In this document: in pieces, positions 1-64,000 of the stretch | Position numbering within the stretch: position 1 is the first letter of the stretch | How the letters are laid out: each line of letters starts with the position of its first letter | DNA from: a virus | Taxonomy: Duplodnaviria > Caudoviricetes | Direction: 5' to 3' (one strand) | Virus record (IMG/VR): IMGVR_UViG_3300020048_000007 | Location: 167,673-231,672 of that record | DNA length: 64,000 nucleotides | Program-made: the position numbers and the translations under genes | Notes under the pieces: model-generated | Told to the model about the DNA's origin: nothing | Database searches by the model: none | What the model saw: only the letters and a program-made list of their open reading frames with translations

Positions 1-851
1 TAAGTCTGTTTTGTGCTGGTCATTACTCTACGAACGAGCTCTTGGTGGTGATGGATGTCATCTAATCGGACACCAGTAAGCGTCCCCACAGCCCGCAGAG
101 CAGTCTTTAAAACATCCATCTCGAAAGTAATGAAGAGAACATCCTGACCCGTTTTGCCGTTGGATGTGTGTCCTCTTAAAGAACTGATTGCGTTATTGAC
201 TAGAAACACAGATTTACCGACGTTCGTCGGAGCAAGCCAGCACACCACTTCTTTAGGCGATGGACCACCATTGTTCAAAATATGGTCTAACCTTTGGAAC
301 CCTGTGGTCCTGTGCTCGATAGCATCAGGCTCGAATAGTAATTCGAAATTCTCTAAAAACCAGAATCCCTTGTCGCCGACATCAGCAATCCTGTTGGCTT
401 CGTTGACGATTTTCTCGATATACTCAAAGTTCTCGCTGTTATATGCTTCAATCGCTTCCTCGCTGTAAAGCATACCGAATGCTCTAACCTTTGCCCACTT
501 AAGAAGCGTATCCTTTATTAAAGGAATATCTCGCGGATTACTTTTCTTTTCTATGATCGGCAAAATGATGTCAAACGGGTCGCTAGATGTCAGAGTAGAT
601 TCAATGACATCTTTTAATATAGCTCTGGTAGGAACTACATTATATTTCTCATATAAGTTTAAGATCGTGGCAATGACGTAACGGCATTCCATTCTCTTAA
701 ACATATCAGGTTTTAAAAATCTGATCACCCCGGTGATGAATTCAGGGTGATCTAGTGATAACGCTATTATAGCTTCTTCTTGATACGGGCCAAACGGTTT
801 GCTAGCGTTATCTTCTTGATCTAGATTGCTCAATATATCCAGCGTGCTCAT
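1..851 (-). CDS. dnaB: DnaB/T4 gp41-like replicative helicase (5' part; runs off the left window edge)
   Basis: Not in the ORF track. Manual translation from ATG at 851 gives MSTLDILSNLDQEDNASKPFGPYQEEAIIALSLDHPEFITGVIRFLKPDMF...TTGFQRLDHILNNGGPSPKEVVCWLAPTNVGKS...LFITFEMD. The Walker A (APTNVGKS) resembles gp41 AGVNVGKS. The frame is open to base 1 and has an ATGA overlap with the upstream ORF. Confidence 0.88.
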   Translation of the reverse strand, partial: MSTLDILSNLDQEDNASKPFGPYQEEAIIALSLDHPEFITGVIRFLKPDMFKRMECRYVIATILNLYEKYNVVPTRAILKDVIESTLTSSDPFDIILPIIEKKSNPRDIPLIKDTLLKWAKVRAFGMLYSEEAIEAYNSENFEYIEKIVNEANRIADVGDKGFWFLENFELLFEPDAIEHRTTGFQRLDHILNNGGPSPKEVVCWLAPTNVGKSVFLVNNAISSLRGHTSNGKTGQDVLFITFEMDVLKTALRAVGTLTGVRLDDIHHHQELVRRVMTSTKQT

Positions 852-1162
852 GTGCAATATTTCTGCTTCTTGGTCTGTATAGCAAGTAGAACCGCTTGTG
901 CTCTCATCTCCGCAAGAGTCAACGCCGTGCATTGATCTATCATCTCATCTTCTGTGAAATACAACACAGCACCATTAATGAGAGATGTCCTGTCGCCATA
1001 TAGTGATGGGGCCAATGGCTGACTTGCAGACGCTTGAATTGTATAAACCCAAACATTATTGATGAACGACATTGACGATACTTTTACTGGCTCTAGGAAA
1101 CCAAGAGCTGCAGACTCGCGAAGGTAAACGACATCACCTGGATTGTATTTTGGGCCTGTCAT
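848..1162 (-). CDS. hypothetical protein
   Basis: 104-aa ORF translationally coupled by 4-bp overlaps to recA and the helicase. Confidence 0.7.
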   Translation of the reverse strand: MTGPKYNPGDVVYLRESAALGFLEPVKVSSMSFINNVWVYTIQASASQPLAPSLYGDRTSLINGAVLYFTEDEMIDQCTALTLAEMRAQAVLLAIQTKKQKYCT

Positions 1163-2292
1163 TCTGAACCTCCATCAAGGATTCCATCGTCTAAACCATC
1201 TTCATCTAATGTTTCTTCGATATTAATAGCGAAGTTTTGACGTTTCTGTATATCGCCAAACATCGCTTTATACGTTCGATCTTTAATCTCATTCATAATG
1301 GCTTCATTAGAACGGACATTTTGAATAGTATTATTGATGCCATTACCAACGTGGGTTTCCCCAAAATAGTAGTTGCTTCCACGTTTAGTAAAGACTTTTG
1401 CTACCTTCTCTGAAATTTCAATCAGGCTAGCTACTTCGTCGATACCGAATATCGGTCTAACATCTTTTCCTACGCATATATCGTATTCAGCTTCCAGAAA
1501 TGGCGCTGCGACCTTGTTTTTTACGACCTTCGATCTCGTCCTAAATGCGATTATATCGTCTTTATCTTTAATGGGCGCGACCTTTTTGATTTCCATGCGA
1601 ATTGAAGCATAGAATTTTAGAGCACGACCACCAGGCGTATGCTCTGGATTACCAAACATTTGACCGACTTTTTCACGCAACTGATTGATGAAGATAATGG
1701 TAGTCTTTGTATTATTGCACTTTCCTCTGATCTTTCCGAGACCTTTGCCCATCAGCTGAGCTAAGGCACCCATATTAGCGTCGCTTATATCACCCTCAAG
1801 AATAGATCTCGGTACTAAAGCAGCGACAGAATCGACGACCACTAGATCCACAAGCCCAGAATCAACGATGCGTTCTATGATTTGGAAGCCTTCTTCGCCA
1901 CTATCCGGCTGCGAAATTATGAGGTTATCCGTGTTGACACCTATCTTTTTAGCCCATTGGATATCAAGGGCATGCTCAGCATCTATGAAGGCTACAACGC
2001 CGTTTCTTTTTTTGTCTTTAAAATAGTAGTTTTGGCATGCTTTCGTAATCTGCAAGCATGTTGTGGTTTTTCCACCTGACTCTGGCCCATATATTTCTAT
2101 TATTCTACCTAGCGGCAAGCCACCGCATCCTAACGCGTAGTCTATTGATGCTACTTGCGTTGAGAACACTTGTACGTTGACTATTGATCCGTTTCCCTGT
2201 GCAATAGAGCCACTACCGAAGTCTTTTTCAATTGATTGCAGCAAATCATTTAGATTTGTGCTCTTTATTATCGTCTTCTTTTCCTTGGCCAT
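1159..2292 (-). CDS. recA: RecA recombinase
   Basis: GGLPLGRIIEIYGPESGGKTT, FIDAEHALD, SQPDSGEE, VVDSVAALVP, FINQLREKVG, GGRALKFYAS and VVKNKVAAPF are all canonical bacterial RecA motifs; acidic C-terminal tail. Confidence 0.97.
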   Translation of the reverse strand: MAKEKKTIIKSTNLNDLLQSIEKDFGSGSIAQGNGSIVNVQVFSTQVASIDYALGCGGLPLGRIIEIYGPESGGKTTTCLQITKACQNYYFKDKKRNGVVAFIDAEHALDIQWAKKIGVNTDNLIISQPDSGEEGFQIIERIVDSGLVDLVVVDSVAALVPRSILEGDISDANMGALAQLMGKGLGKIRGKCNNTKTTIIFINQLREKVGQMFGNPEHTPGGRALKFYASIRMEIKKVAPIKDKDDIIAFRTRSKVVKNKVAAPFLEAEYDICVGKDVRPIFGIDEVASLIEISEKVAKVFTKRGSNYYFGETHVGNGINNTIQNVRSNEAIMNEIKDRTYKAMFGDIQKRQNFAINIEETLDEDGLDDGILDGGSE

Positions 2293-2551
2293 CTCTTAGG
2301 TTTCCTAGCATTGAGTATATTTGTGACATGGTTTTGTCATAGTCTAAGACCTTTAACACATCTTTTGCTGGTAATCGTATTGTTATGGGGCCTTTGGTCA
2401 ATACAAGATCGTGCTCCACAACTCCAGCGACCAGCCAATCACCATCTGTTGTGGGCTTGTCTATAGGGGATGAAATATAAGATAGGTTCTTAATAGTAAG
2501 TAACCTGACTCTATCAAGTCTTCCTATACGTTCTAGTGACTCTTGTGCCAT
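2246..2551 (-). CDS. hypothetical protein
   Basis: Track ORF 2246..2605. The likely start is ATG 2551 (MAQESL), which avoids overlap with the divergent + gene. Confidence 0.6.
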   Translation of the reverse strand: MAQESLERIGRLDRVRLLTIKNLSYISSPIDKPTTDGDWLVAGVVEHDLVLTKGPITIRLPAKDVLKVLDYDKTMSQIYSMLGNLRDGQGKEDDNKEHKSK

Positions 2552-2568
2552 GGCAAATTTATCTTTAG

Positions 2569-3129
2569 ATGGAGGGTTCAATGCCGATGAGCAGTAAACT
2601 GACAAAGAATGAGAAAATGCTTGTTGAAGCTATCAACAGCATGTTTGATCTGGACGCGCAAGTAGGTCTCGCCTTCCATGACAAAAAAGATCTCGAACCG
2701 CATAATGAAGAACGCGGATACGAATACTTACACAACCAAATAGATGATATGTTCGCACTCAAAGCAGCAGAGCTCATCCATGCCGATAGCGTGAATCAGG
2801 CATTCCACAAAGTACACAGCTACAAATATCTAGATGACCCCACATTTCCAACTGCAATGGAAAAAGAATTGGTTGCACAAGCCGTGCCAGCAGAAGAACG
2901 AGCCAAAGCAGTTGCCGCCATAACCAGCATCATCAAAGAGCTAAGGAAAGAACAAAAAAACTGGGCTGAAAAAGACTACGGTTTCAACCCACACATGGAC
3001 GAAATCGAAAAAGTATCAAAACCAGAACAACCACTAGATTTTAAAATCCATGATAAAGATGGATATAACGAAGCCAACGTGGACTGGGACAAAGAAGACT
3101 TTAAACCGGGTCGAACCCCAGACGCATGA
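2569..3129 (+). CDS. hypothetical protein
   Basis: 186-aa charged ORF. A GGAGGG RBS suggests the true start is 2581 or 2587. ATGA overlap with the next gene. Confidence 0.7.
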   Translation: MEGSMPMSSKLTKNEKMLVEAINSMFDLDAQVGLAFHDKKDLEPHNEERGYEYLHNQIDDMFALKAAELIHADSVNQAFHKVHSYKYLDDPTFPTAMEKELVAQAVPAEERAKAVAAITSIIKELRKEQKNWAEKDYGFNPHMDEIEKVSKPEQPLDFKIHDKDGYNEANVDWDKEDFKPGRTPDA

Positions 3130-3368
3130 AAATCAGGCAGATATACGAAAACCTCCTGAACCAAAAATTGCGAGAACTATCGCAAGATACCGGCTTCTTC
3201 CAAAGACCAGCCGTTAACAGCATACCATTATACGATGCCGAACGTGGCTTTGATTCCGACTCAAGAGCCACATCCAACACGACCGGCAAAAAAGGTATTC
3301 CCACATCTAAACGGCACAGAAAATTCTTCAATATAAGCATCGGGCCAGAAGAAATGTCTGTTCAGTAA
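3126..3368 (+). CDS. hypothetical protein
   Basis: 80-aa ORF coupled to the previous gene; N-terminus MKIRQIYENLLNQKLRE. Confidence 0.55.
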   Translation: MKIRQIYENLLNQKLRELSQDTGFFQRPAVNSIPLYDAERGFDSDSRATSNTTGKKGIPTSKRHRKFFNISIGPEEMSVQ

Positions 3369-4123
3369 ACAGAAATAATACCTGAACCCTGACACTTAGG
3401 ACAAACAATATCCTGATTCATGTTCCTAATACTGCCAGCTTCATGGCAGAGAGGACATGATTTCATAGAATCCTTATAACCAGATTTAAAATCTGGACTC
3501 TTACCACTAATAGAATCCTCAGCCATACGTTTAAACCGATTCTGCAAATGCTGATCATTCTCGCGCTTCGAAATCTTAATCCTTGTAGTGCCGGTGCCGT
3601 CTACCCTTCTCTCCGGAATCGCAATCGGAACGCCCTCCCGCCCCTCCATCATCGTGATTTTAGCCTGTCCCTTAAGTAAACTAGGGTCAAGCTTATCCTT
3701 AGAAGAGCTAGCCTGAAAGCTAGAAAAAGACTCAACTCCGCCACCACCAACAGACTGCATCATCTTATTATCAATGAAATCAGTCGTAACGATATCATCA
3801 CCTTCCATAGGCAAAAAAGCCTGATTCTGAGGAGCATTATATTGTGGTTGAGGCTGCTGAACCACCGGTGCTGCAGGAGCATGAACTACCGACAAATTAT
3901 TACCAGGATTTACTGAAATATTCAATCCCAACAACTTAGCTTGAGCCAAAAACTCATCGATCTGCTTCTGTCGATTAGTATATGCAATACGAGCACTCTT
4001 GATAGTCGCATCTTCCGCATGCTCATCACATATAACGACGGTTGTCCTCTCACCACCATCTAATGTGATTTGAAGCGTAGTATTTAAATTTTCAGAAGCG
4101 CCACAGTAAACACAAGTGCTCAT
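3362..4123 (-). CDS. zinc-binding hypothetical protein
   Basis: N-terminal CVYC...CDEH; C-terminal CPLCHEAG...CPKCQGSG (DnaJ-like CxxCxGxG); P/Q-rich linker. Confidence 0.7.
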   Translation of the reverse strand: MSTCVYCGASENLNTTLQITLDGGERTTVVICDEHAEDATIKSARIAYTNRQKQIDEFLAQAKLLGLNISVNPGNNLSVVHAPAAPVVQQPQPQYNAPQNQAFLPMEGDDIVTTDFIDNKMMQSVGGGGVESFSSFQASSSKDKLDPSLLKGQAKITMMEGREGVPIAIPERRVDGTGTTRIKISKRENDQHLQNRFKRMAEDSISGKSPDFKSGYKDSMKSCPLCHEAGSIRNMNQDIVCPKCQGSGIISVY

Positions 4124-4137
4124 AGAAGATCCTCATC

Positions 4138-4539
4138 ATGAAAACGCGATTCATCGTTATACCCGTCAACCTAGGCATCAATATTGATGATATTATAAGT
4201 ACAGATCTAACTGATCTGACAACAGAATCGAGATCCGAATTAGATAAAGCACTCAACATAGCAAAAGCAGTACAAAGCGTCAAAATAGAAAAAACCAAAC
4301 AAAAAGAAGAAAAAACCACCAAGCTACAAAAAAACATAATAGCCCTATACGAAGCAATTAAAAACGCAAACACAACAGGCGTATCATCAAAAGACATAAA
4401 AACAATACTAAACGACGAATCAGCAAACCTAAGCACACTGACACCAAAGCTACGGACATACCTGAAAGAACAAGACCCTGAATATGAATTAGAAAAAGTA
4501 ACAAGAGCAGGAACAGTATACTATCGCTTCTCTAAATAG
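4138..4539 (+). CDS. hypothetical protein
   Basis: 133-aa basic ORF with a coiled-coil-like middle and a possible winged-helix-like C-terminus. Confidence 0.65.
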   Translation: MKTRFIVIPVNLGINIDDIISTDLTDLTTESRSELDKALNIAKAVQSVKIEKTKQKEEKTTKLQKNIIALYEAIKNANTTGVSSKDIKTILNDESANLSTLTPKLRTYLKEQDPEYELEKVTRAGTVYYRFSK

Positions 4540-5461
4540 GCTTTTTCTCGACAAACCCCCGCTGAGCATACTTAATTAGCCTCAAAACGCAACTGCTAAC
4601 ATCCATGCAGTGATCCCACTGGGCATAACTTCCAACGCAATGGATACCTAATTTTTCGACGATATCGAGAATAGGCATTTCACCCAACACAAGGTAATCC
4701 TTAATGCTCGTACCATCCAAAATGTCAAAGTCCTTCAAAAAAGACATAAAATACTGACCTGGATAAGGAATTTCCTCATTAAAATAAAACAAATACCTAT
4801 TTTTCGCAATATTAGAAACCTTAAAAAATGAAAACATCTTATCGACCACCATCACCTGATTACTACCCTCAAAATCCAAGTGCTCAGTATAAACATGCAT
4901 AAAATGAACAGGTTTAGCCTTAAGATCATGAGAAACGCCACAAAGATCAAAAAGAACATTCAATGGAATAGTGCTTACAATGTTCTCATAGTCCACCCTT
5001 TTGCCTCCCTCAAAAACTAAAGTCTTATCCTTAATAGCTGTTAGCCTCCCCAGCTCAGAGCCCTTTGAAATATCAGTGGTTTCTAGGTACTTTGAATACA
5101 GCTCATTTACTCTTAAATCGTAGACCTCAAGTTCCATATTGTGTTTCATATAAGCACTAATATGAGAAGGCGTGTTTACTCCAAACAAATTACTAGCCCA
5201 ATCCATACAGATTCCATCATCATGATTCTGGTACAGTAATCCTCTGATGGAATAAGCCCTGTTATATTGAAACTTCTGAACTTTACCGAATTTATCAGAC
5301 ACAAAGCAATCTACTTCTTTATTGGCCACCATGAAGTTGTCGTCGAGACTTGGGTTAAAGGAAAAAAACCTACTCTTATAAAACGGAATTATTGTCCAAT
5401 CTGGCCCTAAAATATCTCTTGCAAGCATCGCTACGACACCAGATCCTAATATGTATTTCAT
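4532..5461 (-). CDS. FAD/NAD(P)-binding oxidoreductase-like protein
   Basis: N-terminal Rossmann motif YILGSGVVAMLA, plus IVSTIPL and C-terminal VGSYAQWDH, resembling the UDP-galactopyranose mutase/protoporphyrinogen oxidase-like fold. Confidence 0.65.
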   Translation of the reverse strand: MKYILGSGVVAMLARDILGPDWTIIPFYKSRFFSFNPSLDDNFMVANKEVDCFVSDKFGKVQKFQYNRAYSIRGLLYQNHDDGICMDWASNLFGVNTPSHISAYMKHNMELEVYDLRVNELYSKYLETTDISKGSELGRLTAIKDKTLVFEGGKRVDYENIVSTIPLNVLFDLCGVSHDLKAKPVHFMHVYTEHLDFEGSNQVMVVDKMFSFFKVSNIAKNRYLFYFNEEIPYPGQYFMSFLKDFDILDGTSIKDYLVLGEMPILDIVEKLGIHCVGSYAQWDHCMDVSSCVLRLIKYAQRGFVEKKPI

Positions 5462-5910
5462 TCTTCCACCAAATCCTCATCAAAATTGATACCAAGGTCA
5501 CTCTTCGGAAGCTTCTTACCAGAACCATAATCTATGAAGTCACCGCCAAACACAGCCTTCCTCTTATCAACATCAACCGGCTTATTGAAGCCAACCAAAG
5601 GATTAAAAGCATGATCTATGAGATCAGACAAGCTCATAATATTGGCTCTAATAGGATCTATAAAAGGAAAAACTGGTTTCGGTCTCAGACTCTCACACTG
5701 CTCACAGACACATTCACCAGACATTCTATACTCAATACCAGCACCGCACGCAGGACAAGTCAACAGTACCTTAGTAGGTCTTACAAGATCACCAAACGCA
5801 TCTAAAGACTTTCGGTGATCCACTATGTTACCACTAAACTCAAAAGGTCTTGCATAGACCTTTACTCCATAGATATCGACTTCGACTAAATCGTACGGAT
5901 TATAACTCAC
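5458..5910 (-). CDS. zinc-ribbon hypothetical protein
   Basis: CPAC...CVCEQC; overlapping stop/start with neighbours. Confidence 0.65.
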   Translation of the reverse strand: MSYNPYDLVEVDIYGVKVYARPFEFSGNIVDHRKSLDAFGDLVRPTKVLLTCPACGAGIEYRMSGECVCEQCESLRPKPVFPFIDPIRANIMSLSDLIDHAFNPLVGFNKPVDVDKRKAVFGGDFIDYGSGKKLPKSDLGINFDEDLVEE

Positions 5911-6449
5911 GATGAACTAGACCAGGATGATTCAACAGGTACGTTTTGTTTAGAAACCCAGTAATGATATCTATCTTGACAAATACTTATTTCAAGGTCT
6001 CTAGAAGATGCTTCGACTGAAGCATTCTTCCTAAAATCAACTCCACCACAAACGCACACATTCTTAGAAATGCTATTTCTCCCACATTTTAAGCACACAT
6101 ATGGCTGTTTAGACATATTTACAGAAACTTTCCCGAAGACAGCATAATAATAAGCATCTGACAACACAAGATCTACACCTGTTAAACCACAAAAATGCTT
6201 CACAATGCCAGTCCTATTGTTCATACTAGAAGTATAAACATTAACGACTTCATCAGAAACACTTTCATAGCATGCGGCACAAAAGTCAAATGACTTCTCC
6301 GGTTTTTGCTGCAGTATATCTGTTATAGGTGGTCTCCTACCGCCATACTGCTTTACCTTCATCACATTCACACTATAATAATCAAAGTCTTCCTTATTCG
6401 TCGCTTTGCATATATCACATATTATTCCGGTTTGATCTTGCGTTTGCAT
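5907..6449 (-). CDS. Cys-rich hypothetical protein
   Basis: CDIC, CAAC, CLKC and CVCGG motifs; same operon as the DnaE C-terminal gene. Confidence 0.7.
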   Translation of the reverse strand: MQTQDQTGIICDICKATNKEDFDYYSVNVMKVKQYGGRRPPITDILQQKPEKSFDFCAACYESVSDEVVNVYTSSMNNRTGIVKHFCGLTGVDLVLSDAYYYAVFGKVSVNMSKQPYVCLKCGRNSISKNVCVCGGVDFRKNASVEASSRDLEISICQDRYHYWVSKQNVPVESSWSSSS

Positions 6450-9141
6450 CGGACTTTCTCTTAAGTTTCGATATCTTCTGACGTCTACTTACACAAAACA
6501 TACCCCTAGCATCGAAATCAACAGGAATATGAATTCCAATGCCAGGTTCAAAACACGCCTCATCCTGCATCATTAATTCCTTCTCCCATACAAACACCAT
6601 ACAATCAGCAATCCCATCAGTACCAAAAATCTTACCATAAGGTTTACCTGTCTTAGTCATATCCCTAACGAATTTGCTTGTATACAAATGTAAAAAATTG
6701 TTTCCTTCCTCCTTAGAAGCGCGATCCTTAGAAGCAGCTATGGTTCCATCACCGGTTATCTTATAAGAACCAAGCGGAGAATCAAGGTAATACCCAATAT
6801 ACTCCTGCTGGAAAGCTAATCTTTCTTCTAAAGTAAAATCGTCTAAAGTCACTTTATTAATATTTTCTAAAGTTACTTCGATTTTCGGCATCCATTTCGT
6901 TATCGCTGGTGGGATCTTATTACGTTTAGGATAGGCGCGGCGATACTCTTGCTCTTGGCGATCACGCTCCTTGGCAATCGTCTTCTCATCCCATCCTTCT
7001 AGAGCCATAAGGTCATTGTGAAGTTGCACTTTCATCTCTCTAATGTCTTTATTCACAGAGCAGTAAAAATACTGATAATACTTCCATAAAGCACGGCTGT
7101 TCTGATGTCCAGGCAATTGCTGGAAAGCATTTAACTTGATAAATCTTTCCAAAACAGGTTTACTCCTCCGGCCAGAATCTTCACCACCGACAAATTCATC
7201 AAGCGATTTATAATCACCCTTTCCAGTAAAAACCAAAGCGGCTGAATCACCAATGCCTTTAATACCAATCATGCCCTGATTAATACTGTCGCCAGATACC
7301 TTGAATCCACGCTGAAGATTATTTATATCAATAGTACCGAAGTGAACACCCTCGGCTGGAATGGCTGGTTTATGGCTCCCACTGTATGTGATTACCGACG
7401 GCTTCCATTCTTCAGACCTAGCCATGCCCATATATCTAGGCAACTTCTTGGCGTGGCAATCACTCATAATAGCAGCCCAAAACTCAGGTGCAAAGTGCGC
7501 CTTCAACCACAAGCATCTCATAGTCAGCAGGCAGTAACTCACACTATGTGATTTATTAAATGCATACCTGCCGAATGTTTCCATCTTCTCCCACCAGTAC
7601 GCAGCAGCTTCCTCACCAATAGACTTACCAGCACCTTCAAGCCATTTGGTCTTAATCGGCTTTAATTTGTGTGTCCACTTCTTAGCCACGGCCTTCCGAG
7701 CATCCTGTGATTCAGGACTAGTGAAAGCAGCAAGCCTCTGCCATAGTGCCTGTAACTGTTCTTGGTAAACAATAACCCCATAGGTGGACTCAAGAACAGA
7801 TAAAAACTCTGGGTGCAACTTCTCTTTCCATTTATTAAGACTATCATCGCGGTTAGCCATAGCCTCAGGAATTGATTGCATAGGACCTGGGTGGCCCATG
7901 GCATTTAAAAGCATTAAGTCTTCGAAAGACTTCACACCATGTTCTAAGATCCCTTTGCCATTATCTGTATCAAATTGAAATATGCCATCAGTCTTCTTAT
8001 CGTTCGCAAGCTTCAAAGCTGCTGGATCATCCATGTTTATAAAATGTTTTTCCCCGCTCTGATCGAAATAAAAGCCGATTATCCTTTGCTCTGGATCATT
8101 ATAATCCATTCCCTCCAGATTATCACCAAACGAAATCCCGCGATTTTCTTCGATAAACTTGCATGCCTCGAATAGGTACTTCACAGTCTTTAAACCAAGT
8201 AGATCCCATTTGACATAACCGAATTTGCTCAGCTGAGTGGTTCTTCCCTCGGTCCACATGCTTACCCAAAAGCCCTTCTTACCACTTTTCGCCATTGGAA
8301 CGTTCCCAAACAATGGCCTGTCAGTAATAATCAGAGCTCCCGCGTGCATCCCCTGATTCCTAATGCGGCCAACTAGCTGCTTGGCGTAGTCAACGACATT
8401 CGGGTGTATACGATATAATTCAGCAAGCTCTTTTACTTCTGCTAAGAGCTTACCAATGGTCGGGGCCTCAGTATCTGTCTGATTACAAAAAGGGCATATT
8501 TTCGCATCATGCACCTTTCCGCAATCTTGTTCAGCCCCTTCAATGATGATTCTACTTTTACAAACGGAAAACCCGCCTTCTCTCAGATCGTCGACTTCAT
8601 CAGGCATCTCAGTGGTGAAACGCTCTGCCTCATATCGTGTCATAACACCAAGTGCCGTAGACACGTCTAAAATCGCACTTCTTAACTTGTAGGTCTGCCA
8701 GGTCCCAACAGAGCAAACACTGCCATAAACATCATCGACGTTACTCCCATAACGCTGAATCGCATATTCCTTCAAAGGATCTCTAGATTCTGGGATACAA
8801 TCGATATCGATATCTGGCATGTCAGTATCTTTAGTGATATCTTCAGGATAATACCCATACTTGTTCTTGTAACTCATAACACTAGAAGCCGCAATGGAAT
8901 TAAGCATCGGCGTGGTCCGCTCATAGAACGGATCATCATCAGAAACACCCAACAGATACGCTATGAGAAGCCTATTTGGGTTTTTAAGCCCCTTTTGATC
9001 AGATTCAGCAACACGTATCCAGTATGCTTCTGTACCCTGTTTTTCAATCTCTGATATTTCAAACATCAATCTATCAACATACGTGCTGCCTAATGCTTTA
9101 CCTTTAGGTATTAACGTTTCTTTCATATCATTCCAGGTCAT
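6415..9141 (-). CDS. dnaE: DNA polymerase III alpha (family C), C-terminal/catalytic fragment
   Basis: MPDIDID catalytic motif, GRIRNQGMHAGALII, KWDLLGL, GIFQFD, TYGVIVYQEQ, ARKAVAKK, FGRYAFNKSHSVSY, FAPEFWAAIM, GIKGIG and an OB-fold remnant (QQEYIGYYL...GKPYGKIFG). No PHP domain. Confidence 0.95.
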   Translation of the reverse strand: MTWNDMKETLIPKGKALGSTYVDRLMFEISEIEKQGTEAYWIRVAESDQKGLKNPNRLLIAYLLGVSDDDPFYERTTPMLNSIAASSVMSYKNKYGYYPEDITKDTDMPDIDIDCIPESRDPLKEYAIQRYGSNVDDVYGSVCSVGTWQTYKLRSAILDVSTALGVMTRYEAERFTTEMPDEVDDLREGGFSVCKSRIIIEGAEQDCGKVHDAKICPFCNQTDTEAPTIGKLLAEVKELAELYRIHPNVVDYAKQLVGRIRNQGMHAGALIITDRPLFGNVPMAKSGKKGFWVSMWTEGRTTQLSKFGYVKWDLLGLKTVKYLFEACKFIEENRGISFGDNLEGMDYNDPEQRIIGFYFDQSGEKHFINMDDPAALKLANDKKTDGIFQFDTDNGKGILEHGVKSFEDLMLLNAMGHPGPMQSIPEAMANRDDSLNKWKEKLHPEFLSVLESTYGVIVYQEQLQALWQRLAAFTSPESQDARKAVAKKWTHKLKPIKTKWLEGAGKSIGEEAAAYWWEKMETFGRYAFNKSHSVSYCLLTMRCLWLKAHFAPEFWAAIMSDCHAKKLPRYMGMARSEEWKPSVITYSGSHKPAIPAEGVHFGTIDINNLQRGFKVSGDSINQGMIGIKGIGDSAALVFTGKGDYKSLDEFVGGEDSGRRSKPVLERFIKLNAFQQLPGHQNSRALWKYYQYFYCSVNKDIREMKVQLHNDLMALEGWDEKTIAKERDRQEQEYRRAYPKRNKIPPAITKWMPKIEVTLENINKVTLDDFTLEERLAFQQEYIGYYLDSPLGSYKITGDGTIAASKDRASKEEGNNFLHLYTSKFVRDMTKTGKPYGKIFGTDGIADCMVFVWEKELMMQDEACFEPGIGIHIPVDFDARGMFCVSRRQKISKLKRKSDANARSNRNNM

Positions 9142-9797
9142 ACATCTTCCTTTATCTGGATCTGATGGGCTGATTTGATGTGGTTTGTTAGGCCATAGCT
9201 GCTAATTGTCTTCTTACCACAGATGTGGCAAGCATATACAGTACCGTCAGTAGAAATCGGCTTAGCTTTGCAAGTTTTAGCATGCAAAGTATAACCAGAC
9301 ATGGAAGACATAATTTTTCCACAATTAGCACATTTCATGCCATCATTGCCTATAGCACACCCTATCATTTTCGATAATGGCTTTTCTCTATCCATTTCAT
9401 AACAAAGATCTGGTGGTCGCCATTCTTTATTCGATGGCCTGCCTGTAACCCAGCTCTCATGAATAGGAAGGCTCATTGAGTCTAAGTTAGCATCACTATC
9501 AGCGTATAGTATAGCATCAACTGCCCTTATTTTAACGTAGTATAATGGTCTTCCGTCTTTCACACAAGCTTTTAAGACGTCTTTGTACGCTTTATCATCT
9601 AACTCTATAATTTTCGATATCGTGGTTTTGTGAAGTATCAAGCCTCTATATTCTTCATATTTAAAATCGCTTTTTGCCCAGTATGGCCTTAATGATAGTA
9701 AAATGAGTATCTCTTTTAGACTCTTTTCTTCTCCATTAACATAGGTCTTATTGTTTTCTTCAGTGATTTTATAACCTTTGGGGTTCAAGTCTCGCAT
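9138..9797 (-). CDS. protein with two C-terminal C2H2/C2HC zinc fingers
   Basis: CANC-x12-H-x3-C and YACHIC-x12-H-x4-H; ATGA overlap with the DnaE-C start. Confidence 0.75.
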   Translation of the reverse strand: MRDLNPKGYKITEENNKTYVNGEEKSLKEILILLSLRPYWAKSDFKYEEYRGLILHKTTISKIIELDDKAYKDVLKACVKDGRPLYYVKIRAVDAILYADSDANLDSMSLPIHESWVTGRPSNKEWRPPDLCYEMDREKPLSKMIGCAIGNDGMKCANCGKIMSSMSGYTLHAKTCKAKPISTDGTVYACHICGKKTISSYGLTNHIKSAHQIQIKEDV

Positions 9798-10125
9798 TGT
9801 ATTTGTATTCTTGGTTTAGAGCAGCTGTTTTTGCCATATCTAACATTGAAATACAATCAGCACCCCACGTTATATCTGTTAAATCGATTCTTAGGTCGTT
9901 AGGATTATCAACGTTATATCTAATAGTAATATATGCATCTTTGTGCTTTAAAGCAGATTTAGCTAATTTAAAGCTCTTATAAATGTAATCTCCAGAGCCT
10001 AAACCTGATGTTATTACACATTCATTTTGGCTCTGGAGATGTTTTAGTCTGATAGCACAGCCATAAGAAGGTATCTTATCTTCGATGCATGCTATGCAGA
10101 TCTCGATATCATATAAATGAGCCAT
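9769..10125 (-). CDS. hypothetical protein (possible degenerate RNase H-like fold)
   Basis: The pattern YDIEICIAC...SYGCAIRL...ITSGLG...LAKSALK...ITIRY loosely follows RNase HI secondary-structure order but lacks the acidic catalytic residues. Confidence 0.5.
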   Translation of the reverse strand: MAHLYDIEICIACIEDKIPSYGCAIRLKHLQSQNECVITSGLGSGDYIYKSFKLAKSALKHKDAYITIRYNVDNPNDLRIDLTDITWGADCISMLDMAKTAALNQEYKYNARLEPQRL

Positions 10126-10633
10126 CGACAGCCACTAGCTTAGGATATTGGGAGCCCGTCTCAACCGCGAATGCATCGAGAGTACGAGCCACAGCATTTA
10201 AGACATGGTTTTTTGCAGCTATCTTATCGCTAGAACTACGCCACTTACCTATTTCGACAAGAACATTATCAGCTAGTTGCTTAACATTCGAAGGAAATTC
10301 TTTTCCTTCTGATTGATAATTGCTGACATAGCTATCGATGATTCCGGTCACGTATAATGCAGCTGATTCTGTGATATTGTAAGACAAATGGCTTATTTCT
10401 CTGTCTTTACGCTCTTGATTTGTATCTGTGATAAAGTCAATTAGCTTGAGCAAATAAGCACAAAGCTGATCACTAACGCCATTCATTATCACTATGTGCG
10501 TTCTGACAGCGTGCTTAAGCTCTTCGACCTGAGCATTGCGCCTGTCGCTATAATCTTCTTCAATGCCAGTTCTTATATCCGCTGGTGCCAAAGCCGTTGG
10601 CATGCTAACAGACTGCATTCTTGGATCGTTCAT
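10109..10633 (-). CDS. hypothetical protein
   Basis: 174-aa helical ORF with a GGAGG RBS (10638-10642 on the - strand). Confidence 0.7.
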   Translation of the reverse strand: MNDPRMQSVSMPTALAPADIRTGIEEDYSDRRNAQVEELKHAVRTHIVIMNGVSDQLCAYLLKLIDFITDTNQERKDREISHLSYNITESAALYVTGIIDSYVSNYQSEGKEFPSNVKQLADNVLVEIGKWRSSSDKIAAKNHVLNAVARTLDAFAVETGSQYPKLVAVDGSFI

Positions 10634-10672
10634 AGGTACCTCCTGCCATATTTACTTGCTACCTGCAAAAAA

Positions 10673-12067
10673 TCACTTAAATTCGGGTAGTTTTACATTC
10701 AGCAAATAGCCACCACGACTCGGACTCAAGAATCTGTCGAATGACAAACCCCATTTAAGCGGGTCAATGCTAGAGATTCCAAGCAGATAGCAAACCAAAC
10801 TCCCTGGAGCACTACCACGAGGATAAAACGGAAATCCTAGAGACCTCCCATGATCTATTAGGTCATATGTTATTAAAAAATAACTGCTAAAACCCTTCTC
10901 GATGAACCGAGTAAGTTCTATTCTGGCTTGCTCTGCATACGTCACAAGCTTGCCATCAACCGGGAACTTAGTCTTCACCTTATCTAAACCAAGTTCTTTG
11001 AGTCTCTTCGTCGCAATACGAATCAATTCTTGGTCTGACTGATCGACAGACGGAATCTTGGGCGTGGAGTCTACATTTAATTTAGAACATCTATTAGCGA
11101 TTTCTAGAGTATTATCACAAGCTTTCTGGAAAAACCCATCATCGATACCTTTGCTATAGCCATTATCAGTAAATCTCTCATGTAATTCCTCTCGGGTCTT
11201 CATGTACTGCTCATCACTATTAACGTGAAAAAGATCAGGGCTATCAACGGTTGTCTCCTGTGAAATAGCCATCATGATCTTCTGTAATATAAAATCCTTG
11301 CGGTGCATATAATGACAATCATTCGTGATCACCGACGGTACCTTGTAATGATCAGCAAGTTCAACCTGCCACCGAAAGACCTTCTCATCATTCTCGACCC
11401 CAGGCATTTGTAACTCCATAAAATAATCTTCGCCAAATGCGTCTTTGAATTTTTTTATATAAGCTGCGGCATCCCTAAAACACTCCTTAGAGCTTCTCTC
11501 CCAGACCACATTGTCCTCTTTATCCTTAATACTTCTGAATCTAAGCTCATGACTAACTGGTCCGTTTAAGCATCCAGAAAGAATGATTAATCCCTCTTTG
11601 TACTCACAAAGCTTCTCAAACCATATCCTGTTATACTGTGTAGTACCAAGTCCGAACAATCCTGTATCATAAGCCTGAGTAGTGAGCTTTATAAGGTTCT
11701 CGACACCAGTCTGATTCTTACATACGACAGTTAAATGCCTGTTCCGGAACATCCTTGCAGCGAGCTCTTGATTTTCTTTGCGCCATTCTGGAGATCGATA
11801 TTTAACACCATCCGCGTGCATTTTCTGTCTTAGCGGCTCATAATCATTATAATATATCTCACAACCGACTATACTCTTTAGACCGTATTGTTGAAACGCG
11901 ATGTACATGTCAGGGACACTACCCATATGACCATGCTCCGTAGCAGCCATAGCCGGATATCCAAGATTATGACACCTCTCGGCATATTGCTGCGGAGACG
12001 ATACCCCATCAAGAAAGCTGAAAATAGTATGAGCATGGAGATGGACAAAAGGAGCGTGCGATTGCAT
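10673..12067 (-). CDS. dnaE: DNA polymerase III alpha, N-terminal fragment (PHP domain + start of palm)
   Basis: FVHLHAHTIFSFLDG, ATEHGHM, IVGCEIY, RHLTV, LSGCLNG, TNDCHY and SDEQYMKT, then RGSAPGSLVCYLLGIS.IDP and FDRFLSPSR. It ends just before the PDxDxD motif, which is in the other gene. Confidence 0.95.
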   Translation of the reverse strand: MQSHAPFVHLHAHTIFSFLDGVSSPQQYAERCHNLGYPAMAATEHGHMGSVPDMYIAFQQYGLKSIVGCEIYYNDYEPLRQKMHADGVKYRSPEWRKENQELAARMFRNRHLTVVCKNQTGVENLIKLTTQAYDTGLFGLGTTQYNRIWFEKLCEYKEGLIILSGCLNGPVSHELRFRSIKDKEDNVVWERSSKECFRDAAAYIKKFKDAFGEDYFMELQMPGVENDEKVFRWQVELADHYKVPSVITNDCHYMHRKDFILQKIMMAISQETTVDSPDLFHVNSDEQYMKTREELHERFTDNGYSKGIDDGFFQKACDNTLEIANRCSKLNVDSTPKIPSVDQSDQELIRIATKRLKELGLDKVKTKFPVDGKLVTYAEQARIELTRFIEKGFSSYFLITYDLIDHGRSLGFPFYPRGSAPGSLVCYLLGISSIDPLKWGLSFDRFLSPSRGGYLLNVKLPEFK

Positions 12068-12147
12068 AGAAATGATCGTATCCCTAGTATCAATATTTTA
12101 TGACTATCAGAAAAACACAGGTACGCATAGATGAAATTCACCTATAT

Positions 12148-13848
12148 TCATTTTTTATCCCCGTCCTGTAAGGCATCCATAAACCATGATGGAAACAGCC
12201 TACCACTTCTCTTAATGAACCCGACAAAGCTCCCATCAATGATATAAGTGTCAGCGTAATCCTCAGGACCACGAATAGATCTACCGTACGATTGAACCAG
12301 CTTTAAAGCTGTTAGCCAAGGAATATAAGCCGGATCAAGCTGGTTACGCCTGTTAAGCTGCTTATTATCAAAAAAATTCGGAAAAGGCACCTTGCTAATG
12401 ACCTGAAACCGACTCAAATCACCATTCAAGTCGACACCCTCATGCATAGCAGGAGCAACAAGAATACTGCCAGGTCTGCGAGCATGCAGCTCCAGTAACT
12501 CCTTCTTGTCAGGAAACATCCTCTGAGTGATAAATCTGTGCCTACTTTGGCAACCATCGTAGAGAGCATCAAGAATAGCAAAATTGTGTGTATGAATCAT
12601 ACCACGTTCATCCGGATATCGATCACATATCTCATCAACAACATCTATCACCTTAGGCATCCACTCATTCATGCGGCTCTTACCACCTGTAAGATTACCA
12701 CAATCCTTGAAATAGATCGGACGATTCTCTACAGGGAACCTATTCTTCATCCTGTATGACGCAATCTGATCCTTTTCAAGACCCAAAGCATTACAAAAGA
12801 CATTGATATCAAGAATTGTAGCGCTCATAATAAGCACCTTGTCAGCGAACCTGAAAAGCATCTTATCAGCGTAATCCCGAATGAAAACAGGCTTAAATTC
12901 GACCGAAAATTCCTTGCTCCTCTCAGCATACGTAGTCTGACATACCCACTCAGAATCTTCGAATGTCTCCAGGAACTGAATGACCCGTTTAACAAGCTTA
13001 CTCAAATCGTCCTCAGTCTTGTGATCCTCTCTGCGTTTAGCATCTTCGATCGCAAGAGCAATGACTTCAGCGATACGTTCTTCTTTACACCATTCAAAAT
13101 AATCTCGCGGATCTTCATACTTCGGCAAAATAACACCGAAATCCTTAAAAGTATCACTCGCAAACACAAACGACACAACGTCGAGCAAAACCTGCTCAAT
13201 ATTATGACCCTCATCGATAATCAACAGATCTCTCGGCATATCAAACCTACGAGTCATCATAGTCTGATAAATGAAGCTATTGAAATTCATACAAACGACA
13301 GGACCATTAACAGACTTAAAGACCTGCTCGTAATAAGCACATGCGCTGTACACCTTACCAGCCGGAAGATGATTCAAGTCGCCCTTCGGGACACCCGGGA
13401 TCTGATCCCTCAAGAAACACCCAGAGCATTTGTGACCGTCTTTGCGTCCTACCTTCGATTTGCAATACCCAGCTGCACAATCCGGCTTCTCATCAATCTT
13501 CTCATCGAGCCTATCAAGCGGGATAATTTTTGCGAGCTTATCCCTGTTTCTCTCATAATAGTCGCAGTGATACGCATTCCTACCTTTGAGTTCTACAACC
13601 TTATCGCCAAAATCATTCATGAACTGATCTTGAAGAATCTTCGTGATTGTGAGATAGTACGAGCTTTCAGCCATATTAGCCATCGTCATACCGATAGCTG
13701 ATTTACCCGAGCCGGTAGGGCATTCGAGAATCACGACCTTCTTACCCTCATTGAACTGCTTACAAGCAAATTCAATGGCCTTCTTTTGGCCATCACGAAA
13801 TTCAGCCTTGGGGAAACAGTCGTCAATTCTGTCTAGATCATATTGCAT
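12148..13848 (-). CDS. dinG: DinG/XPD(Rad3)-family SF2 helicase, probable Fe-S cluster
   Basis: Q motif FRDGQ, CPTGSGKS, LKGRNAYHC, a Cys cluster, IIDEGH, MSAT, HEGVDL, KVPFPN and QSYGRSIR. Confidence 0.9.
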   Translation of the reverse strand: MQYDLDRIDDCFPKAEFRDGQKKAIEFACKQFNEGKKVVILECPTGSGKSAIGMTMANMAESSYYLTITKILQDQFMNDFGDKVVELKGRNAYHCDYYERNRDKLAKIIPLDRLDEKIDEKPDCAAGYCKSKVGRKDGHKCSGCFLRDQIPGVPKGDLNHLPAGKVYSACAYYEQVFKSVNGPVVCMNFNSFIYQTMMTRRFDMPRDLLIIDEGHNIEQVLLDVVSFVFASDTFKDFGVILPKYEDPRDYFEWCKEERIAEVIALAIEDAKRREDHKTEDDLSKLVKRVIQFLETFEDSEWVCQTTYAERSKEFSVEFKPVFIRDYADKMLFRFADKVLIMSATILDINVFCNALGLEKDQIASYRMKNRFPVENRPIYFKDCGNLTGGKSRMNEWMPKVIDVVDEICDRYPDERGMIHTHNFAILDALYDGCQSRHRFITQRMFPDKKELLELHARRPGSILVAPAMHEGVDLNGDLSRFQVISKVPFPNFFDNKQLNRRNQLDPAYIPWLTALKLVQSYGRSIRGPEDYADTYIIDGSFVGFIKRSGRLFPSWFMDALQDGDKK

Positions 13849-13941
13849 TATTGCGCTCTCTTTCTAATTAAACAATACACGATTTATAACGATATTACTT
13901 CAGTATTTGAGCATTGAAACCAGACCCCATAGAAAGAACAT

Positions 13942-15030
13942 ATGAGCCAAGTACTAATCACAGCAGACATCCACTTTGGCGTACCCGGCAGACTTGACGA
14001 TATCTTATACTCCTGCAGAGTAATGAGAGAATATTGTCGACTAGCGAACATCGACACAATACTCGTGCTGGGTGACCTATATCACGACCGCAGATACCTT
14101 GAAATAGACGTACTATCAGCGTCATATAAATTCTTCGAAGAATGCTACTCAAAATATAACCAACGCTGGGTGATATTCCCAGGCAATCATGATATGTTCC
14201 TCAGACATAGCTGGAGAATTAACAGCCTAACGCCGTTAGCACAAGTCACCACATTAATAGAGGACGTATGCAAAATAGAAATAGAACGACAAACATTCTG
14301 GATTTTACCATTCATATCATACGAAAAATCATACATGACAGTGCTAAACAAAATAAATGAACAAGCAGATGAGAACGACATCCTGCTAACTCACATCGGT
14401 GTAAACGGCGCTACCATGAATACATGCTTCATGTTAAAAGACTGGGGCCTCGTCAATTTTAGTGATACGAAATTCAAGAGAGTCTACACAGGGCACTTCC
14501 ACAGTAAACAATCAATTGGTGATAGAGTATTCTATCCAGGCAGCCCAATACCATTTAAACACGACGAAGGCAATGTTCCTCACGGTTTCTACGTCTATAA
14601 TCTAGAAACAAGCGAACACAAATTCATAAACATCTGGAAGGCCGGAAGACAATTTTTCCCTAACGAAACGCCACCACCACAATTCTGCAGCATACTGGAT
14701 ACAGACCTTGACAATCTAACACCAGAAGATGTGAAACACAACAAAGTCAGAATAGCACTATCCGCTGACACCCCAGCAGATAAAAAAAGAGAAATAAAAG
14801 AAAGACTCGAAGCATTAGGGGCTGAAAATGTAAGCTGGATGAACCTAAAAGAAGCAGCCCCAGACATACAAGAAATAAATCAAAATATCGAAAAATCAGA
14901 CTTATTCGAACTGTTCATAGCCAATAACGAAAAAAGCACAAAAGATCTAAACATAGACCTACTAAGAAGACTAAACGCTGAGATAATCCGCGAAGGAGAT
15001 GAGCAGTATAGTCTCTCGTCAGATAATTGA
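13942..15030 (+). CDS. sbcD: Mre11/SbcD/T4 gp47-like nuclease
   Basis: ADIHFG, GDLYHDR, PGNHD, LLTH, TGHFH and YPGSP...F...G phosphoesterase motifs, plus the C-terminal capping-type region. Confidence 0.9.
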   Translation: MSQVLITADIHFGVPGRLDDILYSCRVMREYCRLANIDTILVLGDLYHDRRYLEIDVLSASYKFFEECYSKYNQRWVIFPGNHDMFLRHSWRINSLTPLAQVTTLIEDVCKIEIERQTFWILPFISYEKSYMTVLNKINEQADENDILLTHIGVNGATMNTCFMLKDWGLVNFSDTKFKRVYTGHFHSKQSIGDRVFYPGSPIPFKHDEGNVPHGFYVYNLETSEHKFINIWKAGRQFFPNETPPPQFCSILDTDLDNLTPEDVKHNKVRIALSADTPADKKREIKERLEALGAENVSWMNLKEAAPDIQEINQNIEKSDLFELFIANNEKSTKDLNIDLLRRLNAEIIREGDEQYSLSSDN

Positions 15031-15071
15031 GAACATAACACCGCACTGTCATATTAATTCAGGAGGCAATA

Positions 15072-15482
15072 ATGCTAAACGACCTAAAGACAGAGATGAA
15101 GAATGCGTTCTCAATACCAGCACCTGCAATCGGCATTGACGTCGACGGTACAATCGACCAAGCACCTGAGTTTTTTGCTACGCTAACACAAAATTGGCCA
15201 GGCGATATTCACATCATCACGATGAGAAGCGACCCACAAGACATCGCTGATACACTGACGCATTACGGCCTTAAATGGACACATATCCACCCAGTGTATG
15301 GTGTGAAATGCAAGGCCGAAATTATTGCACGGCACAAGCTTGTCATGTACTTTGATGATATGCCCGAAGTGTTGCAGACAGTCGAAGAGCCATATAACGT
15401 CTGCTTGATCAGAAATCCAGGTAACTTCGATCATGATACCAAGCAATATATTATGAGTAATAAAACCGCTTATCTCATATAA
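15072..15482 (+). CDS. HAD-superfamily hydrolase (nucleotidase/phosphatase-like)
   Basis: IGIDVDGT (DxD), IITMR, a conserved K and YFDD motifs; AGGAGG RBS. Confidence 0.75.
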   Translation: MLNDLKTEMKNAFSIPAPAIGIDVDGTIDQAPEFFATLTQNWPGDIHIITMRSDPQDIADTLTHYGLKWTHIHPVYGVKCKAEIIARHKLVMYFDDMPEVLQTVEEPYNVCLIRNPGNFDHDTKQYIMSNKTAYLI

Positions 15483-16845
15483 GCGGTTCATCCGGAAGTC
15501 CCAAAGCTCTTCTATTAGACTGAAGCCTATCTAATTCCCGATCTGGATCATAATTTCCAGGCTGATTTGGCCCCAAATCGGGAATTACAACTTCGCCTTT
15601 ATACATCCCAATATTCGTAGGGGTGGCATCAGTGTGAATAAAGCCAGTATCATCATATAACTTTCGCAAGATCTTAAGCATATCCATCATGTAAGGCTTA
15701 AGACTTTCTTCCAGCCTATTATCCTTAATGATATCATCACATATTTTCGATTGTACTGCTACATCAGAAGGAAAGCCATTAAAATCATCATCGTCAATCA
15801 GAAGAGTAAGATAATCACTTGCTTTTTTGTATTGCTTGTCGACATTTTGCATGTCCACTGCTGGCATCAAAATAGCATAGTAGCCACCATCCAGCTTCTT
15901 AATATCCATAGCCACAGTGTTGGTATTTTTTTGCTGCTTCGCAAGATATGCAACATTAGCCTCTACTCTGTTGTTTGTTATCTTAATCACAAGATTATCT
16001 ATGAAATACGCCCTCGCTGTGCCCCCTTCACGAAAATAAGGCACTTTGCCAGGGACAAGTTCAACTCCGTGGGATTCAGCCCAGCTAATAAACTCTGGAT
16101 CACTAAAATACCGGTCAGAAACAGCTAATTTGCTTTCTGTAAGTTGAGCCCCGATATTAAATGTGCTCGATATAATATCAGATACCTCTCTGAGCCTGTA
16201 TTTTAATAACGCTTTTTTGCGTCCCAATTCTAATTTCTTCTCTTTCCCATCACCGATAGTGTACTTCCATCTGTCTTGATATTCTTGTTTTTCTTTTGGT
16301 TTTATAGATTTATGAGATTCTTTGATATAAAATGGCTCGAATGTGAATTCTGTAGAATTATATGCAGGGTATACTATTGACGTTGGGGGTATACCACGCT
16401 TTAAAAGTGTTTGTGCCATCGAATCTAAACTTCTTTTTGAGTCGCCGATTGCCCATACACAAACGAATGGAACGCCGTTTATTAGGTCATGATATCCGTC
16501 TTCTACATCCACTTTACAAAATGCTTTAAGATCGGTCTCGTCGATAGTCAAGTTTCCGAACCTGCCCCACACTGCTATCTTTTCAATGTTTAACGTAGCA
16601 TATTCTTCTGCCCAGTCTAAATTGGGTGTCTTCTCTAACTGTTGTTGATGGTAGTAGAAAAAGTCTTTATCGTTAAACCAATCTTGATGTGATCTGTTTA
16701 AAACCCAGTCTATGAACACCACACCAGTCTGTATGTGGTATGCAAAGTTGTAAACATGGTCGACTTTTGCTACACCTATTCCCATGGCTTCGTCCATGGT
16801 CATGTTTTGAAATAAGCTAAGTGTTTCAGTCTCAATAGTATTCAT
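15475..16845 (-). CDS. protein with C-terminal protein-kinase-like domain
   Basis: EGGTARAY (glycine loop), VIKIT (Lys), EA (helix C Glu), IHTDATPTNIG (catalytic loop) and VIPDLG (Mg-binding). The N-terminal half is of unknown function. Confidence 0.7.
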   Translation of the reverse strand: MNTIETETLSLFQNMTMDEAMGIGVAKVDHVYNFAYHIQTGVVFIDWVLNRSHQDWFNDKDFFYYHQQQLEKTPNLDWAEEYATLNIEKIAVWGRFGNLTIDETDLKAFCKVDVEDGYHDLINGVPFVCVWAIGDSKRSLDSMAQTLLKRGIPPTSIVYPAYNSTEFTFEPFYIKESHKSIKPKEKQEYQDRWKYTIGDGKEKKLELGRKKALLKYRLREVSDIISSTFNIGAQLTESKLAVSDRYFSDPEFISWAESHGVELVPGKVPYFREGGTARAYFIDNLVIKITNNRVEANVAYLAKQQKNTNTVAMDIKKLDGGYYAILMPAVDMQNVDKQYKKASDYLTLLIDDDDFNGFPSDVAVQSKICDDIIKDNRLEESLKPYMMDMLKILRKLYDDTGFIHTDATPTNIGMYKGEVVIPDLGPNQPGNYDPDRELDRLQSNRRALGLPDEPLI

Positions 16846-16911
16846 TGCCTTATACCCTGTTTTAAATGGCAGCTCTCATAAGTTATATTTAAATATTGAG
16901 GAAGTCACAGA

Positions 16912-17292
16912 ATGTTGTCACATGTTGCCAAGGGAGATAACACAATGCAAGTGATAATCGCAGGTAGTAGATCGATTGATATCGGTGTCGACAAATTGTC
17001 AGCTATCGTACAAGCCAGCGGGTTTGATATTGATACAGTAATAAGCGGCGGCGCTAAAGGTGTTGATGCTGCAGGCGAAGCATACGCAATAGCGAAAGAC
17101 CTTGGGCTTAAAGTCCTTAAAACCGATTGGAAAATGGGCAGAGGAGCCGGAATGATCAATAATCGGCGCATGGCTGATCAAGCAGATGCCCTAATTGCCG
17201 TATATGACGGTATTTCGAAAGGCACAAAGAACATGATAGAGCTGATGAAGCAGAAAGGAAAGCAGGTATATGTCTACAACGTACAAGCTTGA
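16912..17292 (+). CDS. SLOG-family (YspA/DUF2493-like) protein
   Basis: VIIAGSR, VISGGAKGVD, GRGAGMINN.RM, ADALIA.YDG.SKGTKNMI; the start may be 16945. Confidence 0.85.
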   Translation: MLSHVAKGDNTMQVIIAGSRSIDIGVDKLSAIVQASGFDIDTVISGGAKGVDAAGEAYAIAKDLGLKVLKTDWKMGRGAGMINNRRMADQADALIAVYDGISKGTKNMIELMKQKGKQVYVYNVQA

Positions 17293-17653
17293 GACAGTAC
17301 GAATAAAGCAAGCATTTGCAGAATCGATCGACATAAGATATAAGCTCGATGACCATGGCGATATGCCGCCATGGTTAACTGTGTGGGGCTATGTAACCAT
17401 CGTTAGATATGATCTCTGGCATGAGACCACCGGAGAAGACGGAGATTCAGACGGTGAGTATTATGTAGGCAAATCTTCAGCTAAACCACCTAAGCAGAGG
17501 TTCCGAGTAGATTTTAGATTCCCTAGTCATAGTCCCGATAAATGCACAATAAGACAGGCAGCTCTTAAGCTCAGCAACGAGTCTCAGATTTGCACGTACG
17601 TGTCTGAAATGCTGAAAGCTGAATTCGAAGGCAAGAAGATATTCCTACCTTAA
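17270..17653 (+). CDS. hypothetical protein
   Basis: 127-aa ORF overlapping the SLOG gene end. Confidence 0.6.
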   Translation: MSTTYKLETVRIKQAFAESIDIRYKLDDHGDMPPWLTVWGYVTIVRYDLWHETTGEDGDSDGEYYVGKSSAKPPKQRFRVDFRFPSHSPDKCTIRQAALKLSNESQICTYVSEMLKAEFEGKKIFLP

Positions 17654-19008
17654 ATCTCCATCGCTTCTAATGAGATGCTTTCCGTAGCAAACAAGGCAAA
17701 TCCATCTACATTTGCCGATTGCAAACCACTTGCTATTGATACCAGGGTGCTGCCTGTTTGGACAGTGTCATCAACCAATAATACATTGCTGTCACTCTGC
17801 GTGATGCCGGAGAGATCGTATAAAGTCATGTATTTTCTTAAAGTAGGCAAAACATTCCGGATCTTAAATCCTTTCGCTTTGCCTTTATTTTTACCGACCT
17901 TATAAGGTGTAATGCCGTCTTGGAAGTATTTTTCAAGACTGGCGTATTGACCTACCATAATTGTTTTGGGATCTACTGCACCAATATTTAATCCCTTGTC
18001 TTTTGCATATTCAGAGACGTCAAAAATGTCCGATACCTTTAAATTAGGCGTTACCGCTTTTTTAGGGATTGTAACATAATTATTAATACCAGCAGCCATT
18101 AGCAATAAATTAACTATAGCCTTCGGTGTGCCAGCTACAATAATAGCATCATAGCCATCTTTAATCTGAGCCAGGCGGTCGCCAGCTATTTTGACGAACT
18201 GCTGAACATCTGGATCAGTTGGATTTTTTTGGATATAATCAGAAAGATCGTTGGCGTTATCTTTACCAGTCTTCATGATACCTTGTTTTTGCTGGGCTAT
18301 TGGTTTTTTGCTAGCCCTAGCACCAGCCACTATTTCGAATTCAGCCGCTATCGCTTCAAGCCTACTTTGAACGTAATCATAAGAAGCCATTATTCTCTGC
18401 GCACCAATCGCCCTCTTCTGCCCTTCCGCGTTGTTTCGGGTCTTCTGAGTAGCAACATTAATTTTACTCTCACCAAAAAGCAGCCCATTTATCGTCTCAT
18501 CCTCAAAGAACATAATATCATTTTTAATCTCCGATACTTTCTTAAGAAATTCGGCAGAACCGATCCCAGTTAACTTCTCTACTACATTATCGACTAATTT
18601 TATGGTATCTTCTTGTACATAATCAAGATTTTCATAATAATCTAAGCTATTATCTTGTGCTAGCTTATTTTTCCTTTTGTTTATCTCAGTATAAACACTT
18701 TTCAGCGCTGTTGCTGTTTTGTTTTTCCAGCTCAGACTTTCCTTGGTAGCATTTAATTGCCCTATCTGTGCTTGAGATGCTCCAGTCAATGATTGGATCT
18801 CATAAGCTAAATAATAGTCATGGCCAGCCACGTTCGCGATATAGACTGTATTCGCAATGTTAACAAGCTTAATAATGTCATCTGGATTATCAGCCGCAAA
18901 ATCAAAAACCACATTTTTATCTTGGTCAAACTGCACACCCTCATTAAATGAATTAGGGTCCTCAGTTATAAGATTCGCTATAGACCGGACAGAATACCGC
19001 ATAGTCAA
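17650..19008 (-). CDS. phosphoribosyltransferase-domain protein
   Basis: C-terminal PRPP-binding loop VLLVDDTVQTGSTL; long coiled-coil-like insertion. Confidence 0.75.
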   Translation of the reverse strand: MTMRYSVRSIANLITEDPNSFNEGVQFDQDKNVVFDFAADNPDDIIKLVNIANTVYIANVAGHDYYLAYEIQSLTGASQAQIGQLNATKESLSWKNKTATALKSVYTEINKRKNKLAQDNSLDYYENLDYVQEDTIKLVDNVVEKLTGIGSAEFLKKVSEIKNDIMFFEDETINGLLFGESKINVATQKTRNNAEGQKRAIGAQRIMASYDYVQSRLEAIAAEFEIVAGARASKKPIAQQKQGIMKTGKDNANDLSDYIQKNPTDPDVQQFVKIAGDRLAQIKDGYDAIIVAGTPKAIVNLLLMAAGINNYVTIPKKAVTPNLKVSDIFDVSEYAKDKGLNIGAVDPKTIMVGQYASLEKYFQDGITPYKVGKNKGKAKGFKIRNVLPTLRKYMTLYDLSGITQSDSNVLLVDDTVQTGSTLVSIASGLQSANVDGFALFATESISLEAMEI

Positions 19009-19082
19009 AATCTCCTCTTATACTATGACTACTATATATTTTACTACTATTGAGAAGACCATGAAATGCTGCCATAAAAGCT

Positions 19083-20423
19083 ATGGCCGCACAAATCTCA
19101 TACCAAAAGGACCTAACAATGCAAAACGCAATCGACACGATCAAAGCACTCGAAGCCACCAATAGCCGAAATGAAAAAGAAGCGATCCTAACAGAAGCAA
19201 TCACACAATACCCAGAATTATCGCAAATCTTCACAGCAGCACTAGACCCATACATCAACTACTATATCATCCAAATGCCGACCAAAGGCACAGGAACCGG
19301 ACTGCCACTAAACGAATTTCTAGAGAAAGTCAGCTTCCTGTCGAACAGAACCATCACCGGCAACGACGCCAGAGACCTCGTCAGGACACTTAACCAACAA
19401 GCTACAGAAGAAGAATGGCACTACATCTACAAACGCATCATCCTTAAAGACCTCAAATGTGGTGCGACTGAAAAGACGATTAACAAAGTCTACAAAGCAG
19501 TGACAGGCAAAGAACTCGTCCAAGTATTCTCATGCCAACTAGCTCACGATAGTGCCGACCACCTCACCAAAATGGTAGGACCAAAAATCATCCAAGCCAA
19601 ATTAGATGGCGTCCGAATCGTAGCGATCAGAATTGGCAAAGCATGTACACTGTATAGCCGCACTGGCAAAATCATCTCAAATTTCCCGCAGATCCAAGAT
19701 GCAATAAGCTCGCTAGAACTGCCGCAAGGATACGAAGAAGGAATTGTATTTGATGGCGAAATCATGAGTGCATCATTCCAAGACCTTATGAAGCAGCTCA
19801 ACCGTAAAGACAACGTTAACACCAATGATAGCAAATATTACATCTTCGATATGCTTCCATTGAACGAGTTTACTAAGGGGACTAGCACCCTCAGCCAGCT
19901 TGAAAGGATGGAAAAAATAACCGAAGTCATCAAAGCTAGCAATAGCAGCGAACTGCTCGACACATTGCTTCATGATATAGTGGACCTCAGCACAGATGAA
20001 GGACAATCACAATACAAGGAAATCAACAGGAGAGCAATAGAATCAGGTTACGAGGGCATCATGATTAAAGACCCCGCAGCAATCTACCAATGCAAGAGAA
20101 CGTCAGCATGGTTAAAAATGAAGCCATTCATCGAAGTGACTGTAGAGATAAAGGGCTATGAAGAAGGCACTGGCAAACACATTGGAATCCTGGGTGGTTT
20201 TCAATGTGATGGTTATGACAATGGCAAGAATTTTACGGTCAGCGTTGGTGGCGGGTACACCGATGAGCAACGCAAAAAATTCTGGGAATCAAGAGAAGAT
20301 CTGATTGGTCAACTTATCGAAGTGAGAGCAGATGCTATCACTCAAAATCAGGATGGAACTTACAGCCTGAGGTTCCCTAGATTTCAACGATTTAGAAGCA
20401 TGGCTGCTGGTGAGAAGATCTGA
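19083..20423 (+). CDS. ATP-dependent DNA ligase
   Basis: Motif I KLDGVR, VFDGEI, YIFD, EGIMIK, WLKMKP and LRFPRF; T4-ligase-like N-terminal domain. Confidence 0.95.
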   Translation: MAAQISYQKDLTMQNAIDTIKALEATNSRNEKEAILTEAITQYPELSQIFTAALDPYINYYIIQMPTKGTGTGLPLNEFLEKVSFLSNRTITGNDARDLVRTLNQQATEEEWHYIYKRIILKDLKCGATEKTINKVYKAVTGKELVQVFSCQLAHDSADHLTKMVGPKIIQAKLDGVRIVAIRIGKACTLYSRTGKIISNFPQIQDAISSLELPQGYEEGIVFDGEIMSASFQDLMKQLNRKDNVNTNDSKYYIFDMLPLNEFTKGTSTLSQLERMEKITEVIKASNSSELLDTLLHDIVDLSTDEGQSQYKEINRRAIESGYEGIMIKDPAAIYQCKRTSAWLKMKPFIEVTVEIKGYEEGTGKHIGILGGFQCDGYDNGKNFTVSVGGGYTDEQRKKFWESREDLIGQLIEVRADAITQNQDGTYSLRFPRFQRFRSMAAGEKI

Positions 20424-20427
20424 TAAT

Positions 20428-20475
20428 AGACAGCCAGCAAAACGAGGCATGTTAGTGTCGTTTTGCTGGCTGTCT
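20428..20475. terminator. bidirectional intrinsic terminator-like hairpin
   Basis: Perfect 18-bp inverted repeat AGACAGCCAGCAAAACGA (20428-20445) / TCGTTTTGCTGGCTGTCT (20458-20475) with a 12-nt loop. It fills the gap between convergent genes. Confidence 0.8.
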
Positions 20476-20669
20476 TATTTTACTTCACCTGGCATACATT
20501 TACCAAGCTTCGTATAGTATTCTGGATCTTCTTCTAGGTGATCCATAGCTATCTTTTTGGCCATTTTCGGATCAGAAGTATGCTCAAATTCGGTTTTGAT
20601 TCCTTTTTTGAGCTCTTCTGGATCGATTTTTGACAATGCTTCTTCGAGTCTAAGATTGAAAGCTGACAT
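20475..20669 (-). CDS. DUF5661-like small phage protein
   Basis: ELKKGIKTEFEHT...AKKIAMDHLEEDPEYYTKL matches the remembered motif; AGGAGAG RBS. Confidence 0.75.
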   Translation of the reverse strand: MSAFNLRLEEALSKIDPEELKKGIKTEFEHTSDPKMAKKIAMDHLEEDPEYYTKLGKCMPGEVK

Positions 20670-20690
20670 GTCTCTCTCCTGTAAATTATG

Positions 20691-22544
20691 TCAATCTTTT
20701 ATAGCGACCGTATGGTTTTCGGCCATCGCTACTTGTAACCAGCTAGATCCACCCATAATTGTCTGCACTGGAGAAGATTTTGATTCTGTCGTGTTATCCC
20801 CTAACTGACCATACCCATTATCTCCCCAAGTCCACAGTGTGCCATCAGATTTAATACCAGCAGAACTAGTACCAGAAGTCGAAGAATACTTCCAATTCCC
20901 AGCGGTCATCACCTGGACCGGATTAGACCTATTTTCAGTTGTGTTATCACCAAGACCTCCACCATTGTTATTGCCCCAAAGCCATAACGTACCGTCGGTT
21001 TTTATAGCAGACATGGATATATAATAAATGGTATCTGCACCACCACACGCTACAGACTTCCAATTTGTACCACCAAGCGAGGTTTGAACTGGCGATGAGC
21101 GATTTCTGAAAGAGCCACCGCCAGAAGCCCTGTTATTGCCCAACTGCCCAGAAAAGTTCCCACCAACCGTCCACAATGTTCCATCAGCCTTAACTGCCGC
21201 CATATTATCAGTACAAGCAGCTACTTGAACCCAGTCGCTACCTCCGCTGATCGTCTGAACAGGAGAACTTTTGTCAACAGTAGAATCATCACCAAGACTT
21301 CCAGAGCGATTATTGCCCCATGCCCATAACGTACCATCAGTCTTGATAGCAGCAGTACCCCACCTGCCACAAGCTACCTGCGACCAATTACTGCCACCAG
21401 TAATGGTCTGGACGGGAGAGCTCCTATACTCTGTTGTGCCATCGCCGATCTCACCATAATAATTCAAGCCCCAAGCCCACAAAGTGCCATCGGTCTTTAT
21501 AGCCGCAGCATGAAAAGCATCTACTGAAACTTGCTTCCAGCTAGAACCCATATCGTCAAAAATTCGTACTGGTTCTAAAACTACGCCTTCAAAAAATCCC
21601 TGTGCCCACATAGTTCCATCAGCTTTAACAGCCAGGTCGCGAGCACCATAAATATCAAAATTACTAATGAAACCAGTAGAAGCCTGCTTCCAAGTATCGC
21701 CACCAAGCGAAATCTGGACCGGAGATGAATTTGGATTGATCAATTCATAAGAATTCCGACCCCAATACCACAAAGAACCAGATTGCACCACCACAGTAAT
21801 ACTAAAAGCCTTCTCCGTAGTTGACCCACCCTGATCAGTAGAACGCACACGAACCGTGTAACTGCTCTTAATAGCTAAACTAAAGACCTCATCAGCAAGC
21901 AGATTAGCACCATCAATAGTAAATGAAGCATTGTCAGTATCGCCAGTACCAGCCACCAGAGTGTACGTGAACGTATCACCAGCATCTGGGTCGGTAGTAG
22001 AAAGCGTTCCAACCACCGCACCAACTAAATTGTTCTCAGCTATTGTTGCTGATGAAAGTAGAATATCGGTTGGAGAACTATTTAGAACTGCGACCTCGCT
22101 AACAGAGCTCACGGACTGTAAAGCATCTGTAATAGCACCGCTAGCTACAGGATCAGCAAGCAAAGCATAAAAATTTGTCTTCCCATCTAAATCATTAAAG
22201 CTTCCATTTCTATACTGAACACAATAGTAACCACTAGTCTCATCATCATAAGTAACAATACCACTAATATCCATCCACCAATCAGAAATCGTTTTATCTA
22301 TAACAGGAGCAGATACAATAAAATTCAGATACTTCCCATCTGGAGATCCAAGAGTGAGTAACTCCTGAAGAGAATCAACCACATCAGATTCGTCAGTATA
22401 AAGCTGACTAAAATTAATATTGCTTTCTGATTCAAATGGGCTAGAGATGACACCGTTTGAGTAAGTCGTTTCAAATGGACCACTTGTCCCATCTGTGTAT
22501 GCCGCGACGCCAGAGATTTTGAACGTGAACGATGTAACAGACAT
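20691..22544 (-). CDS. adhesin-like protein: conserved N-domain + cadherin-like domain + RCC1/BLIP-II beta-propeller
   Basis: PTDILLSSATIAEN...LSTTDPDAGDTFTYTLV...VRVRSTDQGG (cadherin), then about 7 repeats of KxDGTLWxWGxNxxGxLGD...SSPVQT. Confidence 0.85.
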   Translation of the reverse strand: MSVTSFTFKISGVAAYTDGTSGPFETTYSNGVISSPFESESNINFSQLYTDESDVVDSLQELLTLGSPDGKYLNFIVSAPVIDKTISDWWMDISGIVTYDDETSGYYCVQYRNGSFNDLDGKTNFYALLADPVASGAITDALQSVSSVSEVAVLNSSPTDILLSSATIAENNLVGAVVGTLSTTDPDAGDTFTYTLVAGTGDTDNASFTIDGANLLADEVFSLAIKSSYTVRVRSTDQGGSTTEKAFSITVVVQSGSLWYWGRNSYELINPNSSPVQISLGGDTWKQASTGFISNFDIYGARDLAVKADGTMWAQGFFEGVVLEPVRIFDDMGSSWKQVSVDAFHAAAIKTDGTLWAWGLNYYGEIGDGTTEYRSSPVQTITGGSNWSQVACGRWGTAAIKTDGTLWAWGNNRSGSLGDDSTVDKSSPVQTISGGSDWVQVAACTDNMAAVKADGTLWTVGGNFSGQLGNNRASGGGSFRNRSSPVQTSLGGTNWKSVACGGADTIYYISMSAIKTDGTLWLWGNNNGGGLGDNTTENRSNPVQVMTAGNWKYSSTSGTSSAGIKSDGTLWTWGDNGYGQLGDNTTESKSSPVQTIMGGSSWLQVAMAENHTVAIKD

Positions 22545-24476
22545 TAGGTTTGTCCTCTGTATTTGCCTATAGTATTTTTCCTATAATGGACAATAGAGCT
22601 AATGTTAGCCCTAAGCGAGTATTACAGTGGTTACCGCAGAATCAAATCCTGTGCCAGTAGTAAATCCTGTATCCAAAGCGCCATTAGAATTCAACCTGCA
22701 TATGAAGTTAGCAGTAATTCCATTATAAGAACCGAAAGCCCCACCGACAACTATTTTGCCATCGGACTGGATTACAAGTGAATTAACAGCGAGGTCAAAC
22801 CCTGAACCTATAGTAAAAGCCGAATCGAGGGTTCCGTCAGAATTTAACCTAGCTATGCGGTTCTGAGTCGTCCCATTATAATCAGTAAAAGAGCCACCAA
22901 CAAGTATCTTACCGTCAGATTGAATAACAATCGCATTTACATCATTATTAAATCCTGTGCCTATCGTGAACCCTGTATCGCGGGTGCCATCAGCATTTAA
23001 TCTTGTGATGCGGTTTTGGGCTGTTCCATTGTAAGATGTAAAAGCACCGCCAACAAGTATCTTACCATCAGATTGAATTACAAGTGCTATTACAGATGAA
23101 GAAAATCCAGTGCCTACAACAAAAGTATTATCACGAGTTCCATTAGTAAGAAATCTTACTATACGATTTTGAGTCAGCTGGCTACCTCCAACGGTGGTGG
23201 TGGTAAAAGCACCACCAGCTATTATTTTACCATCAGACTGAATGGCAAGCGAGTTTACTACAATATCTGGACTACCACCCTGGAAACCCGCAGTAAAACC
23301 TGTGTCGCGAATACCATCGGTATTCAATCTAGCTATACGATTTTGAGGACCACCGTTAACACTAAAAGCACCGCCAACAATTATTTTACCATCAGACTGA
23401 ATCGCAAAGCTTCTCACCCGACCACCTAGACCACCGCCAGTAAGGTTAACAAAAGCAGGAGCAGTAAAGCCTGAATCGCGAGTACCATTAGAATTTAATC
23501 TCGTTAAGCGGGTTTGAGTTGTCCCGTCATAGGTTGTAAACAAACCGCCAAAAATTATCTTACCGTCTGATTGAACAATGCTTGAATACACTGAACTGTT
23601 AAAACCTGTACCAATCCCGAAAGTGTCATCTACAGTTCCATTAGGATACAATTTAACTAAACGATTCTTAGTAACTCCATTGTAGACTATGAACAGACCA
23701 CCAGCAATTATACCCGGTAAATCGACTATTGACATTATAAAAACCTTCTCAAAGGACATCCCTCCCTGATCAGTAGAACGCACACGAATAGAATAACTAT
23801 TTCTAGTATTATAGTCAAACACCTCATCAGCAAGAAGATCAGCACCATCAATAGAAAACAAAGCGTTGTCAGTATCTCCAGTACCAGCCACAAGTGCATA
23901 AGTAAAAGTATCACCAGCATCTGGGTCGACTGTAGAAAAAGTCCCGATTACATCCCCAATAGCATTATACTCAGCAATCGAAGCAGATGAAATTGAAGTG
24001 TCCGTTGGCGCAAGATTTGCAACAGCGACCGTACTAGCAGTACTAACAGATTGCAAAACGTTAACAATAATGCCACTGGCATCACCATCAGCTAGAATCG
24101 CATGAAAATTCACTTTCCCAAAAACATCATTAAAATTCCCATTCCTATATTGCACACAATAAGCACAACTTGATTCATCATCATTAGTAACAATACCACT
24201 AATATCCATCCACCAATCAGAAATAGTCTTATCCTGAACAGGAGAAGTAACAACAAAATTCAAGTATTTGCCACCAGGGGAACCCAAAGTCAACAAATCC
24301 TGAAGAGCATCAACATCACCCGGTTCGTCTGTGTAAAGCTGACTGAAATTAATATTACTTTCTAATTCAAACGGGTTAGAAATGATGCCATTTGAATAAG
24401 TTGACTCGAACGGACCGCTTGTCCCATCAGTGTATGCTGCAACGCCAGATATTTTAAACGTGAAAGACGTTAGCAT
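21790..24476 (-). repeat. direct duplication of the ~750-bp 5' segment shared by the two adhesin genes (about 21790-22544 and 23730-24476)
   Basis: Near-identical translations (SFTFKISGVAAYTDGTSGPFE, SNINFSQLYTDE, DKTISDWWMDISGIV, DPDAGDTFTY.LVAGTGDTDNA) with mainly synonymous nucleotide differences. Confidence 0.85.
22611..24476 (-). CDS. adhesin-like protein: conserved N-domain + cadherin-like domain + delta-60 (DUF5122) beta-propeller
   Basis: Same first ~250 aa as the neighbour, then six QSDGKIxxGGxF...RLNxDGTxDxxF repeats plus a split seventh blade. Confidence 0.85.
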   Translation of the reverse strand: MLTSFTFKISGVAAYTDGTSGPFESTYSNGIISNPFELESNINFSQLYTDEPGDVDALQDLLTLGSPGGKYLNFVVTSPVQDKTISDWWMDISGIVTNDDESSCAYCVQYRNGNFNDVFGKVNFHAILADGDASGIIVNVLQSVSTASTVAVANLAPTDTSISSASIAEYNAIGDVIGTFSTVDPDAGDTFTYALVAGTGDTDNALFSIDGADLLADEVFDYNTRNSYSIRVRSTDQGGMSFEKVFIMSIVDLPGIIAGGLFIVYNGVTKNRLVKLYPNGTVDDTFGIGTGFNSSVYSSIVQSDGKIIFGGLFTTYDGTTQTRLTRLNSNGTRDSGFTAPAFVNLTGGGLGGRVRSFAIQSDGKIIVGGAFSVNGGPQNRIARLNTDGIRDTGFTAGFQGGSPDIVVNSLAIQSDGKIIAGGAFTTTTVGGSQLTQNRIVRFLTNGTRDNTFVVGTGFSSSVIALVIQSDGKILVGGAFTSYNGTAQNRITRLNADGTRDTGFTIGTGFNNDVNAIVIQSDGKILVGGSFTDYNGTTQNRIARLNSDGTLDSAFTIGSGFDLAVNSLVIQSDGKIVVGGAFGSYNGITANFICRLNSNGALDTGFTTGTGFDSAVTTVILA

Positions 24477-24784
24477 AGCATTAATCCTTCGAGTTGATTC
24501 ATGGTATTCTTCTATTGTATTTTATTTTCAGAGATTTCCAATCATCTCTGAATACGATTCGTATTCACATAATGGCTCTATTTGCCATGCGGTCCTCTTT
24601 GGTAACCCTGTTGCTCATGATCTGCGTTCAATCGCAAGACTCTTTTGAGGTTTCTGCTGTCGGTCATGAGTGTTGAGATGGAGTTCATCAGAACTAAGTA
24701 ACCCTCCCCCTAAACGAGCAAATGGATTGCTTTTACATGGATAACGGCTAGAGGAAGTAGCGGTAACCAGTCCGCGCCAGTCTA

Positions 24785-24967
24785 TTAAAAGGCCGAACAC
24801 AGGGCACACCCCAAGCAAGCAGTAACGGTTGGAACTACCAATATAACAGCTCCACGGTTATACAGGTCACAAATAGGAACTAACCCAAAGAACAGATAAA
24901 CGGGAAACATAAGCAACACAAATACTCCAACCGACAATATGTCAAATATGGAACTCAAGTGATGCAT
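24785..24967 (-). CDS. small putative membrane protein
   Basis: 60 aa with two hydrophobic stretches; no family recognised. Confidence 0.4.
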   Translation of the reverse strand: MHHLSSIFDILSVGVFVLLMFPVYLFFGLVPICDLYNRGAVILVVPTVTACLGCALCSAF

Positions 24968-25029
24968 AAAATCAGAACCAAAATATCAATAATCTGACGA
25001 CGAAATAGGTTAAGTATCGCCCGAAGAGT

Positions 25030-25330
25030 AGGGTATTGGCAGGGATTCAAAAGCTTAAAATGCTTTTGGGTGGTGTGTTATTGCTTGTAACTCGAAGCTA
25101 CCAAGAACACGGAAACTGATAGAGTGTTCGGCCCTGCGTGAGGGACGTAGGGAGAAGGCGGGGGTAGCATGCCCAAGAATTTCGACCAACAAACCTAACC
25201 GCGATAAGAGTACGTTGGTGATTGTTCTTGAGGAGAAGGCTCATAGCAGCCTAACTCGTACAATTGCTCATAATGAACAAGCGTTCAAAAAACGTTTATT
25301 TTTTATGGGGGCGGGAAGGTTACTTCCATA
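25030..25330 (+). ncRNA. candidate structured non-coding RNA (unidentified)
   Basis: ORF-free, G-rich stretch with a chain of stems (25048-25068, 25105-25129, 25132-25152, 25184-25219, 25237-25252, 25314-25327). No match to RNA families I can recall. Confidence 0.25.
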
Positions 25331-25402
25331 TAAAGAACCTGGACAAAACATAAAAGAATATAGTAATTAAATATAAACTAAGCCACACCAAAGGACTCAT
25401 AC

Positions 25403-28249
25403 ATGTCCCTGACGCACTACTGGAAATTTAATAGCAATGTCCTTGACTCAGAAGGGGCATATAATTTAACAGCCAACGGCGGTGCAACCTACGCACCCGG
25501 CATACTGGTAAACGCTATACAATGGGACGGTACAGCAGGAAGCGCCGCATACGCTAACACAGCCGGTATCATAACCTCAGTAGGTTGGACAGTGTGCGGC
25601 TGGGTCAAACACAGAAGTGCAGGCGGAGGAGCCCCGGGCTTTAAACTAGCTGGCGGGGTGGATGTAAACGACACAGGTGGCGTGAGCTTCGCAGTAAGCT
25701 ATTTTACAGGCCCAGGATCGTCTATCTGGAGACTGAGCGACCCTGATGCAGGTAATTTCCCAGCATTCAGCATTGTAAGCTCCAACGTAACAGATGATGT
25801 GTGGTATTTCGTTTATATCAGATGTGACATAGTCGCTGAAGGCATCCCCCGGTTCCATGCTGCAATCAACATGGGAACCGAATACCAATCAGCCGCAGAG
25901 ACAGGTGCAACAAACTTTACCTCGATCTACATATATGACAGTGTAGACGACTTAAGAGTTTACGACACTAAATTAACCCTGGAAGATCTTAACGCGATAT
26001 ACAATAGTGGTTCTCCCGTAGAGGCTACACCACCCACAACAGTATCAGTGCCAACAGTCGCTAGATCGTTATTAATAAAAACATCGAGCAAGTCGCATGA
26101 TTTCAGATCTAGGCTTTTAGCAACAACGGCGAAGCAACACGGAGTATATGGCAGATCATTAAAGACAATTGATAAAAACCATGACGTGTTTACCTTAATC
26201 AGCCAGATTTATACGTATACGATATCAAAATCAACAAATGCTTTTCTGAAAGCATCAATCCAAGATAGCCACGGCGCACTCGCCGTAAACTTAGACGATT
26301 TCCAGCTACCATATAGTGCCGAATATCTCCTATCTTTAATGACTTACGGTGTTCGAGATCAGAGCACGTTTAGTGTAGGCCAGGCTTCACAAATCAGATT
26401 ATCGAATCTGGCAGGTGTCATACGGGAGACATATAATAAGCAGATTAGTACTCTTATGAGACTCTACACAGCTAGAGATCATATGACACAGACTAATCTC
26501 TATCTCCCGAATTATGCAGATACAGATAACTTGTTTCCCGAATTCACCAATTCTAATAGAGCGAGATACACATCACCAAGAAACCTGCCGTCAGTTGCTA
26601 TCGCCAAATCACAGATACCGGCACCGCAGGCGACAACGATACTGAATGCACCAGAACTGCCTAAGACACCCAAAGACAAGGATGAATTTAAGGAAACGCT
26701 TACGGGGACACAAGACGGCACGCCTATTACTATACAGAACAAATGGTTCTATAATGCGTCGGAAAACTCATGGATTTATAGGGGTGACTCAAGCGTACCG
26801 ATTGTTGTAGATGACCAAAATAATGGCATAATAACGCCAGAAATATTCGATAAGATTCAATTTATCAGCAAGATGATGCTGCCTAATTATTTCAAGATCT
26901 TTCCAACGCAAGAAGCATATTACTATTACTTTAGAAGCTCTGATCGTTACATTACATTCACACCTGAAGGTGATGACGTAATCAGAATGGAAATAGACAG
27001 CGGAAGGCTTTATTCTAGTCTTTACAGGCAGATATGCGCCGGTGAGAGAGGAAACCAAGGCGCACCCGGCAAACAGGGTCCGCCAGGCACATCAGCATTG
27101 CCGGAAATTACCTTTCAACCAAAAGCCATAAACGACGAATTGCCGATAAAAGTTTTTGCCATAGCACCATTATCCCTTACAGGTAGAGTCAACCTTCCAA
27201 ACAATCACGTTCCAGACATGGTCGTGAGGATCTACACCACTAACTCGATCGCTGACATAGATGACCCATTATTCTATCAAAAGAATTACTTGCCTAGGTA
27301 TTTCTTAAATGACAAAGTCAACATAACCTTTGTAAACACATTCTTAAGCTATATTAATAGACAGGAACTAGGGTTAACAGATGATATTAGACCCATAGCT
27401 GAAATCTTAAATCCAAGAAATGGTTCAATTAACAAGCTAGTAGCTGAAATATTAGTAGACCCGACAAAAACAAAGACTAACAGAATTACAGTGTACGATG
27501 ATACTATTGGTATCTTAGAACAAGAGACCTTAGCATCTTTCCAATTGGATGAGACAGATTGCTTCCTCTCGGGGTCAGTATTTTTTAACTCGCCTAAGAA
27601 ATCACGAGGGTTTGCAGTTAAATGTATGCAACAAGGTCCAGATGGTGTCCAAGGCCCCAAAGGGATTAGTTGCATAGAAATAACTGAGAATTTATTGAAC
27701 GGTCAAAATATTGTGGCTGATAGGCCGGTCATTAACGTTAGATATGATGTTGACAGCAGTACTTTTTATGTCTTTAATGCGCCAATAACCACAACTGATC
27801 AGAACACTGGAATTGTGTCTAGCAGTGTGTGTGCTGATACGGTTGCCCTATTCGGTAACAATATCATACTTAATGACCGAGACGTTTTCTCTTCCACTTT
27901 CATTAGTGCTGAGGTGACTTTAAAGCAATGTAAGGCTGTTCTAACCTACCAGCCCAGGATGAAGTCATATGATCCGCCAGAATTGGATTTGGAAAACTGG
28001 CATCCAACAAGCGAAATAAGAACTAAAAGGCATTGGGATAAACACAGCTTCAGATGGGCGGATGATGCTAGTAGTAAAGAAACGTCCTGTAGTTCGCCAG
28101 CCAGAGCGGCATTACAAGTTGTGGGGCAATTAGCTGGAGCTCCAGGCGATGATGCTTGTTGCCAAGAGCCTTTCTTTTATATGCCATCTATTCAAGATGG
28201 ATCTTGCCCGGGCGATACGGTATCACCAGTAATTAAAAGCAGCAGTTAA
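25403..28249 (+). CDS. LamG/ConA-like + collagen-repeat virion fibre-like protein
   Basis: N-terminal LamG (THYWKFN...WTVCGWVK...VDDLRVYD), GxY runs GERGNQGAPGKQGPPG and QGPDGVQGPKG, and a Cys-rich tail. Confidence 0.75.
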   Translation: MSLTHYWKFNSNVLDSEGAYNLTANGGATYAPGILVNAIQWDGTAGSAAYANTAGIITSVGWTVCGWVKHRSAGGGAPGFKLAGGVDVNDTGGVSFAVSYFTGPGSSIWRLSDPDAGNFPAFSIVSSNVTDDVWYFVYIRCDIVAEGIPRFHAAINMGTEYQSAAETGATNFTSIYIYDSVDDLRVYDTKLTLEDLNAIYNSGSPVEATPPTTVSVPTVARSLLIKTSSKSHDFRSRLLATTAKQHGVYGRSLKTIDKNHDVFTLISQIYTYTISKSTNAFLKASIQDSHGALAVNLDDFQLPYSAEYLLSLMTYGVRDQSTFSVGQASQIRLSNLAGVIRETYNKQISTLMRLYTARDHMTQTNLYLPNYADTDNLFPEFTNSNRARYTSPRNLPSVAIAKSQIPAPQATTILNAPELPKTPKDKDEFKETLTGTQDGTPITIQNKWFYNASENSWIYRGDSSVPIVVDDQNNGIITPEIFDKIQFISKMMLPNYFKIFPTQEAYYYYFRSSDRYITFTPEGDDVIRMEIDSGRLYSSLYRQICAGERGNQGAPGKQGPPGTSALPEITFQPKAINDELPIKVFAIAPLSLTGRVNLPNNHVPDMVVRIYTTNSIADIDDPLFYQKNYLPRYFLNDKVNITFVNTFLSYINRQELGLTDDIRPIAEILNPRNGSINKLVAEILVDPTKTKTNRITVYDDTIGILEQETLASFQLDETDCFLSGSVFFNSPKKSRGFAVKCMQQGPDGVQGPKGISCIEITENLLNGQNIVADRPVINVRYDVDSSTFYVFNAPITTTDQNTGIVSSSVCADTVALFGNNIILNDRDVFSSTFISAEVTLKQCKAVLTYQPRMKSYDPPELDLENWHPTSEIRTKRHWDKHSFRWADDASSKETSCSSPARAALQVVGQLAGAPGDDACCQEPFFYMPSIQDGSCPGDTVSPVIKSSS

Positions 28250-28279
28250 AGACGCCAGCACTCTTAACATAGGCCAACA

Positions 28280-29596
28280 ATGCCAATAACTTTAGCATGG
28301 TACAATGCAAGTGAGAAATCCATATCGTCATTATTGGACTGCACACCAAACGATGTTCTTGAAATAGTTTATGCAACAGAAAATGAGACTAAAAGCCAGT
28401 TTTACAATAGGATAAGCGAAAGTTGCAGTACAGAACTAATATGCTTCCTAAGTGGTGATATAAAATTTGAAGAGCATTGGCTAGCAGAATTAATAAAAGT
28501 AGTTCCTACGACTGGGTTTGCTATTCCTGTAATTAATGACCTTAACGTGAGTTGGTGGTTGTCACAGTCTCAGGTCTTAAAATCACCAGTTTTTAAATGG
28601 GATTTAGAGTTCTATAATAGCACTAGATCCGAGAGCCTATGTATTGCACCCCATTGTTACATTGCGAGAACAAAATGGGTGAAAAGAATCGGCAATTTTG
28701 CTGTGTTCTCAGAAAACGGGCATGAGGAAATCGAAACATCTATACGAAACTATTGCTATGGCGGTCGTGTTACCAGATCAGATAATAGTCATATTTCTGC
28801 TGAAATTGGCAAGAGCATCAGATCTTTAAAAAATAAGAAGATGATTATAGAAACATGGTTAGCGAAGTATAGTAAGATTTGCAATATGGTTATAAATGGT
28901 TTATCTGCGACAAAAATCACCGATAAGTTACCTTGTATTGATGGTATTGTGGAATCTGTTGATAATTTTATAAGCTATGGTATGCCTGAGTTGTTGTCTT
29001 CTTTCCAATTAATGTTGAGGCATGTTGGGTCTGATATCTGTGTTCTCGGTAGTGGTCCATCTATGTCCTTTATGCCTGAGAGGTTATGGCTTGGGTTTAA
29101 GGTGATTATTGGTGTCGATTATATGGCTAAGTTGTATAAATGCGATTATGTTTATACTAATGATCTGAAGGTGATTGAAGATCTTTCTGGCGTTTACAAG
29201 GAGGAACAGTTTATTGTTCCTGCCGTGATTAAAGATCATGATGGAAAGCCTTTAAATAGCCTGGATGTATTGGGTCGTGCCTCTGTTGTTGATGTGGTGA
29301 CTATCGGGACTTACAATGGATTTACTCCTCTTAAAGAGTTTGGTGATAACAGTCTCACTGCCGTGCAGGCTGCTGTATTGATGGGCGCTGCTAGTGTGGT
29401 TTTGTTTGGTGATGATTATAAGTTTCTTAATGGCTGCAGCCATGATTCGAATATTGAAGAATATAACTTTGGGAAGTATCTTCCTGACAATGATTGGGTC
29501 AAAGATGGTCTTAGTAAGAGGGAAGAAAATATACGTGTGCTTGGTGATATAATGCGTGCTTCTGGCATAAATCTTTTTAGGATGAATTCTGCATGA
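28280..29596 (+). CDS. glycosyltransferase-like protein (GT2-like N-half + DUF115/Maf-like C-half)
   Basis: ICFLSGDIKFEEHWL.ELI...PVI (GT-A-like); ICVLGSGPSM...IIGVD...AVQAAVLMGA..VVLFG.D (Maf/DUF115-like). Confidence 0.65.
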   Translation: MPITLAWYNASEKSISSLLDCTPNDVLEIVYATENETKSQFYNRISESCSTELICFLSGDIKFEEHWLAELIKVVPTTGFAIPVINDLNVSWWLSQSQVLKSPVFKWDLEFYNSTRSESLCIAPHCYIARTKWVKRIGNFAVFSENGHEEIETSIRNYCYGGRVTRSDNSHISAEIGKSIRSLKNKKMIIETWLAKYSKICNMVINGLSATKITDKLPCIDGIVESVDNFISYGMPELLSSFQLMLRHVGSDICVLGSGPSMSFMPERLWLGFKVIIGVDYMAKLYKCDYVYTNDLKVIEDLSGVYKEEQFIVPAVIKDHDGKPLNSLDVLGRASVVDVVTIGTYNGFTPLKEFGDNSLTAVQAAVLMGAASVVLFGDDYKFLNGCSHDSNIEEYNFGKYLPDNDWVKDGLSKREENIRVLGDIMRASGINLFRMNSA

Positions 29597-29862
29597 GTAT
29601 CATGATTTCGGTTTTATCGATATGTGGTGTTTTGGTGTATGGTGTCTATATTTTTAATCAACGTCTCGTAGACCTGTTAAAGATATTGAATAAATGGGTC
29701 GATAAGGAAAGAGTCGTACATGCTTCCGGATCATCAGATAGCATATTTAAGCAGGAGCAGCCAAAAAAATTTACGAAATTTGAAGCAGCTCAAGAGCCAG
29801 AGTCATTCTCTTCGGCAATTACTAGAGCAGCTTCAGTCAAAGGATTTGGTGATATGCAGTGA
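29593..29862 (+). CDS. small membrane-anchored protein
   Basis: N-terminal hydrophobic helix; ATGA overlap with the previous gene. Confidence 0.6.
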   Translation: MSIMISVLSICGVLVYGVYIFNQRLVDLLKILNKWVDKERVVHASGSSDSIFKQEQPKKFTKFEAAQEPESFSSAITRAASVKGFGDMQ

Positions 29863-30073
29863 TGTATTTATCAATTATTACGACGGTACTACAGAGGAGT
29901 CATTTCAACTGTTGGCTCATACACCAAAGGTAGTGCCGAAAAGTAATAAGAATTTGGTCCATAAAGTACCAATACATGAAATACCAGCGGCACCAGACAA
30001 TCAAATCGAAGAAATTTCTACCCTACCTATAGTATATAGGCTAGGTGACGACTATGAAGGCGAGAGAATAACA

Positions 30074-31159
30074 ATGGCATATCTAGGGCTAGACGTCGGA
30101 ACAAAAACCATGGTATTGTCGTTCAAGGACGACAAAGGTAAAACCCAATATATCTCCGAAATAAATGGTTTTTGGCCTTTCGAACGAGGTACACCATTCA
30201 TAGAAAACATGTTGAACGATTCTAGCAAAGTACGTTCAGACGGTGTTAAAAGAGCCGCAAGATACTTTAAAGACGAAGAAAATGGTCAATTAGTAGTGAT
30301 CGGAAGAGACGCAGAAGAATTCGCGTATTCTAAAAACGATACTCTGCTACGCCCAATGGCCGAGGGAGGCATAAGCCCAGACGATATGGCTATGACCGTC
30401 CTCACCGCTATCATACACGGTCTGATAGGTATGGCTGAAAGACAAATTGGTAAATTCAAAGAAGAGGTAAAAATATGCTATTGCACAACAGCGAATGCTT
30501 TAAACAAGCAAAACAATATAGCGTACCACGAGCGTGCTGTCGACCTGATACTAAGAAGCTATAAATCAGATCAGACATTAAGCTATAATAAAATAAAAGA
30601 GTCACACGCCATCGTGTTAAACATGAGCCCAGATGGAACAGGTATAGGTATTTCCTGGGGCGCTGGAACTGTGACCGTAAGTTATGTGAAATATGGCTTA
30701 GAAGTATATTCTTTCTGCTGGGTAGGCGCTGGAGATTGGATTGATACACAGGTAGCTATGAGGCATGGATACGATCCAGATAACAGCAAGTTTAGAAGAA
30801 AATCGAAAGAAACGCCTACAACGGTAGCAAAGAGGAAACAGGAAATCGATCTGACTCCTAATTGTGTACAGAAGGATCGACTATCTCTGGATATAGAATT
30901 GCATTATGATGTCTTGATTAATCAAGTGATTGAAGGTATCATACAAGGATTCAATGAGAATGAATCAGAGGCCAGAATAGAAGATGGCATAACAATCTAT
31001 ATGGCAGGTGGGACCAGCTGCCCTAAGGGGTTCAGTGAAAGAGTCAGAGATGCTTTTGCTCGAAAATCACCACCGTTTGATATTAAAGCTGTGAAACGAC
31101 ACGATAATCCGTTGTTTTGCGTAGCCGAGGGGTGCCTCAAAGCAAGCGAGATGTTCTGA
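30074..31159 (+). CDS. actin-fold ATPase (MreB/MamK-like)
   Basis: True start inferred at MAYLGLDVGT (phosphate-1). Other motifs: IGRDAEEF...LLRPMAEGGI, ESHA (connect-1), ISWGAGTVT (phosphate-2), YMAGGTS (adenosine) and NPLFCVAEG (connect-2). Confidence 0.85.
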   Translation: MAYLGLDVGTKTMVLSFKDDKGKTQYISEINGFWPFERGTPFIENMLNDSSKVRSDGVKRAARYFKDEENGQLVVIGRDAEEFAYSKNDTLLRPMAEGGISPDDMAMTVLTAIIHGLIGMAERQIGKFKEEVKICYCTTANALNKQNNIAYHERAVDLILRSYKSDQTLSYNKIKESHAIVLNMSPDGTGIGISWGAGTVTVSYVKYGLEVYSFCWVGAGDWIDTQVAMRHGYDPDNSKFRRKSKETPTTVAKRKQEIDLTPNCVQKDRLSLDIELHYDVLINQVIEGIIQGFNENESEARIEDGITIYMAGGTSCPKGFSERVRDAFARKSPPFDIKAVKRHDNPLFCVAEGCLKASEMF

Positions 31160-31824
31160 TGGCAATTTACGAAATCATCTTTTCGGACGATAAAGTTGCA
31201 GCAGTTCGAATCGCAGGGGATTTATACCTCATAAGGTTAGATCCCCTGCTTCCAGAAGTTTTTGATAAAGATCTCAAAAAATTAATAGTCCCCGACATAG
31301 AGACATGGCTTAGCTACCACACGATGCTGCAAGTAAGTTATAAAAGTTTGATATCACAATGTCTCGCTTTTCATAAAGGATTTACATCCAGCAGATATAA
31401 CAGAAACAGGTCTGATAGCATACGGGACATAGTCAAGTCGACAATCATCAACATTTTTAGGACAGAGTTAGCCTCAAAATATGTAATTGACTATTGGATT
31501 GAATGCACGCCGAAAGCCAGGATATCCTCTAAGATCATTTCTCCCATAATGAAAAAAACCGAGTATCTTATAGACAAACTAGGCATACGGACATTCGAAG
31601 ACTATGCAAATAGAATTAGGAAGATAGCAGAAGAGAATGCAGATCTAAACATTGTAGACAAAATGTTTAAAAAGCTTAATTTGCAGACTAGAGAGCCATC
31701 TTATCCCAATACTGACGAATTGGATAGCATAGTTATCAGTAACGTTCTCGAAAAGTACCAATTAGATGATATGCCACTAGAAGCTATGCGATTAGTGATA
31801 GAATGCCAGAAGAAATTGCTGTAG
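31159..31824 (+). CDS. hypothetical protein
   Basis: ATG overlaps the actin stop (TGATG); track ORF 31117..31824. Confidence 0.7.
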   Translation: MAIYEIIFSDDKVAAVRIAGDLYLIRLDPLLPEVFDKDLKKLIVPDIETWLSYHTMLQVSYKSLISQCLAFHKGFTSSRYNRNRSDSIRDIVKSTIINIFRTELASKYVIDYWIECTPKARISSKIISPIMKKTEYLIDKLGIRTFEDYANRIRKIAEENADLNIVDKMFKKLNLQTREPSYPNTDELDSIVISNVLEKYQLDDMPLEAMRLVIECQKKLL

Positions 31825-31848
31825 TATTGTAAAAAGTCGGAGGAACCC

Positions 31849-32172
31849 ATGGAAAAAGAACGTATAGCTACTGAACTGCTCAAGATCTATAAGCAAATAG
31901 AAGACCTCAAGAAGCCACTTGAGGATTACAAAGACACTCTTCGCTCTCTGGCAAAAGGCGATAACCTCGATATAATCATCGAACAGCTAGGCAAGGTAAC
32001 CATCACCAAGCCCAGAGAGTCTACAGAGAAGACAGTTGTAGAACTGAACGTCTCAAAGATCGACGCTAACAAAGAGCTCAAAAAGCTGCTGTTAGAAAAG
32101 GGCATGATTACAGAATCAACCGTCAAATCGCCAGCTGCGAAAGCATCAGTAAACATCAAGCCAAACGTCTAA
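31849..32172 (+). CDS. hypothetical protein
   Basis: 107-aa ORF with a GGAGG RBS. Confidence 0.75.
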   Translation: MEKERIATELLKIYKQIEDLKKPLEDYKDTLRSLAKGDNLDIIIEQLGKVTITKPRESTEKTVVELNVSKIDANKELKKLLLEKGMITESTVKSPAAKASVNIKPNV

Positions 32173-32184
32173 GGAGTCAATATA

Positions 32185-32751
32185 TTGGGCACGACATACT
32201 GGAGAGCAGACCAAAAAGTCATGGGGTTCATAGAATCAGTCATGATGAAATACCACCACGAGCTCTGCCAACATAAAGTGAGTCTTGGCGTTCTATTCGC
32301 TATATCCTCAGATGAGGAAAATCATGCATTAAAGCACCATGGCTACCCGGTAGCAGCATGTATAAAAGTCGTGACTCTCAAAGACAGAATCACAAAAGGC
32401 TATGATGCCGAGCTGATGATCGATGCGGAATTTTGGAAAAGCAACAATGAGGAAAAGCGTGTAGCTTTGATCGATCACGAGCTCAGCCACATCGCATTGA
32501 AACGCAAGAAGCCTGAGAAGCCCAAAAAAGGTCAACCACCCAGAGAGGAGCCTATTGACCCACTTGGCGAAGTCATGTATGATGATATTGGTCGCCCCGC
32601 CTTAAAAACAGTCAAAGGCGACTATAATGTGGGTGATGGTTTCATGCGTGTAATCCAACGGCACCAGACAGCATCTATAGAAACAGACAATATTAACGCG
32701 GCGATGGCATTAGTTGAGGAAGCCTTGAATTCTCAGCCTGTTGAGGCATGA
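32185..32751 (+). CDS. putative phage metallopeptidase
   Basis: ALIDHELSH (HExxH) in the context typical of the putative phage metallopeptidase family; TTG start after AAGGAG. Confidence 0.75.
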   Translation: MGTTYWRADQKVMGFIESVMMKYHHELCQHKVSLGVLFAISSDEENHALKHHGYPVAACIKVVTLKDRITKGYDAELMIDAEFWKSNNEEKRVALIDHELSHIALKRKKPEKPKKGQPPREEPIDPLGEVMYDDIGRPALKTVKGDYNVGDGFMRVIQRHQTASIETDNINAAMALVEEALNSQPVEA

Positions 32752-33495
32752 GGATAGACCTTCGCTGTCTTCTATCCAGGTGACAGTCGAATCCCAGCCT
32801 CGCTCCTTGAATCGCTGAATATACTTAAAATAGTCGTCAGACCAGAGAACGTAATAATTCTCTGGTCTATACTTTGATAACGAAGCGCAAAAGATCCCAG
32901 ATCCGACACAAAAGAAATGCTTGACGTTTATTAGTGCTGCAATTGTTTCTCTTCGAGTGTTAAACCTGTGTAACCCTTCAACTGGTGGCTCCGACTTACT
33001 GCACCATAATATCCTTTTATTTTTAAATGCTCTAAGTACAATCATTATGTCTTGATCTTTTGACCAGCTCTGCCCACTGTTGTATTCACTCTCTATGGCA
33101 AGGTCAAATTTTTCATTTTCAGTAACTTTTAGCTCTGTTTTTGTCGGGATGAATACAGGTCTTCTATCGGTGATGTGTACTTTCATTATGCTAGATAATT
33201 TGTCTGGTACATCTAATAGGGAGAACATACCACTGTTATTTCTAAAATATGACCCTTGAGTGGCGTTGAAATACAAATCATATTTTAAGGCTTTGAACAT
33301 CTTGACACCATCGTTTATACGGTTTATCTGAATAATATTATTGATGAATGGCAAGTTCAGAAATGCGTCTGCGAATTTTTTGTGTACGGCTACATCGATG
33401 GCTGTGCCGTGTTTTTCGGATAGATCTCTAATAAATGGTGTTAGTAGGCAACAGTCTCCGAATGATCCGTAGCTTTCTACTCCGATTTTCATCAT
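32710..33495 (-). CDS. glycosyltransferase family 9 (heptosyltransferase)-like
   Basis: GSFGDCCLLTPFIRDL...IDVAV...DAFLNLPFINNI, and later FFCVGSG corresponding to the GT9 xxDSG region. Confidence 0.7.
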   Translation of the reverse strand: MMKIGVESYGSFGDCCLLTPFIRDLSEKHGTAIDVAVHKKFADAFLNLPFINNIIQINRINDGVKMFKALKYDLYFNATQGSYFRNNSGMFSLLDVPDKLSSIMKVHITDRRPVFIPTKTELKVTENEKFDLAIESEYNSGQSWSKDQDIMIVLRAFKNKRILWCSKSEPPVEGLHRFNTRRETIAALINVKHFFCVGSGIFCASLSKYRPENYYVLWSDDYFKYIQRFKERGWDSTVTWIEDSEGLSSCLNRLRIQGFLN

Positions 33496-33586
33496 CGCAC
33501 CATTGTGTCTAGGTTAATAATATCTTGTCGTTTATTTATATTTCTTGTAAAAAAATATTGTGCCTTTTCCTTTAACGGAGGTGTAA

Positions 33587-34468
33587 ATGGGTTTTCATTC
33601 GAACGATGATTTTGAACATCATAATATACTTGGCAACAAAGTAAGAAGAAATAAGACAACCATTATAATAAATGAGGAAATTACCTCTAATAATTGGGAA
33701 AGATGGTATCTGCTGCGATCAGATGCCCACCATGATAACGGTCATTGTCGACGTGATCTTGAAAAAGAGCATTTAGATGAAGCTAAAGCCAAGGATGCGA
33801 TAATCTGTGACTTTGGTGACCTATTTTGCGTCATGCAGGGGAAATATGACCCTCGCAAAGATGCAAGAGCATTAACTGAAGAGCAGCATGGTAGAGAGGA
33901 CTATCTGAATTGCGTCTTAGAAGAGTCATACAAATTTTATAAGCCATACAAAGATAACTTCTTGATGCTTAGCCCCGGCAATCATGAAACCAACATATTG
34001 AAGAGATGCGGGGTCGATCTCACCAAGCTGTTATCAAAAGAACTTGATGCTTTTAACCAGACGTATACTGGTTGGATAAAATTCATGTTTAAAAGACGTG
34101 GCTTTGTCGTGAGCAAGAATCTCTGGTATCACCACGGATATGGTGGCGGCGGGATGATGAGCTTTGGTACTCTTTCAACAAGACGTCAGGCGAGTTATCT
34201 TCCAGATGCCGACATTATGGTTTCTGGTCACACGCATGATAGCTATTTTCTTGAAATGGCTAAAGAAAGACTTGACAAGAATGGCAAGATAGCCAGAAGC
34301 ATCTTGACATCAATAAGAAGTCCAGGGTACAAAGACGAATCATCCTGTAAAGAGGGATGGGCAGCTGAAAGAGGCCATCCGCCGAAGCCATTGGGTGCTT
34401 GGTGGTTAAGATTTAAATATTCTGAATCTAAAGGGCTCAAATACACAGCTATCAAAGCCGGTGAATAA
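33587..34468 (+). CDS. calcineurin-like metallophosphoesterase
   Basis: SDAH, GDLF, GNHE, HHG and GHTH motifs; GGAGG RBS. Confidence 0.85.
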   Translation: MGFHSNDDFEHHNILGNKVRRNKTTIIINEEITSNNWERWYLLRSDAHHDNGHCRRDLEKEHLDEAKAKDAIICDFGDLFCVMQGKYDPRKDARALTEEQHGREDYLNCVLEESYKFYKPYKDNFLMLSPGNHETNILKRCGVDLTKLLSKELDAFNQTYTGWIKFMFKRRGFVVSKNLWYHHGYGGGGMMSFGTLSTRRQASYLPDADIMVSGHTHDSYFLEMAKERLDKNGKIARSILTSIRSPGYKDESSCKEGWAAERGHPPKPLGAWWLRFKYSESKGLKYTAIKAGE

Positions 34469-34505
34469 TTGGGTTCTGCAGTATTATTAACTGCAGGAGA
34501 CCCAC

Positions 34506-36290
34506 ATGCTAGAAATACAAAATGTAAGCTGGCGTAACTTTATGAGTTACGGCGAAGAAACATCGAGCCTAGACCTGTCAGAGCTAGGGCAGGTTTTAAT
34601 AACAGGCGAAATCGAAGACGAAACACAAGACGGTTTAAAGAAAAGCAACGGATCGGGAAAATCAACCATCCCAAACGTAATCCTATGGGCATTATTCGGG
34701 CGCACAATGCACTCGGCTAATCCAGGGGATGCCGTGATAAACCATTTTATTGGCAAAGACTGCTGGGTTAAAATAACGTTAAAGAACGGCGATAGTATAA
34801 CCAGAACACGAGGATTAAAAGGCCACAACGAGCTACTCTATACAAAGAACGGCGAAGAAAATACACTTAGCACAAATAAAAACTTACAGCAATTATTGAA
34901 TAAAGACTTACAGTTAGATTGGGAGTTATTCACAAGCTCAGCGTTTTTCACACAATATAGCAAATCATGGCTAGAAATGGCAGACAATAACAGGAAGAAA
35001 GCACTAGAGAGAATCCTGAGAGTCGATAGGTTTACATTCTACGCTACAGCTGCAAAATCAAGCGCAGAAAAAGTCGACGCTAAGCTGTCAAAAATTAATA
35101 TCAAAATCGAAAGCGCTAAAGCCAGAATCGCCAAGGCCACCACACAAATCGAAAGAAACACACAATTAAGAGATAATTTCGAAGGCAGTAAAACCGACAG
35201 AATGCGATCAATACAGACATCAGTAGACGTAAACCAGCAGAAAGCTGATGCTATAAAGATACCAGACTTGGATAAAATAACACAGATTTGGGAGGTCTAT
35301 ACCAAAATTAGTGATAAGATAGAAGCGATGAAGAATGACCAAAACGACATTCTTCGCAAGACAAAGTTAGTCGAATCGACGATAAATGATTTAAAGTCCA
35401 AGGCATCCTCATGGAAGAACAAGAAAGGCAAGCAGTGCCTGTCTTGCATGCAAGACATAGATGAAAGCCACATTCAACAGCACATTGAGCCATTGATTAA
35501 CCAACAAGCGACAGAAGAAGCTACCTTGAATGGCCTATTAGCGGAAAAAAGCAAATTAACGCAAAATATATCAGCCACGGAATCTAAGCTCGCTGAACGA
35601 AAGCCAAAGGTAACACTAAGAGAAGCAAAATCGATAATTGATGAAAAAAATCAATTGCTAAAGTTAATAAACAGAGATCTAGAGCACATTACAAAGATAG
35701 AAAATGAGCAGAACCCGTACACGTCGAGCTTAGATGACTTAGAAAATTCGATAATAGAAGACCAAACCATAATAACTGATTCAACACAGGAGAAGGAGCA
35801 ACAAGAATTACTATATAGGCATTACACATATCTTAGTAAAGCATATTCAGAAAGAAATAAAATTAAAAGCTACGTCTTTAAAGAGCATATCCCTTTCATC
35901 AACCAGAGACTGAACCACTATTTGGACATGTTGAATCTGGACATTAAGGTCAATTTAACTGAAAATCTGGGTTTAGACAGCAATATGTGGGGTTATGATT
36001 TTCAGTCTGGTGGAGAGAGGAAACGCACGGATGTGGCGTTCATGCTCGCTGCCTTTGACTTTCATGAGGCGATGTACGGCAGACAGTGCAATGTTCTGGT
36101 CTTAGATGAGGTGGATGGTCGCATGGATGATGATGGTATAGACGGGCTTATCAATATAATTAAGCAAGAATTATCCAGGAAGGCTGAAACGATCTTAATC
36201 ATATCACATAGAAACCAAATGCATGATGTGTTTGATAAGGAAATTAAAGTGACTAAGTCTAATAATTATTCCAAAATAAGGCAGATGTAA
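34506..36290 (+). CDS. sbcC: Rad50/SbcC/T4 gp46-like SMC ATPase
   Basis: WRNFMSYG, NGSGKST, a coiled coil with zinc hook CLSC, QSGGERKR signature, LVLDE and ISH. Confidence 0.93.
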   Translation: MLEIQNVSWRNFMSYGEETSSLDLSELGQVLITGEIEDETQDGLKKSNGSGKSTIPNVILWALFGRTMHSANPGDAVINHFIGKDCWVKITLKNGDSITRTRGLKGHNELLYTKNGEENTLSTNKNLQQLLNKDLQLDWELFTSSAFFTQYSKSWLEMADNNRKKALERILRVDRFTFYATAAKSSAEKVDAKLSKINIKIESAKARIAKATTQIERNTQLRDNFEGSKTDRMRSIQTSVDVNQQKADAIKIPDLDKITQIWEVYTKISDKIEAMKNDQNDILRKTKLVESTINDLKSKASSWKNKKGKQCLSCMQDIDESHIQQHIEPLINQQATEEATLNGLLAEKSKLTQNISATESKLAERKPKVTLREAKSIIDEKNQLLKLINRDLEHITKIENEQNPYTSSLDDLENSIIEDQTIITDSTQEKEQQELLYRHYTYLSKAYSERNKIKSYVFKEHIPFINQRLNHYLDMLNLDIKVNLTENLGLDSNMWGYDFQSGGERKRTDVAFMLAAFDFHEAMYGRQCNVLVLDEVDGRMDDDGIDGLINIIKQELSRKAETILIISHRNQMHDVFDKEIKVTKSNNYSKIRQM

Positions 36291-36315
36291 AAATAAAGTA
36301 ACTAGTGAGAAAAAT

Positions 36316-36858
36316 ATGGAATCTACAGACTTAGAAAAAATCAGACACGTTTCAAACACAGATGTTGTTCGTAAACTCCTGATTAGATATTTTATTGACA
36401 AAGGGTTTGAGAACAGTTTTGATAGGCAAGTATATCCGTCTAATCTACAAGATATGACTGCAGTCATTCCGATATTATCAAGTAAAATAGAGATAGTCCC
36501 CCATTGCGTTGATATTGATACAGCATTGGGAAGAGCAGTCCTAGGTTGGAACCTATTTGTGTTAGGTGATCATAGAATGTATATCGGTGAGACATATCAT
36601 AACAATTTACATGATTTGGCAAGACAAATCAAGAACGGTATGCTATCTAACACAGATCAGTTTGAAGGTCAAGCCACTCGGACGACGACTCCAAGAAAAA
36701 TAATCACTTTTGTTTGTAGGGTCTTCGGTGACCATAAATCTGGCTACATCGACCTTAGTCCGACTAACAATGTTAAACAGCCCGGCGACGCTTTTGTCGC
36801 TAAGCAAACTATGAATGCTGTACCAGGCCAGTTCTTTGGGCGTTCTGGGTACGGTTAA
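36316..36858 (+). CDS. hypothetical protein
   Basis: 180-aa ORF. Confidence 0.7.
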   Translation: MESTDLEKIRHVSNTDVVRKLLIRYFIDKGFENSFDRQVYPSNLQDMTAVIPILSSKIEIVPHCVDIDTALGRAVLGWNLFVLGDHRMYIGETYHNNLHDLARQIKNGMLSNTDQFEGQATRTTTPRKIITFVCRVFGDHKSGYIDLSPTNNVKQPGDAFVAKQTMNAVPGQFFGRSGYG

Positions 36859-36946
36859 GAATCTAAAACGGATATTTAATCCTATCTTGTATATACCGAA
36901 TATGAGCCAGCTTCGCATGTACACCTCGTCATAGAAGATCAAAAAG

Positions 36947-37834
36947 ATGATCCATCCCGACACAGGCTATCATTATATCCACGTCATAAGTGACTGCATG
37001 TCCTTCGTTGATGTATACAAAAGCTACCAAAACCTCGCTCAAGAAACGCCATATATGACCACCATAAGTTTAAGAGATTTTAGAGAAAACCCCACTGGCT
37101 TACTTAATGACCCGAACAACGTAATCATAATCTGGCATGACGATAGACTCATCACAAAAGATAGAAAATGCAAAGCGATAATACGCTATTCAGAAATGGT
37201 AACAGAGAACGAAAACATAGGTCATCAAAAAGAACTACTAGATGACTATAAAGCCCATATAGATAACTATGACTACACAATAGTTCATTCAAAATCTGCA
37301 GAAAAACACATTAAAAACTTTACAGATAAAGTAACATACCTCCCAGTTGGGTTTGATCCCCTAATATACGGTACACCAGAATTCGACATTCCAAAAAGAT
37401 TCGACCTCATAACATTTGGCTCGAACCTTGGTAGGAGAATTCAGATAAACGATAACCTTAAAAAGCATTTTGGCGACAGGTTTCTAGAAACATCCTGCTG
37501 GGATATAGGTAGAAAACAGCTATTGGAACAAAGTAGAATCAACTTAATCATACCATGGTGCAAAAACCCATCATTTCCTGCATTCAGGATGCTTCAGACA
37601 CTAGGAACATCAGCAGCCATGTTAACAGAAAAAACCAACTCGCACCCAGCAAAGCCGAACAAACACATTATTCATATAACAGACTTTGATAACGAAACGC
37701 TTACAAACCAAGAGATAGAAAACGCCCTCACCAAAGACCTTACAGCTATTTCAAAAAAAGCCCACGAAGACCTGACGATAACAACCAGAGAAGTAATGAA
37801 CAAACTCGTCAAATTAACAAAAAAACACCTATGA
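36947..37834 (+). CDS. glycosyltransferase (GT-B, CgeB/Glyco_trans_1_2-like)
   Basis: YLPVGFDP, FDLITFGS...RR, QSRINL and RMLQTLG...MLTE. Confidence 0.7.
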   Translation: MIHPDTGYHYIHVISDCMSFVDVYKSYQNLAQETPYMTTISLRDFRENPTGLLNDPNNVIIIWHDDRLITKDRKCKAIIRYSEMVTENENIGHQKELLDDYKAHIDNYDYTIVHSKSAEKHIKNFTDKVTYLPVGFDPLIYGTPEFDIPKRFDLITFGSNLGRRIQINDNLKKHFGDRFLETSCWDIGRKQLLEQSRINLIIPWCKNPSFPAFRMLQTLGTSAAMLTEKTNSHPAKPNKHIIHITDFDNETLTNQEIENALTKDLTAISKKAHEDLTITTREVMNKLVKLTKKHL

Positions 37835-37878
37835 CCGGCTCTCCACCAGACGGTAACTATAATTAGCACCTATATTCT

Positions 37879-39744
37879 TTGCATACAAATGGGAATGATA
37901 TGATAAACATAGAATCAGATCCAATTGACTTGGATACTATCCTTAAAGCTTTCAAAGAACTAGCCAGTAATATAAACATTAATGATGACAGACAAAAATT
38001 AGAAGATGATGTGGTAGTATTATGTCAGACTTTCAGAGCAATAAAAGTAACTGGTTATGAAGACGGTGTAAGAGAAGCTTATCAAGAAGTATGCGAAAAA
38101 TTAGCAGACACGATATGTGATAGCCGATTCGATTTTGATAGACATTTCTGCTTTAAAATGCAAGAGTATGGCAATGTCTTCTCGAATCTCGTAGCATCAT
38201 GCGACCTAAAAAACACAGACAAGTATATCGAAAGACTAAGAAATGACGATCAAAAACACAGCATTTACAAAAGACTGTTTCTAACATCGTCTAGAAACAA
38301 GCAGGAGTATATTAAAGAGGTAGCTGACCACTACCATACAGATATACCGCTATACAACAATTGGGCGTCTAATTTATTCCAAATAATATCATGCGGCCTT
38401 CTGAATATGCACGTAAGAGATAATTTAATATTCTTAAGCAATTACATAATTGCAAACGAGTTCAAATGGGCTGCAGCAATCGGCGACGTGTATAACCATT
38501 CAGCATACACAGATAACCCATTAGAAAGACGATTAAAGGAACATATAAACGACCAATGCAAAGAACTTTTTCACCCAGACTTTGTACCCATAAACAATAA
38601 GACTAAAAGAATAGGCATTTTTACAGAAAATTTCTTCCAAGGTCACAGCACTCACAGGACAGTGGCGAAATATATTCATGCTTTGGCTGATAGATATGAA
38701 TTAATATTGCTGCACGGTGAACGATACAGGGTATTACCGCTGAACGTTAAATCCGATGAGAGAATATTCAAGGAAATTCACCAGATAAGCATTTTTGGGA
38801 CTTACGATCCATTTGAAATGTCCATAGTGGGGCCACAGAATCTAAAGCTGGACATATTGATATACCCAGACTGTGCATGCGACGCATTATCACTAATAAT
38901 GGCAAATATGCGGCTTGCACCAGCGCAGATGGCTATGACAGGAATGCCCACCAGCACATTTAATAGCGAAATAGATTACTTTATATCAGGCAGAGACGTA
39001 GAATGTCTTGAAAAAATCGATGACAATTATAACGAAAGAGTCGTTTGCTTGCCGGGTTTAGGGGCGATCCATACGAGACACACACCTATAAAAGAATTCA
39101 TAAAGCCAGAACCCAAAGACGACATTCTAATTGGCGGCTCATGGGTATGCCCCAAAACGCACCACTTTATGGCTTCCGCATTAGGTGAAGCGCTTAACAG
39201 AGTGAATAAAAAATGCACCTTGAGAGTGTTCGCAGGGCTAGCTTGGTTTACAGCCAACAGAGTATACGTCCCATATATCGATGAACTTGGAAAATATTTC
39301 AACGACAACATCACTCTTAGTATTATTGAAGGTGCAGAAGGGCACAAATATAACGACTTAATGGCAGAAGTAGATCTAGCTGTTGACAGTTACCCTTGGG
39401 GAGGTTCTAACACGGTCAGCGACTGTATCCAATTGAATAAACCAGTTGTGGTTTGGCAAGGCGACAAATGGTATAATAGAATCGGTCCAGCTATGTTAAG
39501 ACGCATAGGTCTAGAGAGTCTAATAGCTAAAAACAGAACAGAATATATTGATAAGACTATCAGATTGGTGGAAGATGATGCTTGGAGAATCGGGCTAAGC
39601 GAGCTGATTAGCGAGCATAACAAATCGGGACTTGTGGACTCCGAGATCTACAATAGTCAGAAAGGTGTAGAGGCATTTTCTACATTTATAGATAACGTGA
39701 TAAATGGTAACATACAACCAGGAAAAGAGCCACTTTTATTGTGA
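37879..39744 (+). CDS. GT41 (HMW1C/OGT-SPINDLY-like) protein glycosyltransferase
   Basis: HSTHR, LDILIYPD, MRLAPAQMAMTGMPTST, IDYFISG, ERVVCLPG, DLAVDSYPWGGSNT and RIG..ML..IGL..LIA....EYI. The start is probably ATG 37900. Confidence 0.85.
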   Translation: MHTNGNDMINIESDPIDLDTILKAFKELASNININDDRQKLEDDVVVLCQTFRAIKVTGYEDGVREAYQEVCEKLADTICDSRFDFDRHFCFKMQEYGNVFSNLVASCDLKNTDKYIERLRNDDQKHSIYKRLFLTSSRNKQEYIKEVADHYHTDIPLYNNWASNLFQIISCGLLNMHVRDNLIFLSNYIIANEFKWAAAIGDVYNHSAYTDNPLERRLKEHINDQCKELFHPDFVPINNKTKRIGIFTENFFQGHSTHRTVAKYIHALADRYELILLHGERYRVLPLNVKSDERIFKEIHQISIFGTYDPFEMSIVGPQNLKLDILIYPDCACDALSLIMANMRLAPAQMAMTGMPTSTFNSEIDYFISGRDVECLEKIDDNYNERVVCLPGLGAIHTRHTPIKEFIKPEPKDDILIGGSWVCPKTHHFMASALGEALNRVNKKCTLRVFAGLAWFTANRVYVPYIDELGKYFNDNITLSIIEGAEGHKYNDLMAEVDLAVDSYPWGGSNTVSDCIQLNKPVVVWQGDKWYNRIGPAMLRRIGLESLIAKNRTEYIDKTIRLVEDDAWRIGLSELISEHNKSGLVDSEIYNSQKGVEAFSTFIDNVINGNIQPGKEPLLL

Positions 39745-40622
39745 AAATACTTTTCATCGCAGATCCAATAGAAAGCATAAAGAAATATAGTTTCATAAAT
39801 GACTATATGAGAGATCTGCTATACCACGGATTATTAGAAACTGAAGATGTGCAACTAGAATGCACAAAACCAATTATACCAGCTCACAAACAATATAAAA
39901 GCCAAGTAAACCCAGATTTATTATGGGGAAAAGGATTTACAGCCTCATTTCTTATAGACGATGCACCAAAAATAGCAAAAGACGTTGAAAATAAAATCAA
40001 AGACAAATATTATGATCTCATACTCTATGCTGATTCAAGAACATGTCTAGACTACTATAGATTATGTAATGATGTTTATGATAGTGATCGTATTTTTATG
40101 GTTGATGGTCGTGATGATAACGAAGTGGCTAGTATCGCTGACAAGCATTTATATTTCAAAAGGGAGCTGGTTGACGACAGCCGATGTGAACCTATTTCAT
40201 TTGCGATTCCCGAGTCTAAAATCTTTTCTGATGATATAATGAAAGCGATGCATATTGCTACGATTATACCAGGAGACATGTCAACATACATCTTCGATAC
40301 TGAGAGCAGTTACTATAATGACTATCAAATGTCTATGTTTGGATTGACCCGCAAGAAGATGGGCTGGGACTGTATGAGACATTATGAGATTATAGCTAAT
40401 AGGTGTGTGCCTGTTTTTGCGGATATAGCTGAGTGCCCTAAAAAGACATTAGTTAACTTTCCTAAAGAGCTGTGTCTTGAAGCTTTTGATTTATATCATA
40501 ACTTTAAGAATAATGATACTTGTCATGAGAGATATATTAATATAGAGCTCCAGTTCATTAATCATATGATTAAACATCAAACCACAAAGGCTTTGGCATC
40601 TTACGTGTTATCGTTTTCGTAA
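39741..40622 (+). CDS. putative glycosyltransferase
   Basis: YFKRELV...PISFAIP...KKMGWDCMRHYEIIA...PVF, a GT-B-like motif seen in large DNA viruses; GTG start overlapping the GT41 stop. Confidence 0.6.
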   Translation: MKILFIADPIESIKKYSFINDYMRDLLYHGLLETEDVQLECTKPIIPAHKQYKSQVNPDLLWGKGFTASFLIDDAPKIAKDVENKIKDKYYDLILYADSRTCLDYYRLCNDVYDSDRIFMVDGRDDNEVASIADKHLYFKRELVDDSRCEPISFAIPESKIFSDDIMKAMHIATIIPGDMSTYIFDTESSYYNDYQMSMFGLTRKKMGWDCMRHYEIIANRCVPVFADIAECPKKTLVNFPKELCLEAFDLYHNFKNNDTCHERYINIELQFINHMIKHQTTKALASYVLSFS

Positions 40623-41368
40623 AATATGGCGTTTTGAGACGTATAGTTTATATCGCTGGCTATGTCGACTAATATTTTTGGTCTTACTATGTCGGGTTCT
40701 ATATTAATGTCTTTTAAATATGTTCGGAATATTGTTTCAGGGTGGTATATCCCGCACATTCTGGTGTGGTATCCGAATGTTGGGAAAAGATTGCTGTATT
40801 TGTCCATAAGTTCAGATGGTCCAAATGCAAACTGGTCGTTAATGCCTCCCATCCAATCTCTATAAATCGGTACGTTTATTTTTTGAAGGTCGTATTGGTC
40901 TAGTGGGTTCATTACCTTAATATCTGAGTCATATCGCATGCGGATTACGACATCGAATTTCATTGCGTTTTCGTTTTCGTAATATGATTTTAAAGCATTT
41001 GCTGCTCTGATTGAGTAGTGCATGCTTATTGGGCCTATGTTTGAGCCTATTGAGTGTAGATTTATGTCTTCTACGCTGGTTATTTCTAAGAAGTGTGGTA
41101 GTAGCTCCATCGTGACTTGATCGTAGTCTTCAATGGCTTGGTATATTGGGTTATAGAGCTGGGCTATTTGGTGTGTGTTGAGTTTAACGTTGGTGAGGTA
41201 TTCGTGTTGCTTGTTTTTTGACCAGCTGTCTTCTATTAGTCTGAGGGGGTTTATGTTGTATGTGTGTAGGAATATTTTTGGATTGTAGTCTGAAAAATAG
41301 TCTTGTATGCTTTTTAGGCTGTTTTGGTAGTATTTTGTTGTGCCTGAGATGCAGATTGCTATTTGCAT
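40601..41368 (-). CDS. putative glycosyltransferase-associated protein (DUF7796-like)
   Basis: IAICISG, FDVVIRMRYD, GINDQFAFG...MDKY and HPET. Confidence 0.6.
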   Translation of the reverse strand: MQIAICISGTTKYYQNSLKSIQDYFSDYNPKIFLHTYNINPLRLIEDSWSKNKQHEYLTNVKLNTHQIAQLYNPIYQAIEDYDQVTMELLPHFLEITSVEDINLHSIGSNIGPISMHYSIRAANALKSYYENENAMKFDVVIRMRYDSDIKVMNPLDQYDLQKINVPIYRDWMGGINDQFAFGPSELMDKYSNLFPTFGYHTRMCGIYHPETIFRTYLKDINIEPDIVRPKILVDIASDINYTSQNAIFYENDNT

Positions 41369-41427
41369 GTTTTGCCCTTTATTATAAGTAAAGAGCCCTT
41401 TTGTGTGGGCTCTTTACTTATAATTAT

Positions 41428-42717
41428 TCAGGGAGTGAGACCGTGTGATAGGCAGACTAGTTTTATTTGGTCTCTAAAGTCATTTACTGATCTTATGGTG
41501 ATTCCAAAGAATTCGGCCATGTGGTTGATTTTTGGGTCACCAGCTCCAAATCTGTCGCTGAATGATTCATATACTTCACCGTTTTGGATCAGTATATCGT
41601 AAACTTGTTGACAAAGTCCCTTTGGCAGGGATTTCCGTATGGTAGACAAAGCATCTTCGGCTTCTATTACTGAAACGTGATCTTCCAAGATCATTTTCTG
41701 GCCCTCAACAAAGCGGTGGCCTATCTGGTCTAGAGTAGAACCACCTTCGTCCTCGGTGACACTTAGTTGATTGTCCAGAACAGTTACGTGTTCTGGGCGA
41801 ATCACTACTGCTTCAAGCTCATCCTGACAAGAAGACTCATCCGTGATTTGGATAGATATCGTATTGTTATCGATACCTAATAATACACCATGTCTTATTG
41901 CTTTTTCTTTGATTTTAGAAAATTCAATAGAGAATTCTGGTGGCGTTTGCATTCCTAAAATATGGAACGCATAGTGACTATCTTCCTTGGCACAATTGTA
42001 ATCAATGTTCATCTGGGAGCATGTACTTGCTAGCTCTTCGGAGATGATGTAGTCTGGGCGACCGCTGATCAATTGTGGTACCTTTTTGTGTTCTTGGCGT
42101 TTGTTTTCTTTTAAGTGTTGTCTGAAGTAATTCCAGGCGAATTCACCAAAGAATTTCTTGAGCTGCTTTGGGTCGTTGACGATTGCTTCTGGGTTCTCAT
42201 ATTTTCTCTCGCCAGGGATTGGCTGTATTGGCGATATGATTTTTGACCCTGAGTACCCTTCTGCTAGAAGCAAGCGGTAATCGTCGTAGTCAATGAATGT
42301 TTCTTCGGTGGTGAGGTTGCCTTTTTCGGCTATTTTGACTTTATTACAGCTAGGGCAACATATGAGTTGCTGGTCTATGCTCTTGGCTTTACCTCTTTTT
42401 GTCAGATATTGTGTCTGCTGGCAGTTCTCGCATTTGAATGTGTAGTCGCGGTGGTAAAAGAGGTTTATTACTCCGCGCCATATTGCTATCTGGTATTCTA
42501 GCTCGGCTGCTGTAGAGTCGTCGGCGTAGTCTCCGCCGATTGTCACCCTGAATTGTTTCATTATCTCTGCTCTATGTCTTACCATTTCTTTATGATTTGA
42601 CACATATGTCACCATGTCATGCACTTTTTGTCGTTCGTCTTCTGAGATTTGCGACATGGTGATGTTTACCAATGAGCCTCTGAGATATAGCTTTGGCATT
42701 TGACGAACAATCGGCAT
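41428..42717 (-). CDS. sigma-70/ECF-like transcription factor with zinc-ribbon insertion
   Basis: Region-2-like ELEYQIAIWRGV...KKFFGEFAWNYFRQHLKENKR interrupted by CENC...CPSC; region-4-like HTH (INHMAEFFGITIRSV) at the C-terminus; GGAGG RBS. Confidence 0.55.
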   Translation of the reverse strand: MPIVRQMPKLYLRGSLVNITMSQISEDERQKVHDMVTYVSNHKEMVRHRAEIMKQFRVTIGGDYADDSTAAELEYQIAIWRGVINLFYHRDYTFKCENCQQTQYLTKRGKAKSIDQQLICCPSCNKVKIAEKGNLTTEETFIDYDDYRLLLAEGYSGSKIISPIQPIPGERKYENPEAIVNDPKQLKKFFGEFAWNYFRQHLKENKRQEHKKVPQLISGRPDYIISEELASTCSQMNIDYNCAKEDSHYAFHILGMQTPPEFSIEFSKIKEKAIRHGVLLGIDNNTISIQITDESSCQDELEAVVIRPEHVTVLDNQLSVTEDEGGSTLDQIGHRFVEGQKMILEDHVSVIEAEDALSTIRKSLPKGLCQQVYDILIQNGEVYESFSDRFGAGDPKINHMAEFFGITIRSVNDFRDQIKLVCLSHGLTP

Positions 42718-42792
42718 TTGTTACCTCCATGGTTGTGTGATTACCACTGCCGTATTTGAGAACAGACAATCCTTTTTGGCAGGAGATCCGCC

Positions 42793-43554
42793 ATGGCTCA
42801 GTATTGCGACACGAAGAAACTCGAAAAGGTCTGGTTTAACTGGCTTCTATCCAAATCAGCACCCACGCTGGAGCCATACAGGAAAGCGGGTGTGTTGTGG
42901 ACTAAAGCCATAGGTCTCGTCGATGTGAAGGGTGAGGTGATTGTCAAAGGTGGTAAGACCTTCAAAAGTCCTACACATCCTATCAGATCGCACTGTATCT
43001 TGTCAAGATATCCGTTCTTTTTTACCACTTTTAATGGTAAGCCACAAGAACTTGCGTCCCAAATACATTATAACGAACATGGTGATTATACGACAACCCC
43101 CATTGCACTTTCAGAGATAGAAATAGTAAAAACCAAGCCGGAAATAAAAGACATAGAACAGATACTACTAAAAGATGGCTACATCCTAGATGCAGAAACA
43201 GGAAAAAGCTGGGAGTCCATGTTAATAGACATCAATAAAATGTGCCTCGGAATAGCATCTAAATTTCATCAAAAAACAGCAGAAGAATTGAATGATTTAG
43301 CTAACGAAGCATTATTGCAAGTAGCTAACAAATTATCTACAGATAGGCTGGTATATACTCCCGGAAGGGCACCAGTATTCAATTTATTAACCACCACTAT
43401 ACATCGATGCATGTTTTCAATTATGAATAAAAGGAAAAATCAAAGAGAAGGGCTTAACAGATTACTGCAAGACGCACAATCTGGGTCATTACCTCAAACT
43501 AACAGAAGCCTGAGACTCCAAACATTCACGACGAGAAAACATGAAAATCGTTAG
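42793..43554 (+). CDS. T4 gp55-like (late) sigma factor
   Basis: QYCDTKKL at the N-terminus and DLANEALLQV...YTPGRAPVFNLLTTTIHRCMFSIMNKRKNQ, paralleling gp55 region 2 (F.YFTQI...AF...I.KEK). No region 4. Confidence 0.6.
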   Translation: MAQYCDTKKLEKVWFNWLLSKSAPTLEPYRKAGVLWTKAIGLVDVKGEVIVKGGKTFKSPTHPIRSHCILSRYPFFFTTFNGKPQELASQIHYNEHGDYTTTPIALSEIEIVKTKPEIKDIEQILLKDGYILDAETGKSWESMLIDINKMCLGIASKFHQKTAEELNDLANEALLQVANKLSTDRLVYTPGRAPVFNLLTTTIHRCMFSIMNKRKNQREGLNRLLQDAQSGSLPQTNRSLRLQTFTTRKHENR

Positions 43555-44482
43555 TAACAAACACATTGTGCCAGCGGTAACAAAAAAACCAATTGACAAT
43601 ATCAAAATAGTAGTTAGTCCCCATAATAAAACTATAAGCACACTAAATGCTTATAATCAATCAGCCCATTTGAAAGTAATCCCAGCACAAATAGCACCGC
43701 AGATAAAAAACAAAGCAGTCATAGATAAAAGCCTAGTAAAAAGAACTCAAAACCCAAATAAACCAAAACCACCAGCATCGGTAACTTACGCTTCCGGCGA
43801 AGCACCAATCGAAAGCATACCCAAAATATACGGTATTAAAGACATAGGTAAAGGTAAGACATTAGTAGTCATAGCAAACGGTCCAAGTATAAACGAAATT
43901 GAATTGGAGAGACTAAAAGATAAGCCAGGCATCGATACCCTATCAATAAACAGACCGGACCCACGGGTCTGGCCAACAACATATTGGTCATTTTACGACC
44001 AATCACAGCTTGTGCGACACGAAGACCTGTATAATTATTATGAAGGCATCACCTTTCTTAGCACAGCCATCAAGAGAGACAAGGCCAGAAGCATAAAGTT
44101 CAAAAATTTTGGCAAAAAACAATTTAGCAGAGACTTAACAAAGGGATTATGTATAGGACGCACTAGCTGTTATGCTGCTATGCAACTTGCTTTATGGATG
44201 GATTACGATAAGATATTCTTCTTTGGGGTTGATATGCACCCAGATGGTATTGACGGTAAGCTCCATTTCTACGGGACAAATCCCGACGTAGACCCTGATA
44301 TTAGGAAAAAACGATTTAACTCAGAAGCAGAATACTTCGAATTTGCCGCAGATAACATGGAATACCAAGAGAGAAAGAGATTTCACTTTTGTTCGTCTTA
44401 CCTGACATGGCCCTTTAAATCGCGTTTCAATTACTTAGATCACAAGACTGCTATAGACGTGATTTTAGGGTCAATGCTATGA
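43541..44482 (+). CDS. DUF115/Maf-like glycosyltransferase-related protein
   Basis: LVVIANGPSI, TLSINR and AMQLALWMDYDKIFFFGVDM after a low-complexity N-terminus. Confidence 0.7.
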   Translation: MKIVSNKHIVPAVTKKPIDNIKIVVSPHNKTISTLNAYNQSAHLKVIPAQIAPQIKNKAVIDKSLVKRTQNPNKPKPPASVTYASGEAPIESIPKIYGIKDIGKGKTLVVIANGPSINEIELERLKDKPGIDTLSINRPDPRVWPTTYWSFYDQSQLVRHEDLYNYYEGITFLSTAIKRDKARSIKFKNFGKKQFSRDLTKGLCIGRTSCYAAMQLALWMDYDKIFFFGVDMHPDGIDGKLHFYGTNPDVDPDIRKKRFNSEAEYFEFAADNMEYQERKRFHFCSSYLTWPFKSRFNYLDHKTAIDVILGSML

Positions 44483-44490
44483 TTTGACTA

Positions 44491-44877
44491 ATGTATTATA
44501 AAACCATGAGATACTACATAGCATCTAGTTTAGACAATGTTGCCAATGTTCGTAACGCCATTATGAGGTTGACCGAAGCTGGGTTTAGTGTCACACATGA
44601 TTGGACAAGACACGGCAGGATCACAGACCCATCACAGTATCAAGCCATTGGCGAAGCGGAATATCAAGGCGTGATTGATGCAGATTTCATCGTGTTCTTT
44701 ATGCCGACTAGGTATGGAAGCCACGTTGAATTCGGTATAGCACTAGCCTCTAACAAACCGATTTATATGATCACGAACGGCGTGGAATTTGAAGAAAAAA
44801 CATTCTATCATCTACCATCCGTACATAGATACAGCGATTTAAATGAACTATTGCGCGAATGGGGAATAGACATATGA
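44491..44877 (+). CDS. nucleoside 2-deoxyribosyltransferase / nucleotide N-hydrolase-like protein
   Basis: YYIAS, DW, GVIDADFIV and GSHVEFG.ALA..KPIY (catalytic Glu motif). Confidence 0.8.
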   Translation: MYYKTMRYYIASSLDNVANVRNAIMRLTEAGFSVTHDWTRHGRITDPSQYQAIGEAEYQGVIDADFIVFFMPTRYGSHVEFGIALASNKPIYMITNGVEFEEKTFYHLPSVHRYSDLNELLREWGIDI

Positions 44878-45578
44878 GTGGAAGCGTATCAACTAAGCTC
44901 GAATTAGACGTAATGCAAGTCAATGAATTGCTTGAAGCAAGCGAGCTAATGTCTCAACATACGCTACCAGCCATGGTTATACATCCTGGCTTGGCCCCAG
45001 ACGCTTACGCAGCACGGATGAGAGTCAGAGGCAGGTACAAAATAATCATCCCTATTGATTGGCCAAAAGGCGAAAATTTTTCAAACTTGAAATTCAGGGG
45101 ACTGAGTAAGCAAGCATTGGAAGCTGATGGGTTCGAGATAATGGTCACGCCAGGTAAGACCCTTCTAGATACAAAAAATGAAATCAATGTTCTGACTGAA
45201 TTCATCAGGAACTTTCTGGGGGAATATGTGGAGGTTCGGTTTGTAATAGGCAATACTATTAAAACCGACGAGGAAATTGAAGTAATATGCAATGCCTTGT
45301 TAGGTATGAGGAACCCCACATTGTTGCGTAGCGATACTATCTTGAAAGTACAGCAAAATGTCATCAGTTCAGAGTCGCATCTAGCTTTTGTTAATAAGCT
45401 ACGCGGCTTTGGTCTTCCCACACCTATAAAGCTATCGGGGAATATGAATAACCTTAAATCTATCGCTTCAGCGCCAGCAGTTTTCAGGTATGCTGTCAAT
45501 GTCACACAAGCCAAGAATATTATTCGAGAGATCTTGCAGCAGCCCAGTGAATTGAAGGAAATCCTGTCCGACGTTTGA
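44859..45578 (+). CDS. DeoC (deoxyribose-phosphate aldolase)-like TIM barrel, catalytic Lys apparently replaced
   Basis: IDWPKG, ADGFEIMV, VRFVI, LLRSDT and IKLSGN align in order with DeoC (GFPLG, GADEIDMV, VKVII, FVKTST, VKASGG); Arg sits at the Schiff-base Lys position. Confidence 0.5.
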   Translation: MGNRHMSGSVSTKLELDVMQVNELLEASELMSQHTLPAMVIHPGLAPDAYAARMRVRGRYKIIIPIDWPKGENFSNLKFRGLSKQALEADGFEIMVTPGKTLLDTKNEINVLTEFIRNFLGEYVEVRFVIGNTIKTDEEIEVICNALLGMRNPTLLRSDTILKVQQNVISSESHLAFVNKLRGFGLPTPIKLSGNMNNLKSIASAPAVFRYAVNVTQAKNIIREILQQPSELKEILSDV

Positions 45579-45588
45579 GAATGACAAT

Positions 45589-45978
45589 ATGATACACGAT
45601 CATCTAATGGAAGCAATCAGGCAAGACGCCGACCTATTGACTAAATCCGATGCGTGGCTCGAAGAAGAGAAGAATTACTTCACAGAGCAGATGCGCAAAT
45701 CCATAGAAGAGCTCAAACCCATCCTCTTAGCTATAGCTATAAAACAGAAATTGCAGCAGCAGAACATGGTGCCTAGGCAGAAGTTCATAAGAGGCAGCAC
45801 AGGCCAGATAGAGAACGTTGTGATTGACTTCTGTAAGCTACCAGAAGCACTGAGAGATATGCTCAATAACGGCAGAGATACCTTAGATCAGTTGATAGCA
45901 GCTGGCAATATTGCCACATGGCAAATAGACGGGTATGACGTTAATACCTGCCTCCAAACGGTACCGAAAGGGATATAA
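45589..45978 (+). CDS. hypothetical protein
   Basis: 129 aa; TAATG stop/start overlap with the PurZ-like gene. Confidence 0.7.
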   Translation: MIHDHLMEAIRQDADLLTKSDAWLEEEKNYFTEQMRKSIEELKPILLAIAIKQKLQQQNMVPRQKFIRGSTGQIENVVIDFCKLPEALRDMLNNGRDTLDQLIAAGNIATWQIDGYDVNTCLQTVPKGI

Positions 45979-47078
45979 TGCAAAACGGCAAGCTCAATAT
46001 AGTCACAGACGGACAACACGGTAGCACAGGCAAGGGTCTAATCAACGCATATCTAGCCGATAAACACCGACCAGAAATACTCAGCACGACCAATATGGCC
46101 AACGCTGGCCACACCGCAGTCAACGAAAACGGCGAACCGTTCATAGCAAAAGCATTACCGTCATCAGCGGTCCTAAACAAATGGCGAGAGGGCTATAAAC
46201 CGACAGTATTCGTAGGAGCTTCATCTGCTTTTGATCTGCAACAGCTACTAAAAGAATGGAAAGAATGCGACAAGCCATTCACATTAATCCACCAGAGAGC
46301 TGGTGTCATTACACAAGAGCAAAAAGAAAGAGAATCCGGAGCATCAGGCACAAAGCACGTTGCTAGCACCATGCAAGGATGTGGAGCATTTCTAGCAGAT
46401 AAAGTCATGCGAAAAGCAGATTTAAAACTCGCTAGAGATTATGAAGAGCTTCAGCAATTCATGGCCATCAAAGAAGCACATACATGGCTAAAGGCACAGC
46501 TCGAAAGCTACGGTACAATTCTCCATGAAGGAAGCCAAGGATTCAGCTTAGATATAAGCCACGGTAGTCACTATCCAGAGTGTACAAGCCGCAGCACCAC
46601 TGCTATTCAAAACCTTGCTGATCTTGGTCTTAACCACAAGCAAGTTGGTGATGTGTACGTGGTTTTCCGGCCATACCCGATCAGAGTCGGCAATGTCTAT
46701 GAAAATGGGGTAGAAGTAGGCAACAGCGGTGGTTGCTACGGCGACAACCAAGAGACTACTTGGGAAGCAATAGCCGATGCTGCAGGTGCACCGCCAGAGA
46801 TTAAAGCCAAGGAGCTTACAACTGTCACAAAGCGACTTCGAAGGGTCTTCACGTTTAGTATGCAGCAAATCACCGAAGCTGCTGCAGCTAACGGTGCATC
46901 ATATCTTGCGCTGAATTTTGCTAACTATATTGACTGGACTTGCTATGGCACCAACGACAAGGCAAAATTGTCAAGCAAGATTTGGGAATTCATTCATTCA
47001 GTACAAGAGCAAACAGGCGTCAAGGTGGGGCTTGTTGGTACGGGTCCTCAGATAAACCACGTAATTGACCTAAGATGA
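45978..47078 (+). CDS. purZ: adenylosuccinate synthetase homologue with PurZ (2-amino-dAMP-succinate synthase) signatures
   Basis: DGQHGSTGKG (Ser at the PurA Asp13 position), NAGHT, ASTMQGCG, EGSQG, YPECTSR, RPYPIRVGN, SGGCY, TTVTKRLRRVFTFS and LNFANY (in place of the PurA TKLD/TMLD GTP-specificity motif). Confidence 0.8.
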   Translation: MQNGKLNIVTDGQHGSTGKGLINAYLADKHRPEILSTTNMANAGHTAVNENGEPFIAKALPSSAVLNKWREGYKPTVFVGASSAFDLQQLLKEWKECDKPFTLIHQRAGVITQEQKERESGASGTKHVASTMQGCGAFLADKVMRKADLKLARDYEELQQFMAIKEAHTWLKAQLESYGTILHEGSQGFSLDISHGSHYPECTSRSTTAIQNLADLGLNHKQVGDVYVVFRPYPIRVGNVYENGVEVGNSGGCYGDNQETTWEAIADAAGAPPEIKAKELTTVTKRLRRVFTFSMQQITEAAAANGASYLALNFANYIDWTCYGTNDKAKLSSKIWEFIHSVQEQTGVKVGLVGTGPQINHVIDLR

Positions 47079-47854
47079 TCAACCTATTCAAAGTCGCAAT
47101 TTACACAGACGAAGCGGGGTCTACCCTCGCTTCGTCTAAGAGTATTATATCAGAATTGAATATTCCAAATGTTATTTTTAGAAACGTAGACAATAGGAAT
47201 ATCCTAAAATATGACGAAACTCGTATAAAAGCTGTCCTCAAAGAGTTTGAGGATTTTACCGTAGCTGGTCTGTCGACAGATATCAGAATAGATGATATGT
47301 TGTCAGATGATCAGATTTTCGATTTACGGAAGAAGATTTACCTGATAAGACCAGTTTTTGTCAGATTCGGGTGGTCTGGAGAGAAATACTCTACGGAATT
47401 TATTGCTAGGATAATAGATATGAGTATAGAGAGCAATTTTATACCGGTTATTGAGTATGAGCATACGCATTTTAATTCTCCCAAAATCATAAAGGCACAG
47501 GACTGGGTCAGCCTTTTGTCATTATCGAAGCGATTGAGAGTGAATTTTGATCCTGTTCAGTATCTTATGCGGGTAAGAACTGATCCTATAGAGACGGTTT
47601 ATGTTCCGCTTAGGAATCAGGTGAGCGTTATCGATGTTAGAGATTATAAGATTGGCGTTGGGGCTAAGACGATTGGTTACGGGTCTATTGATTGGGCTGC
47701 GTTGTTAAAGAGACTATATTCCGATAAATATAACGGTTGGTTGGCTATTAAGCCGTCTCTGGGTATCATGCATGGTGATACTCTTGGTAGAGAGATGGTT
47801 TTTTCCCATGCTTTCAGCAATTTCAAAGAAACATTGGAGGAAGCGTGTCAATAA
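47075..47854 (+). CDS. sugar-phosphate isomerase/AP-endonuclease-2-like TIM barrel (degenerate metal site)
   Basis: IYTDE, FRNVDNRNI, RVNFDP and IDVRD...GYGSIDW...Y.GWLAIKP; ATGA overlap with purZ. Confidence 0.65.
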   Translation: MINLFKVAIYTDEAGSTLASSKSIISELNIPNVIFRNVDNRNILKYDETRIKAVLKEFEDFTVAGLSTDIRIDDMLSDDQIFDLRKKIYLIRPVFVRFGWSGEKYSTEFIARIIDMSIESNFIPVIEYEHTHFNSPKIIKAQDWVSLLSLSKRLRVNFDPVQYLMRVRTDPIETVYVPLRNQVSVIDVRDYKIGVGAKTIGYGSIDWAALLKRLYSDKYNGWLAIKPSLGIMHGDTLGREMVFSHAFSNFKETLEEACQ

Positions 47855-48060
47855 ATCTTAATGAGACGACAGCTGCTATAAGAAAAGCCGGAGCCGTCAA
47901 TGTTCGCGTTGTCCCTATGAAGGGTCAAACGATCGATGGTGAGCACCAGATTGAGATCCAGAACGTGCCAGGGACTTGGCAGACTATTTTGACTGGTATT
48001 AAAAAACCTATGGCTGAGAGCATCGTGCGTGACGCCACAAACAGGGTATTGTTAGGATAA
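47845..48060 (+). CDS. hypothetical protein
   Basis: 71 aa; GTG start with GGAGG RBS. Confidence 0.65.
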   Translation: MSINLNETTAAIRKAGAVNVRVVPMKGQTIDGEHQIEIQNVPGTWQTILTGIKKPMAESIVRDATNRVLLG

Positions 48061-48064
48061 CCTA

Positions 48065-48487
48065 ATGGCTGGCTCAGACGTATTCGAAGTCGCGCGCTAC
48101 AAAATCGGAGATGTGGCGTGGTGGGTGAATTTAACAGCCAAGGATGACCCACAAGAAGTCCCTGAAAAAGACGAATGGATGAAAAAACATCATCCTAAAG
48201 TCTTATTCGAACGCGGTTTATACAAGTCTCTGTGGAAGACGACAGCTGCTTTGCCTAAATTAGAGAAGACGGATTTTCTCAGTATAATGCATATATTGAC
48301 GTGTGAGATGAAAATAAGCGAATTCATCGTCTCAAGTATCGCAAGAAGCAACGATACCGGCGAATTCTTTTATTCTAATTTAAACACCGAATGGCTTCCA
48401 GAGTCCAGCATGTTTGACACTAAAGAGGCAGCTGCAAAGGAAAGAAAAAGGATCATAGGGTTGGTGAAAAAATGGTGTGATTCTTAA
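48065..48487 (+). CDS. hypothetical protein
   Basis: 140 aa; N-terminal YKIGDVAW resembles the YNPGDVVY of ORF 848..1162. Confidence 0.7.
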   Translation: MAGSDVFEVARYKIGDVAWWVNLTAKDDPQEVPEKDEWMKKHHPKVLFERGLYKSLWKTTAALPKLEKTDFLSIMHILTCEMKISEFIVSSIARSNDTGEFFYSNLNTEWLPESSMFDTKEAAAKERKRIIGLVKKWCDS

Positions 48488-48524
48488 CATTATTCAAAAC
48501 TAAAGTATAAGAAGAGGACAAATC

Positions 48525-51500
48525 ATGGCAACAGATCCGTTTGCGAATATAGGTTTTAGGGAAAACTTCTCCCAAGCTTACTACACAGAAATAATTATAG
48601 CTAGGAATAAAAAAAGCATAAGATTTGCTTCTTCCACTCCTACAGTAACCAACAGCTACCGTCAACTGATGGGTGGTAATTTATACAGAGTAGCGGAGTT
48701 ACTAAGTATAACAGGACCAAAACAGCCCGTAGCCATAGAAAACAAACTACAATATAAAAAAGACCAACCATATTCCCTCTACGATCAAGGCCAAATAAGC
48801 GACGAATTCAGAATACAGAACGTCGACCCTACCCTCTCGTTAGAAAACAGAGAAAGCTACTGGGCTAGAGTGAGCAGCCCATTAGGGAGAGAGTGGGCTG
48901 CCTACTACGCCGGAACAGATGCCAAAATAGGCTACATCGCGAATTTTATTGACAGAAATTTAGATGACTTCACGGGCACGAATTTTGCAGGATTTGTATC
49001 TGGAACACTTAATAATGACAACGATAAGCCCAACCTATATGACACTGTTAAGATAGGAAACATATTCGGCTCCACAGTTCAAGGAAGCCAAACTGCATCT
49101 GTGTCTGTTGAGCCAGGCATGTACAAGAGCTTCATCTCGTGCAAAGTCACACAAGACACGAGATATTTTGACCCCACAGGCGCAGAAATAATTCAAACTG
49201 CTGAATCAGGTGATTTATTCGCCGACGAGTTCGTGTTAAACTTTTATATATTCCCAGGTTATCACACATTTTATTATGGCTCTTGGAAGATAACAATCGA
49301 GCCGACTAATACGACAGGAACGCATAGGGTATTCATCCAGCATGCCAGATATTATGCCTCTGCTGAATACAATATGCAGCCAATAGTGAGGAAATTTAGT
49401 GCAGACTTTGATTGGGATGGGACTTTAAGCGAGTTTAATCTTATTACTATTAAATACCTATTCACTCCAAGACCTCAGGGGAGTGCGTCGACTGGCACAA
49501 TTAACATTGGTACTTCTACTAGTAAAGTAAGTCTATTTGTTAATGCTGTTCCTGTCTTCGCAAGTGGTAGTGATTCGATATGGCCCCCATCTTATCCAAA
49601 AGTCTACCGTGGCTCAAGCGGTGCGGGATTGCCTAGTTATACACAGAAACCATATATTGACCTAAAGATGGCCCCAGATAACACGCCTGTCTTCATAGTA
49701 TGGGATAATGCAGTACCTTTCGGAATCACAAAAAGCGAATTCGCATTTATTCTTATAACTGACAAGCTGGTGGATCTTAAAGGTCTTTACACTCACCTTA
49801 TTAGATTCGAAAGGATAATGCCTAATCTCACAATTGAGACGACCCCTAACCCAGTTGTTCCTCCAACACCCCCAGTAGGCGGTATTACTTCGAAATTTTA
49901 CAACAGGGCTACTTATAGTCTTGCCCCAGCGGTATTGATGGAATTAAACAAGATACTCTTAGACTTCATGCTGTCCCAGCCAAATATTAGAATCTCTAGC
50001 GGACCACTAGAATCAGACCCGATTCTCAATAGGATGATGGCTACTGCAAGTACCACCAAAAAATATTCGTCAGCGATAGAATACGACAAAAACGTTTTAG
50101 ATCTCTTAAGAGAGCCAATTTTGGTTATAGATGATACGAATTCGCTATTGCCATATTATTTGCTAGAGTATGGGTTACCTAATGAGAACGTCGGGCGACT
50201 TCGAGTTAGAATAACAGAGATAAAATCACCAAATGTAATCGATGAAGTATCATCAGAAATTGAACTACAGGGCTACGCAGAGTACATTGTTAAAACCATT
50301 ACCACAGACAGCTGGACAGCTGGCACGGTGACGTTGTCTTCGATTTTTAGATTCTTGGTCGATGATAGTGGAATGTACGAGCCAAAATTAGATCCGTATG
50401 TCGTCAACAATCCTAATCAGCTTAGTCTTAATGAGTTTGGACAAGTATATGTTGAGAGTATGCGTGTTACTTGGGCTTTTCCAAGGGACGTGAACAGTCC
50501 TTTTGTTATTCCAGATAGCTTTTTTACTAGGTATAACAGGGTGGTGGATGTAGTAACCCAGGAAGTAGAAATAGCACAGCTCTTTGATACGGAGAGAGAC
50601 TTATTACCAAATGGGTTGCCGGTCGATCTGAATATGTCTAATAAGCCGGGCACGACCCCTCCAATATCACCACCTAACCCTGGAACAACTCCAACACTAT
50701 ATTATAATCGAGCTGAATGGAGCATACTGCCTGCTAAGGTAGCGGAAATAGAAGAGGTCATCAAAGATTTTATGACCAGTAGAGAAGTTATTAAATCGGC
50801 TGGGGAAGATTTTTATTTGGTGATGCAGAACGCCCTGTTGACCGATAATAGAGTGGTCAAGACATTCGAACTTGGTATAGGGATTGATCCGCACTCAGAA
50901 GAAGGAATCCTTGATGTAGTCGACACTCCTCTTGCCACTAGCACAGATGTAGAAATATTCTATACACCAAAGGATGCACTTGGAATTCCAAACAGCAAAG
51001 ATTATGCGATAAGGTTATCCGCCAAAATACCATTAAATGAACCTAACAGGAATCTTTCTGAAGTAGTCTTAAAAAGCTCTGCTACATATCGTTTTGATAT
51101 ACCATCTAATTTTGACAATCCAGATGGTGATTTGTCTGAATATGGTGCTGGGCAATTTAATATTACCCTTGATTTTCTTATTATTCAGAATGATGTTGCG
51201 AGACCAATTAATAGTGATAAAAACCCGTATATCGTCGGTAACAATGGTGAATTCGAACTTGACTCAGCTTACAGAATGGGTGCAGTGACCGCGACTGTTG
51301 TTGCTACTTTCGGTTCTGATACTGGTTTCTTTGAGGACTATCTATTAGATTATAATCCAATTGAAAGCAATCAGTTCGGGGCTGGAACTTTAGTGGACAT
51401 AACGCCCTTCATTACTGGTGGCGTTCCAGTTTCCATAAATATGTCAAATGCTCCAGGCACAGTTGGAATTGGTGTGCCAGGCGGCACGCCGTTACCACCA

Positions 51501-54500
51501 TCTGGTGGGTCATTATCACCATCCAAGAATTATACCGCAACATTCACCCTGGCAGACCAGCCATTTAAAATATTCGAGATAGACAATTTAAAAGGGCTGT
51601 TAAATTTTTACAGTTTCCAAGACATTCTAAACTACACATTATATGATCTTCTTCTAACCCAATATTCTCAGAAAGTACCCATTTCGAGATACGCGTCTGA
51701 CGTTTTCAAGCTAGCCCTAATCGAACAGGGTAAGATACCTGGACACCCATCAGATCAGACCGCAGGATTTTTAAAAGCGTATACTGCCTATTTTAATGAC
51801 CAGGATTGTGTGTTACCGGAAGGCAGTCCGCTAGACCCCTCTTGCCAGGCATTGACCATTGAGTATATCATAGCACCTAAAGAGACGAATAAGGTATTAA
51901 CATTAGGCACAAATCTCCTGAAAATGGGCATGGTTATTAATCTAGGGTGTAATGGTGGTGCCAATTGCGTTGTTGTTGGCGGCAAACAGATTCCTAGAGT
52001 GAATGGTGTGCCTACGGCCCAGTTAAGTTATGATTTTACCATGGAGATGATAGTAACAGAAGACACATCAGGTGTGACGCCACCGACGAGTCCAAGTATA
52101 ATCGTGACATATAATCTTTCAGGGCCCATAGCGCTCTGGGGTTTTTTAATAGGACAATACTCTCTTATTAATGTTTCTAGATACACTGGTGGTGCATACA
52201 ATAAAGTCATAGCGTATGATGAAGCGACTATGAAATCAGGCACAAATTTTCTAGTAAAAGCTTTCGGCACCGATTCACCACTATATGAAGCCGGTAACAT
52301 AGCGCCAATTAAATTGTCTGCTAGAGGGCAGAGGCTTTGGGGTTCCGATCCGGACGATTTTACTAATGACTACACACAAATCGACTTTTTTGTGACAGCT
52401 TACATAGACACAAGATTTACAAAAACACTAACTGGCTCGTTAATTAGTGACCTAGATGCTCCCAACACAACACGAGCAGCAATAGTTTATGTGATAGAGC
52501 CTGTAACCGTACCATTTCCAAGATTCGACGGCACGATAGTTCCCTCTAAAAAATTACCAACAGTTACCTATACTGATTACACGAATGTATTAATGACCAA
52601 GCGTTTTCCCTCTGACGGCGGAGACGGCGGAGACGGCGGAGACGGCGGAGACGGCGGAGGCGCGACGGTCAAGAAGTACAACGGCAAATGGAATTTAGGC
52701 CCAGATTTCATAAGAGCAATAGAAAACACATACATCGAATTTCTGCAAGTACCCACATTTAATTGGCGATTTGACAATGTGGCGTCAAAGGGCTTAGGAA
52801 GCTATGATAAGCTTTTGTGGGAATTAGTAAGTGGAGGTGTCAATCCAATCGTCAATAACTGGCAGACTGCCGGATACCCAACTGGAGTTGGTCTGCAAAG
52901 ACCAATAGACTCTAGATCAGTCCAATATTGGATGGAAGACGTATTAAAATACAACGGCGTCGGAACCGGACCGACCGGAGCACCAGTCACACTAGCTTAC
53001 TCATCCAGCTTCCAAGGATCTAATTTAAAATTAACAGTTTATATGAATATAGCAGTTAGAGACATAAGATTAGAAGCTGAAAAGTCAACTAGTGTAACAT
53101 TGGACATCTCTAACATATATGGCGAGGTGTCTGAAGGTGGAATAAATAAAACCTATCTGTTTGCGAATAGAAGTACTTCATTTACCATATCTGTAGACGT
53201 ATACGAAGCGATGCAAACATTCAGCGCTCCGCAAGAAATGATGCTCGCACAGACAGTTCCCGACAGTTACATCTGGCAACCACCCAAATACATTATAGTC
53301 AACAGTGACAGCCTCAAATACAATGATGGCCTAAACGACGTATATTACTTCAGAGACGGCTACCAAACCGCTCTAAGACAGACCTACTCATTCGTTGGGA
53401 CAAGAACATCACAAAACGACGTAATAGCAACATATAGGCACGGCGATGCCAGCTCATACGACCCAGAAACTACAAACTACGACGTAGTGGTTGGCGGTTT
53501 CGACTTGGTATACCATAAAGGCACACCCAACACTCTAACGTTACTACCGATCGAAATAATAGAGTCTAAAACCAAAAAGAAATTTGTGTGCTTCGGCAGC
53601 ATCAGAGAAGTAGGAAATATATTAAACGCCTCAATAAAATCAAACGTTGTGATGACATTCATAACAGATAACGGATCGACATCCGACACAGACGGAGCAT
53701 ACTGGGTATACGACAATACCTGGAAAGAGTGGTCACATACAATTCCGATCAATACCGGCGACGAGCTTAACTTATACTGCTACAGCTGCCTCACTAATCA
53801 GGTTGGAACACTAGAAACCAATATCAATATAATCACCAAATTCAACGTTAAACCAACTCCCAATAACCCACCGCCATCAGTAGATCCCACCGAAATATTC
53901 CCAGCAGAATTTTCTTACGACCAACTAATCCAAAAAGTACCGGCACTACCAGTTGTATACCCCCCAGGCTTCCCAAATCCATCAGTATATCGGTTTGAAT
54001 ACCCTAAAACGATGGCAGTAAAGGCCAAAAGCTCAACAGATACATATGAGTTCTTTCTAGAATCTATTGACAGCACACAACGCATTGCTACTTATAAGCT
54101 GTATGAATTCGTGAATAACGAACTGACGGTAGGTGGTTTCACTGTAGAGTACACGCCACACGTATCATTCAAGCTAAGTAAAGTAGACGTGTACTCAGCA
54201 GATTTAGATAGAGATTTCGAATGCTTTGGAATAATTCACATAATCTATGACAATGACGGTGCCTTATTGTCGGCTGATACATGGGAAATAATACCCACAT
54301 TTGAAGACCCTAATGATTTCGCTAACTGGTACTTGACTGTCGTACAAGACCCGTTGACTGGTGGTAACCATTTTAACACCTATTGCAACGATGGTACGAA
54401 TTTTAAATGCTCAGCAAATAACTTGAAATTCGTGATGCGTATAGACGCGAATTTTAAGCATTATGCTCCAGAGCCTCCAGCAATCATTGTCGCTCCTCCC

Positions 54501-57500
54501 GTATCAGGTCCGCCAATACCATTGCCCATATACAGCACCGGTTATAACGTTGCTTCAGACAGGCAGATTGCATTCATTGGTGAGCCTGATAGTAACTGGA
54601 AAATCACCAGTTTCATTACGGGTCCAGAAGCTGCTCCTACGCATTATTGGAAACTAAACAATGGCTTAACTGATAGTGTGGGTAGTCTACCATTTATAGC
54701 ACATCCGGCTATGCTAATTGTACAGGGAGCAAACAGGGTACGATTCGGACGCATTGCTGATTTTACTTACAAGGTAGGTGCTGTTTGGTCTAATATACAG
54801 ACGCAAACGACATCTGAGAATGCTATTTATCCTAATAACCCTGGAATAGTTAGCGGCACTACAACATTAGGGAAAGGAATAGAACACGGTTTATATGCTT
54901 ATGTGGCTTCACAGACCTCTAACCGAATTTTAGATTCAAATGCTTGGACGATTACTGGATGGCTAAAAATGCCAATTGCGCCATATGTTTCAAATTATGG
55001 CTCTAGTATACCTGAAGAAATGGTATTTAGTATCTCCCCATTCACACCATTACCGCTTCAGCCCCCATCAGTCACCAGTTCATATGTTTTTGGTCCTGAA
55101 CTCATTGTCGATAGTGCCTCCAGAATATCAGTTTATGTGAATTATGCTTTTAGAGACACTACACCTTTTGAATCGTACCCGTATGGCGAGAAATTCCCTA
55201 AGAAAGCTGGCCATATATATGTTTATTTTAAATCAACCCGCACCAGCGAACCGACCTTCGCAGGAAAAGAGACTGGGCTAAATGCAGTATTAGTAGATGA
55301 AGCTGGTGACCTCATCTATAGGGATTTATTAACAGGAGACATAACGTCTGAAGGGGGCATTACATCAAGGTCCTGTAATTTCCTTGAGATACCTGGACCA
55401 GATTTAATAAGAGCGAATGTCTGGTCATTCATATCAATAAAAAAACAAGAAGCATTCAATGACAGGCTGGTAATAAGCATAAATGGCCGAGATTACACAG
55501 CAATATTTCAGTCTGCTATCGTCACAGATGAGCTGTTAAAGAAAATCAATTTCATTCAAGCCATGGCTCCGCTCGACGATTTAAGAACATACGACTCAGA
55601 GCTCTCAGACTTAGAATTAAAACTGATATCGCGAGTCGGCAGCGCAGAAGGAGGGGTAGTTCCACGAGAATATAGCCCCGGTGGAGTGGTATCAGGGGTC
55701 ATATCAAACCAAGTTTTCGCTTACGACCACTTCAACCCTTCAGAAGAGATCCAGCCATACTGGTGGCCAGCCGGATATACTTATGATAACACCATCGTGC
55801 CAGATCGCACAAATCTCTACCAACAATACAATGCTAGATGGGTGTCGCCACCGCCTAAGCTGGGCATTGACGCATCACCAGTAGCTAAATCCTTCCATTA
55901 TGCCACCGAATTTGATCTTACAGGCATAACTCTCAATACAGTCAAGATATCGTTCCTATGCTCTGGTGATGATAGAATAATTGATATAATTGTTAACGGC
56001 ACGAGCACAGGCTATAATAACATCTCAGAGATCGGCGGGCTGCCAGCTACCAACACAACAGCATATGATAACTTGAGATATAGGAACCTCTGGGACGTAA
56101 AGCTACCGACCGGTAGTGGTCATCTCTTCGTTCAAACAATTAATACGATCGATATAGTGGTAGAGAATCAAGCTATCACAGATCTGTCAGTGGCTACCAA
56201 CCCAACTGGGTTATACGTGTACGTTTACGAGAAAACCGGTGTTCCATTACCTATACTGGAAGACCCAAGAGCAATCATTTTAGACATAGTCGATACTGGC
56301 CACAATAAGATATTGAATCAACCAATACCTATAGGTTCGTCAGATAGCAATTGGGTGATAGAGAAAGTAGAAAGACCAGAAATCGCTCCTTCTCACTATT
56401 GGAAGTTTAATAATAGCCTAAATGATCTTGCTCCAGCTGTTGGCTCAACACCATTACCATTTGTGCAATACCTGGTACAGTCTACTTTTAAAGCTGGTGT
56501 GGTAGTCGGTAATGCTGGAAATCCGCAAAACACCGGGGTAGTTCAGAACGCAATATTTCCTTTTATTCCTGGTTCACCAACATCTGAATATGGCAAGCAC
56601 ATCCTTGTTATATCTGAAGGAGGTACAAATAGTAAGCTCATTAATTCATCAGTAGGCTGGACGATTACCGGCTGGATTAAAATACCATTATACGATGGGT
56701 CCATACCGTCACTCGCGGAATTAACAACAATATCTGCTATTTCTCTTAACGTCTTTGCTGCAAATACGCCAACCATGAAGTTTAAGTTTTGTTACTTTGG
56801 TGCTGGTAATAGAAAAACAGGAGCTCTCTATTTAGACTTTACTTATGGCGAATTGGATAGTGGCAGTGCTATGACAATACCTGACCAATCCACCAACTTC
56901 ATCGAGATAATACCGAATCAAGGGGCGTTCTCTCAGAACGAATGGGTATTCTTTTCAATACGCAGAACTCCACGGACTACCGCTCCTTCTGGAGCTATAT
57001 CTGATGGCACAATAATATTAACAATCAACGGTATTGATTACACTATAAAAGAACCATATATCCCAGGAGCCAGCTCGACTTTCGACACTATGAGCTGGAT
57101 TGATTTTAGCTGCCCCGCAGATGATTTGAGAATATACGGAAATAAGGTACTGTCTAACTCTGAACTTAAATTCATTTCCAAATACGATTTCACATCAATC
57201 ATACCAGGCGAAAATGACCACGCCACCGCAGTCGGCGTACCAAGAGAATACCTGAACACATACATTACCGCGCCTTCCCCCGTCTTCGCCTACGATTACG
57301 TGAACCAATATAGCCCAGCACAACCATACTGGTGGCCACAAGCAGTTCCCAACCAAGCCTCACTCTACGGAGAATACAAAGCACGATGGGTATCGCCACC
57401 ATCAACCACAGGTATCAACATAAGCAGACTAGAAAACACAGGATTCCACTATTACAAAACAACATTTAACCTAGCCAATATCGACCTAGAAACAGTAAAA

Positions 57501-60500
57501 ATATCATTCCTCTGCACTGGTGACGACCAAATATCCGACATAATAGTCAACGGAAAAAGCACAGGCTACAACAATCTATCGCAAGTAGGCGGACTGCCAG
57601 GAAGCGACTCAGCATACCAAAATTCAAGATTCCGAAACCTATGGGACGTAAAACTGCCAGTAGGAAAGACACACCTATACGTTCAAACAATCAACACGCT
57701 CACCATAGTAGTACAGAATAAAAACCTAGAAGACACAATAGCAATATCAAATCCAACAGGGTTATACGTGCACTTCTACGAGAAAAAAGGAATCCCAGTC
57801 CCCGCACAGCCAATAATCGACCCAATATTCTTCACAATCAGCCAACAACTTTACCAAGACCCGACAGTAATACCAATAGACCCAGAACCAATAGTCTTAC
57901 CCAAACCAGCACCACGCCCAGTAGACTTAACAAGATCCAGCAAATGTTTGGAACTAGCAGCCTACAGCTACTTCGCGCTTGGACCAGTCAACACCAACAA
58001 GTTAACCACATTCAACAGAGCGTCAAACATATGGGCATTCGCAACGACAAATAAGCCCAACACCTTTGGACAAAATAGAAACAGATATGGCTTCACTACA
58101 TCAGATGCAGTATGGGTAAGGCCAACCACAGAGCCAAATACCTGCAAATACCAACTAAATTGCAGAGACACGTCATCAGCAACAATGGCCAAAAACAACG
58201 TAATATACCGCACAATCACAGCGCCAGCTGATTCCTGGATCACAATAGGCTGGAGACAAGAAACCCCACTGCCCGGCTTCAGACTAACCGGTGATGTCGT
58301 GGGGATAAAAGTAGCCACAGTCATAAAATCAGCGGTAGGTCCTGACCACATAAAAGTGACCACAGACACGCAGACCGTATTCGGAATGCCAACAAAGCGT
58401 GTAATACCACCATGCTACACTGCGGTCGCTGAATACAACAAGACAATTGTCAGTATAGAAATCATAATCTATTCCACAGGCATAGTTTACGAAAACTTCA
58501 TAGACGACATAGTCATTGAATACGGACCAGGGTACTGCGACGAAATAAATTGCATTGATACATTCACCGGCACCGACACTATCCTGAAATATACCGGAAT
58601 GTCTCGTGAATTGGTATCAAAAGACAGCACTGAAGCTAAACTTATCCAGTACGGCCCAGCAGAGCTCAACTTCGGATCACGTTACTACATTAACGCCGGT
58701 GTTACCGCATCCCAAACTATAGAACTCGGCGGATTCCTAAATAAAAACGCCAAAGTGAGCATATCAATATCGGGGTACAGCGCCACAAAAACAAACGGCG
58801 TAACCGTAAGATTAGAGACATTTGATGAAAACATGCAGCCACTCGAATTATTCACTGAAAACCTGGGAGTAACGAATCCTGGCAGCTTCTACACAACTGA
58901 TACATTCGACAATGCAAGCCAAGTAAACCTATTAACCACCAGCAAATTCGTGCTGGGACAAGCTGCTAGAATTATAAAAGTGCTGGTCACGTCACAGCTC
59001 AATAAGTTTTACCTTGGCTTCATTGATGTCTGTACAGACCAAGACGTGACATTTATAAAAACACCGCCAACACTTGATTGCAAAGGCAATGTTAATAAGC
59101 TTCGAGTGCTGCTGAATGTAAATGGTGTGCCACGTGAAGAAGTAAACATCTTCCAAGCTTTCTGCCGATACACGGTACTGACCAACACTACCTACAGAAC
59201 ACAGCAAATCGTCGAAACCACTTCGACTGCTGATGGAAGAACCGGCACAGCGCTTCCAACTAAATGCGATGATGCGGCACTCTGCAATTATTGGAAGCAA
59301 CAAGGTGTGAATGACACGGTGGATCAGTTGATTCTGACAAGGACCATCACAGATAACGACGCTGCTGTCGACATATCAAGAATAGCATCTGGCTCTTATA
59401 ACCTTCTGACAGGTATTGATAACTGGATATGGGCATCACCGCTAAATAGAGGTTTTGGCCCAGACCAATATATTTTGCAATTCCCAGATACACAGAATAA
59501 AGTCGCAGAAGACAATTATGTAGAATCACTTGAAATCTTCCTATCTGCTAATAGAGCCCAAGTGAGCAACGCAACATGCTTGCCAGCAATAGGTTTAGCA
59601 TACAAATTCGCAGACTTCATCACAGTTAGCTCAACTTCGGCAATCCTACCAATTAGCATACCAAAATTGAATGTAGAGAACCCAACCACTCTACGATTCG
59701 ACAGAGTATCACTGAATAAGATTGGAAACATAACGACAGCTAACTATGTTCTTGCGAGAAGAACATGTAGTGATAAATTTGTCTTAACTGGAGGATTCAC
59801 AGTAGAGCATCATCCAGAAAATGGCGAATATTTCGTCATCAAAGCATACGATTGGTCTAAGTCACCGAACACTCTGCTAGGAGTAGTTGACAGCTGCCGT
59901 AACATCCTTGATTACAGCACGCTCTTCACCTTAGGATCACTAACGACAGCCAATAATCTTGCTGCGAATGACACCACCAGAACCGCATTCTTCTTTAAAC
60001 CAACTAATAACGCCTATTCCAGCACTGGTCCGAATAACACACAGTTCTTTGAGTTGTTGGTCCCACAGTCCTCACAATTCGACATATTCTCAGCCAATAA
60101 CAATACGAACAATGTACCAGTTACATTAGTAATTGATAAAGCTAATGTCCAGAGCTATGAGATATCTGCTACATTTACTTGGGACAATACTTCTGGTGAG
60201 ATAGTAACAGATCTTACGGGAGAAAGCGATTGCAAAGACCCGGCAGACGCGATATCAGTAACAATCGAATACATCAACGCTGTTGGTGCAAAGAAGAGGT
60301 TCACCAGAGAAATACCTCTAACAGAATTGAATACCATAGAAGAGACAAATACAGAAGACTGGAACGCGCTGCGAGCATTCGGTAATGGGCTTAAAGGTGA
60401 TTACGCGACATGGGCTTCCACAAAGTTTGAGCTCGATAAGCCGTATGGAGGCGGGTTGGATCAATGTCTCCCACCATTCATACCACCTGAATTCAGAGCC

Positions 60501-62345
60501 ACATGTACAAACCTGTTTGGAACATTACTACAAAATGACATTATAGGGAAATACATCCCTTTCTGTACGCCAGAAGTAATAGTAACTGAGACGACGCAGG
60601 GCGTGTCACAAAATGAAATCCAATCGATCATCGTACCAATATCAACAGGCGGTTTTTATACTTTAACCTTCGACTATAACGGTTCCTACTCTGTCGAAGT
60701 GCCTTACAATGCTGATGCTGCCGGTCTAAGAGCAAGCCTCGCTGGCCTGCCCAATATCGGCACAACGAGCAACGTATCTGTCAGCGGCAGCGGCTCAACC
60801 AGCGCTCCATTTATCATCGAATTCACTGGTGACCTGGCCCTAATGGAGCTACCACTCTTCATAGGTAACACCGAATCGCTGAGCAGCGTTGCCTCAGGAA
60901 CTGTCATAGTACTGACGACCGGTTCTACCTCGGAACGTCAGAGAATCATAAATTCAGCGTCCACAAGATCACCACTGATACTTTCATTTGATAGCTTCGT
61001 GACCGGAAGCATACCATACAATGCGTCACTAAACGCATTTCAAGGAGCTCTCTCACTCATACCGTCACTCGGCTCACAAGTATCAGTTAGCGGTAACACA
61101 GTCGACAGAGATTCGGCTTTCACTGGACCATACGATGTCGATTTTACGGGTGGTCTCGCTGGCCAATCCCAACCAGCGTTGACACCGCTAGTAGTTGGTT
61201 ATAGCCAAGAGCTGCTGTGGTCCGGCGCAACAGGTGTTAACAGCAAACAGCTCATTAGAATTTCAGCGACTTCAGGGACGTTCACTATTACCATATACGA
61301 CACAGTTAATGGAGCACAATTAAGCGCCACGACTGCTCCTATAAGCTACGATGCGTCTGACATCATCGTCAGCAACTACATAGCGGCGGCTGCTAACTTC
61401 ATAACTGTTGCAGACATGATCGTTACAAAGCTACCCTCCACTTCAGATACTACTCTTCATGAATGGACCATCGAATTTGTCGGAAGTTTCGCTAAAGTGC
61501 CGGTGCAAAAACTGGTCTTAAACACTGGGCTGCTGGTTAAACAGGACCAATTGTCAATCACAAGGAACCAGACCGGTTTTAGTGTCAGTGAAAAACAAAG
61601 GCTATCATTAAAGTTCGTTACCGGTGGTTATTACTATCTGCAAGTAACCGTGGGACTAGAGACTTTAATAACGGCAGCTATTCCATTCGATGCAACTGAT
61701 GTGCGATTGGAACAGGAATTGTCAGCATTAAGCTTCTTCTCATCCGGCGACGTGGCTGTCAGAAGGACCCCTCTACAGCTTGACGAGCAGAAGGCTTATA
61801 TCATAACGTTTAGAAACTCATTTGGCGATTTGCCGATGATCAGGCCAATATACGACGGTTTTCTAATTTGTGATCCAACAATTCAGATTGCTGGCCCTCC
61901 ATATGATTACAAGGTGCCGATTTGCGAGACGGACCCACTGTCTCTTGCAGGATATAAAGACTTCTGTTACCCAGGCCCGAATGATGGTGCTTCACCATTA
62001 CCTGATTGCTGCGATCTGAGCAGAACTGGTGATAATACGATTGATGTCATTCAGTATCAACGTGAACTGTATAATCCTGATACTCGGCTTAATGGCAAGG
62101 TGGTTACGGTTAGACAGCTTGCAGCTATGAGAAGGCTGGCGGAGCACGATTTTTCTGTGTATTCTAGGGATTTCACTACTAGTTCCATCACGCCTATCTC
62201 TTATGATGCTGTGATTAGATCTGGGCTGAGTCTGCTGTTCGTCGAGAAGACCGTAGATACCTCCGCTGGCTTAGGCCAGATTGTGGGTCATCTATCATCA
62301 TCTCAAGAGCTGCTGCCAACTAGAGTCTTATGGAATCTCAAATAA
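48525..62345 (+). CDS. giant (4606 aa) repetitive virion/tail-fibre-like protein
   Basis: Uninterrupted 13.8-kb ORF with an AGAGGA RBS. It has Pro-rich linkers, two LamG + jelly-roll modules and four C-terminal E.Q.I....GG.FTL.F...T..I.YNA repeats typical of phage tail proteins. Confidence 0.85.
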   Translation: MATDPFANIGFRENFSQAYYTEIIIARNKKSIRFASSTPTVTNSYRQLMGGNLYRVAELLSITGPKQPVAIENKLQYKKDQPYSLYDQGQISDEFRIQNVDPTLSLENRESYWARVSSPLGREWAAYYAGTDAKIGYIANFIDRNLDDFTGTNFAGFVSGTLNNDNDKPNLYDTVKIGNIFGSTVQGSQTASVSVEPGMYKSFISCKVTQDTRYFDPTGAEIIQTAESGDLFADEFVLNFYIFPGYHTFYYGSWKITIEPTNTTGTHRVFIQHARYYASAEYNMQPIVRKFSADFDWDGTLSEFNLITIKYLFTPRPQGSASTGTINIGTSTSKVSLFVNAVPVFASGSDSIWPPSYPKVYRGSSGAGLPSYTQKPYIDLKMAPDNTPVFIVWDNAVPFGITKSEFAFILITDKLVDLKGLYTHLIRFERIMPNLTIETTPNPVVPPTPPVGGITSKFYNRATYSLAPAVLMELNKILLDFMLSQPNIRISSGPLESDPILNRMMATASTTKKYSSAIEYDKNVLDLLREPILVIDDTNSLLPYYLLEYGLPNENVGRLRVRITEIKSPNVIDEVSSEIELQGYAEYIVKTITTDSWTAGTVTLSSIFRFLVDDSGMYEPKLDPYVVNNPNQLSLNEFGQVYVESMRVTWAFPRDVNSPFVIPDSFFTRYNRVVDVVTQEVEIAQLFDTERDLLPNGLPVDLNMSNKPGTTPPISPPNPGTTPTLYYNRAEWSILPAKVAEIEEVIKDFMTSREVIKSAGEDFYLVMQNALLTDNRVVKTFELGIGIDPHSEEGILDVVDTPLATSTDVEIFYTPKDALGIPNSKDYAIRLSAKIPLNEPNRNLSEVVLKSSATYRFDIPSNFDNPDGDLSEYGAGQFNITLDFLIIQNDVARPINSDKNPYIVGNNGEFELDSAYRMGAVTATVVATFGSDTGFFEDYLLDYNPIESNQFGAGTLVDITPFITGGVPVSINMSNAPGTVGIGVPGGTPLPPSGGSLSPSKNYTATFTLADQPFKIFEIDNLKGLLNFYSFQDILNYTLYDLLLTQYSQKVPISRYASDVFKLALIEQGKIPGHPSDQTAGFLKAYTAYFNDQDCVLPEGSPLDPSCQALTIEYIIAPKETNKVLTLGTNLLKMGMVINLGCNGGANCVVVGGKQIPRVNGVPTAQLSYDFTMEMIVTEDTSGVTPPTSPSIIVTYNLSGPIALWGFLIGQYSLINVSRYTGGAYNKVIAYDEATMKSGTNFLVKAFGTDSPLYEAGNIAPIKLSARGQRLWGSDPDDFTNDYTQIDFFVTAYIDTRFTKTLTGSLISDLDAPNTTRAAIVYVIEPVTVPFPRFDGTIVPSKKLPTVTYTDYTNVLMTKRFPSDGGDGGDGGDGGDGGGATVKKYNGKWNLGPDFIRAIENTYIEFLQVPTFNWRFDNVASKGLGSYDKLLWELVSGGVNPIVNNWQTAGYPTGVGLQRPIDSRSVQYWMEDVLKYNGVGTGPTGAPVTLAYSSSFQGSNLKLTVYMNIAVRDIRLEAEKSTSVTLDISNIYGEVSEGGINKTYLFANRSTSFTISVDVYEAMQTFSAPQEMMLAQTVPDSYIWQPPKYIIVNSDSLKYNDGLNDVYYFRDGYQTALRQTYSFVGTRTSQNDVIATYRHGDASSYDPETTNYDVVVGGFDLVYHKGTPNTLTLLPIEIIESKTKKKFVCFGSIREVGNILNASIKSNVVMTFITDNGSTSDTDGAYWVYDNTWKEWSHTIPINTGDELNLYCYSCLTNQVGTLETNINIITKFNVKPTPNNPPPSVDPTEIFPAEFSYDQLIQKVPALPVVYPPGFPNPSVYRFEYPKTMAVKAKSSTDTYEFFLESIDSTQRIATYKLYEFVNNELTVGGFTVEYTPHVSFKLSKVDVYSADLDRDFECFGIIHIIYDNDGALLSADTWEIIPTFEDPNDFANWYLTVVQDPLTGGNHFNTYCNDGTNFKCSANNLKFVMRIDANFKHYAPEPPAIIVAPPVSGPPIPLPIYSTGYNVASDRQIAFIGEPDSNWKITSFITGPEAAPTHYWKLNNGLTDSVGSLPFIAHPAMLIVQGANRVRFGRIADFTYKVGAVWSNIQTQTTSENAIYPNNPGIVSGTTTLGKGIEHGLYAYVASQTSNRILDSNAWTITGWLKMPIAPYVSNYGSSIPEEMVFSISPFTPLPLQPPSVTSSYVFGPELIVDSASRISVYVNYAFRDTTPFESYPYGEKFPKKAGHIYVYFKSTRTSEPTFAGKETGLNAVLVDEAGDLIYRDLLTGDITSEGGITSRSCNFLEIPGPDLIRANVWSFISIKKQEAFNDRLVISINGRDYTAIFQSAIVTDELLKKINFIQAMAPLDDLRTYDSELSDLELKLISRVGSAEGGVVPREYSPGGVVSGVISNQVFAYDHFNPSEEIQPYWWPAGYTYDNTIVPDRTNLYQQYNARWVSPPPKLGIDASPVAKSFHYATEFDLTGITLNTVKISFLCSGDDRIIDIIVNGTSTGYNNISEIGGLPATNTTAYDNLRYRNLWDVKLPTGSGHLFVQTINTIDIVVENQAITDLSVATNPTGLYVYVYEKTGVPLPILEDPRAIILDIVDTGHNKILNQPIPIGSSDSNWVIEKVERPEIAPSHYWKFNNSLNDLAPAVGSTPLPFVQYLVQSTFKAGVVVGNAGNPQNTGVVQNAIFPFIPGSPTSEYGKHILVISEGGTNSKLINSSVGWTITGWIKIPLYDGSIPSLAELTTISAISLNVFAANTPTMKFKFCYFGAGNRKTGALYLDFTYGELDSGSAMTIPDQSTNFIEIIPNQGAFSQNEWVFFSIRRTPRTTAPSGAISDGTIILTINGIDYTIKEPYIPGASSTFDTMSWIDFSCPADDLRIYGNKVLSNSELKFISKYDFTSIIPGENDHATAVGVPREYLNTYITAPSPVFAYDYVNQYSPAQPYWWPQAVPNQASLYGEYKARWVSPPSTTGINISRLENTGFHYYKTTFNLANIDLETVKISFLCTGDDQISDIIVNGKSTGYNNLSQVGGLPGSDSAYQNSRFRNLWDVKLPVGKTHLYVQTINTLTIVVQNKNLEDTIAISNPTGLYVHFYEKKGIPVPAQPIIDPIFFTISQQLYQDPTVIPIDPEPIVLPKPAPRPVDLTRSSKCLELAAYSYFALGPVNTNKLTTFNRASNIWAFATTNKPNTFGQNRNRYGFTTSDAVWVRPTTEPNTCKYQLNCRDTSSATMAKNNVIYRTITAPADSWITIGWRQETPLPGFRLTGDVVGIKVATVIKSAVGPDHIKVTTDTQTVFGMPTKRVIPPCYTAVAEYNKTIVSIEIIIYSTGIVYENFIDDIVIEYGPGYCDEINCIDTFTGTDTILKYTGMSRELVSKDSTEAKLIQYGPAELNFGSRYYINAGVTASQTIELGGFLNKNAKVSISISGYSATKTNGVTVRLETFDENMQPLELFTENLGVTNPGSFYTTDTFDNASQVNLLTTSKFVLGQAARIIKVLVTSQLNKFYLGFIDVCTDQDVTFIKTPPTLDCKGNVNKLRVLLNVNGVPREEVNIFQAFCRYTVLTNTTYRTQQIVETTSTADGRTGTALPTKCDDAALCNYWKQQGVNDTVDQLILTRTITDNDAAVDISRIASGSYNLLTGIDNWIWASPLNRGFGPDQYILQFPDTQNKVAEDNYVESLEIFLSANRAQVSNATCLPAIGLAYKFADFITVSSTSAILPISIPKLNVENPTTLRFDRVSLNKIGNITTANYVLARRTCSDKFVLTGGFTVEHHPENGEYFVIKAYDWSKSPNTLLGVVDSCRNILDYSTLFTLGSLTTANNLAANDTTRTAFFFKPTNNAYSSTGPNNTQFFELLVPQSSQFDIFSANNNTNNVPVTLVIDKANVQSYEISATFTWDNTSGEIVTDLTGESDCKDPADAISVTIEYINAVGAKKRFTREIPLTELNTIEETNTEDWNALRAFGNGLKGDYATWASTKFELDKPYGGGLDQCLPPFIPPEFRATCTNLFGTLLQNDIIGKYIPFCTPEVIVTETTQGVSQNEIQSIIVPISTGGFYTLTFDYNGSYSVEVPYNADAAGLRASLAGLPNIGTTSNVSVSGSGSTSAPFIIEFTGDLALMELPLFIGNTESLSSVASGTVIVLTTGSTSERQRIINSASTRSPLILSFDSFVTGSIPYNASLNAFQGALSLIPSLGSQVSVSGNTVDRDSAFTGPYDVDFTGGLAGQSQPALTPLVVGYSQELLWSGATGVNSKQLIRISATSGTFTITIYDTVNGAQLSATTAPISYDASDIIVSNYIAAAANFITVADMIVTKLPSTSDTTLHEWTIEFVGSFAKVPVQKLVLNTGLLVKQDQLSITRNQTGFSVSEKQRLSLKFVTGGYYYLQVTVGLETLITAAIPFDATDVRLEQELSALSFFSSGDVAVRRTPLQLDEQKAYIITFRNSFGDLPMIRPIYDGFLICDPTIQIAGPPYDYKVPICETDPLSLAGYKDFCYPGPNDGASPLPDCCDLSRTGDNTIDVIQYQRELYNPDTRLNGKVVTVRQLAAMRRLAEHDFSVYSRDFTTSSITPISYDAVIRSGLSLLFVEKTVDTSAGLGQIVGHLSSSQELLPTRVLWNLK
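52614..52658 (+). repeat. perfect 9-bp tandem repeat (GACGGCGGA)x5 encoding (DGG)5
   Basis: Five identical copies counted directly. Confidence 0.95.
54530..57805 (+). repeat. internal tandem duplication of a ~500-570-aa module (about 54530-56250 and 56285-57805)
   Basis: Both copies share TG...DSNW...HYWK.NN.L.D...WTITGW.K.P...DDLR.Y...GVPREY...PYWWP...ARWVSPP...VKISFLC.GDD...NLWDVKLP.G...VQTINT...NPTGLYV. Confidence 0.9.
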
Positions 62346-62965
62346 TATTCGGAACGTGTAATGTCCAATATGATGGTAGAGCTACGAGCACACTTATTGA
62401 TGGGAAGTACCTCATCATCATTAAGAGTGATGGTAGCCTCATAATTCATGATAGTAAGATGCTAAAGCCTAAGAACTATATAGGCCCAAAGGCTAGAATC
62501 TCTATGGTCGGCAATCAGATAATTGCTGAGTGTAAGAAGGAGAAGATTATTATCAATTTGTTAGAAGCTGAGAGCTTGCATTTAGCTGGCTGGGAAAATA
62601 AGAATATTGAGTTGACACGAACTGAGTTTGAGTTGCGTGATAAGCTCGCTGAGAATATTGAGTGGTACTTGGGCGTTGTGCCGGTTAAGGTGGAGAAGGA
62701 GTTTAAGACGAAGTATGGTGTTATTGATCTTTTGGTGGTGGATGATTGCGAGGTTACGCATATCATTGAGGTGAAGAGGGATAAGGCTTCTGTTTCTGCC
62801 TGTTCTCAGCTTTATCGGTATTATCAGAATCTTGGTGCTGCTAGGGTGATGGGTTATATTGCTTCGCCTAGGATCACTGATAGTGCTATGATGTTTTTGG
62901 AGGAGTATGGGTTAAAATTCATACCAGTCAGCTTCGAAGATGTATGTTCCTCTGGGGATGGTTGA
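62330..62965 (+). CDS. nucS: NucS/EndoMS-like mismatch endonuclease
   Basis: C.VQYDGRA.S.L..G..LIIIKSDGSLIIHD...PKNY (NucS N-domain), TEFELRDKL and EF.T..G.IDLL...IIEVKR (PD-(D/E)xK), plus QL.RY. Confidence 0.88.
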   Translation: MESQIIFGTCNVQYDGRATSTLIDGKYLIIIKSDGSLIIHDSKMLKPKNYIGPKARISMVGNQIIAECKKEKIIINLLEAESLHLAGWENKNIELTRTEFELRDKLAENIEWYLGVVPVKVEKEFKTKYGVIDLLVVDDCEVTHIIEVKRDKASVSACSQLYRYYQNLGAARVMGYIASPRITDSAMMFLEEYGLKFIPVSFEDVCSSGDG

Positions 62966-64000
62966 GTCTTTGATGGCTCTTTTTTTAGACTCGAAAAATC
63001 TTTCTTTGGTTATGTTAAATGGATCATCTTCGCTGGAGTTGTGCCAGTCGGGTTCTGCGTCGTTATTTTGTGGTTCTTGTTCTGGTGGTGCTTGTATTTG
63101 GCTTGGTCTTGTGTATTTTTTGGCTGCGGCGGCGGCTTCTGGGCCTCTTGAAGCGTATTTTTGGCCTTGTAGATATTTTTCTAGCTGTTGGGTGTATGTC
63201 TTTATGTTTGAGCCTCGGCTCTGTAGTAATTGGTCTGCTTCTTTGGTGTATTGCAGTATCATATTGTGTATGATATTTCGGAGCGTTGATAGGTTATTAA
63301 ATTCTACTTGTTTATCTTCGTCTTGGCTGGTCGATAAGAATTTTTGATATTCTGGGTCGCTTATCGATCTGACGTAGTCTGACATTCTTTCTTGTATAGG
63401 GATATTATTATAATAGTATGATTCTTGTGGGGGGGCCTGCTGCTGCTGCTGCTGCTGCTGCTGCCGTTGAGCTATGCCTCTATACACATCAATCAGGGCA
63501 TTGAGGCATTTGTAAAGGTCGTCCTTTGTATTTTGCTTGAGAAGAAAACCAAGGTCTAAATATGGGTTTACTTTTGACATTAAATATACTGTATTTTCTC
63601 TGACGCTCCATTCTCTTCGAGATGGCTTATATATTCCGTTCCTTATCCCTAAAAGCTCCTGTCCGGACCATTCTTTATTGCCGTAAGATAACTGCTGGGC
63701 TATCTTTTTGGTTGATATATTCACTTTGGTAGGAGTGAACGAAACGCCTGTGTCCTTGGCTTCTTTTTCCTTGGCTTGATTAGCTTCAATGGCTGTATAA
63801 TACTTTATAAGTCTTTTTAACATAACATTTACACTCTCATATGCTGCCTCATCACTTAGTTCATTGTTAGCTAGCTTACCATCCATTAATTCTGATAACT
63901 TCGATTTGAATCTTTCTTTTACTGTTCCTTGTTGTTGGGTTTTATTGGCTGGTGGGCTTGTTGTGGCTGGTGGGCTTGTTGTGGCTGGTGGGCTTGTTGT
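62912..64000 (-). CDS. hypothetical low-complexity protein (5' end beyond window)
   Basis: The frame of track ORF 62912..63886 stays open to base 64000 (TTSPPA x3, NKTQQQGTVKERFKSKLSEL-MDGK...); contains poly-Q. Confidence 0.75.
   Translation of the reverse strand, partial: TTSPPATTSPPATTSPPANKTQQQGTVKERFKSKLSELMDGKLANNELSDEAAYESVNVMLKRLIKYYTAIEANQAKEKEAKDTGVSFTPTKVNISTKKIAQQLSYGNKEWSGQELLGIRNGIYKPSRREWSVRENTVYLMSKVNPYLDLGFLLKQNTKDDLYKCLNALIDVYRGIAQRQQQQQQQQQAPPQESYYYNNIPIQERMSDYVRSISDPEYQKFLSTSQDEDKQVEFNNLSTLRNIIHNMILQYTKEADQLLQSRGSNIKTYTQQLEKYLQGQKYASRGPEAAAAAKKYTRPSQIQAPPEQEPQNNDAEPDWHNSSEDDPFNITKERFFESKKRAIKDSTIPRGTYIFEADWYEF
63437..63463 (-). repeat. (CAG)9 poly-Gln tract
   Basis: Nine CTG units on the + strand, in frame as QQQQQQQQQ. 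Confidence 0.9.
63947..64000 (-). repeat. 18-bp tandem repeat x3 or more, encoding TTSPPA
   Basis: GGCTGGTGGGCTTGTTGT occurs three times up to the window edge. Confidence 0.9.

Follow-up and report, generated by a model that had tools for sequence, protein, structure and literature searches.

Two genes for what is probably one family-C polymerase

The window analysed here is a 64,000-nucleotide stretch of the virus record IMGVR_UViG_3300020048_000007. It was found that a family-C DNA polymerase is split in this window into two genes, A and B, both on the minus strand. The ORF list places them at the coordinates given in the preliminary description, and they are 1.5 kb apart, with three small ORFs (174, 118, and 219 aa) between them. 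Going from A to B, a gap of 39 nt is followed by overlaps of 17, 29, and 4 nt. The assignments of A and B are based on the ORF list, Pfam, and NCBIfam.

10673..12067, minus strand: gene A, 464 aa; PHP domain followed by the N-terminal, dNTP-binding portion of a DnaE palm; stand-alone
10109..10633, minus strand: i1, 174 aa; helical-bundle protein
9769..10125, minus strand: i2, 118 aa; slot held in most relatives by family F1
9138..9797, minus strand: i3, 219 aa; C-terminal C2H2 zinc finger (Pfam zf-C2H2, E 1.5e-6, 28.8 bits)
6415..9141, minus strand: gene B, 908 aa; diverged copy of the N-terminal palm part, catalytic palm, thumb with a Cys4 insert, fingers, HhH, and OB-like C-terminus; without PHP

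The neighbouring genes belong to replication and repair (helicase, SbcD-like nuclease, and DNA ligase). A megablast search of positions 6000-12500 against GenBank phages gave no match. Could the split stem from faulty assembly, or from a pseudogene in decay? The sequence of the window is a metagenome assembly, and a check for misassembly had been called for in the preliminary description. Misassembly was not borne out, since an independent metagenome contig of a separate study (run X3) spans positions 6300-12200 as a single piece of the same structure, with 66 differences and 0 gaps. Proteins of equal size fill hundreds of clusters, which come from more than one data source. The catalytic residues are invariant, and 33 of the 35 strain differences listed within B fall on third codon positions; purifying selection on A and B is supported in silico. 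With this evidence against it, an artefact or a pseudogene is hardly credible.

In gene A, two parts were distinguished.

11408..12043, minus strand: PHP domain of A, aa 9-220 (PF02811, E 2e-34)
10676..11002, minus strand: palm fragment of A, aa 356-464, as judged from conservation and the alignment to 5lew

Pfam and the motif positions agree with the PHP domain and the RGSA and FDRFLSPSR elements that had been read in A from the start. Nine residues (H11, H13, D20, H45, E70, H111, C166, D250, and H252) are invariant in all 68 sequences, D250 and H252 lying beyond the Pfam PHP span; I take these nine to be the usual PHP metal ligands. No metal ligand has been lost, in which A resembles the DnaE1 type that proofreads through PHP, and the PHP domain of A is therefore likely to be a proofreading exonuclease. 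Further downstream, aa 356-451 match only profile positions 3-98 of the 260 positions of Pfam DNA_pol3_alpha, and A can be aligned with M. tuberculosis DnaE1 (5lew) as far as FLNPER. This palm fragment contains the motifs RGSAPGS (417-423) and FDRFLSPSR (443-451), in which R417, G418, S419, G422, S423, R445, and R451 are invariant. The RGS and the conserved Arg hold the incoming dNTP in published DnaE structures, and this motif was found in A alone and is absent from B. Conserved G452, G453, and L456 come before the stop, the tail past the homologous region being 12 aa long, and A ends with LNVKLPEFK. The palm fragment with the RGS and Arg is the most conserved portion of A. Thus, to regard A as a separable proofreading PHP subunit, as was first suggested, is an overstatement.

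In gene B, six features were found.

8827..9141, minus strand: aa 1-105, diverged copy of the palm segment at the end of A; without RGS and Arg
8800..8814, minus strand: PDIDID (aa 109-114; D110-I-D112-I-D114), the two Asp that bind metal, matching D463 and D465 of T. aquaticus in the alignment; invariant
8485..8562, minus strand: Cys4 (C194, C207, C216, and C219), between the DxD strand and the third-Asp strand; invariant
8203..8211, minus strand: K311-W-D313 (KWDLLGL, aa 311-317), third catalytic Asp and conserved Lys; invariant
7627..8043, minus strand: fingers, aa 367-505 (Pfam PF17657, DNA_pol3_finger, E 1.7e-27)
7102..7347, minus strand: HhH, aa 599-680 (Pfam PF14579, HHH_6, 28.2 bits against a cut-off of 25.6)

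The Asp triad and the fingers proposed earlier for B are upheld by the alignment to T. aquaticus, the invariance, and Pfam, and the Cys4 insert is a probable zinc ribbon. The OB fold proposed for the C-terminus has indirect support: full-length NCBIfam models align to the end (position 1062 of 1146 in one model and 1022 of 1022 in another), but the last 218 aa searched alone have no Pfam domain. The PHP domain is missing from all 120 B-family members listed. Thus, the catalytic residues are divided between the two proteins, RGS, R445, R451, and the PHP ligands being in A and D110, D112, K311, and D313 in B. The coverage of full-length profiles is complementary as well. A covers positions 43-439 and B positions 440-1010 of phrog_405, and A covers positions 3-398 and B (from residue 107) positions 400-1062 of PRK05673.

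Conservation of the split and the start of gene B

An IMG/VR pattern search with the A sequence alone gave nothing, and the loci of the clade were recovered by an alignment of the A family instead. The resulting set consists of 31 IMG/VR loci with an A at 41-68% identity. The preliminary description had advised looking for the same split in relatives, and it was found throughout the set. A is a gene of its own in 31/31 loci, and in 30 of them the core of B lies on the same strand 1.0-4.4 kb past the stop codon of A. In the remaining locus (L016), the 10 kb around A contain no B, and adjacency of the two genes is therefore not required. The best 120 of 635 relatives of A are all 444-502 aa in length (61-94% identity), while outgroup phage loci (~30% identity) mostly have one ORF of ~1095 aa. 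Judging from these sequences, the split is real and old.

The three intervening genes had been regarded as unrelated. All three exist, but two gene families hold their place between the polymerase genes throughout the clade. The family of i1 (BLAST cluster F2) follows A in most of the clade loci, and clusters F4 and F7 hold the same position. The model of i1 has a pLDDT of 90.5; it has no match in the PDB at E<=0.001 and no usable match in the Atlas. Family F1 is a 125-165-aa protein with a weak resemblance to RNase H, without the usual first Asp, and i2 was placed in the slot of this family by position. The family of i3 (F3) lies directly upstream of B in 17 loci. No endonuclease family was found for i1, i2, or i3 in Pfam, PHROGs, and NCBIfam.

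One point missing from the preliminary description is that A and B do not abut at the cut; they overlap through a duplicated palm segment. By sequence comparison, the ~105-aa start of B is a diverged second copy of the last ~80 aa of A. B 3-316 matches positions 8-260 of the Pfam palm profile, and when A and B are mapped by tblastn on unsplit phage DnaE, their footprints share ~80 aa. A comparison by hhalign gave E 0.004 for the start of B as a diverged duplicate, and A 370-437 has 32% identity (E 0.002) to the B of one relative (L005). Searched on their own, the less diverged N-termini of B (L033, L034, and L040) match one family only, PF07733, at positions 6-89 (E 7e-4 to 5e-3). Among the members of the alignment of this region, 5/64 touch PF07733, with a best E of 0.027. 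In the family alignment, the copy in B has NPN where A has RGSAGGS, and the RGS and Arg are absent from this copy across the whole family. The start of B is conserved in its own right, with protein-level conservation from residue 3 on and invariant R24, F27, E28, E31, K34, Q35, G36, L58, and P71. The duplicated segment probably matters for assembly.

Within this phage itself, the sequence gives the duplicate little support; B 1-105 alone has no Pfam family at E<=10. The family profile of this region did not find a DnaE among PDB sequences, and its sole match, a kinase at E 0.014, is spurious.

Probable assembly of A and B in trans

The products of A and B could be joined later by an intron, trans-splicing, a cryptic intein, or ribosomal bypass. 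The split DnaE of cyanobacteria is rejoined through a split intein. Fractured DnaE genes with a split intein and a homing endonuclease are also on record (Dassa et al. 2009, PMC2677866). The present dnaE is likewise in pieces, and in relatives B has a further site, around aa 530 (FNK|SHS), with inteins or split-intein-like breaks. However, the A/B junction lies at another site and has neither intein halves nor an endonuclease gene. The ends of A and B had been described as free of intein motifs, and the searches agree: neither protein has an intein or Hint family in Pfam, and the last 134 aa of A and the first 105 aa of B match no such family even at E<=10. A search of Rfam over positions 5800-12600 gave no family, intron included, at E<=1. 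The tail of A past the homologous region has 12 aa, and the head of B is palm-like rather than intein-like and is conserved as protein almost from its beginning. In addition, one to at least five ORFs, kept as proteins, lie between the two pieces. Joining by any of these routes is very improbable, and the products of A and B are most likely never covalently joined.

The preliminary description had proposed modelling the two proteins as a complex. The model of A with B 1-520 passes with a score of 0.86, while the best of three controls scored 0.00. The same mark was reached by 58/80 solved complexes and 2/110 mismatched pairs, counts that are only rough because own alignments were used. At least 95% of the contacts are common to three runs, and the partner pLDDT is at least 90. 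In the modelled interface, A 410-420 and 444-463 face B 27-88 and 101-116. Because single-chain DnaE structures have been solved, the pass may reflect likeness to these structures and is not a proof of A-B binding. The AF2 model of B 1-520 alone has a pLDDT of 75.8 and a pTM of 0.38. The pLDDT falls below 50 at residues 104-120, 135-148, and 262-317, around the catalytic strands, which is suggestive of dependence on A as far as a model's confidence goes. In VIA-align, residue 1 of this model is placed at position 305-316 of solved DnaE in three of the DnaE-type rows, but with an rmsd of 17-19 Å, too high for the placement to be decisive.

It is conceivable that A and B act apart, A as a PHP phosphoesterase or exonuclease whose palm stub is vestigial, and B as a self-sufficient enzyme using its own copy of the segment or as an inactive protein. 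PHP proteins do exist in stand-alone form, B has its own copy of the N-terminal palm helices, and in L016 the two genes lie apart. However, the invariant RGS and Arg residues in the most conserved part of A would have no role in the absence of the Asp triad, and the copy in B lacks them family-wide. A and B co-occur in 30/31 loci, and the model sets the A fragment against the DxD strand of B. Separate action is thus unlikely. Since the genes are conserved, the catalytic residues are divided, no intein or intron was found, and the complex model passes, assembly in trans is the best in silico reading. A and B are probably two non-covalently associated subunits of one DnaE-type polymerase of a freshwater jumbo phage, whose palm was cut with a duplication.

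An ancestral single-chain DnaE may have been cut within its Pol-beta-like palm, between the side of the RGS loop and FxRFLxPxR and the side of the two-Asp strand. A duplication of ~80 aa would have accompanied the cut, and the two copies would then have decayed in a complementary fashion. The copy in A would have kept the dNTP-binding residues, while the copy in B would have lost them and been retained as a helical module. A would thus contribute the PHP domain and the half of the active site that binds triphosphate, and B the Asp triad, thumb, fingers, HhH, and OB-like end. In the non-covalent complex, the palm fragment of A would take its canonical place beside the DxD strand of B. The N-terminal pseudo-copy of B packs on the conserved tail of A in the model, and may serve as a docking module.

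A broader proposal is tentative and on the doubtful side. A partial internal duplication might have led to an obligate heterodimeric replicase in which the dead copy of the half-core is used for docking, being a free third subunit in some relatives. The intervening helical-bundle and RNase H-like proteins might be extra subunits of what would be a Pol III-like holoenzyme without a cellular counterpart.

The role of A and B and comparison with known split enzymes

Of the obligate two-subunit replicase first proposed, the assembly in trans stands as the preferred reading, but the replicase role is overstated. The phage encodes an unsplit mini-DnaE of 559 aa (C1:85913-87592), with RGS and DxD within one chain, and a small PolA-like ORF of 404 aa lies just upstream of the window. 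A and B therefore need not form the main replicase. They may assemble into an auxiliary polymerase (in repair, in lagging-strand synthesis, or for a special nucleotide pool), the genome being replicated by the mini-DnaE, PolA, a polymerase in the missing third, or the host Pol III. The record is only ~64% complete, and an auxiliary role was suggested by Iyer et al. for their split Pol III (PMC7824862). On the other hand, A and B make up the only polymerase in 232 kb with a proofreading-type domain, HhH, and OB-like end, and the helicase, nuclease, and ligase genes are nearby. Neither PolB (PF00136) nor DnaN nor a gp45-type clamp was found in the 232 kb searched. An auxiliary role is a rather improbable alternative.

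Iyer, Anantharaman, Krishnan, Burroughs, and Aravind reported an intein-free split minimal Pol III alpha in group 2.2 jumbo phages, whose pieces they expected to reconstitute one enzyme (2021, Viruses 13:63, PMC7824862). Thus, the idea of the split is not new in outline. As far as the descriptions can be compared, both cases have two proteins in a jumbo phage and a cut between the NTP-binding and the Mg/template-binding subdomains. The boundary is the same; A ends past FxRFLxPxR, and the catalytic part of B opens at PDIDID. However, the earlier version is a catalytic core only, without PHP or other Pol III domains, while the present polymerase is full-size with PHP, fingers, HhH, and an OB-like end. 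The earlier genes are far apart and accompany a family-B polymerase, whereas A and B are usually separated by 1-4 kb with conserved small genes between them, and no such polymerase was found in the 232 kb searched of the ~64% complete record. The duplicated segment of B also sets the present phage apart by description. The single-chain DnaEs of E. coli (2HNH and 5FKU), T. aquaticus (2HPI and 3E0D), and M. tuberculosis (DnaE1, 5LEW) and the ~1095-aa phage DnaE have the same domain order and motifs. In contrast to these, the present enzyme has two polypeptides, ~105 extra residues opening B, the conserved 12-aa tail of A, and the Cys4 insert in B. A NAR 2026 survey of bacterial polymerases has no mention of an intein-free split DnaE.

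If A and B assemble as proposed, a family-C polymerase would tolerate having its nucleotidyltransferase core cut through the centre, with the loop that binds the dNTP on one side and the strand that binds the metals on the other. Such a split form would have persisted throughout a large clade of giant phages from fresh and marine waters. With the two copies of the segment decaying in complementary ways, the locus would be a clear natural case of gene fission by duplication and subfunctionalisation. A natural two-piece DnaE free of inteins may also offer a way to study how the dNTP and catalytic sites and the PHP domain communicate with one another.

Intein-free splits of other essential phage replication enzymes are known. 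The PolB gp43 of Aeromonas phages 25 and 44RR is split into 43A and 43B, which co-purify and are active, and NrdA is split in phage Aeh1; in the gp43 and NrdA splits, either a homing endonuclease or an untranslated spacer is involved (PMC2988022). The 43A/43B enzyme differs from the present one in polymerase family and fold, and no duplicated segment is reported there. The DnaE of Corynebacterium phage P1201 is another matter; it is annotated as neighbouring ORFs that overlap, possibly through frameshifts.

A two-gene DnaE without rejoining signals

Genes A and B are a real DnaE in two genes, free of inteins and shared across the clade, with a duplicated segment at the junction and a predicted composite active site. 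The window is the final 64 kb of a 231.7-kb source record (about 64% complete by CheckV), and near-identical DNA is present in many freshwater and lake metagenomes. Three small ORFs (i1 to i3) lie between the two genes:

10673-12067, minus strand: gene A, 464-aa ORF
10109-10633, minus strand: i1, 174-aa ORF
9769-10125, minus strand: i2, 118-aa ORF
9138-9797, minus strand: i3, 219-aa ORF
6415-9141, minus strand: gene B, 908-aa ORF

A 39-nt gap separates A from i1, and the subsequent junctions overlap by 17, 29, and 4 nt. In Pfam, A has a PHP domain followed by positions 3-98 of the 260-position DNA_pol3_alpha profile; B covers positions 8-260 and also has the finger domain and HHH_6. The two proteins fit end to end on the full-length phrog_405 model (A at positions 43-439, B at 440-1010), and A matches positions 3-398 of PRK05673 while B, starting at its residue 107, matches 400-1062. 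The alignment of A with Mycobacterium tuberculosis DnaE1 extends through GRGSAAGS...FERFLNPER. TDMPDIDIDC of B is aligned with VSMPDIDTDF of Thermus aquaticus DnaE, which includes D463 and D465, and KWDLLGL with the third-Asp strand. Thus, ORFs, domain profiles, and alignments bear out every checkable detail of the two genes in the preliminary description except the OB fold of B, whose support is indirect: full-length models align at the C-terminus, and that end alone matches no Pfam domain. Four invariant cysteines (C194, C207, C216, and C219) were also found in an insert of B (aa 194-219; window 8485-8562) between the DxD strand and the third-Asp strand. This insert is probably a zinc ribbon, absent from the solved DnaE structures aligned here.

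As had been noted from the sequence, neither end shows intein motifs. No Hint/intein family matched full-length A or B, or, even at E<=10, the last 134 aa of A or the first 105 aa of B. An Rfam search of 5800-12600 gave no match at E<=1. The intervening ORFs show conservation at the protein level, as does B from about residue 3.

An intein-free cut at the same boundary is already known from the minimal split Pol III alpha of group 2.2 jumbo phages (Iyer et al. 2021, PMC7824862). However, that version lacks PHP or other domains and lies beside a PolB, while A+B carries PHP. In the literature, as incompletely covered here, no paper was found on a PHP-bearing split form with a duplicated segment. 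The proteins of the intein-free split PolB of Aeromonas phage 25 (43A/43B) co-purify and are active (PMC2988022). The mechanism of split-intein or "fractured" DnaE genes (PMC2677866) differs from the A/B junction, although some relatives show it at another site in B, around aa 530 (window 7549-7554; aa 530/531, between FNK and SHS). At roughly window 7551, a strain almost identical to this one (run X5, record 11) carries some 1.9 kb of additional DNA; in a related locus, L006, a DUF723 gene splits B further at this residue. The insert at 530/531 looks like a polymorphic mobile element of the fractured-gene type. Another locus, L010, has a DUF723 gene after about aa 437 of B, and complete inteins or pieces of inteins occur in further members of the B family.

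Is the fission real and old? A contig from a separate study (run X3) covers 6300-12200 uninterrupted with the same structure (66 differences, 0 gaps), and sequences from further runs extend across the A/i1 and i3/B junctions. Third codon positions hold 33 of the 35 listed strain differences within B. The family of A is large. At E<=1e-10 it comprises 635 matching proteins of 255-812 aa; among the best 120, lengths stay within 444-502 aa and identity within 61-94%, and contigs bearing A relatives reach 438 kb. B has an equally large family, and the 120 members listed all lack a PHP domain. An IMG/VR search gave 580 matching stretches, and the best 80 loci were retained. Of these, 31 have A at 41-68% identity; in every one, A terminates as its own gene (inserts lengthen three of these ORFs), and the B core lies 1031-4411 nt past the A stop on the same strand in 30 of them. 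In the remaining 49, where identity is about 30% and contigs are mostly smaller, there is mostly one ORF of about 1095 aa. From the independent contig, the third-position variation, and the clade-wide loci, the fission is old and fixed in a giant-phage clade, and is neither an artefact nor a pseudogene. In L016 (IMGVR_UViG_3300013121_000020, 354 kb), B is absent within 10 kb of A. A contig of 354,091 bases, probably L016's own, carries a B-type protein of 687 aa (P0197); thus, the two halves can be far apart.

A duplicated palm segment and partitioned residues

The main addition to the preliminary description is that the two pieces overlap. When A and B are placed by tblastn on phage DnaE genes that are not split, their footprints share about 80 aa (in MT836081, 9429-10628 for A and 10389-12077 for B). 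The first 105 aa of B look like a diverged copy of A residues 370-452, the candidate pair being LIAYLLGVSDDDP in B and LVCYLLGISSIDP in A. A 370-437 has 32% identity to the B of locus L005 (E 0.002), and hhalign gave E 0.004. The B segment alone had no Pfam match in this phage, and a family profile of it found no DnaE among PDB sequences. The signal within this phage itself is therefore weak. The deeper-branching L033, L034, and L040, whose shorter segment reads ...GLVLPYLLGITxVDPI...PDIDIDF, settle the duplicate origin reasonably well: their segments alone match PF07733 positions 6-89 (E 7e-4, 5e-3, and 2e-3) and no other family. Three deep-branching relatives encode the diverged segment by itself, as an ORF of 131-152 aa that lies between the small genes and the gene for the catalytic piece, making a three-piece DnaE:

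L029:12084-12542, free-standing palm copy
L035:4864-5259, free-standing palm copy
L037:12286-12711, free-standing palm copy

The duplicated segments seem to show complementary decay. In A's copy, R417, G418, S419, G422, S423, R445, and R451 are invariant, followed by a conserved tail (G452, G453, and L456). In B's copy, NPN replaces RGSAGGS and the Arg residues are missing, while R24, F27, E28, E31, K34, Q35, G36, L58, and P71 are its own invariants. D110, D112, K311, and D313 are found in B alone. All nine usual metal-ligand positions of PHP are kept in A, consistent with a proofreading type as in DnaE1.

The A/B split is of interest for polymerase structure and gene-fission evolution.

The predicted complex and the genes between A and B

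A complex of A with B 1-520 was modelled using family alignments as input, a check proposed earlier. It scored 0.86, and the best of three controls 0.00; that mark is one which 58 of 80 solved complexes reach, against 2 of 110 mismatched pairs, counts that apply only approximately because the model was run on alignments made for this analysis. At least 95% of contacts were common to three runs, with partner pLDDT of at least 90. Since solved single-chain DnaE structures exist, this pass shows DnaE likeness and does not prove binding. In the model, A helix 403-406 contacts B helix 123-127, located after the DxD strand, an arrangement that would fit a Pol-beta-like fold. PHP residues 123-131 of A contact B 278-284. 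L456 in the A tail contacts E31 and residue 102 of B, so that the B pseudo-copy would clamp the A tail. B modelled alone is poorly defined precisely around the catalytic strands, which is no more than a hint of dependence on A.

The intervening genes had been described as unrelated. BLAST clustering of the window and 35 related loci having both A and B instead gave clade-conserved families. An i1-like helical protein (cluster F2) follows A in 20 loci, and clusters F4/F7 take the same place in nine more; 25 loci encode a further protein of 125-165 aa (F1), and a zinc-finger protein (F3) directly precedes B in 17. The split gene has long been accompanied by these families, which are not a mobile insert of recent date. 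Two F1 members (L034:11858-12274 and L029:11753-12145) match RNase_H weakly, just under the cut-off (E 3e-5 and 2e-4), and lack the usual first catalytic Asp; the F1 protein may be a partner of the polymerase with a degenerate nuclease fold. The window's i2 (9769-10125) is a counterpart of F1 by position. The i1 model is confidently of a four-helix type, with no match in the PDB.

Other polymerase genes of the phage

Two further polymerase-like genes lie outside the window:

G000:C1:85913-87592 (L001:487-2166), minus strand: unsplit 559-aa DnaE-like gene
G000:C1:165108-165827 (L007/L008), just upstream of the window: PolA-like ORF

The former, the third DnaE-like gene, lacks PHP and combines RGSAS with PDIDLDF on a single chain; in NCBIfam it comes closest to the DnaE2 type, which is error-prone (E 4e-51, well under the cut-off). 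The latter, 404 aa and beside replication genes, matches DNA_pol_A weakly (E 5e-7 and 3e-6). Searches of the available 232 kb, from a record about 64% complete, turned up no PolB, DnaN, or gp45-type clamp. Thus, the replicase role first proposed for A+B is likely rather than certain. A 366-aa protein (45978-47078, plus strand) matches phrog_1211 (E 3e-61), a PurZ-type adenylosuccinate synthetase homologue of 2-aminoadenine (Z) genome phages, here alongside DnaE-type rather than DpoZ-type polymerases. One ORF of 4606 aa occupies 48525-62345 on the plus strand.

Follow-up and report, generated by a model that had tools for sequence, protein, structure and literature searches.

The jumbo phage analysed here appears to encode a PurZ-type enzyme within a salvage operon together with its own two-subunit family C replicase, and we propose (with a probability of about 0.55) that this replicase accepts dZTP while adenine is excluded by editing of the nucleotide pool. 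The phages known to contain Z (2-aminoadenine, an uncommon base in DNA) across their genomes are small siphoviruses and podoviruses, and their polymerase is either a PrimPol or a DpoZ of family A. The window, a stretch of 64,000 nucleotides, forms the end of a contig of 231,672 bp (G000), which is only 64% complete. In the proposed mechanism, PurZ would convert dGMP to the precursor of dZMP, host enzymes would finish dZTP, and the split DnaE would act as the replicase, placing dZTP opposite T. Polymerases generally tolerate dZTP, which would explain its incorporation by the split DnaE; acceptance of Z by a family C enzyme would be expected rather than surprising, given that chromosomal DNA of E. 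coli reached 3.9% A-to-Z substitution upon expression of the S-2L Z-cluster (PMC8342488). Residual adenine would be set by editing of the dNTP pool and not by the polymerase; the candidates are a pair of proteins, one NDT-like and the other with a DERA fold, together with dUTPase-like enzymes, not DatZ or MazZ. PurZ is most likely a portable pool-editing module, with the replicase of each lineage accepting dZTP.

The 366-aa product of the gene at window positions 45978..47078 (plus strand) is an adenylosuccinate synthetase homologue according to a Pfam profile search (PF00709, 3.4e-29). PHROG and PDB searches linked it to PurZ-type succinoaminodeoxyadenylate synthetases: it matched phrog_1211 ('2-aminooxy adenylosuccinate synthetase') at 2.6e-61, and the PurZ structures of S-2L (7odx) and phiVC8 (6fko) at 1.9e-40 and 3.4e-40, respectively, with PDB matches spanning both PurZ and archaeal PurA at 1e-40 to 1e-43. 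The protein carries all the PurZ sequence marks tested (GS, TTVTK, PIRV and NFxNY, here NFANY), the specificity residues being those listed in bioRxiv 10.1101/2025.10.22.683976. Its GQHGSTGKG motif has Ser where PurA has the catalytic Asp, equivalent to S14 of phiVC8; this GS is kept in all PurZ members of the clade, and GD is found in separate PurA-like copies. The position corresponding to phiVC8 F12 is His in the window PurZ; relatives have W, F or A there. In a tree of 29 sequences from which archaeal PurA was left out, the window PurZ grouped with PurZ from phiVC8 and S-2L with moderate support (84/89), apart from Wayne PurZ0 and from the Asp-type PurA-like copies. Collectively, these data indicated that the window gene encodes a PurZ-type enzyme, predicted to act on dGMP. 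Several relatives additionally carry an Asp-type PurA-like gene, which shows that their purine metabolism goes beyond a simple Z pathway.

Searching for related proteins returned 2224 PurZ homologues at E<=1e-10; the best 120 of these 2224 were all at least 55% identical and came from contigs of up to 408 kb. The clade to which the window belongs consists of abundant freshwater jumbo phages with genomes of 350-410 kb when complete. In these phages, purZ belongs to an operon encoding, in order, an NDT-like protein, a DERA-fold TIM barrel, a small protein, PurZ and a second TIM barrel. This arrangement, syntenic in 13 loci, points to nucleotide salvage. The NDT-superfamily protein (128 aa, 44491..44877, plus strand; PF05014, 1.7e-5) is predicted to be a nucleotide N-glycosidase or deoxyribosyltransferase. 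Its family profile recovered structures of BlsM, MilB and NDT enzymes with values of 9e-6 to 1e-3, and its gene lies beside purZ in 12 of 13 relatives' loci. The next protein (239 aa, 44859..45578, plus strand), kept in 13/13 purZ loci, gave no match at the sequence level; the top Foldseek hits of its AlphaFold model (pLDDT 82.7) against the PDB were all deoxyribose-5-phosphate aldolases (DERA; E 5e-11, TM 0.69-0.79). K191 in the PIKVSGN motif of strand 7 is invariant, and strand 6 of the model contains an invariant Arg157 followed by Lys163 six residues on. DERA enzymes have their Schiff-base lysine on strand 6 and a second lysine on strand 7; the chemistry of the phage protein is uncertain because an invariant Arg occupies the presumed Schiff-base position. 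The 129-aa protein encoded directly upstream of purZ (45589..45978, plus strand) is conserved in 8 relatives' loci and had no matches. In the window, the purZ stop is overlapped by the next gene, which encodes a 259-aa TIM barrel resembling xylose isomerase and AP endonuclease 2 (47075..47854, plus strand; PF01261 at 7.4e-7, a match under the Pfam threshold); this gene is also conserved downstream in relatives. Ahead of the NDT-like gene, 12 loci share two more genes of this block (253 and 313 aa, 42793..44482, plus strand), which gave nothing beyond a weak MptE-like match.

We compared this gene set with the known Z systems. The phiVC8/S-2L systems combine PurZ with DatZ and MazZ or DUF550, alongside DpoZ or PrimPol. 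The PurZ specificity residues (equivalents of S14, T262, F295 and Y298) are shared with them, but the clade has a split family C replicase, other operon partners and genomes about 10 times larger. DatZ (PF12917) and DUF550 were found neither in G000 nor in five near-complete relatives, although the DUF550 search had no working control, and MazG was found only in G033 among the genomes searched. An S-2L-type system (PrimPol with DatZ) was rejected as PF09250 (PrimPol) and PF12917 were both absent and tblastn gave no matches. PurZ0 systems, described from Arthrobacter phage Wayne and from Gordonia phage Ghobes, comprise PurZ0, DutZ, DmtZ and DpoZ-1 (PMC12884076). Like these, the clade lacks DatZ, has an NDT-superfamily gene (the superfamily of DmtZ) beside the synthetase and encodes dUTPase-family proteins, which were present in 6/6 near-complete relatives and in two copies in five of them. 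In contrast to the PurZ0 systems, the clade synthetase falls with PurZ and no DpoZ-1 was found; the NDT-like protein has no detectable sequence relation to Wayne DmtZ (E 0.17), and the DERA-fold partner is a feature of the clade not described for PurZ0 systems.

No dATP-removing enzyme was identified among these genes, and full replacement of A is therefore unproven. The PurZ homologue might instead support partial substitution, purine salvage or pool manipulation without genome-wide replacement of A, the polymerases being ordinary; we regard this as possible, if somewhat unlikely. In E. coli, substitution was lower when the DatZ and MazZ/DUF550 helpers, the very ones not found here, were omitted (PMC8342488). 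The Asp-type PurA-like gene of several relatives and the PurB encoded by Flavobacterium phage MaF61 suggest a broader purine metabolism, and the residue at the phiVC8 F12 position is variable. Against this, the residues reported for dGMP and ATP use are all kept across sequences at 30-60% identity, and the operon with its NDT-like enzyme resembles the DmtZ set of PurZ0 phages (PMC12884076). Furthermore, DNA of Bacillus phage vB_BpsS-140, a cultured phage with a related PurZ, was left uncut by DraI (PMC6483233) despite at least 17 TTTAAA sites in its genome.

The second element of the proposal, the family C polymerase, is encoded by two genes on the minus strand. The N half (464 aa, 10673..12067) contains the PHP domain (PF02811, 2.2e-34) and the first palm segment with a PRGSAPGS loop (PF07733 positions 3-98), and the C half (908 aa, 6415..9141; PF07733, PF17657, PF14579) contains the catalytic palm, the fingers and the HhH region. 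The DnaE motifs, including the three catalytic Asp, are thus spread over both halves, and those of the C-half palm (DIDID, GMHAGA and WDLLG) are all intact. The cut falls within the palm, immediately ahead of the strand that carries the catalytic DxD. The best PDB match of the N half was 5lew, a PHP-proofreading DnaE1-type Pol III alpha (1.3e-50), and its PHP residues are identical to 5lew at every position that we presume to be a metal or exonuclease ligand. The GS loop, catalytic Asp residues, fingers and HhH are likewise shared with this type, from which the phage enzyme differs in being made of two polypeptides instead of one, in a 105-aa N-terminal extension and a Cys-rich insert in the C half, and in the lack of a detectable beta clamp gene. 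Identity to relatives was 58-68% for the N half and 42-56% for the C half (full-length relatives), and every clade member examined has the split DnaE, its motifs intact. Inspection by eye revealed no intein-like ends at either half, and in one relative (G002) the halves are 58 kb apart.

Three small ORFs separate the two halves in the window, all on the minus strand. A 174-aa ORF (10109..10633) without Pfam or PHROG match has homologues at 29-40% identity in the same place in most relatives examined. The other two (118 and 219 aa, 9138..10125; the latter with a C2H2 zinc finger, zf-C2H2 1.5e-6) are only patchy among relatives and are probably remnants of a mobile insertion.

An initial sequence-only reading had noted the co-occurrence of PurZ with a family C polymerase and described the split DnaE as the only polymerase in the window. 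This description holds: no other window ORF matched a polymerase family, several large ORFs matching nothing at all. Extending the search to the contig, as that reading had advised, bore out part of its expectation. Profile searches, tblastn and phmmer detected no DpoZ-type PolA, PrimPol or PolB in the 231.7 kb, and queries with phiVC8 and Wayne DpoZ, S-2L PrimPol, DatZ and MazZ gave no tblastn or phmmer match; but the contig does encode a small PolA-like protein (165072-166277, minus strand; PF00476, 48.5 bits), 1,396 bp before the window, and a second, compact DnaE-like protein (85913-87592, minus strand; PF07733, 136.9 bits). The pairing of PurZ with family C and without DpoZ-type PolA or PrimPol was confirmed on the contig, in the near-complete relatives and in vB_BpsS-140. 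Five of the six near-complete relatives had no DpoZ-type PolA, PrimPol, PolB, DatZ, MazZ or DUF550, save one MazG match, and PolB and Prim-Pol, the only ones of these families searched in the sixth, were absent from all six. The idea that DnaE is the only polymerase of the phage had to be abandoned, since the PolA-like protein (401 aa, without exonuclease) is conserved in every clade member.

This PolA-like enzyme could itself be Z-adapted, representing a third independent DpoZ-like solution and leaving bulk or other synthesis to DnaE, a scenario that we find quite unlikely. It occurs in every PurZ-bearing clade member, and three distant DnaE phages that lack PurZ also lack this enzyme; its gene is 9 kb from purZ in G005, a complete genome. 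Its catalytic motifs A and C show no variation, and neither do the Arg and Lys of the O-helix; at the positions that line the nascent base pair of Pol I, 9/9 sequences carry other residues (L for Phe, N for Tyr, HDS for HDE). Its model has a Pol I fold, with an N-terminal part of alternating strands and helices that may be RNase H-like, and both known DpoZ groups also belong to family A (PMC8599892). These groups, however, keep the exonuclease DxE motif (PMC8599892), which is not conserved in the PolA-like protein (FN in the phage studied here); D93 is the sole invariant acidic residue among its first 100. No phmmer or tblastn match to the phiVC8-like or Wayne-like DpoZ subfamilies was obtained, and its profile gave no significant similarity to two DpoZ sequences (E 0.02 and 0.09, with 16 sequences in the search set). 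As a DpoZ of known type it was thus rejected: the family A domain is there, but not the exonuclease residues or a place in either subfamily. Small size and lack of proofreading would suit repair or gap-filling, and its neighbours have functions in recombination and repair. Genes for a UvsY-like protein and a 5'-3' exonuclease lie with it just upstream of the window, continuous with two genes inside the window, recA and a DnaB-like helicase gene represented by its 3' part (1..2292, minus strand; RecA 1.2e-99, DnaB_C 7.2e-17 for the whole ORF). In addition, vB_BpsS-140 has PurZ without any PolA. The conserved exonuclease-less PolA is a second polymerase whose role is probably accessory.

The sequence-only reading had also suggested, as a speculation, that selectivity for Z might have evolved in a duplicated, altered palm segment of DnaE. 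A Z-selective DnaE, acting through its remodelled palm or through preferential excision of the weaker A:T pair by its PHP exonuclease, is very improbable in our view. With no DatZ-type dATPase found, other means of excluding A would be needed if replacement is complete, and the match of PHP ligand positions to 5lew makes conceivable a backtracking mechanism like that proposed for DpoZ (PMC8599892). The palm motif is GMHAGA in the closest relatives and GKHAGG in more distant members, but this K-to-M change does not follow PurZ, which the GKHAGG members also have. The split and the C-half extension are clade-wide, no PurZ-less sister is available for comparison, and the extension is missing from vB_BpsS-140; the comparative signal for selectivity in this segment is therefore absent. 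PurZ also pairs with a differently built DnaE in that phage and with PolB in MaF61, and most polymerases are reported not to discriminate Z (PMC8342488). The claim of a Z-selective DnaE is thus unsupported. A fuller scenario, in which the clade has Z genomes copied by family C replication, A is excluded by NDT-like cleavage of dAMP, DERA-fold removal of deoxyribose phosphate and a dUTPase-like dATP hydrolase, and a preference for Z evolved in the PHP-proofreading DnaE or in PolA, is in our judgement unlikely.

Co-occurrence of split dnaE and purZ across relatives, a check that the sequence-only reading had proposed, was found, although within a single lineage: both accompany the PolA-like gene in 6/6 near-complete genomes (G005, G014, G015, G026, G033 and G038). 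These three genes are co-inherited, which in one lineage does not show a functional link, and the pairing of PurZ with DnaE most likely reflects shared descent and not a specific polymerase adaptation.

Should PurZ be active, the range of Z-DNA would come to include giant phages with genomes about 10 times larger, forming hundreds of sequence clusters in freshwater metagenomes, and a family C replicase with different helper enzymes. Such a replisome, naturally copying Z-DNA, and possibly a dAMP-destroying module could be of use in synthetic biology. Together with the family B case of MaF61, which has a PurZ-type gene and PolB, the data suggest that PurZ is portable and works with any replicase; the question of adenine exclusion would then move from the polymerase to the control of the nucleotide pool. 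MaF61 and vB_BpsS-140 are both cultured, so this question is testable now. The latter (MH884512), a complete 55-kb siphovirus, has PurZ and a split DnaE as its sole polymerase (see also PMC6375668, Table 3). Similarly to the clade, it has a Ser-type PurZ, 40% identical to that of the window and the best match among 50,697 phage records, a two-gene DnaE, and no PolB, Prim-Pol or DatZ. Unlike in the clade, its DnaE (about 25% identical) is cut between PHP and palm, the NDT-like/DERA-fold operon is absent, and the neighbours of purZ include an HNH gene and a gene for a DnaQ-like exonuclease.

The 366-aa purZ gene (window 45978-47078, + strand) encodes an adenylosuccinate-synthetase domain and matched the PHROG family annotated as PurZ (2.6e-61). 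PDB searches returned the solved PurZ structures of S-2L (7odx, 1.9e-40) and phiVC8 (6fko, 3.4e-40), and archaeal PurA was matched about as well. Alignment indicated that GS, TTVTK, PIRV and NFANY occupy the positions expected for PurZ, the sole deviating mark being a His at the F12 position; GS, TTVTK, PIRV and NFxNY were common to the PurZ of all relatives. Five relatives' contigs (G014, G025, G026, G037 and G038; stretches L104-L108 and L118-L122) each contained two adenylosuccinate-synthetase genes, one Ser-type and PurZ-like, the other Asp-type and PurA-like, aligning with GD and lacking TTVTK and NFxNY. In a maximum-likelihood tree, the window clade clustered with the PurZ of phiVC8 and S-2L (support 84/89); Wayne PurZ0 and the Asp-type copies stood apart from it. 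On these sequence comparisons, the window gene is accepted as a member of the PurZ family.

The family C polymerase is encoded as two proteins, a 464-aa N half (window 10673-12067, - strand) made of a PHP domain and palm profile positions 3-98, and a 908-aa C half (window 6415-9141, - strand) containing palm, fingers and HhH. The PRGSAPGS loop lies in the N half, which stops directly after FLSPSR. The first roughly 105 aa of the C half form an extension in which the preceding palm helix recurs as a weak copy (LIAYLLGVSDDDP vs LVCYLLGISSIDP); DMPDIDIDC, GMHAGA and KWDLLG follow, including the three catalytic Asp residues. Because these motifs are divided between the halves, the active site requires both proteins. 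The top PDB match of the N half was 5lew (1.3e-50), a PHP-proofreading DnaE1, and the two were identical at each PHP position that we presume to be a metal ligand. The ORFs between the halves comprise one conserved (174 aa) and two variable, and the order N half, 174-aa ORF, C half was retained in most relatives examined. Some relatives showed additional DnaE splits or intein-sized insertions: the C half was further cut into separate ORFs (L149:5560-9345, L142, L143 and L144, all stretches of relatives' records), and that of G033 carried an intein-sized insertion of about 390 aa. These re-cut C halves and the G033 insertion suggest that mobile elements repeatedly invaded the C-half gene. A split intein was discarded as an explanation of the DnaE break, since the termini are not intein-like and the halves lie 58 kb apart in one relative. 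A beta clamp was looked for and not found.

Thirteen viral contigs, the longest of 356 kb, encode PurZ relatives at 54-63% identity. A protein search returned 2224 PurZ homologues, the best 120 of which were all at least 55% identical, on contigs of up to 408 kb. Of the 13 contigs, all except three fragments of 30-75 kb encode DnaE (10/13), and a small PolA-like gene was found on eight (8/13). Using the DnaE N half as a second starting point gave 39 loci, of which 31 were new records; a PF00709 match was found in 14 of these 31, and in 5 of the 6 that were at least 90% complete. The sixth, G043, has an unsplit DnaE of 1187 aa that is only 25% identical, and has neither PurZ nor the PolA-like gene. 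The latter was detected in 17 of 20 further records and was missing only in three distant ones. The association of PurZ with a family C polymerase is real and conserved. The genes for PurZ, split DnaE and small PolA occur together in 6/6 near-complete clade members and are thus inherited jointly. The sequence-only reading had proposed testing its hypothesis through co-occurrence across relatives; the traits do travel together, but this counts as one evolutionary origin, and a functional link cannot be read from the correlation.

That reading also saw DnaE as the only polymerase in the window. This holds there, no other ORF having given a polymerase-family match, but not for the phage, whose contig (G000) encodes two further candidates. 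The PolA-like gene (401 aa; contig 165072-166277, L001:1465-2670, - strand) lies 1,396 bp before the window and encodes a family A polymerase that lacks exonuclease residues and is conserved throughout the clade. Identity among relatives was 35-42%, with invariant motif A (DWxxAD), GRSK..NIQG, O-helix Arg and Lys, and QGSxAHAM. Motif C reads HDS, not HDE, and the O-helix has Leu at the Phe position and Asn at the Tyr position, positions that we assigned assuming Taq numbering. The predicted model (pLDDT 82.7) matched KlenTaq, Klenow, the apicoplast polymerase, Pol nu and Pol theta; its N-terminal domain resembles RNase H, with the conserved DxE motif missing. No match was found among 50,697 cultured-phage records. 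The second candidate is a compact DnaE-like protein (559 aa; contig 85913-87592, L011:5913-7592, - strand) consisting of palm and fingers only, with GSASCS, DIDLD and KIDLL, an intact catalytic DxD, and neither PHP nor C-terminal domains. One of the 13 PurZ relatives, G009, encodes a homologue (40% identity). PolB and Prim-Pol were found neither in G000 nor in six near-complete relatives, and sequence searches for DpoZ and PrimPol gave no match. A dpoZ elsewhere in the genome, which would have counted against a role for DnaE in Z incorporation, was not found on G000; the upstream PolA-like protein showed no detectable kinship to phiVC8 DpoZ or Wayne DpoZ-1 closer than that of the family.

PurZ also occurs beside other replicases. 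The nearest cultured-phage match of the window PurZ (40%) was the Ser-type PurZ of Bacillus phage vB_BpsS-140 (MH884512; regions noted for its PurZ and DnaE genes, L003:22027-23148 and 33885-37492, L003 being a stretch of this record). Its complete 55-kb genome carries separate genes for PHP (363 aa) and DnaE (852 aa), named dnaE_1 and dnaE_2 (PMC6375668), and a DnaG-DnaB primase-helicase. Both dnaE ORFs are missing from the feature table retrieved for the record. No PolA, PolB, Prim-Pol or DatZ was found in this genome, leaving the two-gene DnaE as its sole polymerase. A 402-aa gene beside its purZ was considered as a homologue of the PolA-like gene and discarded: the two share no similarity, and the former is DnaQ/ExoX-like exonuclease. 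DraI left vB_BpsS-140 DNA uncut (PMC6483233). The 40 kb examined contains 17 TTTAAA sites, and the resistance thus points circumstantially to a modified A. Flavobacterium phage MaF61 (PQ858689), a cultured Finnish lake phage of 168 kb, encodes a Ser-type PurZ-type protein with GSSGKG, TTLTK and NFVNY (L152:11959-13302), a family B polymerase and a PurB-like gene, and neither DnaE nor PolA. Streptomyces phage Spocter was dismissed as an extra PurZ and DnaE case, as it has an ordinary set of PolA, dUTPase and PurB. Together with the family A and PrimPol cases in the literature, this brings to four the polymerase families beside which PurZ-type genes occur.

Comparison gave no support to Z selectivity of DnaE, nor to the duplicated palm segment as its seat, both of which had been put forward from the sequence. 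Acceptance of Z by a family C enzyme is expected; E. coli chromosomal DNA contained up to 3.9% Z in the presence of the S-2L cluster and, according to the same authors, most polymerases do not discriminate (PMC8342488). No literature linking PurZ to DnaE, Pol III or jumbo phages was found in a search that did not extend to the three papers of 2021 in Science on PurZ and DpoZ; within this scope, the co-occurrence of PurZ with a family C polymerase is undescribed.

DatZ (YfbR-like) and DUF550 were found neither in G000 nor in five complete relatives, the DUF550 negative being weak because the search had no positive control. The MazZ sequence search gave no match, and MazG was present in only one of five complete relatives. 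The purZ block (window 42793-48487) is syntenic across 13 relatives' loci and encodes, in order, proteins of 253 and 313 aa, an NDT-like protein (128 aa), a DERA-fold protein (239 aa), a 129-aa protein, PurZ, a TIM barrel (259 aa) and a 140-aa protein. The 128-aa protein belongs to the NDT superfamily (PF05014, 1.7e-5); its family profile matched the BlsM, MilB and NDT structures, and Tyr, Asp and the Glu of GSHxELG are invariant. The 239-aa protein is a predicted TIM barrel whose top PDB matches were all deoxyribose-5-phosphate aldolases. It has an Arg at the strand-6 position taken as the site of the DERA Schiff-base lysine, so that it is only a putative aldolase. Neither it nor the 129-aa protein had a match in the protein atlas, and the 129-aa family had no PDB match by profile. 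A MazG-like role for the latter was rejected, as no Glu is invariant and an EExxE-type motif is thus lacking.

In PurZ0 phages, an NDT-like enzyme, DmtZ, hydrolyses dAMP alongside the dUTPase-like DutZ (PMC12884076). Genes of the dUTPase family were present in 6/6 complete relatives, and G000 encodes a 372-aa thymidylate kinase-dUTPase fusion (contig 20528-21646, L008:528-1646, + strand). Since five of the six relatives have two copies, one could be a DutZ-like dATP/dGTP hydrolase. It is reasonable to propose that adenine disposal would proceed from dATP to dAMP, then to adenine and deoxyribose phosphate, and finally to breakdown. The purZ block may represent a new module for dAMP disposal and Z salvage that replaces DatZ and MazZ.

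The phage is best filed as a putative variant of Z-genome-type systems, one that pairs a family C replicase with novel helper genes in a jumbo-phage lineage. Deamination of 2,6-diaminopurine at C6 gives guanine; if this is a Z genome, Z-to-G changes would therefore be expected beside C-to-T changes on exposed strands.

G000 is a linear IMG/VR virus contig of 231,672 bp with a CheckV completeness of 64%, the window being its final 64 kb (contig 167673-231672). The window also encodes a 479-aa actin-like protein (29720-31159, + strand; Pfam Volactin, 4.6e-37), RCC1 (20691-22544) and DUF5122 (22611-24476) beta-propeller proteins, and a 4606-aa ORF (48525-62345).

Follow-up and report, generated by a model that had tools for sequence, protein, structure and literature searches.

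A possible Z-nucleotide module in freshwater T4-like jumbo phages that joins PurZ to an NDT-superfamily protein and two barrel proteins

A conserved gene block of freshwater T4-like jumbo phages encodes PurZ and may constitute a Z-nucleotide module in which an NDT-superfamily protein drains dAMP in place of DatZ and MazZ; we hold this reading tentatively, at a little less than an even chance. Z, or 2-aminoadenine, takes the place of adenine in the DNA of some phages, and PurZ converts dGMP, aspartate and an NTP to dSMP. The block lies in a window of 64,000 nucleotides, the whole stretch of DNA analyzed here, which belongs to a 231,672-bp record (G000) from an uncultured jumbo phage. The genes in question are as follows.

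43541..44482, + strand: DUF115/MptE- and Cst-II-like gene (313 aa; GNGPS ... GxD motifs)
44491..44877, + strand: NDT-superfamily protein (128 aa; PF05014, E 1.7e-5)
44874..45578 (longest ORF from 44859), + strand: barrel of the DERA (beta/alpha)8 fold (about 234 aa; fold match)
45589..45978, + strand: small conserved protein (129 aa; stop codon overlapping the start of purZ)
45978..47078, + strand: PurZ, predicted N6-succino-2-amino-2'-deoxyadenylate synthase (366 aa; phrog_1211, 2.6e-61)
47075..47854, + strand: xylose-isomerase-like (AP_endonuc_2-like) TIM barrel (259 aa; PF01261, E 7e-7)
47845..48487, + strand: pair of small conserved genes downstream (71 aa and 140 aa; synteny)

The initial annotation had described the five genes from 44491 to 47854 as a coupled run with stop/start overlaps. 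An ORF check found the run as read then, and its junctions, when re-read, were as claimed: ATGA overlaps join the NDT-like to the DERA-like gene (44874-77) and PurZ to the TIM barrel (47075-78), a TAATG overlap joins the small gene to purZ (45976-80), and between the DERA-like and small genes there is a spacer of 10 nt. The folds and families assigned at that time were also correct, as Pfam, PHROG, PDB and Foldseek matches show. The 129-aa protein gave only sub-threshold chance matches in Pfam and PHROG and an empty Atlas search; its gene is kept in most relatives and is missing from L008-type and L176-type loci. The upstream gene (43541..44482) matches PF01973 at an E of 3.8e-5, under the cut-off, and its family profile matches Cst-II weakly in the PDB. 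It occurs in all surveyed related loci except L010 and L026, where the block is rearranged, and is syntenic with the module; whether it belongs there functionally is uncertain. The two downstream genes travel with the block, being syntenic in nearly all related loci, and had zero matches in a Pfam search.

Its residues and its place in the tree mark the 366-aa protein as a genuine PurZ. Besides the PHROG match listed above, it matches PF00709 (3.4e-29) and the PurZ structures 7odx (1.9e-40) and 6fm1 (3.4e-40) at full length. Its P-loop reads GQHGSTGKG, with serine at the position of Asp13 in PurA; every jumbo-phage copy has this serine, whereas E. coli PurA and at least 60 short archaeal PurAs have aspartate. 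In an ML tree, the Ser-type clade (support 91/100) contains the window PurZ, and the jumbo-phage sequences are monophyletic (100/100) and group with phiVC8 PurZ and BpsS-140 (100/96). The PurZ of L027, at 34% identity, falls outside the jumbo clade and represents a second PurZ subtype in the same slot. In some relatives there is a second gene of the PurA family besides purZ; the one copy read, in G008, has an Asp-type P-loop.

Our survey of the neighborhoods of related purZ genes, which the initial annotation had proposed, found the linkage conserved. About 25 related jumbo-phage contigs retain the module, with protein identities of 20-63%; it was found in all three of the metagenome contexts sampled, and it survives local rearrangement. 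In this lineage the DERA-like barrel constantly accompanies PurZ: every locus showing both genes has them, with PurZ of the Ser type, no more than 3 kb apart, and the two occur together even in G012, which has no NDT-like gene, in L173, where PurZ is inverted, and in L176, which has neither the TIM barrel nor the small gene. In the rearranged loci L010/L164, L173 and L176 the two stay paired while the flanks shift or drop out. The TIM barrel gene is absent from L177 as well as L176. Unrelated flanking genes (41428-42717, 42793-43554 and 48065-48487) are conserved equally.

No HD-domain dATPase or MazG-like gene had been seen near purZ, and this was borne out across the entire record. Searches for HD, HD_3, YfbR-like, MazG, MazG-like, DUF550 and DUF5664 found none in its 231,672 bp, and phiVC8 DatZ as a phmmer query had zero matches there, the record being 64% complete with 36% of the genome missing. 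The Pfam models were checked with phiVC8 DatZ as a positive control, which matches PF12917 at 1.7e-14. The three HD proteins that were found (YhaM-like, a CCA-adding enzyme and an HD_4 protein) are not of the DatZ type. A canonical datZ elsewhere in the genome had been named as an observation that would count against an alternative route; DatZ-type HD (YfbR-like) proteins were found neither in the record nor in four complete relatives (G001, G008, G012 and G015; complete relatives measure 341-408 kb). MazG, MazG-like, DUF550 and DUF5664 were absent from the complete relative G001, G008 is without MazG-like, and PurB was found in neither the record nor G001 and G008. The sole dUTPase-family gene (G000:20528-21646) lies about 190 kb off and carries a fused thymidylate kinase (Tmk) domain.

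By its profile, the NDT-like protein is a separate branch of the NDT superfamily, with the CMP N-glycosidases MilB and BlsM as its closest relatives. Its Pfam match is under the curated cut-off, and homologues point to a start at 44506. The family profile matches BlsM, BcmB and MilB in the PDB at 1e-5 to 1e-4. These CMP or hydroxymethyl-CMP N-glycosidases (4jem, 4jen, 5vto), whose substrates are nucleotides rather than nucleosides, are the best solved relatives and share the nucleophile-region motif P..G(S/T)HxE(I/L)G, but at low identity and in the C-terminal half only. The NDT-like family differs from them in keeping an N-terminal Tyr, the residue that excludes ribose in NDT, Rcl and DmtZ (PMC12884076). 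This Tyr, E52, E75 and a DWT motif are invariant in 14 of 14 sequences; Tyr, Glu52 and Glu75 match the superfamily triad (Tyr6, Asn77 or Asp, and Glu103 in DmtZ), with Glu52 assigned to the acid position by approximate alignment.

DmtZ is the NDT-family dAMP N-hydrolase and dR5P transferase of PurZ0 actinophages, and its Asp12, proposed to read the 6-amino group, is essential for activity (PMC12884076). At this position the window protein has Asp and its relatives F, N, Q, R, H, Y, S, G or E, and the residue that follows is an Asn invariant in the family. The sequence does not by itself reveal a selectivity for adenine. Comparison of the NDT-like and DmtZ profiles with hhalign gave a probability of 50.6% (E 1.6e-4), no better than for MilB/BlsM, and tblastn of the NDT-like protein against 50,697 phage records recovered no DmtZ. 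We predict that the protein is a 2'-deoxynucleoside 5'-monophosphate N-glycosidase or transferase, and an analogue of DmtZ. Hydrolysis of dAMP by an NDT protein had been put forward as a new route, which it is not: the description of DmtZ in PurZ0 phages dates from 2026 (PMC12884076), and a 2025 preprint ties NDT genes to dZ contigs (10.1101/2025.10.22.683976). The proposal that the NDT-like protein replaces DatZ stands in part. The lineage has no DatZ, but the NDT-like gene is dispensable, because the complete 341-kb genome G012 lacks it while retaining PurZ and the DERA-like gene. NDT-like relatives at about 31% identity, with all motifs kept, occur in phage contigs that have no PurA-family gene (L052 and L053).

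The DERA assignment comes from structure. An AlphaFold2 model of the barrel (pLDDT 83, pTM 0.82) had DERAs as all 50 of its top 50 Foldseek matches; VIA-align superposed it on 6d33 with Z 21.3 and an rmsd of 2.6 A over 210 residues, Z values were 17-21 against DERAs and 15.6 against the next fold, and an AFDB cluster search agreed. Searches of Pfam and of PDB sequences found no match, there was no sequence-level match to any DERA, and hhalign gave no significant alignment. Residues were mapped by hand from the strand order of the model and the E. coli sequence. The barrel has a (F/W)PxG motif after strand 3 (its WPKG aligns with FPHG of E. coli DeoC) and, by the manual alignment, equivalents of D16, N21 and K201, the last being K191 in IK(L/V)SGN on strand 7. 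It differs from DERA in having Arg157 at the position of the Schiff-base Lys167, at the end of strand 6, in 15 of 15 members, and Arg at the Lys137 position in 14 of 15. Among the members, R157 and E93 are present in 15/15, R127 in 14-15/15 and K191 in 14/15, and about 20 strand-end residues are invariant, which suggests that the active site is live; many of the conserved residues are gone from the L176 copy. The family comprises 138 proteins (E <= 7e-74 for all 120 listed) and, among the matches listed, is confined to the present phage lineage. The caution that Lys is replaced by Arg was thus well placed. Because of this replacement the barrel is probably no standard aldolase, and cleavage of deoxyribose-5-phosphate by the simple DeoC mechanism, which the initial annotation had entertained, is unlikely, since every member lacks the Schiff-base lysine.

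The second barrel (model pLDDT 89) matches PF01261 under the cut-off. Its best matches are sugar-phosphate isomerases and epimerases, with Art22 (2e-13), UlaE and D-tagatose 3-epimerase (DTE) in Foldseek and sugar-phosphate isomerases in AFDB as well. Like these enzymes it has the TIM fold and, as the first two metal ligands, Glu and Asp (E127 and D159), but no His is conserved in its strand-7 motif (IDVRD); at the fourth ligand position 9 of 13 members have Glu and 4 of 13 Lys or Arg, the window protein having Lys; ligands were mapped by motif rather than by superposition. The Glu-Asp-His-Glu site is thus incomplete, as had been cautioned. A D-x-K-x-G-x-G loop is invariant in the family and specific to it.

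In the pathway that we propose, PurZ would condense dGMP and aspartate to succino-2-amino-dAMP, which host adenylosuccinate lyase and host kinases would convert to dZTP; the lyase would be the host's because no phage PurB was found. The NDT-like protein, in a lineage without DatZ and MazZ, would drain adenine deoxynucleotides at the monophosphate level, freeing the base and deoxyribose-5-phosphate as a 2'-deoxynucleoside-5'-monophosphate N-glycosidase, and perhaps acting as a dR5P transferase as well. The weakest step is that of the barrels. Through non-canonical chemistry they would most likely bind, or act on, deoxyribose-5-phosphate or another phosphorylated intermediate akin to it; with the Schiff-base Lys and the full metal site missing, no activity is demonstrable for either. 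Because the DERA-like gene is tied more tightly to PurZ than to the NDT gene, its product may serve PurZ directly. Against this explanation, the NDT-like protein is, in profile comparisons, not detectably closer to DmtZ than to other NDT members, and a monophosphate glycosidase requires prior conversion of dATP to dAMP, while the sole Dut is distant and Tmk-fused.

The nearest described system is the DmtZ, DutZ and PurZ0 pathway of actinophages Ghobes and Wayne (Poubanne et al., NAR 2026, PMC12884076). In both, a PurZ-family synthetase stands beside an NDT-superfamily protein with a Tyr/acid/Glu triad, DatZ and MazZ are absent, and the proposed logic is destruction of dAMP by N-glycosidic cleavage. 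The jumbo-phage module differs in that its PurZ falls in the tree with phiVC8 (PurZ) rather than with PurZ0, its NDT-like protein is not detectably an orthologue of DmtZ, no DutZ is adjacent or fused, its two conserved barrels have no counterpart there, and it is carried by a T4-like jumbo phage, not by a 45-kb siphovirus. With the canonical PurZ-DatZ-MazZ/DUF550(-DpoZ) clusters of phiVC8, S-2L and SH-Ab 15497 it shares the PurZ subfamily and the serine P-loop, but it has no DatZ, MazZ, DUF550, DUF5664 or adjacent PolA; in phiVC8, DatZ lies two genes past PurZ.

It is possible, although we consider it unlikely, that the DERA-fold barrel is PurZ's essential partner and the NDT-like and TIM proteins optional accessories, with an undescribed Z step, for example on succino-2-amino-dAMP or an adenine deoxynucleotide, carried out in the Arg/Arg/Lys/Glu pocket. 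The proximity of the two genes wherever both are seen, the invariant strand-end residues, the confinement of the family to this lineage among the matches listed, and the failure to find a phage PurB fit such a role. However, no enzyme of that fold is known to perform such chemistry, host PurB is enough in other Z phages (PMC12884076), the L176 copy is stripped of many conserved residues, and one phage lineage supplies all loci, so that co-occurrence is confounded by shared descent. We regard as equally doubtful the claim that the Arg-for-Lys barrel is a new enzyme, obligately coupled to PurZ, for a step, either in making Z nucleotides or in keeping adenine out, that no described Z-phage enzyme performs.

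Shared descent might even account for the whole linkage: the gene order would be inherited and the NDT-like, DERA-like and TIM proteins would act in general nucleotide or sugar metabolism, for instance with the neighboring Cst-II-like and GT41-like glycosyltransferase genes. All loci do form one syntenic clade with equally conserved unrelated flanks, NDT-like relatives occur in phages without PurZ, and sugar-active genes are nearby. We nonetheless find this improbable, because PurZ and the DERA-like gene remain joined in rearranged loci while flanks move or vanish, translational coupling spans the enzyme genes, PurZ subtypes are swapped within one slot, and the chemistry fits, an N-glycosidase product and the DERA fold both concerning deoxyribose-5-phosphate. 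Least probable of all, in our estimate, is that the PurZ homologue yields no Z genome and alters purine pools otherwise, through partial substitution, a signaling or anti-defense nucleotide, or ribonucleotide metabolism. Neither the usual adenine-excluding enzymes nor a DpoZ-type polymerase is evident, the replicase belongs to family C (L021 has a DnaE fragment) with only a short, weak PolA-like ORF, and the second PurA-family genes, including the Asp-type one of G008, would be in keeping with it. Against it stands the P-loop serine, shared by 100% of the PurZ and PurZ0 sequences from phages that Poubanne et al. analyzed (PMC12884076). The jumbo-phage clade also nests among characterized PurZ enzymes. 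To our knowledge, DpoZ is missing from cyanophage S-2L as well.

A full-text literature search found no paper pairing PurZ with jumbo, huge or giant phages. The characterized Z-genome phages that we know of are all small siphoviruses or podoviruses, with two helper sets, DatZ/MazZ or DutZ/DmtZ. If the DNA of this lineage of abundant freshwater jumbo phages, with their family-C replicase, truly contains Z, it would represent a third, independently assembled solution, made of PurZ, an unrelated NDT branch and two barrels without a described role. Should the DERA-fold barrel prove to be the enzyme considered above, it would be the defining partner of this third, jumbo-phage type of Z-DNA pathway. 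How a DnaE-type polymerase handles dZTP would then become a question, the module would offer new enzymes for non-canonical nucleotide production, and the picture of "functional convergence" in Z-DNA biosynthesis would be extended.

ORF calling reproduced the five genes of the module at 44491-47854, as the initial annotation had placed them, and reading the junctions confirmed the three stop/start overlaps that it had claimed:

44874-77, junction of the NDT-like and DERA-like genes, ATGA overlap
3' side of the DERA-like gene, 10-nt spacer
45976-80, junction of the small gene and purZ, TAATG overlap
47075-78, junction of purZ and the TIM-barrel gene, ATGA overlap

No convincing plus-strand terminator was found between the module genes. 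PurZ was the sole module protein recognised in a PHROGs search, and the small 129-aa protein had no match in Pfam or the ESM Atlas. An upstream 313-aa protein (43541-44482, +) gives weak Cst-II/MptE-like (DUF115) signals, and a nearby gene (37879-39744, +) encodes a GT41-like C-terminal domain (E 9.5e-6); both may be involved in glycosylation and have no connection with Z (2-aminoadenine). Directly 3' of the module lies a single 4606-aa ORF (48525-62345, +) that matched no Pfam family, followed by a NucS/EndoMS-like mismatch endonuclease in which both domains are recognised (62330-62965, +; E approximately 1e-14 each). Deamination of Z leaves G opposite T, so this last gene would deserve attention if Z is present in the DNA.

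The identity of the 366-aa PurZ is secure. It matches PHROG 1211 at 2.6e-61 and the solved S-2L and phiVC8 PurZ structures at approximately 1e-40, and its P-loop, GQHGSTGKG, carries Ser in place of Asp13 of PurA, a hallmark that PMC12884076 reports in 100% of the PurZ and PurZ0 proteins it analysed from phages. Among the 95 sequences that we gathered, this residue is Ser in every phage or prophage-like sequence and Asp in every archaeal short PurA. In a maximum likelihood tree (LG+C20+F+G4), the ten jumbo-phage sequences included form a single clade (support 100/100) nested in a group that also holds the PurZ proteins of phiVC8 and Bacillus phage BpsS-140 (100/96), while Ghobes PurZ0 falls apart from this group. 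In one related contig (L024, IMGVR_UViG_3300045256_000294; G010:C1:106354-108570), PurZ is in three homologous pieces separated by two insertions of approximately 1.2 kb; because a single 1232-aa open frame, uninterrupted by stops, runs through all the pieces, the insertions are probably two inteins. Some relatives also carry a second, longer PurA-family gene (L058, G008:C1:258596-259693; G014:214584-215573; G015:209314-210315). The copy in G008, a complete relative, has the Asp-type P-loop GPGDGGKGG, which indicates that PurA-like and PurZ enzymes coexist in one phage.

The usual helper enzymes of PurZ appear to be missing, and not only from the neighbourhood, where the initial annotation had noted no HD-domain dATPase or MazG-like gene. 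Using models that recognised phiVC8 DatZ as a positive control, we found no HD, HD_3, YfbR-like, MazG, MazG-like, DUF550, DUF5664 or Lyase_1 protein in the whole 231,672-bp record, which CheckV estimates to be 64% complete and whose final 64 kb make up the window. The source is an uncultured jumbo phage; the relatives recovered reach 341-408 kb, and two of them (G001 and G012) have terminal repeats. A canonical datZ elsewhere in the genome would contradict the idea of a replacement for DatZ, but no DatZ-type HD protein was found in that record or in the complete relatives (G001, G008, G012 and G015), and the other partner families were absent from each complete relative searched for them (G001, G008 or both). 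Three HD proteins were rejected as DatZ, being YhaM exonuclease-like in G001, a CCA-adding enzyme in G012 and HD_4 in G015; a weak phmmer match of Ghobes gp51 at G000:84134-84511, in the window's own record, was dropped for want of Pfam support.

A dUTPase homologue is present in all five records searched. In the window's record it is a 372-aa fusion of thymidylate-kinase and dUTPase domains (G000:C1:20528-21646; L015:778-1896), outside the window and approximately 190 kb from purZ, and it might be a dATP/dGTP diphosphatase akin to DutZ. Relatives do not share the fusion, their Dut open frames spanning 149-251 aa, and we know of no residues diagnostic for DutZ. Approximately 2 kb before the window there is also a short family-A polymerase-like ORF (about 400 aa; G000:C1:165108-165827, -), a weak match with no exonuclease domain, which is kept in relatives (G001:254902-255600, approximately 9 kb from PurZ, and G008:95393-95764).

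A survey of gene neighbourhoods around related purZ genes had been proposed as a check on the linkage. Using PurZ, a flanking gene and the NDT-like and DERA-like proteins as search seeds, we recovered about 25 distinct viral contigs in which the linkage is kept, with exceptions; three metagenome contexts sampled from NDT-like matches had the same gene order. Across these relatives PurZ shows 54-63% protein identity, the DERA-like protein 36-50%, the NDT-like protein 27-47% and the TIM barrel 20-33%. Most informative are the exceptions. The NDT gene has moved away in one genome (L010/L164), two loci (L176 and L177) are without the TIM and small genes, and PurZ is inverted in another (L173). In L027 and a subclade, the same slot between orthologous neighbours is filled by a second PurZ subtype (P-loop GAGSSGKG, 30-36% identity to the window's PurZ; L027, L167-L171, L173 and G012, at L174:3-200:-), and L027 PurZ forms a long branch outside the jumbo clade. 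In the complete 341-kb genome G012, PurZ adjoins the DERA-like gene and the NDT-like gene is absent altogether.

The NDT-like protein matches PF05014 at E 1.7e-5, below the Pfam cut-off; the characterised Ghobes DmtZ scores more poorly still (0.0026). A profile of ten homologues matches the nucleotide N-glycosidases BlsM, BcmB and MilB at 1e-5 to 1e-4 and shares with them the motif P..G(S/T)HxE(L/I)G around the nucleophile. An N-terminal Tyr, the acid E52, the nucleophile E75 and a DWT motif are invariant in 14 sequences. The link to DmtZ itself is weak: tblastn found no DmtZ, profile-profile comparison gave a probability of 50%, and the window copy has Asp at the equivalent of DmtZ Asp12, a position that varies among relatives. 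For these reasons we file the protein as an NDT-superfamily member that plausibly works like DmtZ, and not as DmtZ. Relatives at 31% identity with all motifs kept occur in two phage contigs without a PurA-family gene. One of them (L052, IMGVR_UViG_3300025518_000002, 8001-8456; 32% identity, all motifs kept) lies beside DUF3310 and dCMP-deaminase-like genes in a smaller phage contig, a 49.6-kb fragment (approximately 31% complete) whose available sequence has no PurA-family gene.

The 239-aa DERA-like protein had no sequence-level match to Pfam, and a profile search of PDB sequences was empty. Its AlphaFold2 model (pLDDT 83) retrieved only DERAs among the top 50 Foldseek hits and aligned to DERA with VIA-align at Z 21.3 and rmsd 2.6 A; an AFDB cluster search agrees with this fold. 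Because hhalign did not reach significance with E. coli DeoC (only the strand 2-3 region aligned in local mode, and global mode failed) and no PDB sequence matched, catalytic residues were mapped by manual alignment guided by strand order. DeoC D16, N21, FPHG and K201 then correspond to D17, N22, WPKG and K191, while K137 and K167 correspond to R127 and R157. R157 is present in 15 of 15 members, distant ones included, which bears out the earlier suspicion of a Lys-to-Arg change. The protein thus does not look like a canonical class I aldolase, although about twenty invariant polar residues at the strand ends look like a live pocket. A similar caution about the 259-aa TIM barrel also held: its model (pLDDT 89) is similar to isomerases and epimerases of sugar phosphates, and the metal site keeps Glu and Asp ligands but has no conserved His, with Lys as fourth ligand in the window copy.

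DmtZ has been described as an enzyme of the NDT family that hydrolyses dAMP and transfers deoxyribose-5-phosphate, the partner of DutZ in PurZ0 actinophages (PMC12884076, February 2026), and PF05014 proteins have been linked to dZ-enriched contigs, one showing a dA preference (2025 preprint, 10.1101/2025.10.22.683976). Neither describes jumbo phages or a DERA-like or TIM-barrel partner, and among the papers that we searched, none combines PurZ with jumbo-phage terms.

The initial annotation had pointed out that some NDT-superfamily enzymes release deoxyribose-5-phosphate, the DeoC substrate. The NDT-like gene is not universal in the lineage, and the DERA-like protein accompanies PurZ far more consistently than it accompanies the NDT gene, which weakens the idea that it merely disposes of the glycosidase product. 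A predicted complex of the NDT-like and DERA-like families gave no verdict (score 0.00) and counts neither for nor against binding. Predicted from its genes, the window's phage lineage likely has a Z genome. The NDT-like protein would most plausibly strip a deoxynucleoside monophosphate of its base or exchange that base, dAMP being the obvious candidate target.

Follow-up and report, generated by a model that had tools for sequence, protein, structure and literature searches.

The window analysed here, a stretch of 64,000 nucleotides, spans positions 167,673 to 231,672 of an IMG/VR virus contig of 231,672 bp (IMGVR_UViG_3300020048_000007), which has a CheckV completeness of 64%. The record encodes a terminase, a portal, a tape measure and a baseplate hub, and a tailed-phage fragment of this length with those structural genes justifies the label "jumbo phage". 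It also carries its own ribonucleotide reductase (RNR). The lineage is recurrent in freshwater metagenomes (at least 14 studies). Neither the purZ gene nor the 24 kb surrounding it had a megablast match among 50,697 phage records. The window contains the two halves of a replicase gene and a purZ-type gene with its conserved neighbours; positions are those of the window:

6415 to 9141, minus strand: C-terminal half of DnaE (Pol III alpha core, fingers, HhH); Pfam DNA_pol3_finger 1.7e-27, DNA_pol3_alpha 3.4e-21
10673 to 12067, minus strand: N-terminal half of DnaE (PHP and start of the Pol III alpha core); Pfam PHP 2.2e-34, DNA_pol3_alpha 5.1e-21
43541 to 44482, plus strand: MptE-like/WaaZ-like gene, 313 aa, head of the conserved block; weak TIGR04437/PF27901 match
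44491 to 44877, plus strand: NDT-superfamily N-glycosidase/transferase-like gene, 128 aa; PF05014 E 1.7e-5, below cut-off
44859 to 45578, plus strand: DERA-fold TIM barrel, 239 aa (234 aa from the second Met); from AF2 and a PDB structure search
45589 to 45978, plus strand: conserved 129-aa gene directly upstream of purZ; same position in 10 related loci
45978 to 47078, plus strand: purZ-type gene, succino-amino-deoxyadenylate synthase homologue, 366 aa, ATG start; from motifs, family models and tree
47075 to 47854, plus strand: xylose-isomerase-like / sugar-phosphate isomerase-epimerase-like TIM barrel, 259 aa; PF01261 E 7.4e-7, just below cut-off
48065 to 48487, plus strand: conserved 140-aa gene, downstream in the purZ block; homologues in 15 related loci

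At 45978 the purZ start codon overlaps with the stop of the gene before it, and the last 4 nt of purZ (47075-47078) are shared with the gene that follows; overlaps on both sides of the gene indicate an operon. The purZ gene remains accompanied by the NDT-like and DERA-fold genes in loci with a PurZ identity as low as 37%, with the NDT-like gene one or two genes upstream of purZ in 15 related loci and the isomerase-like gene downstream of it in 13. The 313-aa gene is conserved in 20 related loci, and its Atlas matches of 0.92 to MptE-like clusters are a lead only; the genes of 129, 140, 253 and 429 aa in the block had no PHROG, NCBIfam or Pfam match. Judged from this arrangement, purZ is part of a conserved, apparently translationally coupled operon with NDT-like, DERA-fold and isomerase-like partners.

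A preliminary description of this DNA had pointed to a PurZ-signature enzyme at 45978-47078 and, from it, to possible 2-aminoadenine (Z) in the phage DNA. The first of these claims holds up, and all the motif strings quoted there are present in the 366-aa ORF. The protein is an adenylosuccinate-synthetase homologue (Pfam PF00709, E 3.4e-29); it is matched by PHROG 1211, the PurZ phrog (E 2.6e-61), and its top NCBIfam model is PurZ (NF038379, E 5.4e-70, 235.9 bits), so that the motif strings are not due to chance. In the P-loop GQHGSTGKG (residues 12-20), S16 occupies the position of the PurA catalytic Asp13, and a Ser is found at this site in 150 of the 150 nearest 50%-identity cluster representatives, nearly all of which also have the N/T-F..Y form of the second motif. 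This motif, LNFANY (residues 311-316), stands at the GTP-specificity site, which reads TKLD in E. coli PurA and TMLD in that of the Thermococci; its F313 and Y316 align with F295 and Y298 of VpPurZ, an ATP-type base pocket. RPYPIRV, SGGCY and TTVTKRLRRVFTFS are also found, and the C-terminus ends in GLVGTGPQINHVIDLR. H45, Q187 and R288/R289 are retained, and the catalytic His, Gln and Arg are invariant in 34 relatives; in homologues the YP.CTSR motif carries inteins, which marks it as a functionally important site.

The PurZ-specific loop SGxCYxD..E.TW is kept as well, including its Y and W. The residues that discriminate PurZ (from dZ contigs) from PurA have been listed for VpPurZ (bioRxiv 10.1101/2025.10.22.683976); the jumbo-phage protein has kept S14, P233, Y244, W252, T262, F295 and Y298, and S273 is replaced conservatively by Thr. 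F12, however, is His here and Trp in most relatives of the clade, which counts against a PurZ assignment. With most of the distinguishing residues of verified PurZ kept, the ORF is, as far as sequence can tell, a PurZ-type enzyme.

The same protein could also be read as a divergent, short archaeal-type PurA that would convert IMP to adenylosuccinate and boost AMP/ATP during infection. This would agree with its top PDB sequence match, the PurA of Pyrococcus horikoshii (150 bits versus 142 for PurZ structures), with a C-terminus that aligns with archaeal PurA, as the preliminary description had already seen, and with a score short of the curated NF038379 cut-off of 300, compared to 396 for the Vibrio phage H2 PurZ used as control. 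The archaeal PurA model (NF003295) comes a close second, yet at 212.9 bits it is also under its own cut-off of 368. Considering this together with the Ser at the Asp13 equivalent in the query and all its nearest representatives, the NFANY in place of the GTP motif TKLD, and the separate placement of Thermococci PurA in the tree described below, we regard a PurA function as extremely unlikely.

The tree of PurZ and PurA was calculated with IQ-TREE under LG+C20, using an archaeal PurA outgroup gathered by a pattern scan of cellular genome contigs. The all-Ser PurZ group is sister to Thermococci PurA, with a support of 100/99 for the separation, and the jumbo-phage enzyme falls inside this group, in a crown clade together with verified PurZ (support 99/98). 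Within it, the enzyme belongs to a jumbo-phage PurZ clade (100/100), the members of which come largely from phage contigs of 150-436 kb. The suggestion of an early-branching PurZ, made in the preliminary description, was rejected: PurZ0 (Ghobes) and other lineages branch before the crown clade, and a tree constrained to a basal jumbo clade is 28.5 lnL worse, with a borderline result in the AU test (p = 0.043).

The neighbouring genes give some indication of the context in which the enzyme acts. The NDT-like protein was modelled by AF2 with a pLDDT of 95; its top Foldseek matches are the CMP N-glycosidases BcmB and MilB, followed by NDTs and DNPH1, and its catalytic triad of Y9, E57 and E80 is invariant in 12 homologues. 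It resembles Ghobes DmtZ only marginally (E 0.07). We consider it a candidate dAMP-removing enzyme and, by analogy, a possible counterpart of DmtZ. The DERA-fold protein has no match in NCBIfam or Pfam, DeoC included; the best 50 PDB structure matches of its AF2 model (pLDDT 87, pTM 0.85) are nevertheless all DERA, with TM scores of 0.7-0.8 and an E of 2e-12. It shares with DeoC/DERA the (beta/alpha)8 fold and N-terminal DERA-like motifs, and hhalign against the DERA profile places K191 at E. coli K201, but the Schiff-base Lys, K167 in E. coli, is replaced by an invariant Arg, R157; this makes canonical aldolase chemistry doubtful and the sugar-disposal step uncertain. The isomerase-like protein has Atlas feature matches of 0.95 to sugar phosphate isomerase/epimerase clusters, and a PDB sequence search with it gave noise only.

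With such neighbours, it is conceivable that the substrate of the enzyme is ribo-GMP or some other guanine nucleotide and that the operon builds or recycles a modified purine or sugar metabolite, instead of Z for DNA. The sugar-phosphate-type enzymes of unclear function, the lost Schiff-base Lys, the change of F12 to His and the missing partners of the canonical Z pathway (see below) would all fit. Set against this, the PurZ residues in contact with the 2-amino group and with the base of ATP are conserved, dA depletion has been demonstrated for NDT-superfamily enzymes adjoining PurZ, and literature searches found no precedent for such a pathway; we think it quite improbable.

The canonical Z cluster consists of PurZ, DatZ, MazZ/DUF550 and DpoZ or PrimPol, and the PurZ0-type system of PurZ0, DutZ and DmtZ. 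The preliminary description had named datZ and mazZ as genes to look for in the rest of the genome; no DatZ or MazG was found in the 231 kb. DatZ models (PF12917, PF13023, PF01966) had no match in the purZ record (G000) or in its relatives G001-G007, and MazG/MazZ was missing from the record and its relatives except for one match in G006. The relatives include three complete or near-complete genomes of 354-408 kb, in which there were no DatZ-type or MazG matches either; a generic HD-domain ORF occurs in one of the three. The search for DUF550 was blank everywhere, controls included, and is thus uninformative. No match to two DpoZ proteins was obtained by tblastn, and DpoZ was likewise not found in the three relatives. 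In tblastn or phmmer searches with the cluster proteins of SH-Ab 15497, Vibrio H2, Ghobes and vB_BpsS-140, PurZ and a dUTPase were the sole matches in the phage genome; Ghobes gp51 and gp52, which themselves have no Pfam match, have no relatives there. A NUDIX hydrolase conserved in the lineage is a candidate to stand in for MazZ. PurB is not encoded in the lineage, and the PurB of the host would therefore be needed. A DatZ-like HD protein was found only in a sister jumbo clade (G008-G013), where it occurs alongside PurZ; some members of that clade have PurB, and none has the NDT-like gene. Among the jumbo relatives, the NDT-like and DatZ-like HD genes are mutually exclusive, a pattern with approximately two independent lineages behind it.

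The two DnaE halves in the window identify the phage replicase as a predicted split DnaE, not a DpoZ-type PolA. The sole Dut domain, part of a fusion with thymidylate kinase, exceeds the cut-off of the canonical dUTPase model (NCBIfam); it is thus not obviously a DutZ. The phage RNR implies continued synthesis of dADP and dATP, and no dATPase was identified in the phage, which counts against a genome in which Z takes the place of adenine. One could suppose that PurZ is active but that substitution is partial, or that Z deoxynucleotides serve to poison host replication or repair, or to evade a nucleotide-sensing or nucleotide-depleting defence, with much or all of the adenine kept in the DNA. 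The absence of DatZ, MazZ and DpoZ matches, the continued production of dADP, the canonical-looking Dut domain and the lack of a known Z preference among DnaE-type replicases all speak for this. On the other hand, Z has been found in the DNA of every PurZ phage tested to date (PMC12884076; metaGPA preprint), and the operon contains an NDT-like gene, a type of gene by which other Z phages deplete their dA nucleotides; on balance we find this reading rather unlikely, although clearly less so than the metabolite pathway above.

We suggest that the phage has a functional PurZ and that, probably, Z is incorporated into its DNA by DnaE in place of some or all adenine, while dA nucleotides are cleared by the purZ operon. 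The basis of this reading, namely the sequence signature, the tree placement, the operon conservation and the folds, is observed; the substrates, the presence of Z in the DNA, how much adenine it replaces and what the neighbouring genes do we infer. The PurZ-type enzyme would join dGMP and aspartate, with ATP or dATP as phosphate donor, to form N6-succino-2-amino-dAMP, which host PurB and then host or phage kinases would convert to dZTP; the split DnaE would then place Z into phage DNA. As dA nucleotides would not be removed by DatZ, we propose the purZ operon as the route: the NDT-superfamily enzyme may cleave dAMP, released as host DNA is degraded or by a dATP pyrophosphatase, for which the conserved NUDIX protein is a candidate, into adenine and deoxyribose-5-phosphate, and the DERA-fold and isomerase-like TIM barrels may bind or dispose of the sugar phosphate. 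While Z in the phage DNA is what we infer, its full replacement of adenine is less sure than the preliminary description implied.

In a bolder form, which we offer as a tentative and somewhat doubtful possibility, a large clade of freshwater jumbo phages (230-440 kb) with a global distribution would have Z-DNA copied by a DnaE-type replicase, and in these phages an N-glycosidase, a neofunctionalised DERA-fold protein and an isomerase-like enzyme would destroy dAMP and its deoxyribose-5-phosphate and so fully replace DatZ, MazZ and DpoZ. If Z is confirmed, the presence of PurZ on many contigs of 150-436 kb would raise the known size limit of Z genomes several-fold; it would also mean that a C-family (DnaE) replicase is able to copy ZTGC DNA, and would hint at a third solution for excluding adenine from DNA. 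The Arg-bearing DERA-fold protein and the isomerase-like enzyme are specific candidates for novel nucleotide-sugar chemistry. The jumbo clade is missed by the curated PurZ model (236 bits versus the cut-off of 300), and surveys of Z phages based on this model will thus undercount jumbo phages.

To our knowledge, all characterised Z-genome phages have genomes of ~40-70 kb and depend on DatZ or on DutZ/DmtZ, in most cases along with a dedicated PolA or PrimPol. The preliminary description had likewise called them much smaller, in keeping with which no PurZ-type gene was found in the jumbo records of a curated phage collection, nor did a literature search find a publication linking jumbo phages to PurZ. 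Compared to these canonical Z phages, the jumbo phage has a genome 5-10 times larger and a split DnaE as replicase, and is without DatZ, DpoZ and MazZ/DUF550 (the DUF550 search being uninformative). Its synthetase has the fold of verified PurZ, the GSTGKG motif, the SGxCYxD..E.TW loop, TTVTK..RR and the NF..Y motif (ATP) in common with them, and belongs to the same crown clade, but the identity is only 33-35%, and its last 50 residues are archaeal-PurA-like where the tail of verified PurZ is divergent. Short archaeal PurA (Pyrococcus horikoshii 5K7X/2D7U; NF003295) is of similar length and has the same C-terminal ...GTGP...H.ID.R segment; it carries GDEGKG and TMLD and lacks the PurZ loop, in contrast to the GSTGKG, NFAN and loop of the jumbo-phage enzyme.

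The synthetase is not a PurZ0 either (72 bits to 7VF6 versus 142 to PurZ), and no DutZ adjoins its gene; as in the PurZ0 system, though, DatZ is missing and an NDT-superfamily enzyme is encoded near the synthetase. The NDT-superfamily proteins of both share a Tyr/acid/Glu triad (Tyr / Asn-or-Asp / Glu in DmtZ; Y9/E57/E80 here) and the structural neighbours DNPH1, MilB and NDTs, whereas the DERA-fold and isomerase-like genes of the jumbo operon have not been described in PurZ0 phages. Two NDT-like enzymes, DmtZ (PMC12884076) and NDT-M2 (metaGPA preprint), are tied experimentally to Z phages, and in the metaGPA study dZ-modified contigs carry 28 of the 29 PurZ-type genes. We thus see the jumbo-phage PurZ system as what may be a variant of the known Z system, with a dAMP-clearing route that, if real, may be previously undescribed.

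The gene singled out in the preliminary description, in which every motif string quoted there is present, is a 366-residue reading frame with an ATG start. It sits in a block of genes whose adjoining ends abut or overlap, and a giant ORF lies directly downstream:

43541-44482, MptE-like gene, first of the block
44491-44877, nucleoside deoxyribosyltransferase (NDT)-like gene, second
44859-45578, gene for a 239-residue protein with a deoxyribose-5-phosphate aldolase (DERA) fold, third
45589-45978, 129-residue ORF, directly before purZ
45978-47078, + strand, purZ-type gene
47075-47854, xylose-isomerase (XI)-like TIM barrel, 259 residues, directly after purZ
following the XI-like gene and before the giant ORF, two ORFs of 71 and 140 residues
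48525-62345, + strand, giant ORF, 4,606 residues

The 366-residue protein matches the Pfam adenylosuccinate synthetase family (E 3.4e-29) and, among the PHROGs, number 1211, to which phage PurZ belongs (E 2.6e-61). Of the NCBIfam models, PurZ ranks first (NF038379; 235.9 bits, E 5.4e-70), at a score that does not reach the curated cut-off of 300, and the archaeal-type PurA model NF003295 ranks second (212.9 bits vs a cut-off of 368). As a positive control, the PurZ of Vibrio phage H2, by its own record annotation a relative of the phage VP5 enzyme, scored 396 bits on NF038379. Against PDB sequences the query scored about equally with PurA of Pyrococcus horikoshii (150 bits), S-2L PurZ (142) and phiVC8 PurZ (142), and far lower with the PurZ0 structure 7VF6 (72 bits) and long bacterial PurA (~50 bits or less).

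To place the signature residues, we aligned the best 150 cluster representatives (50% identity, from a library of 1.8 billion proteins) with four reference phage enzymes. The position of PurA Asp13 is occupied by Ser in every alignable sequence of the 150-representative set and GDEGKG occurs in none of them, while the TKLD position reads [LIV][NT]F..[YQH] in nearly all. In a residue-level alignment referenced to Vibrio H2 PurZ, whose numbering is that of the VpPurZ list in the metaGPA preprint (bioRxiv 10.1101/2025.10.22.683976), the query keeps S14, P233, Y244, W252, T262, F295 and Y298, and departs at S273 (Thr), F12 (His) and I34 (Ser); most of its close relatives have Trp at position 12. 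The catalytic residues of adenylosuccinate synthetases, namely His45, Gln187 and the Arg pair in TTVTKRLRR, are invariant in 34 relatives. Intein-like insertions of 370-410 residues were seen in four homologues (P0133, P0137, P0146 and P0173, about 750-1200 residues long), exactly at the conserved motif YP.C/TSR, with junctions ...HYPQ/C... and ...HN/CTSR; the query is free of such an element, the equivalent point being YPECTSR at residues 200-204, around 46578-46590 in the window.

For the phylogeny of PurA, PurZ0 and PurZ, two trees were computed, a quick one of 102 rows and a careful one of 61 (IQ-TREE, LG+C20, UFBoot/SH-aLRT), which gave the same main branchings; outgroups from named genomes were E. 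coli PurA, short PurA of Thermococci, and archaeal and bacterial long PurA. Both trees separate the short enzymes from long PurA at 100/100. The sequences with Ser form a group that is sister to the GDEGKG-bearing PurA of Thermococci (100/99), and its earliest splits lead to PurZ0 of Ghobes and to two further lineages. The query clade (100/100), whose members lie on contigs of 150-436 kb wherever examined, falls in a crown clade (99/98) with the verified PurZ enzymes of Vibrio H2 and SH-Ab 15497 and the vB_BpsS-140 lineage. The class assignment to PurZ is thus upheld by the Ser signature, the best-scoring model and a position outside PurA, and we consider it quite likely that the enzyme is a true, dGMP-using PurZ.

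The C-terminus had been described as resembling short archaeal PurA, and this is correct: the last 50 residues match PurA of Thermococci and P. horikoshii and not the PurZ tails of phiVC8 and SH-Ab, which are divergent. The accompanying suggestion of an early-branching PurZ does not agree with the tree, in which PurZ0 diverges earlier; when the query clade is constrained to a position basal to every other Ser-type enzyme, the likelihood falls by 28.5 lnL units, a marginal rejection (AU p = 0.043). From its placement and this test, the enzyme is neither a PurA nor early-branching. The tail occurs throughout the jumbo clade and also in vB_BpsS-140, and is more probably a trait retained from an ancestor than a sign of early branching.

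The window is the final 64 kb of a 231,672-bp IMG/VR record (CheckV completeness 64%) that encodes large terminase, portal, tape measure, baseplate hub and ribonucleotide reductase. Among its other genes are:

6415-9141, - strand, DnaE C-terminal part (core, fingers, HhH), 908 residues
10673-12067, - strand, DnaE N-terminal part (PHP and N-core), 464 residues
13942-15030, + strand, calcineurin-like phosphoesterase, possibly SbcD-like, 20 kb from the SbcC-like gene
34506-36290, + strand, SbcC-like nuclease subunit (PHROG 77, E 2.5e-77)
outside the window, contig coordinates C1:10837-11052, NUDIX hydrolase, conserved in relatives G001, G002, G003 and G005
outside the window, C1:20528-21646 (L249:2528-3643), thymidylate kinase (N-terminal)-dUTPase fusion, 372 residues, its Dut domain passing the canonical dUTPase model

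The DnaE halves are separated by three small genes, one matching a C2H2 zinc finger. The opening segment of the Pol III alpha model is matched by either half and is thus duplicated.

Megablast against phage records returned no match, and no close relative is in culture; the nearest similarity to cultured phages is at most 26% identity for DnaE and, for PurZ, 39.7% to Bacillus phage vB_BpsS-140. Near-identical DNA was found in the freshwater metagenomes of at least 14 studies besides the likely source. A word-index search with an E threshold of 1e-10 gave 2,224 relatives; over 120 of these are 55-96% identical, and many are on contigs of 150-408 kb. An IMG/VR scan confirmed 462 relatives, and the 80 loci retained from these include a record of 355,825 bp that has direct terminal repeats and is 100% complete, records of 408,349 bp (100%) and 354,091 bp (98%), others of 370-436 kb, and more besides. 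Our literature search found no link between jumbo or huge phages and PurZ or aminoadenine, and a survey of 147 phage PurZ sequences (NAR 2026) does not mention jumbo phages. The sole jumbo match in the curated phage collection, at 343850-347575 of LR756503.1 (a 735 kb uncultured huge phage; L008), was rejected as a PurZ: it is of the long PurA type and groups with cellular long PurA.

The purZ block recurs in ~20 related loci, and its upstream part through purZ is conserved even at a PurZ identity as low as 37%, in L057. At the position of the giant ORF, loci L009, L011, L018, L021 and L050 carry ORFs of 1,600 to at least 1,980 residues that reach the locus ends; BLASTP of the first 3,000 residues of the query giant ORF against these showed no similarity.

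The NDT-like protein gave a confident AlphaFold model (pLDDT 95), which Foldseek matched to the CMP N-glycosidases BcmB and MilB, nucleoside deoxyribosyltransferases and DNPH1. Its Y9, E57 and E80 are invariant among 12 homologues. The 239-residue neighbor is modeled as a (beta/alpha)8 barrel (pLDDT 87), and each of its top 50 hits in the PDB is a deoxyribose-5-phosphate aldolase (TM 0.7-0.8, E 2e-12). On a profile of E. coli and three archaeal DERA sequences, an invariant R157 takes the place of the Schiff-base Lys167, and Lys201 is matched by K191; the Arg at the Schiff-base position makes canonical aldolase chemistry doubtful, and we regard the protein as a putative deoxyribose-5-phosphate-binding enzyme. 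Weak Pfam evidence and Atlas features mark the 259-residue protein as a predicted xylose-isomerase-like or sugar-phosphate isomerase-like TIM barrel.

The search for datZ and mazZ that had been proposed was carried out, together with other canonical partners. No match to YfbR-like, HD_3, generic HD or MazG was found in the 231 kb record, and none to DpoZ; DUF550 was silent there, but also in every genome searched, making that search uninformative. Because the record is incomplete, relatives were searched as well: DatZ-type and MazG genes are absent from all three of the closest complete or near-complete ones (G001, G002 and G005), with one generic HD-domain ORF in G002. A sister jumbo clade (G008-G013; loci L039, L044, L046, L049, L085 and L040; PurZ 39-43% identical), comprising five genomes of 362-436 kb complete with terminal repeats and a 308 kb fragment, encodes a DatZ-like YfbR-type HD protein in all six members and a PurB-like lyase in three, and lacks any NDT-family gene; these YfbR-like and PurB-like genes are scattered and distant from purZ. 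The query clade and G006/G007 have the NDT-family gene and no YfbR-like gene, a complementarity that comes down to about two independent lineages and is for that reason no more than suggestive. A further relative, G014 (254 kb, L066), combines a classical-clade PurZ with a dGTP_diPhyd_N (DUF5664) gene.

We propose that PurZ would convert dGMP, with ATP, to the succinyl intermediate, and that host PurB and kinases would complete dZTP, as they do for other Z phages (PMC12884076). The candidate NDT-like enzyme would hydrolyze dAMP, supplied by the breakdown of host DNA or by a pyrophosphatase acting on dATP, and the two TIM barrels may handle the resulting sugar phosphate; the conserved NUDIX hydrolase could be the dNTP pyrophosphatase in MazZ's place. 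Among the weakest points of this dA removal is that the phage encodes a ribonucleotide reductase, yet yielded no DatZ-type gene in the searches. Z in virion DNA is plausible, and we lean towards it; complete replacement of A by Z we hold only tentatively, as somewhat improbable.

DmtZ, the NDT-superfamily enzyme of PurZ0 phages, is reported to have the same structural neighbors as the NDT-like protein, and its described triad of Tyr, Asp or Asn, and Glu corresponds to Y9, E57 and E80. Compared directly with DmtZ of Ghobes, the NDT-like protein shows marginal similarity (E 0.07). What we describe is a variant of a known system: a jumbo-phage PurZ clade, missed by the curated PurZ model, with non-canonical partners.
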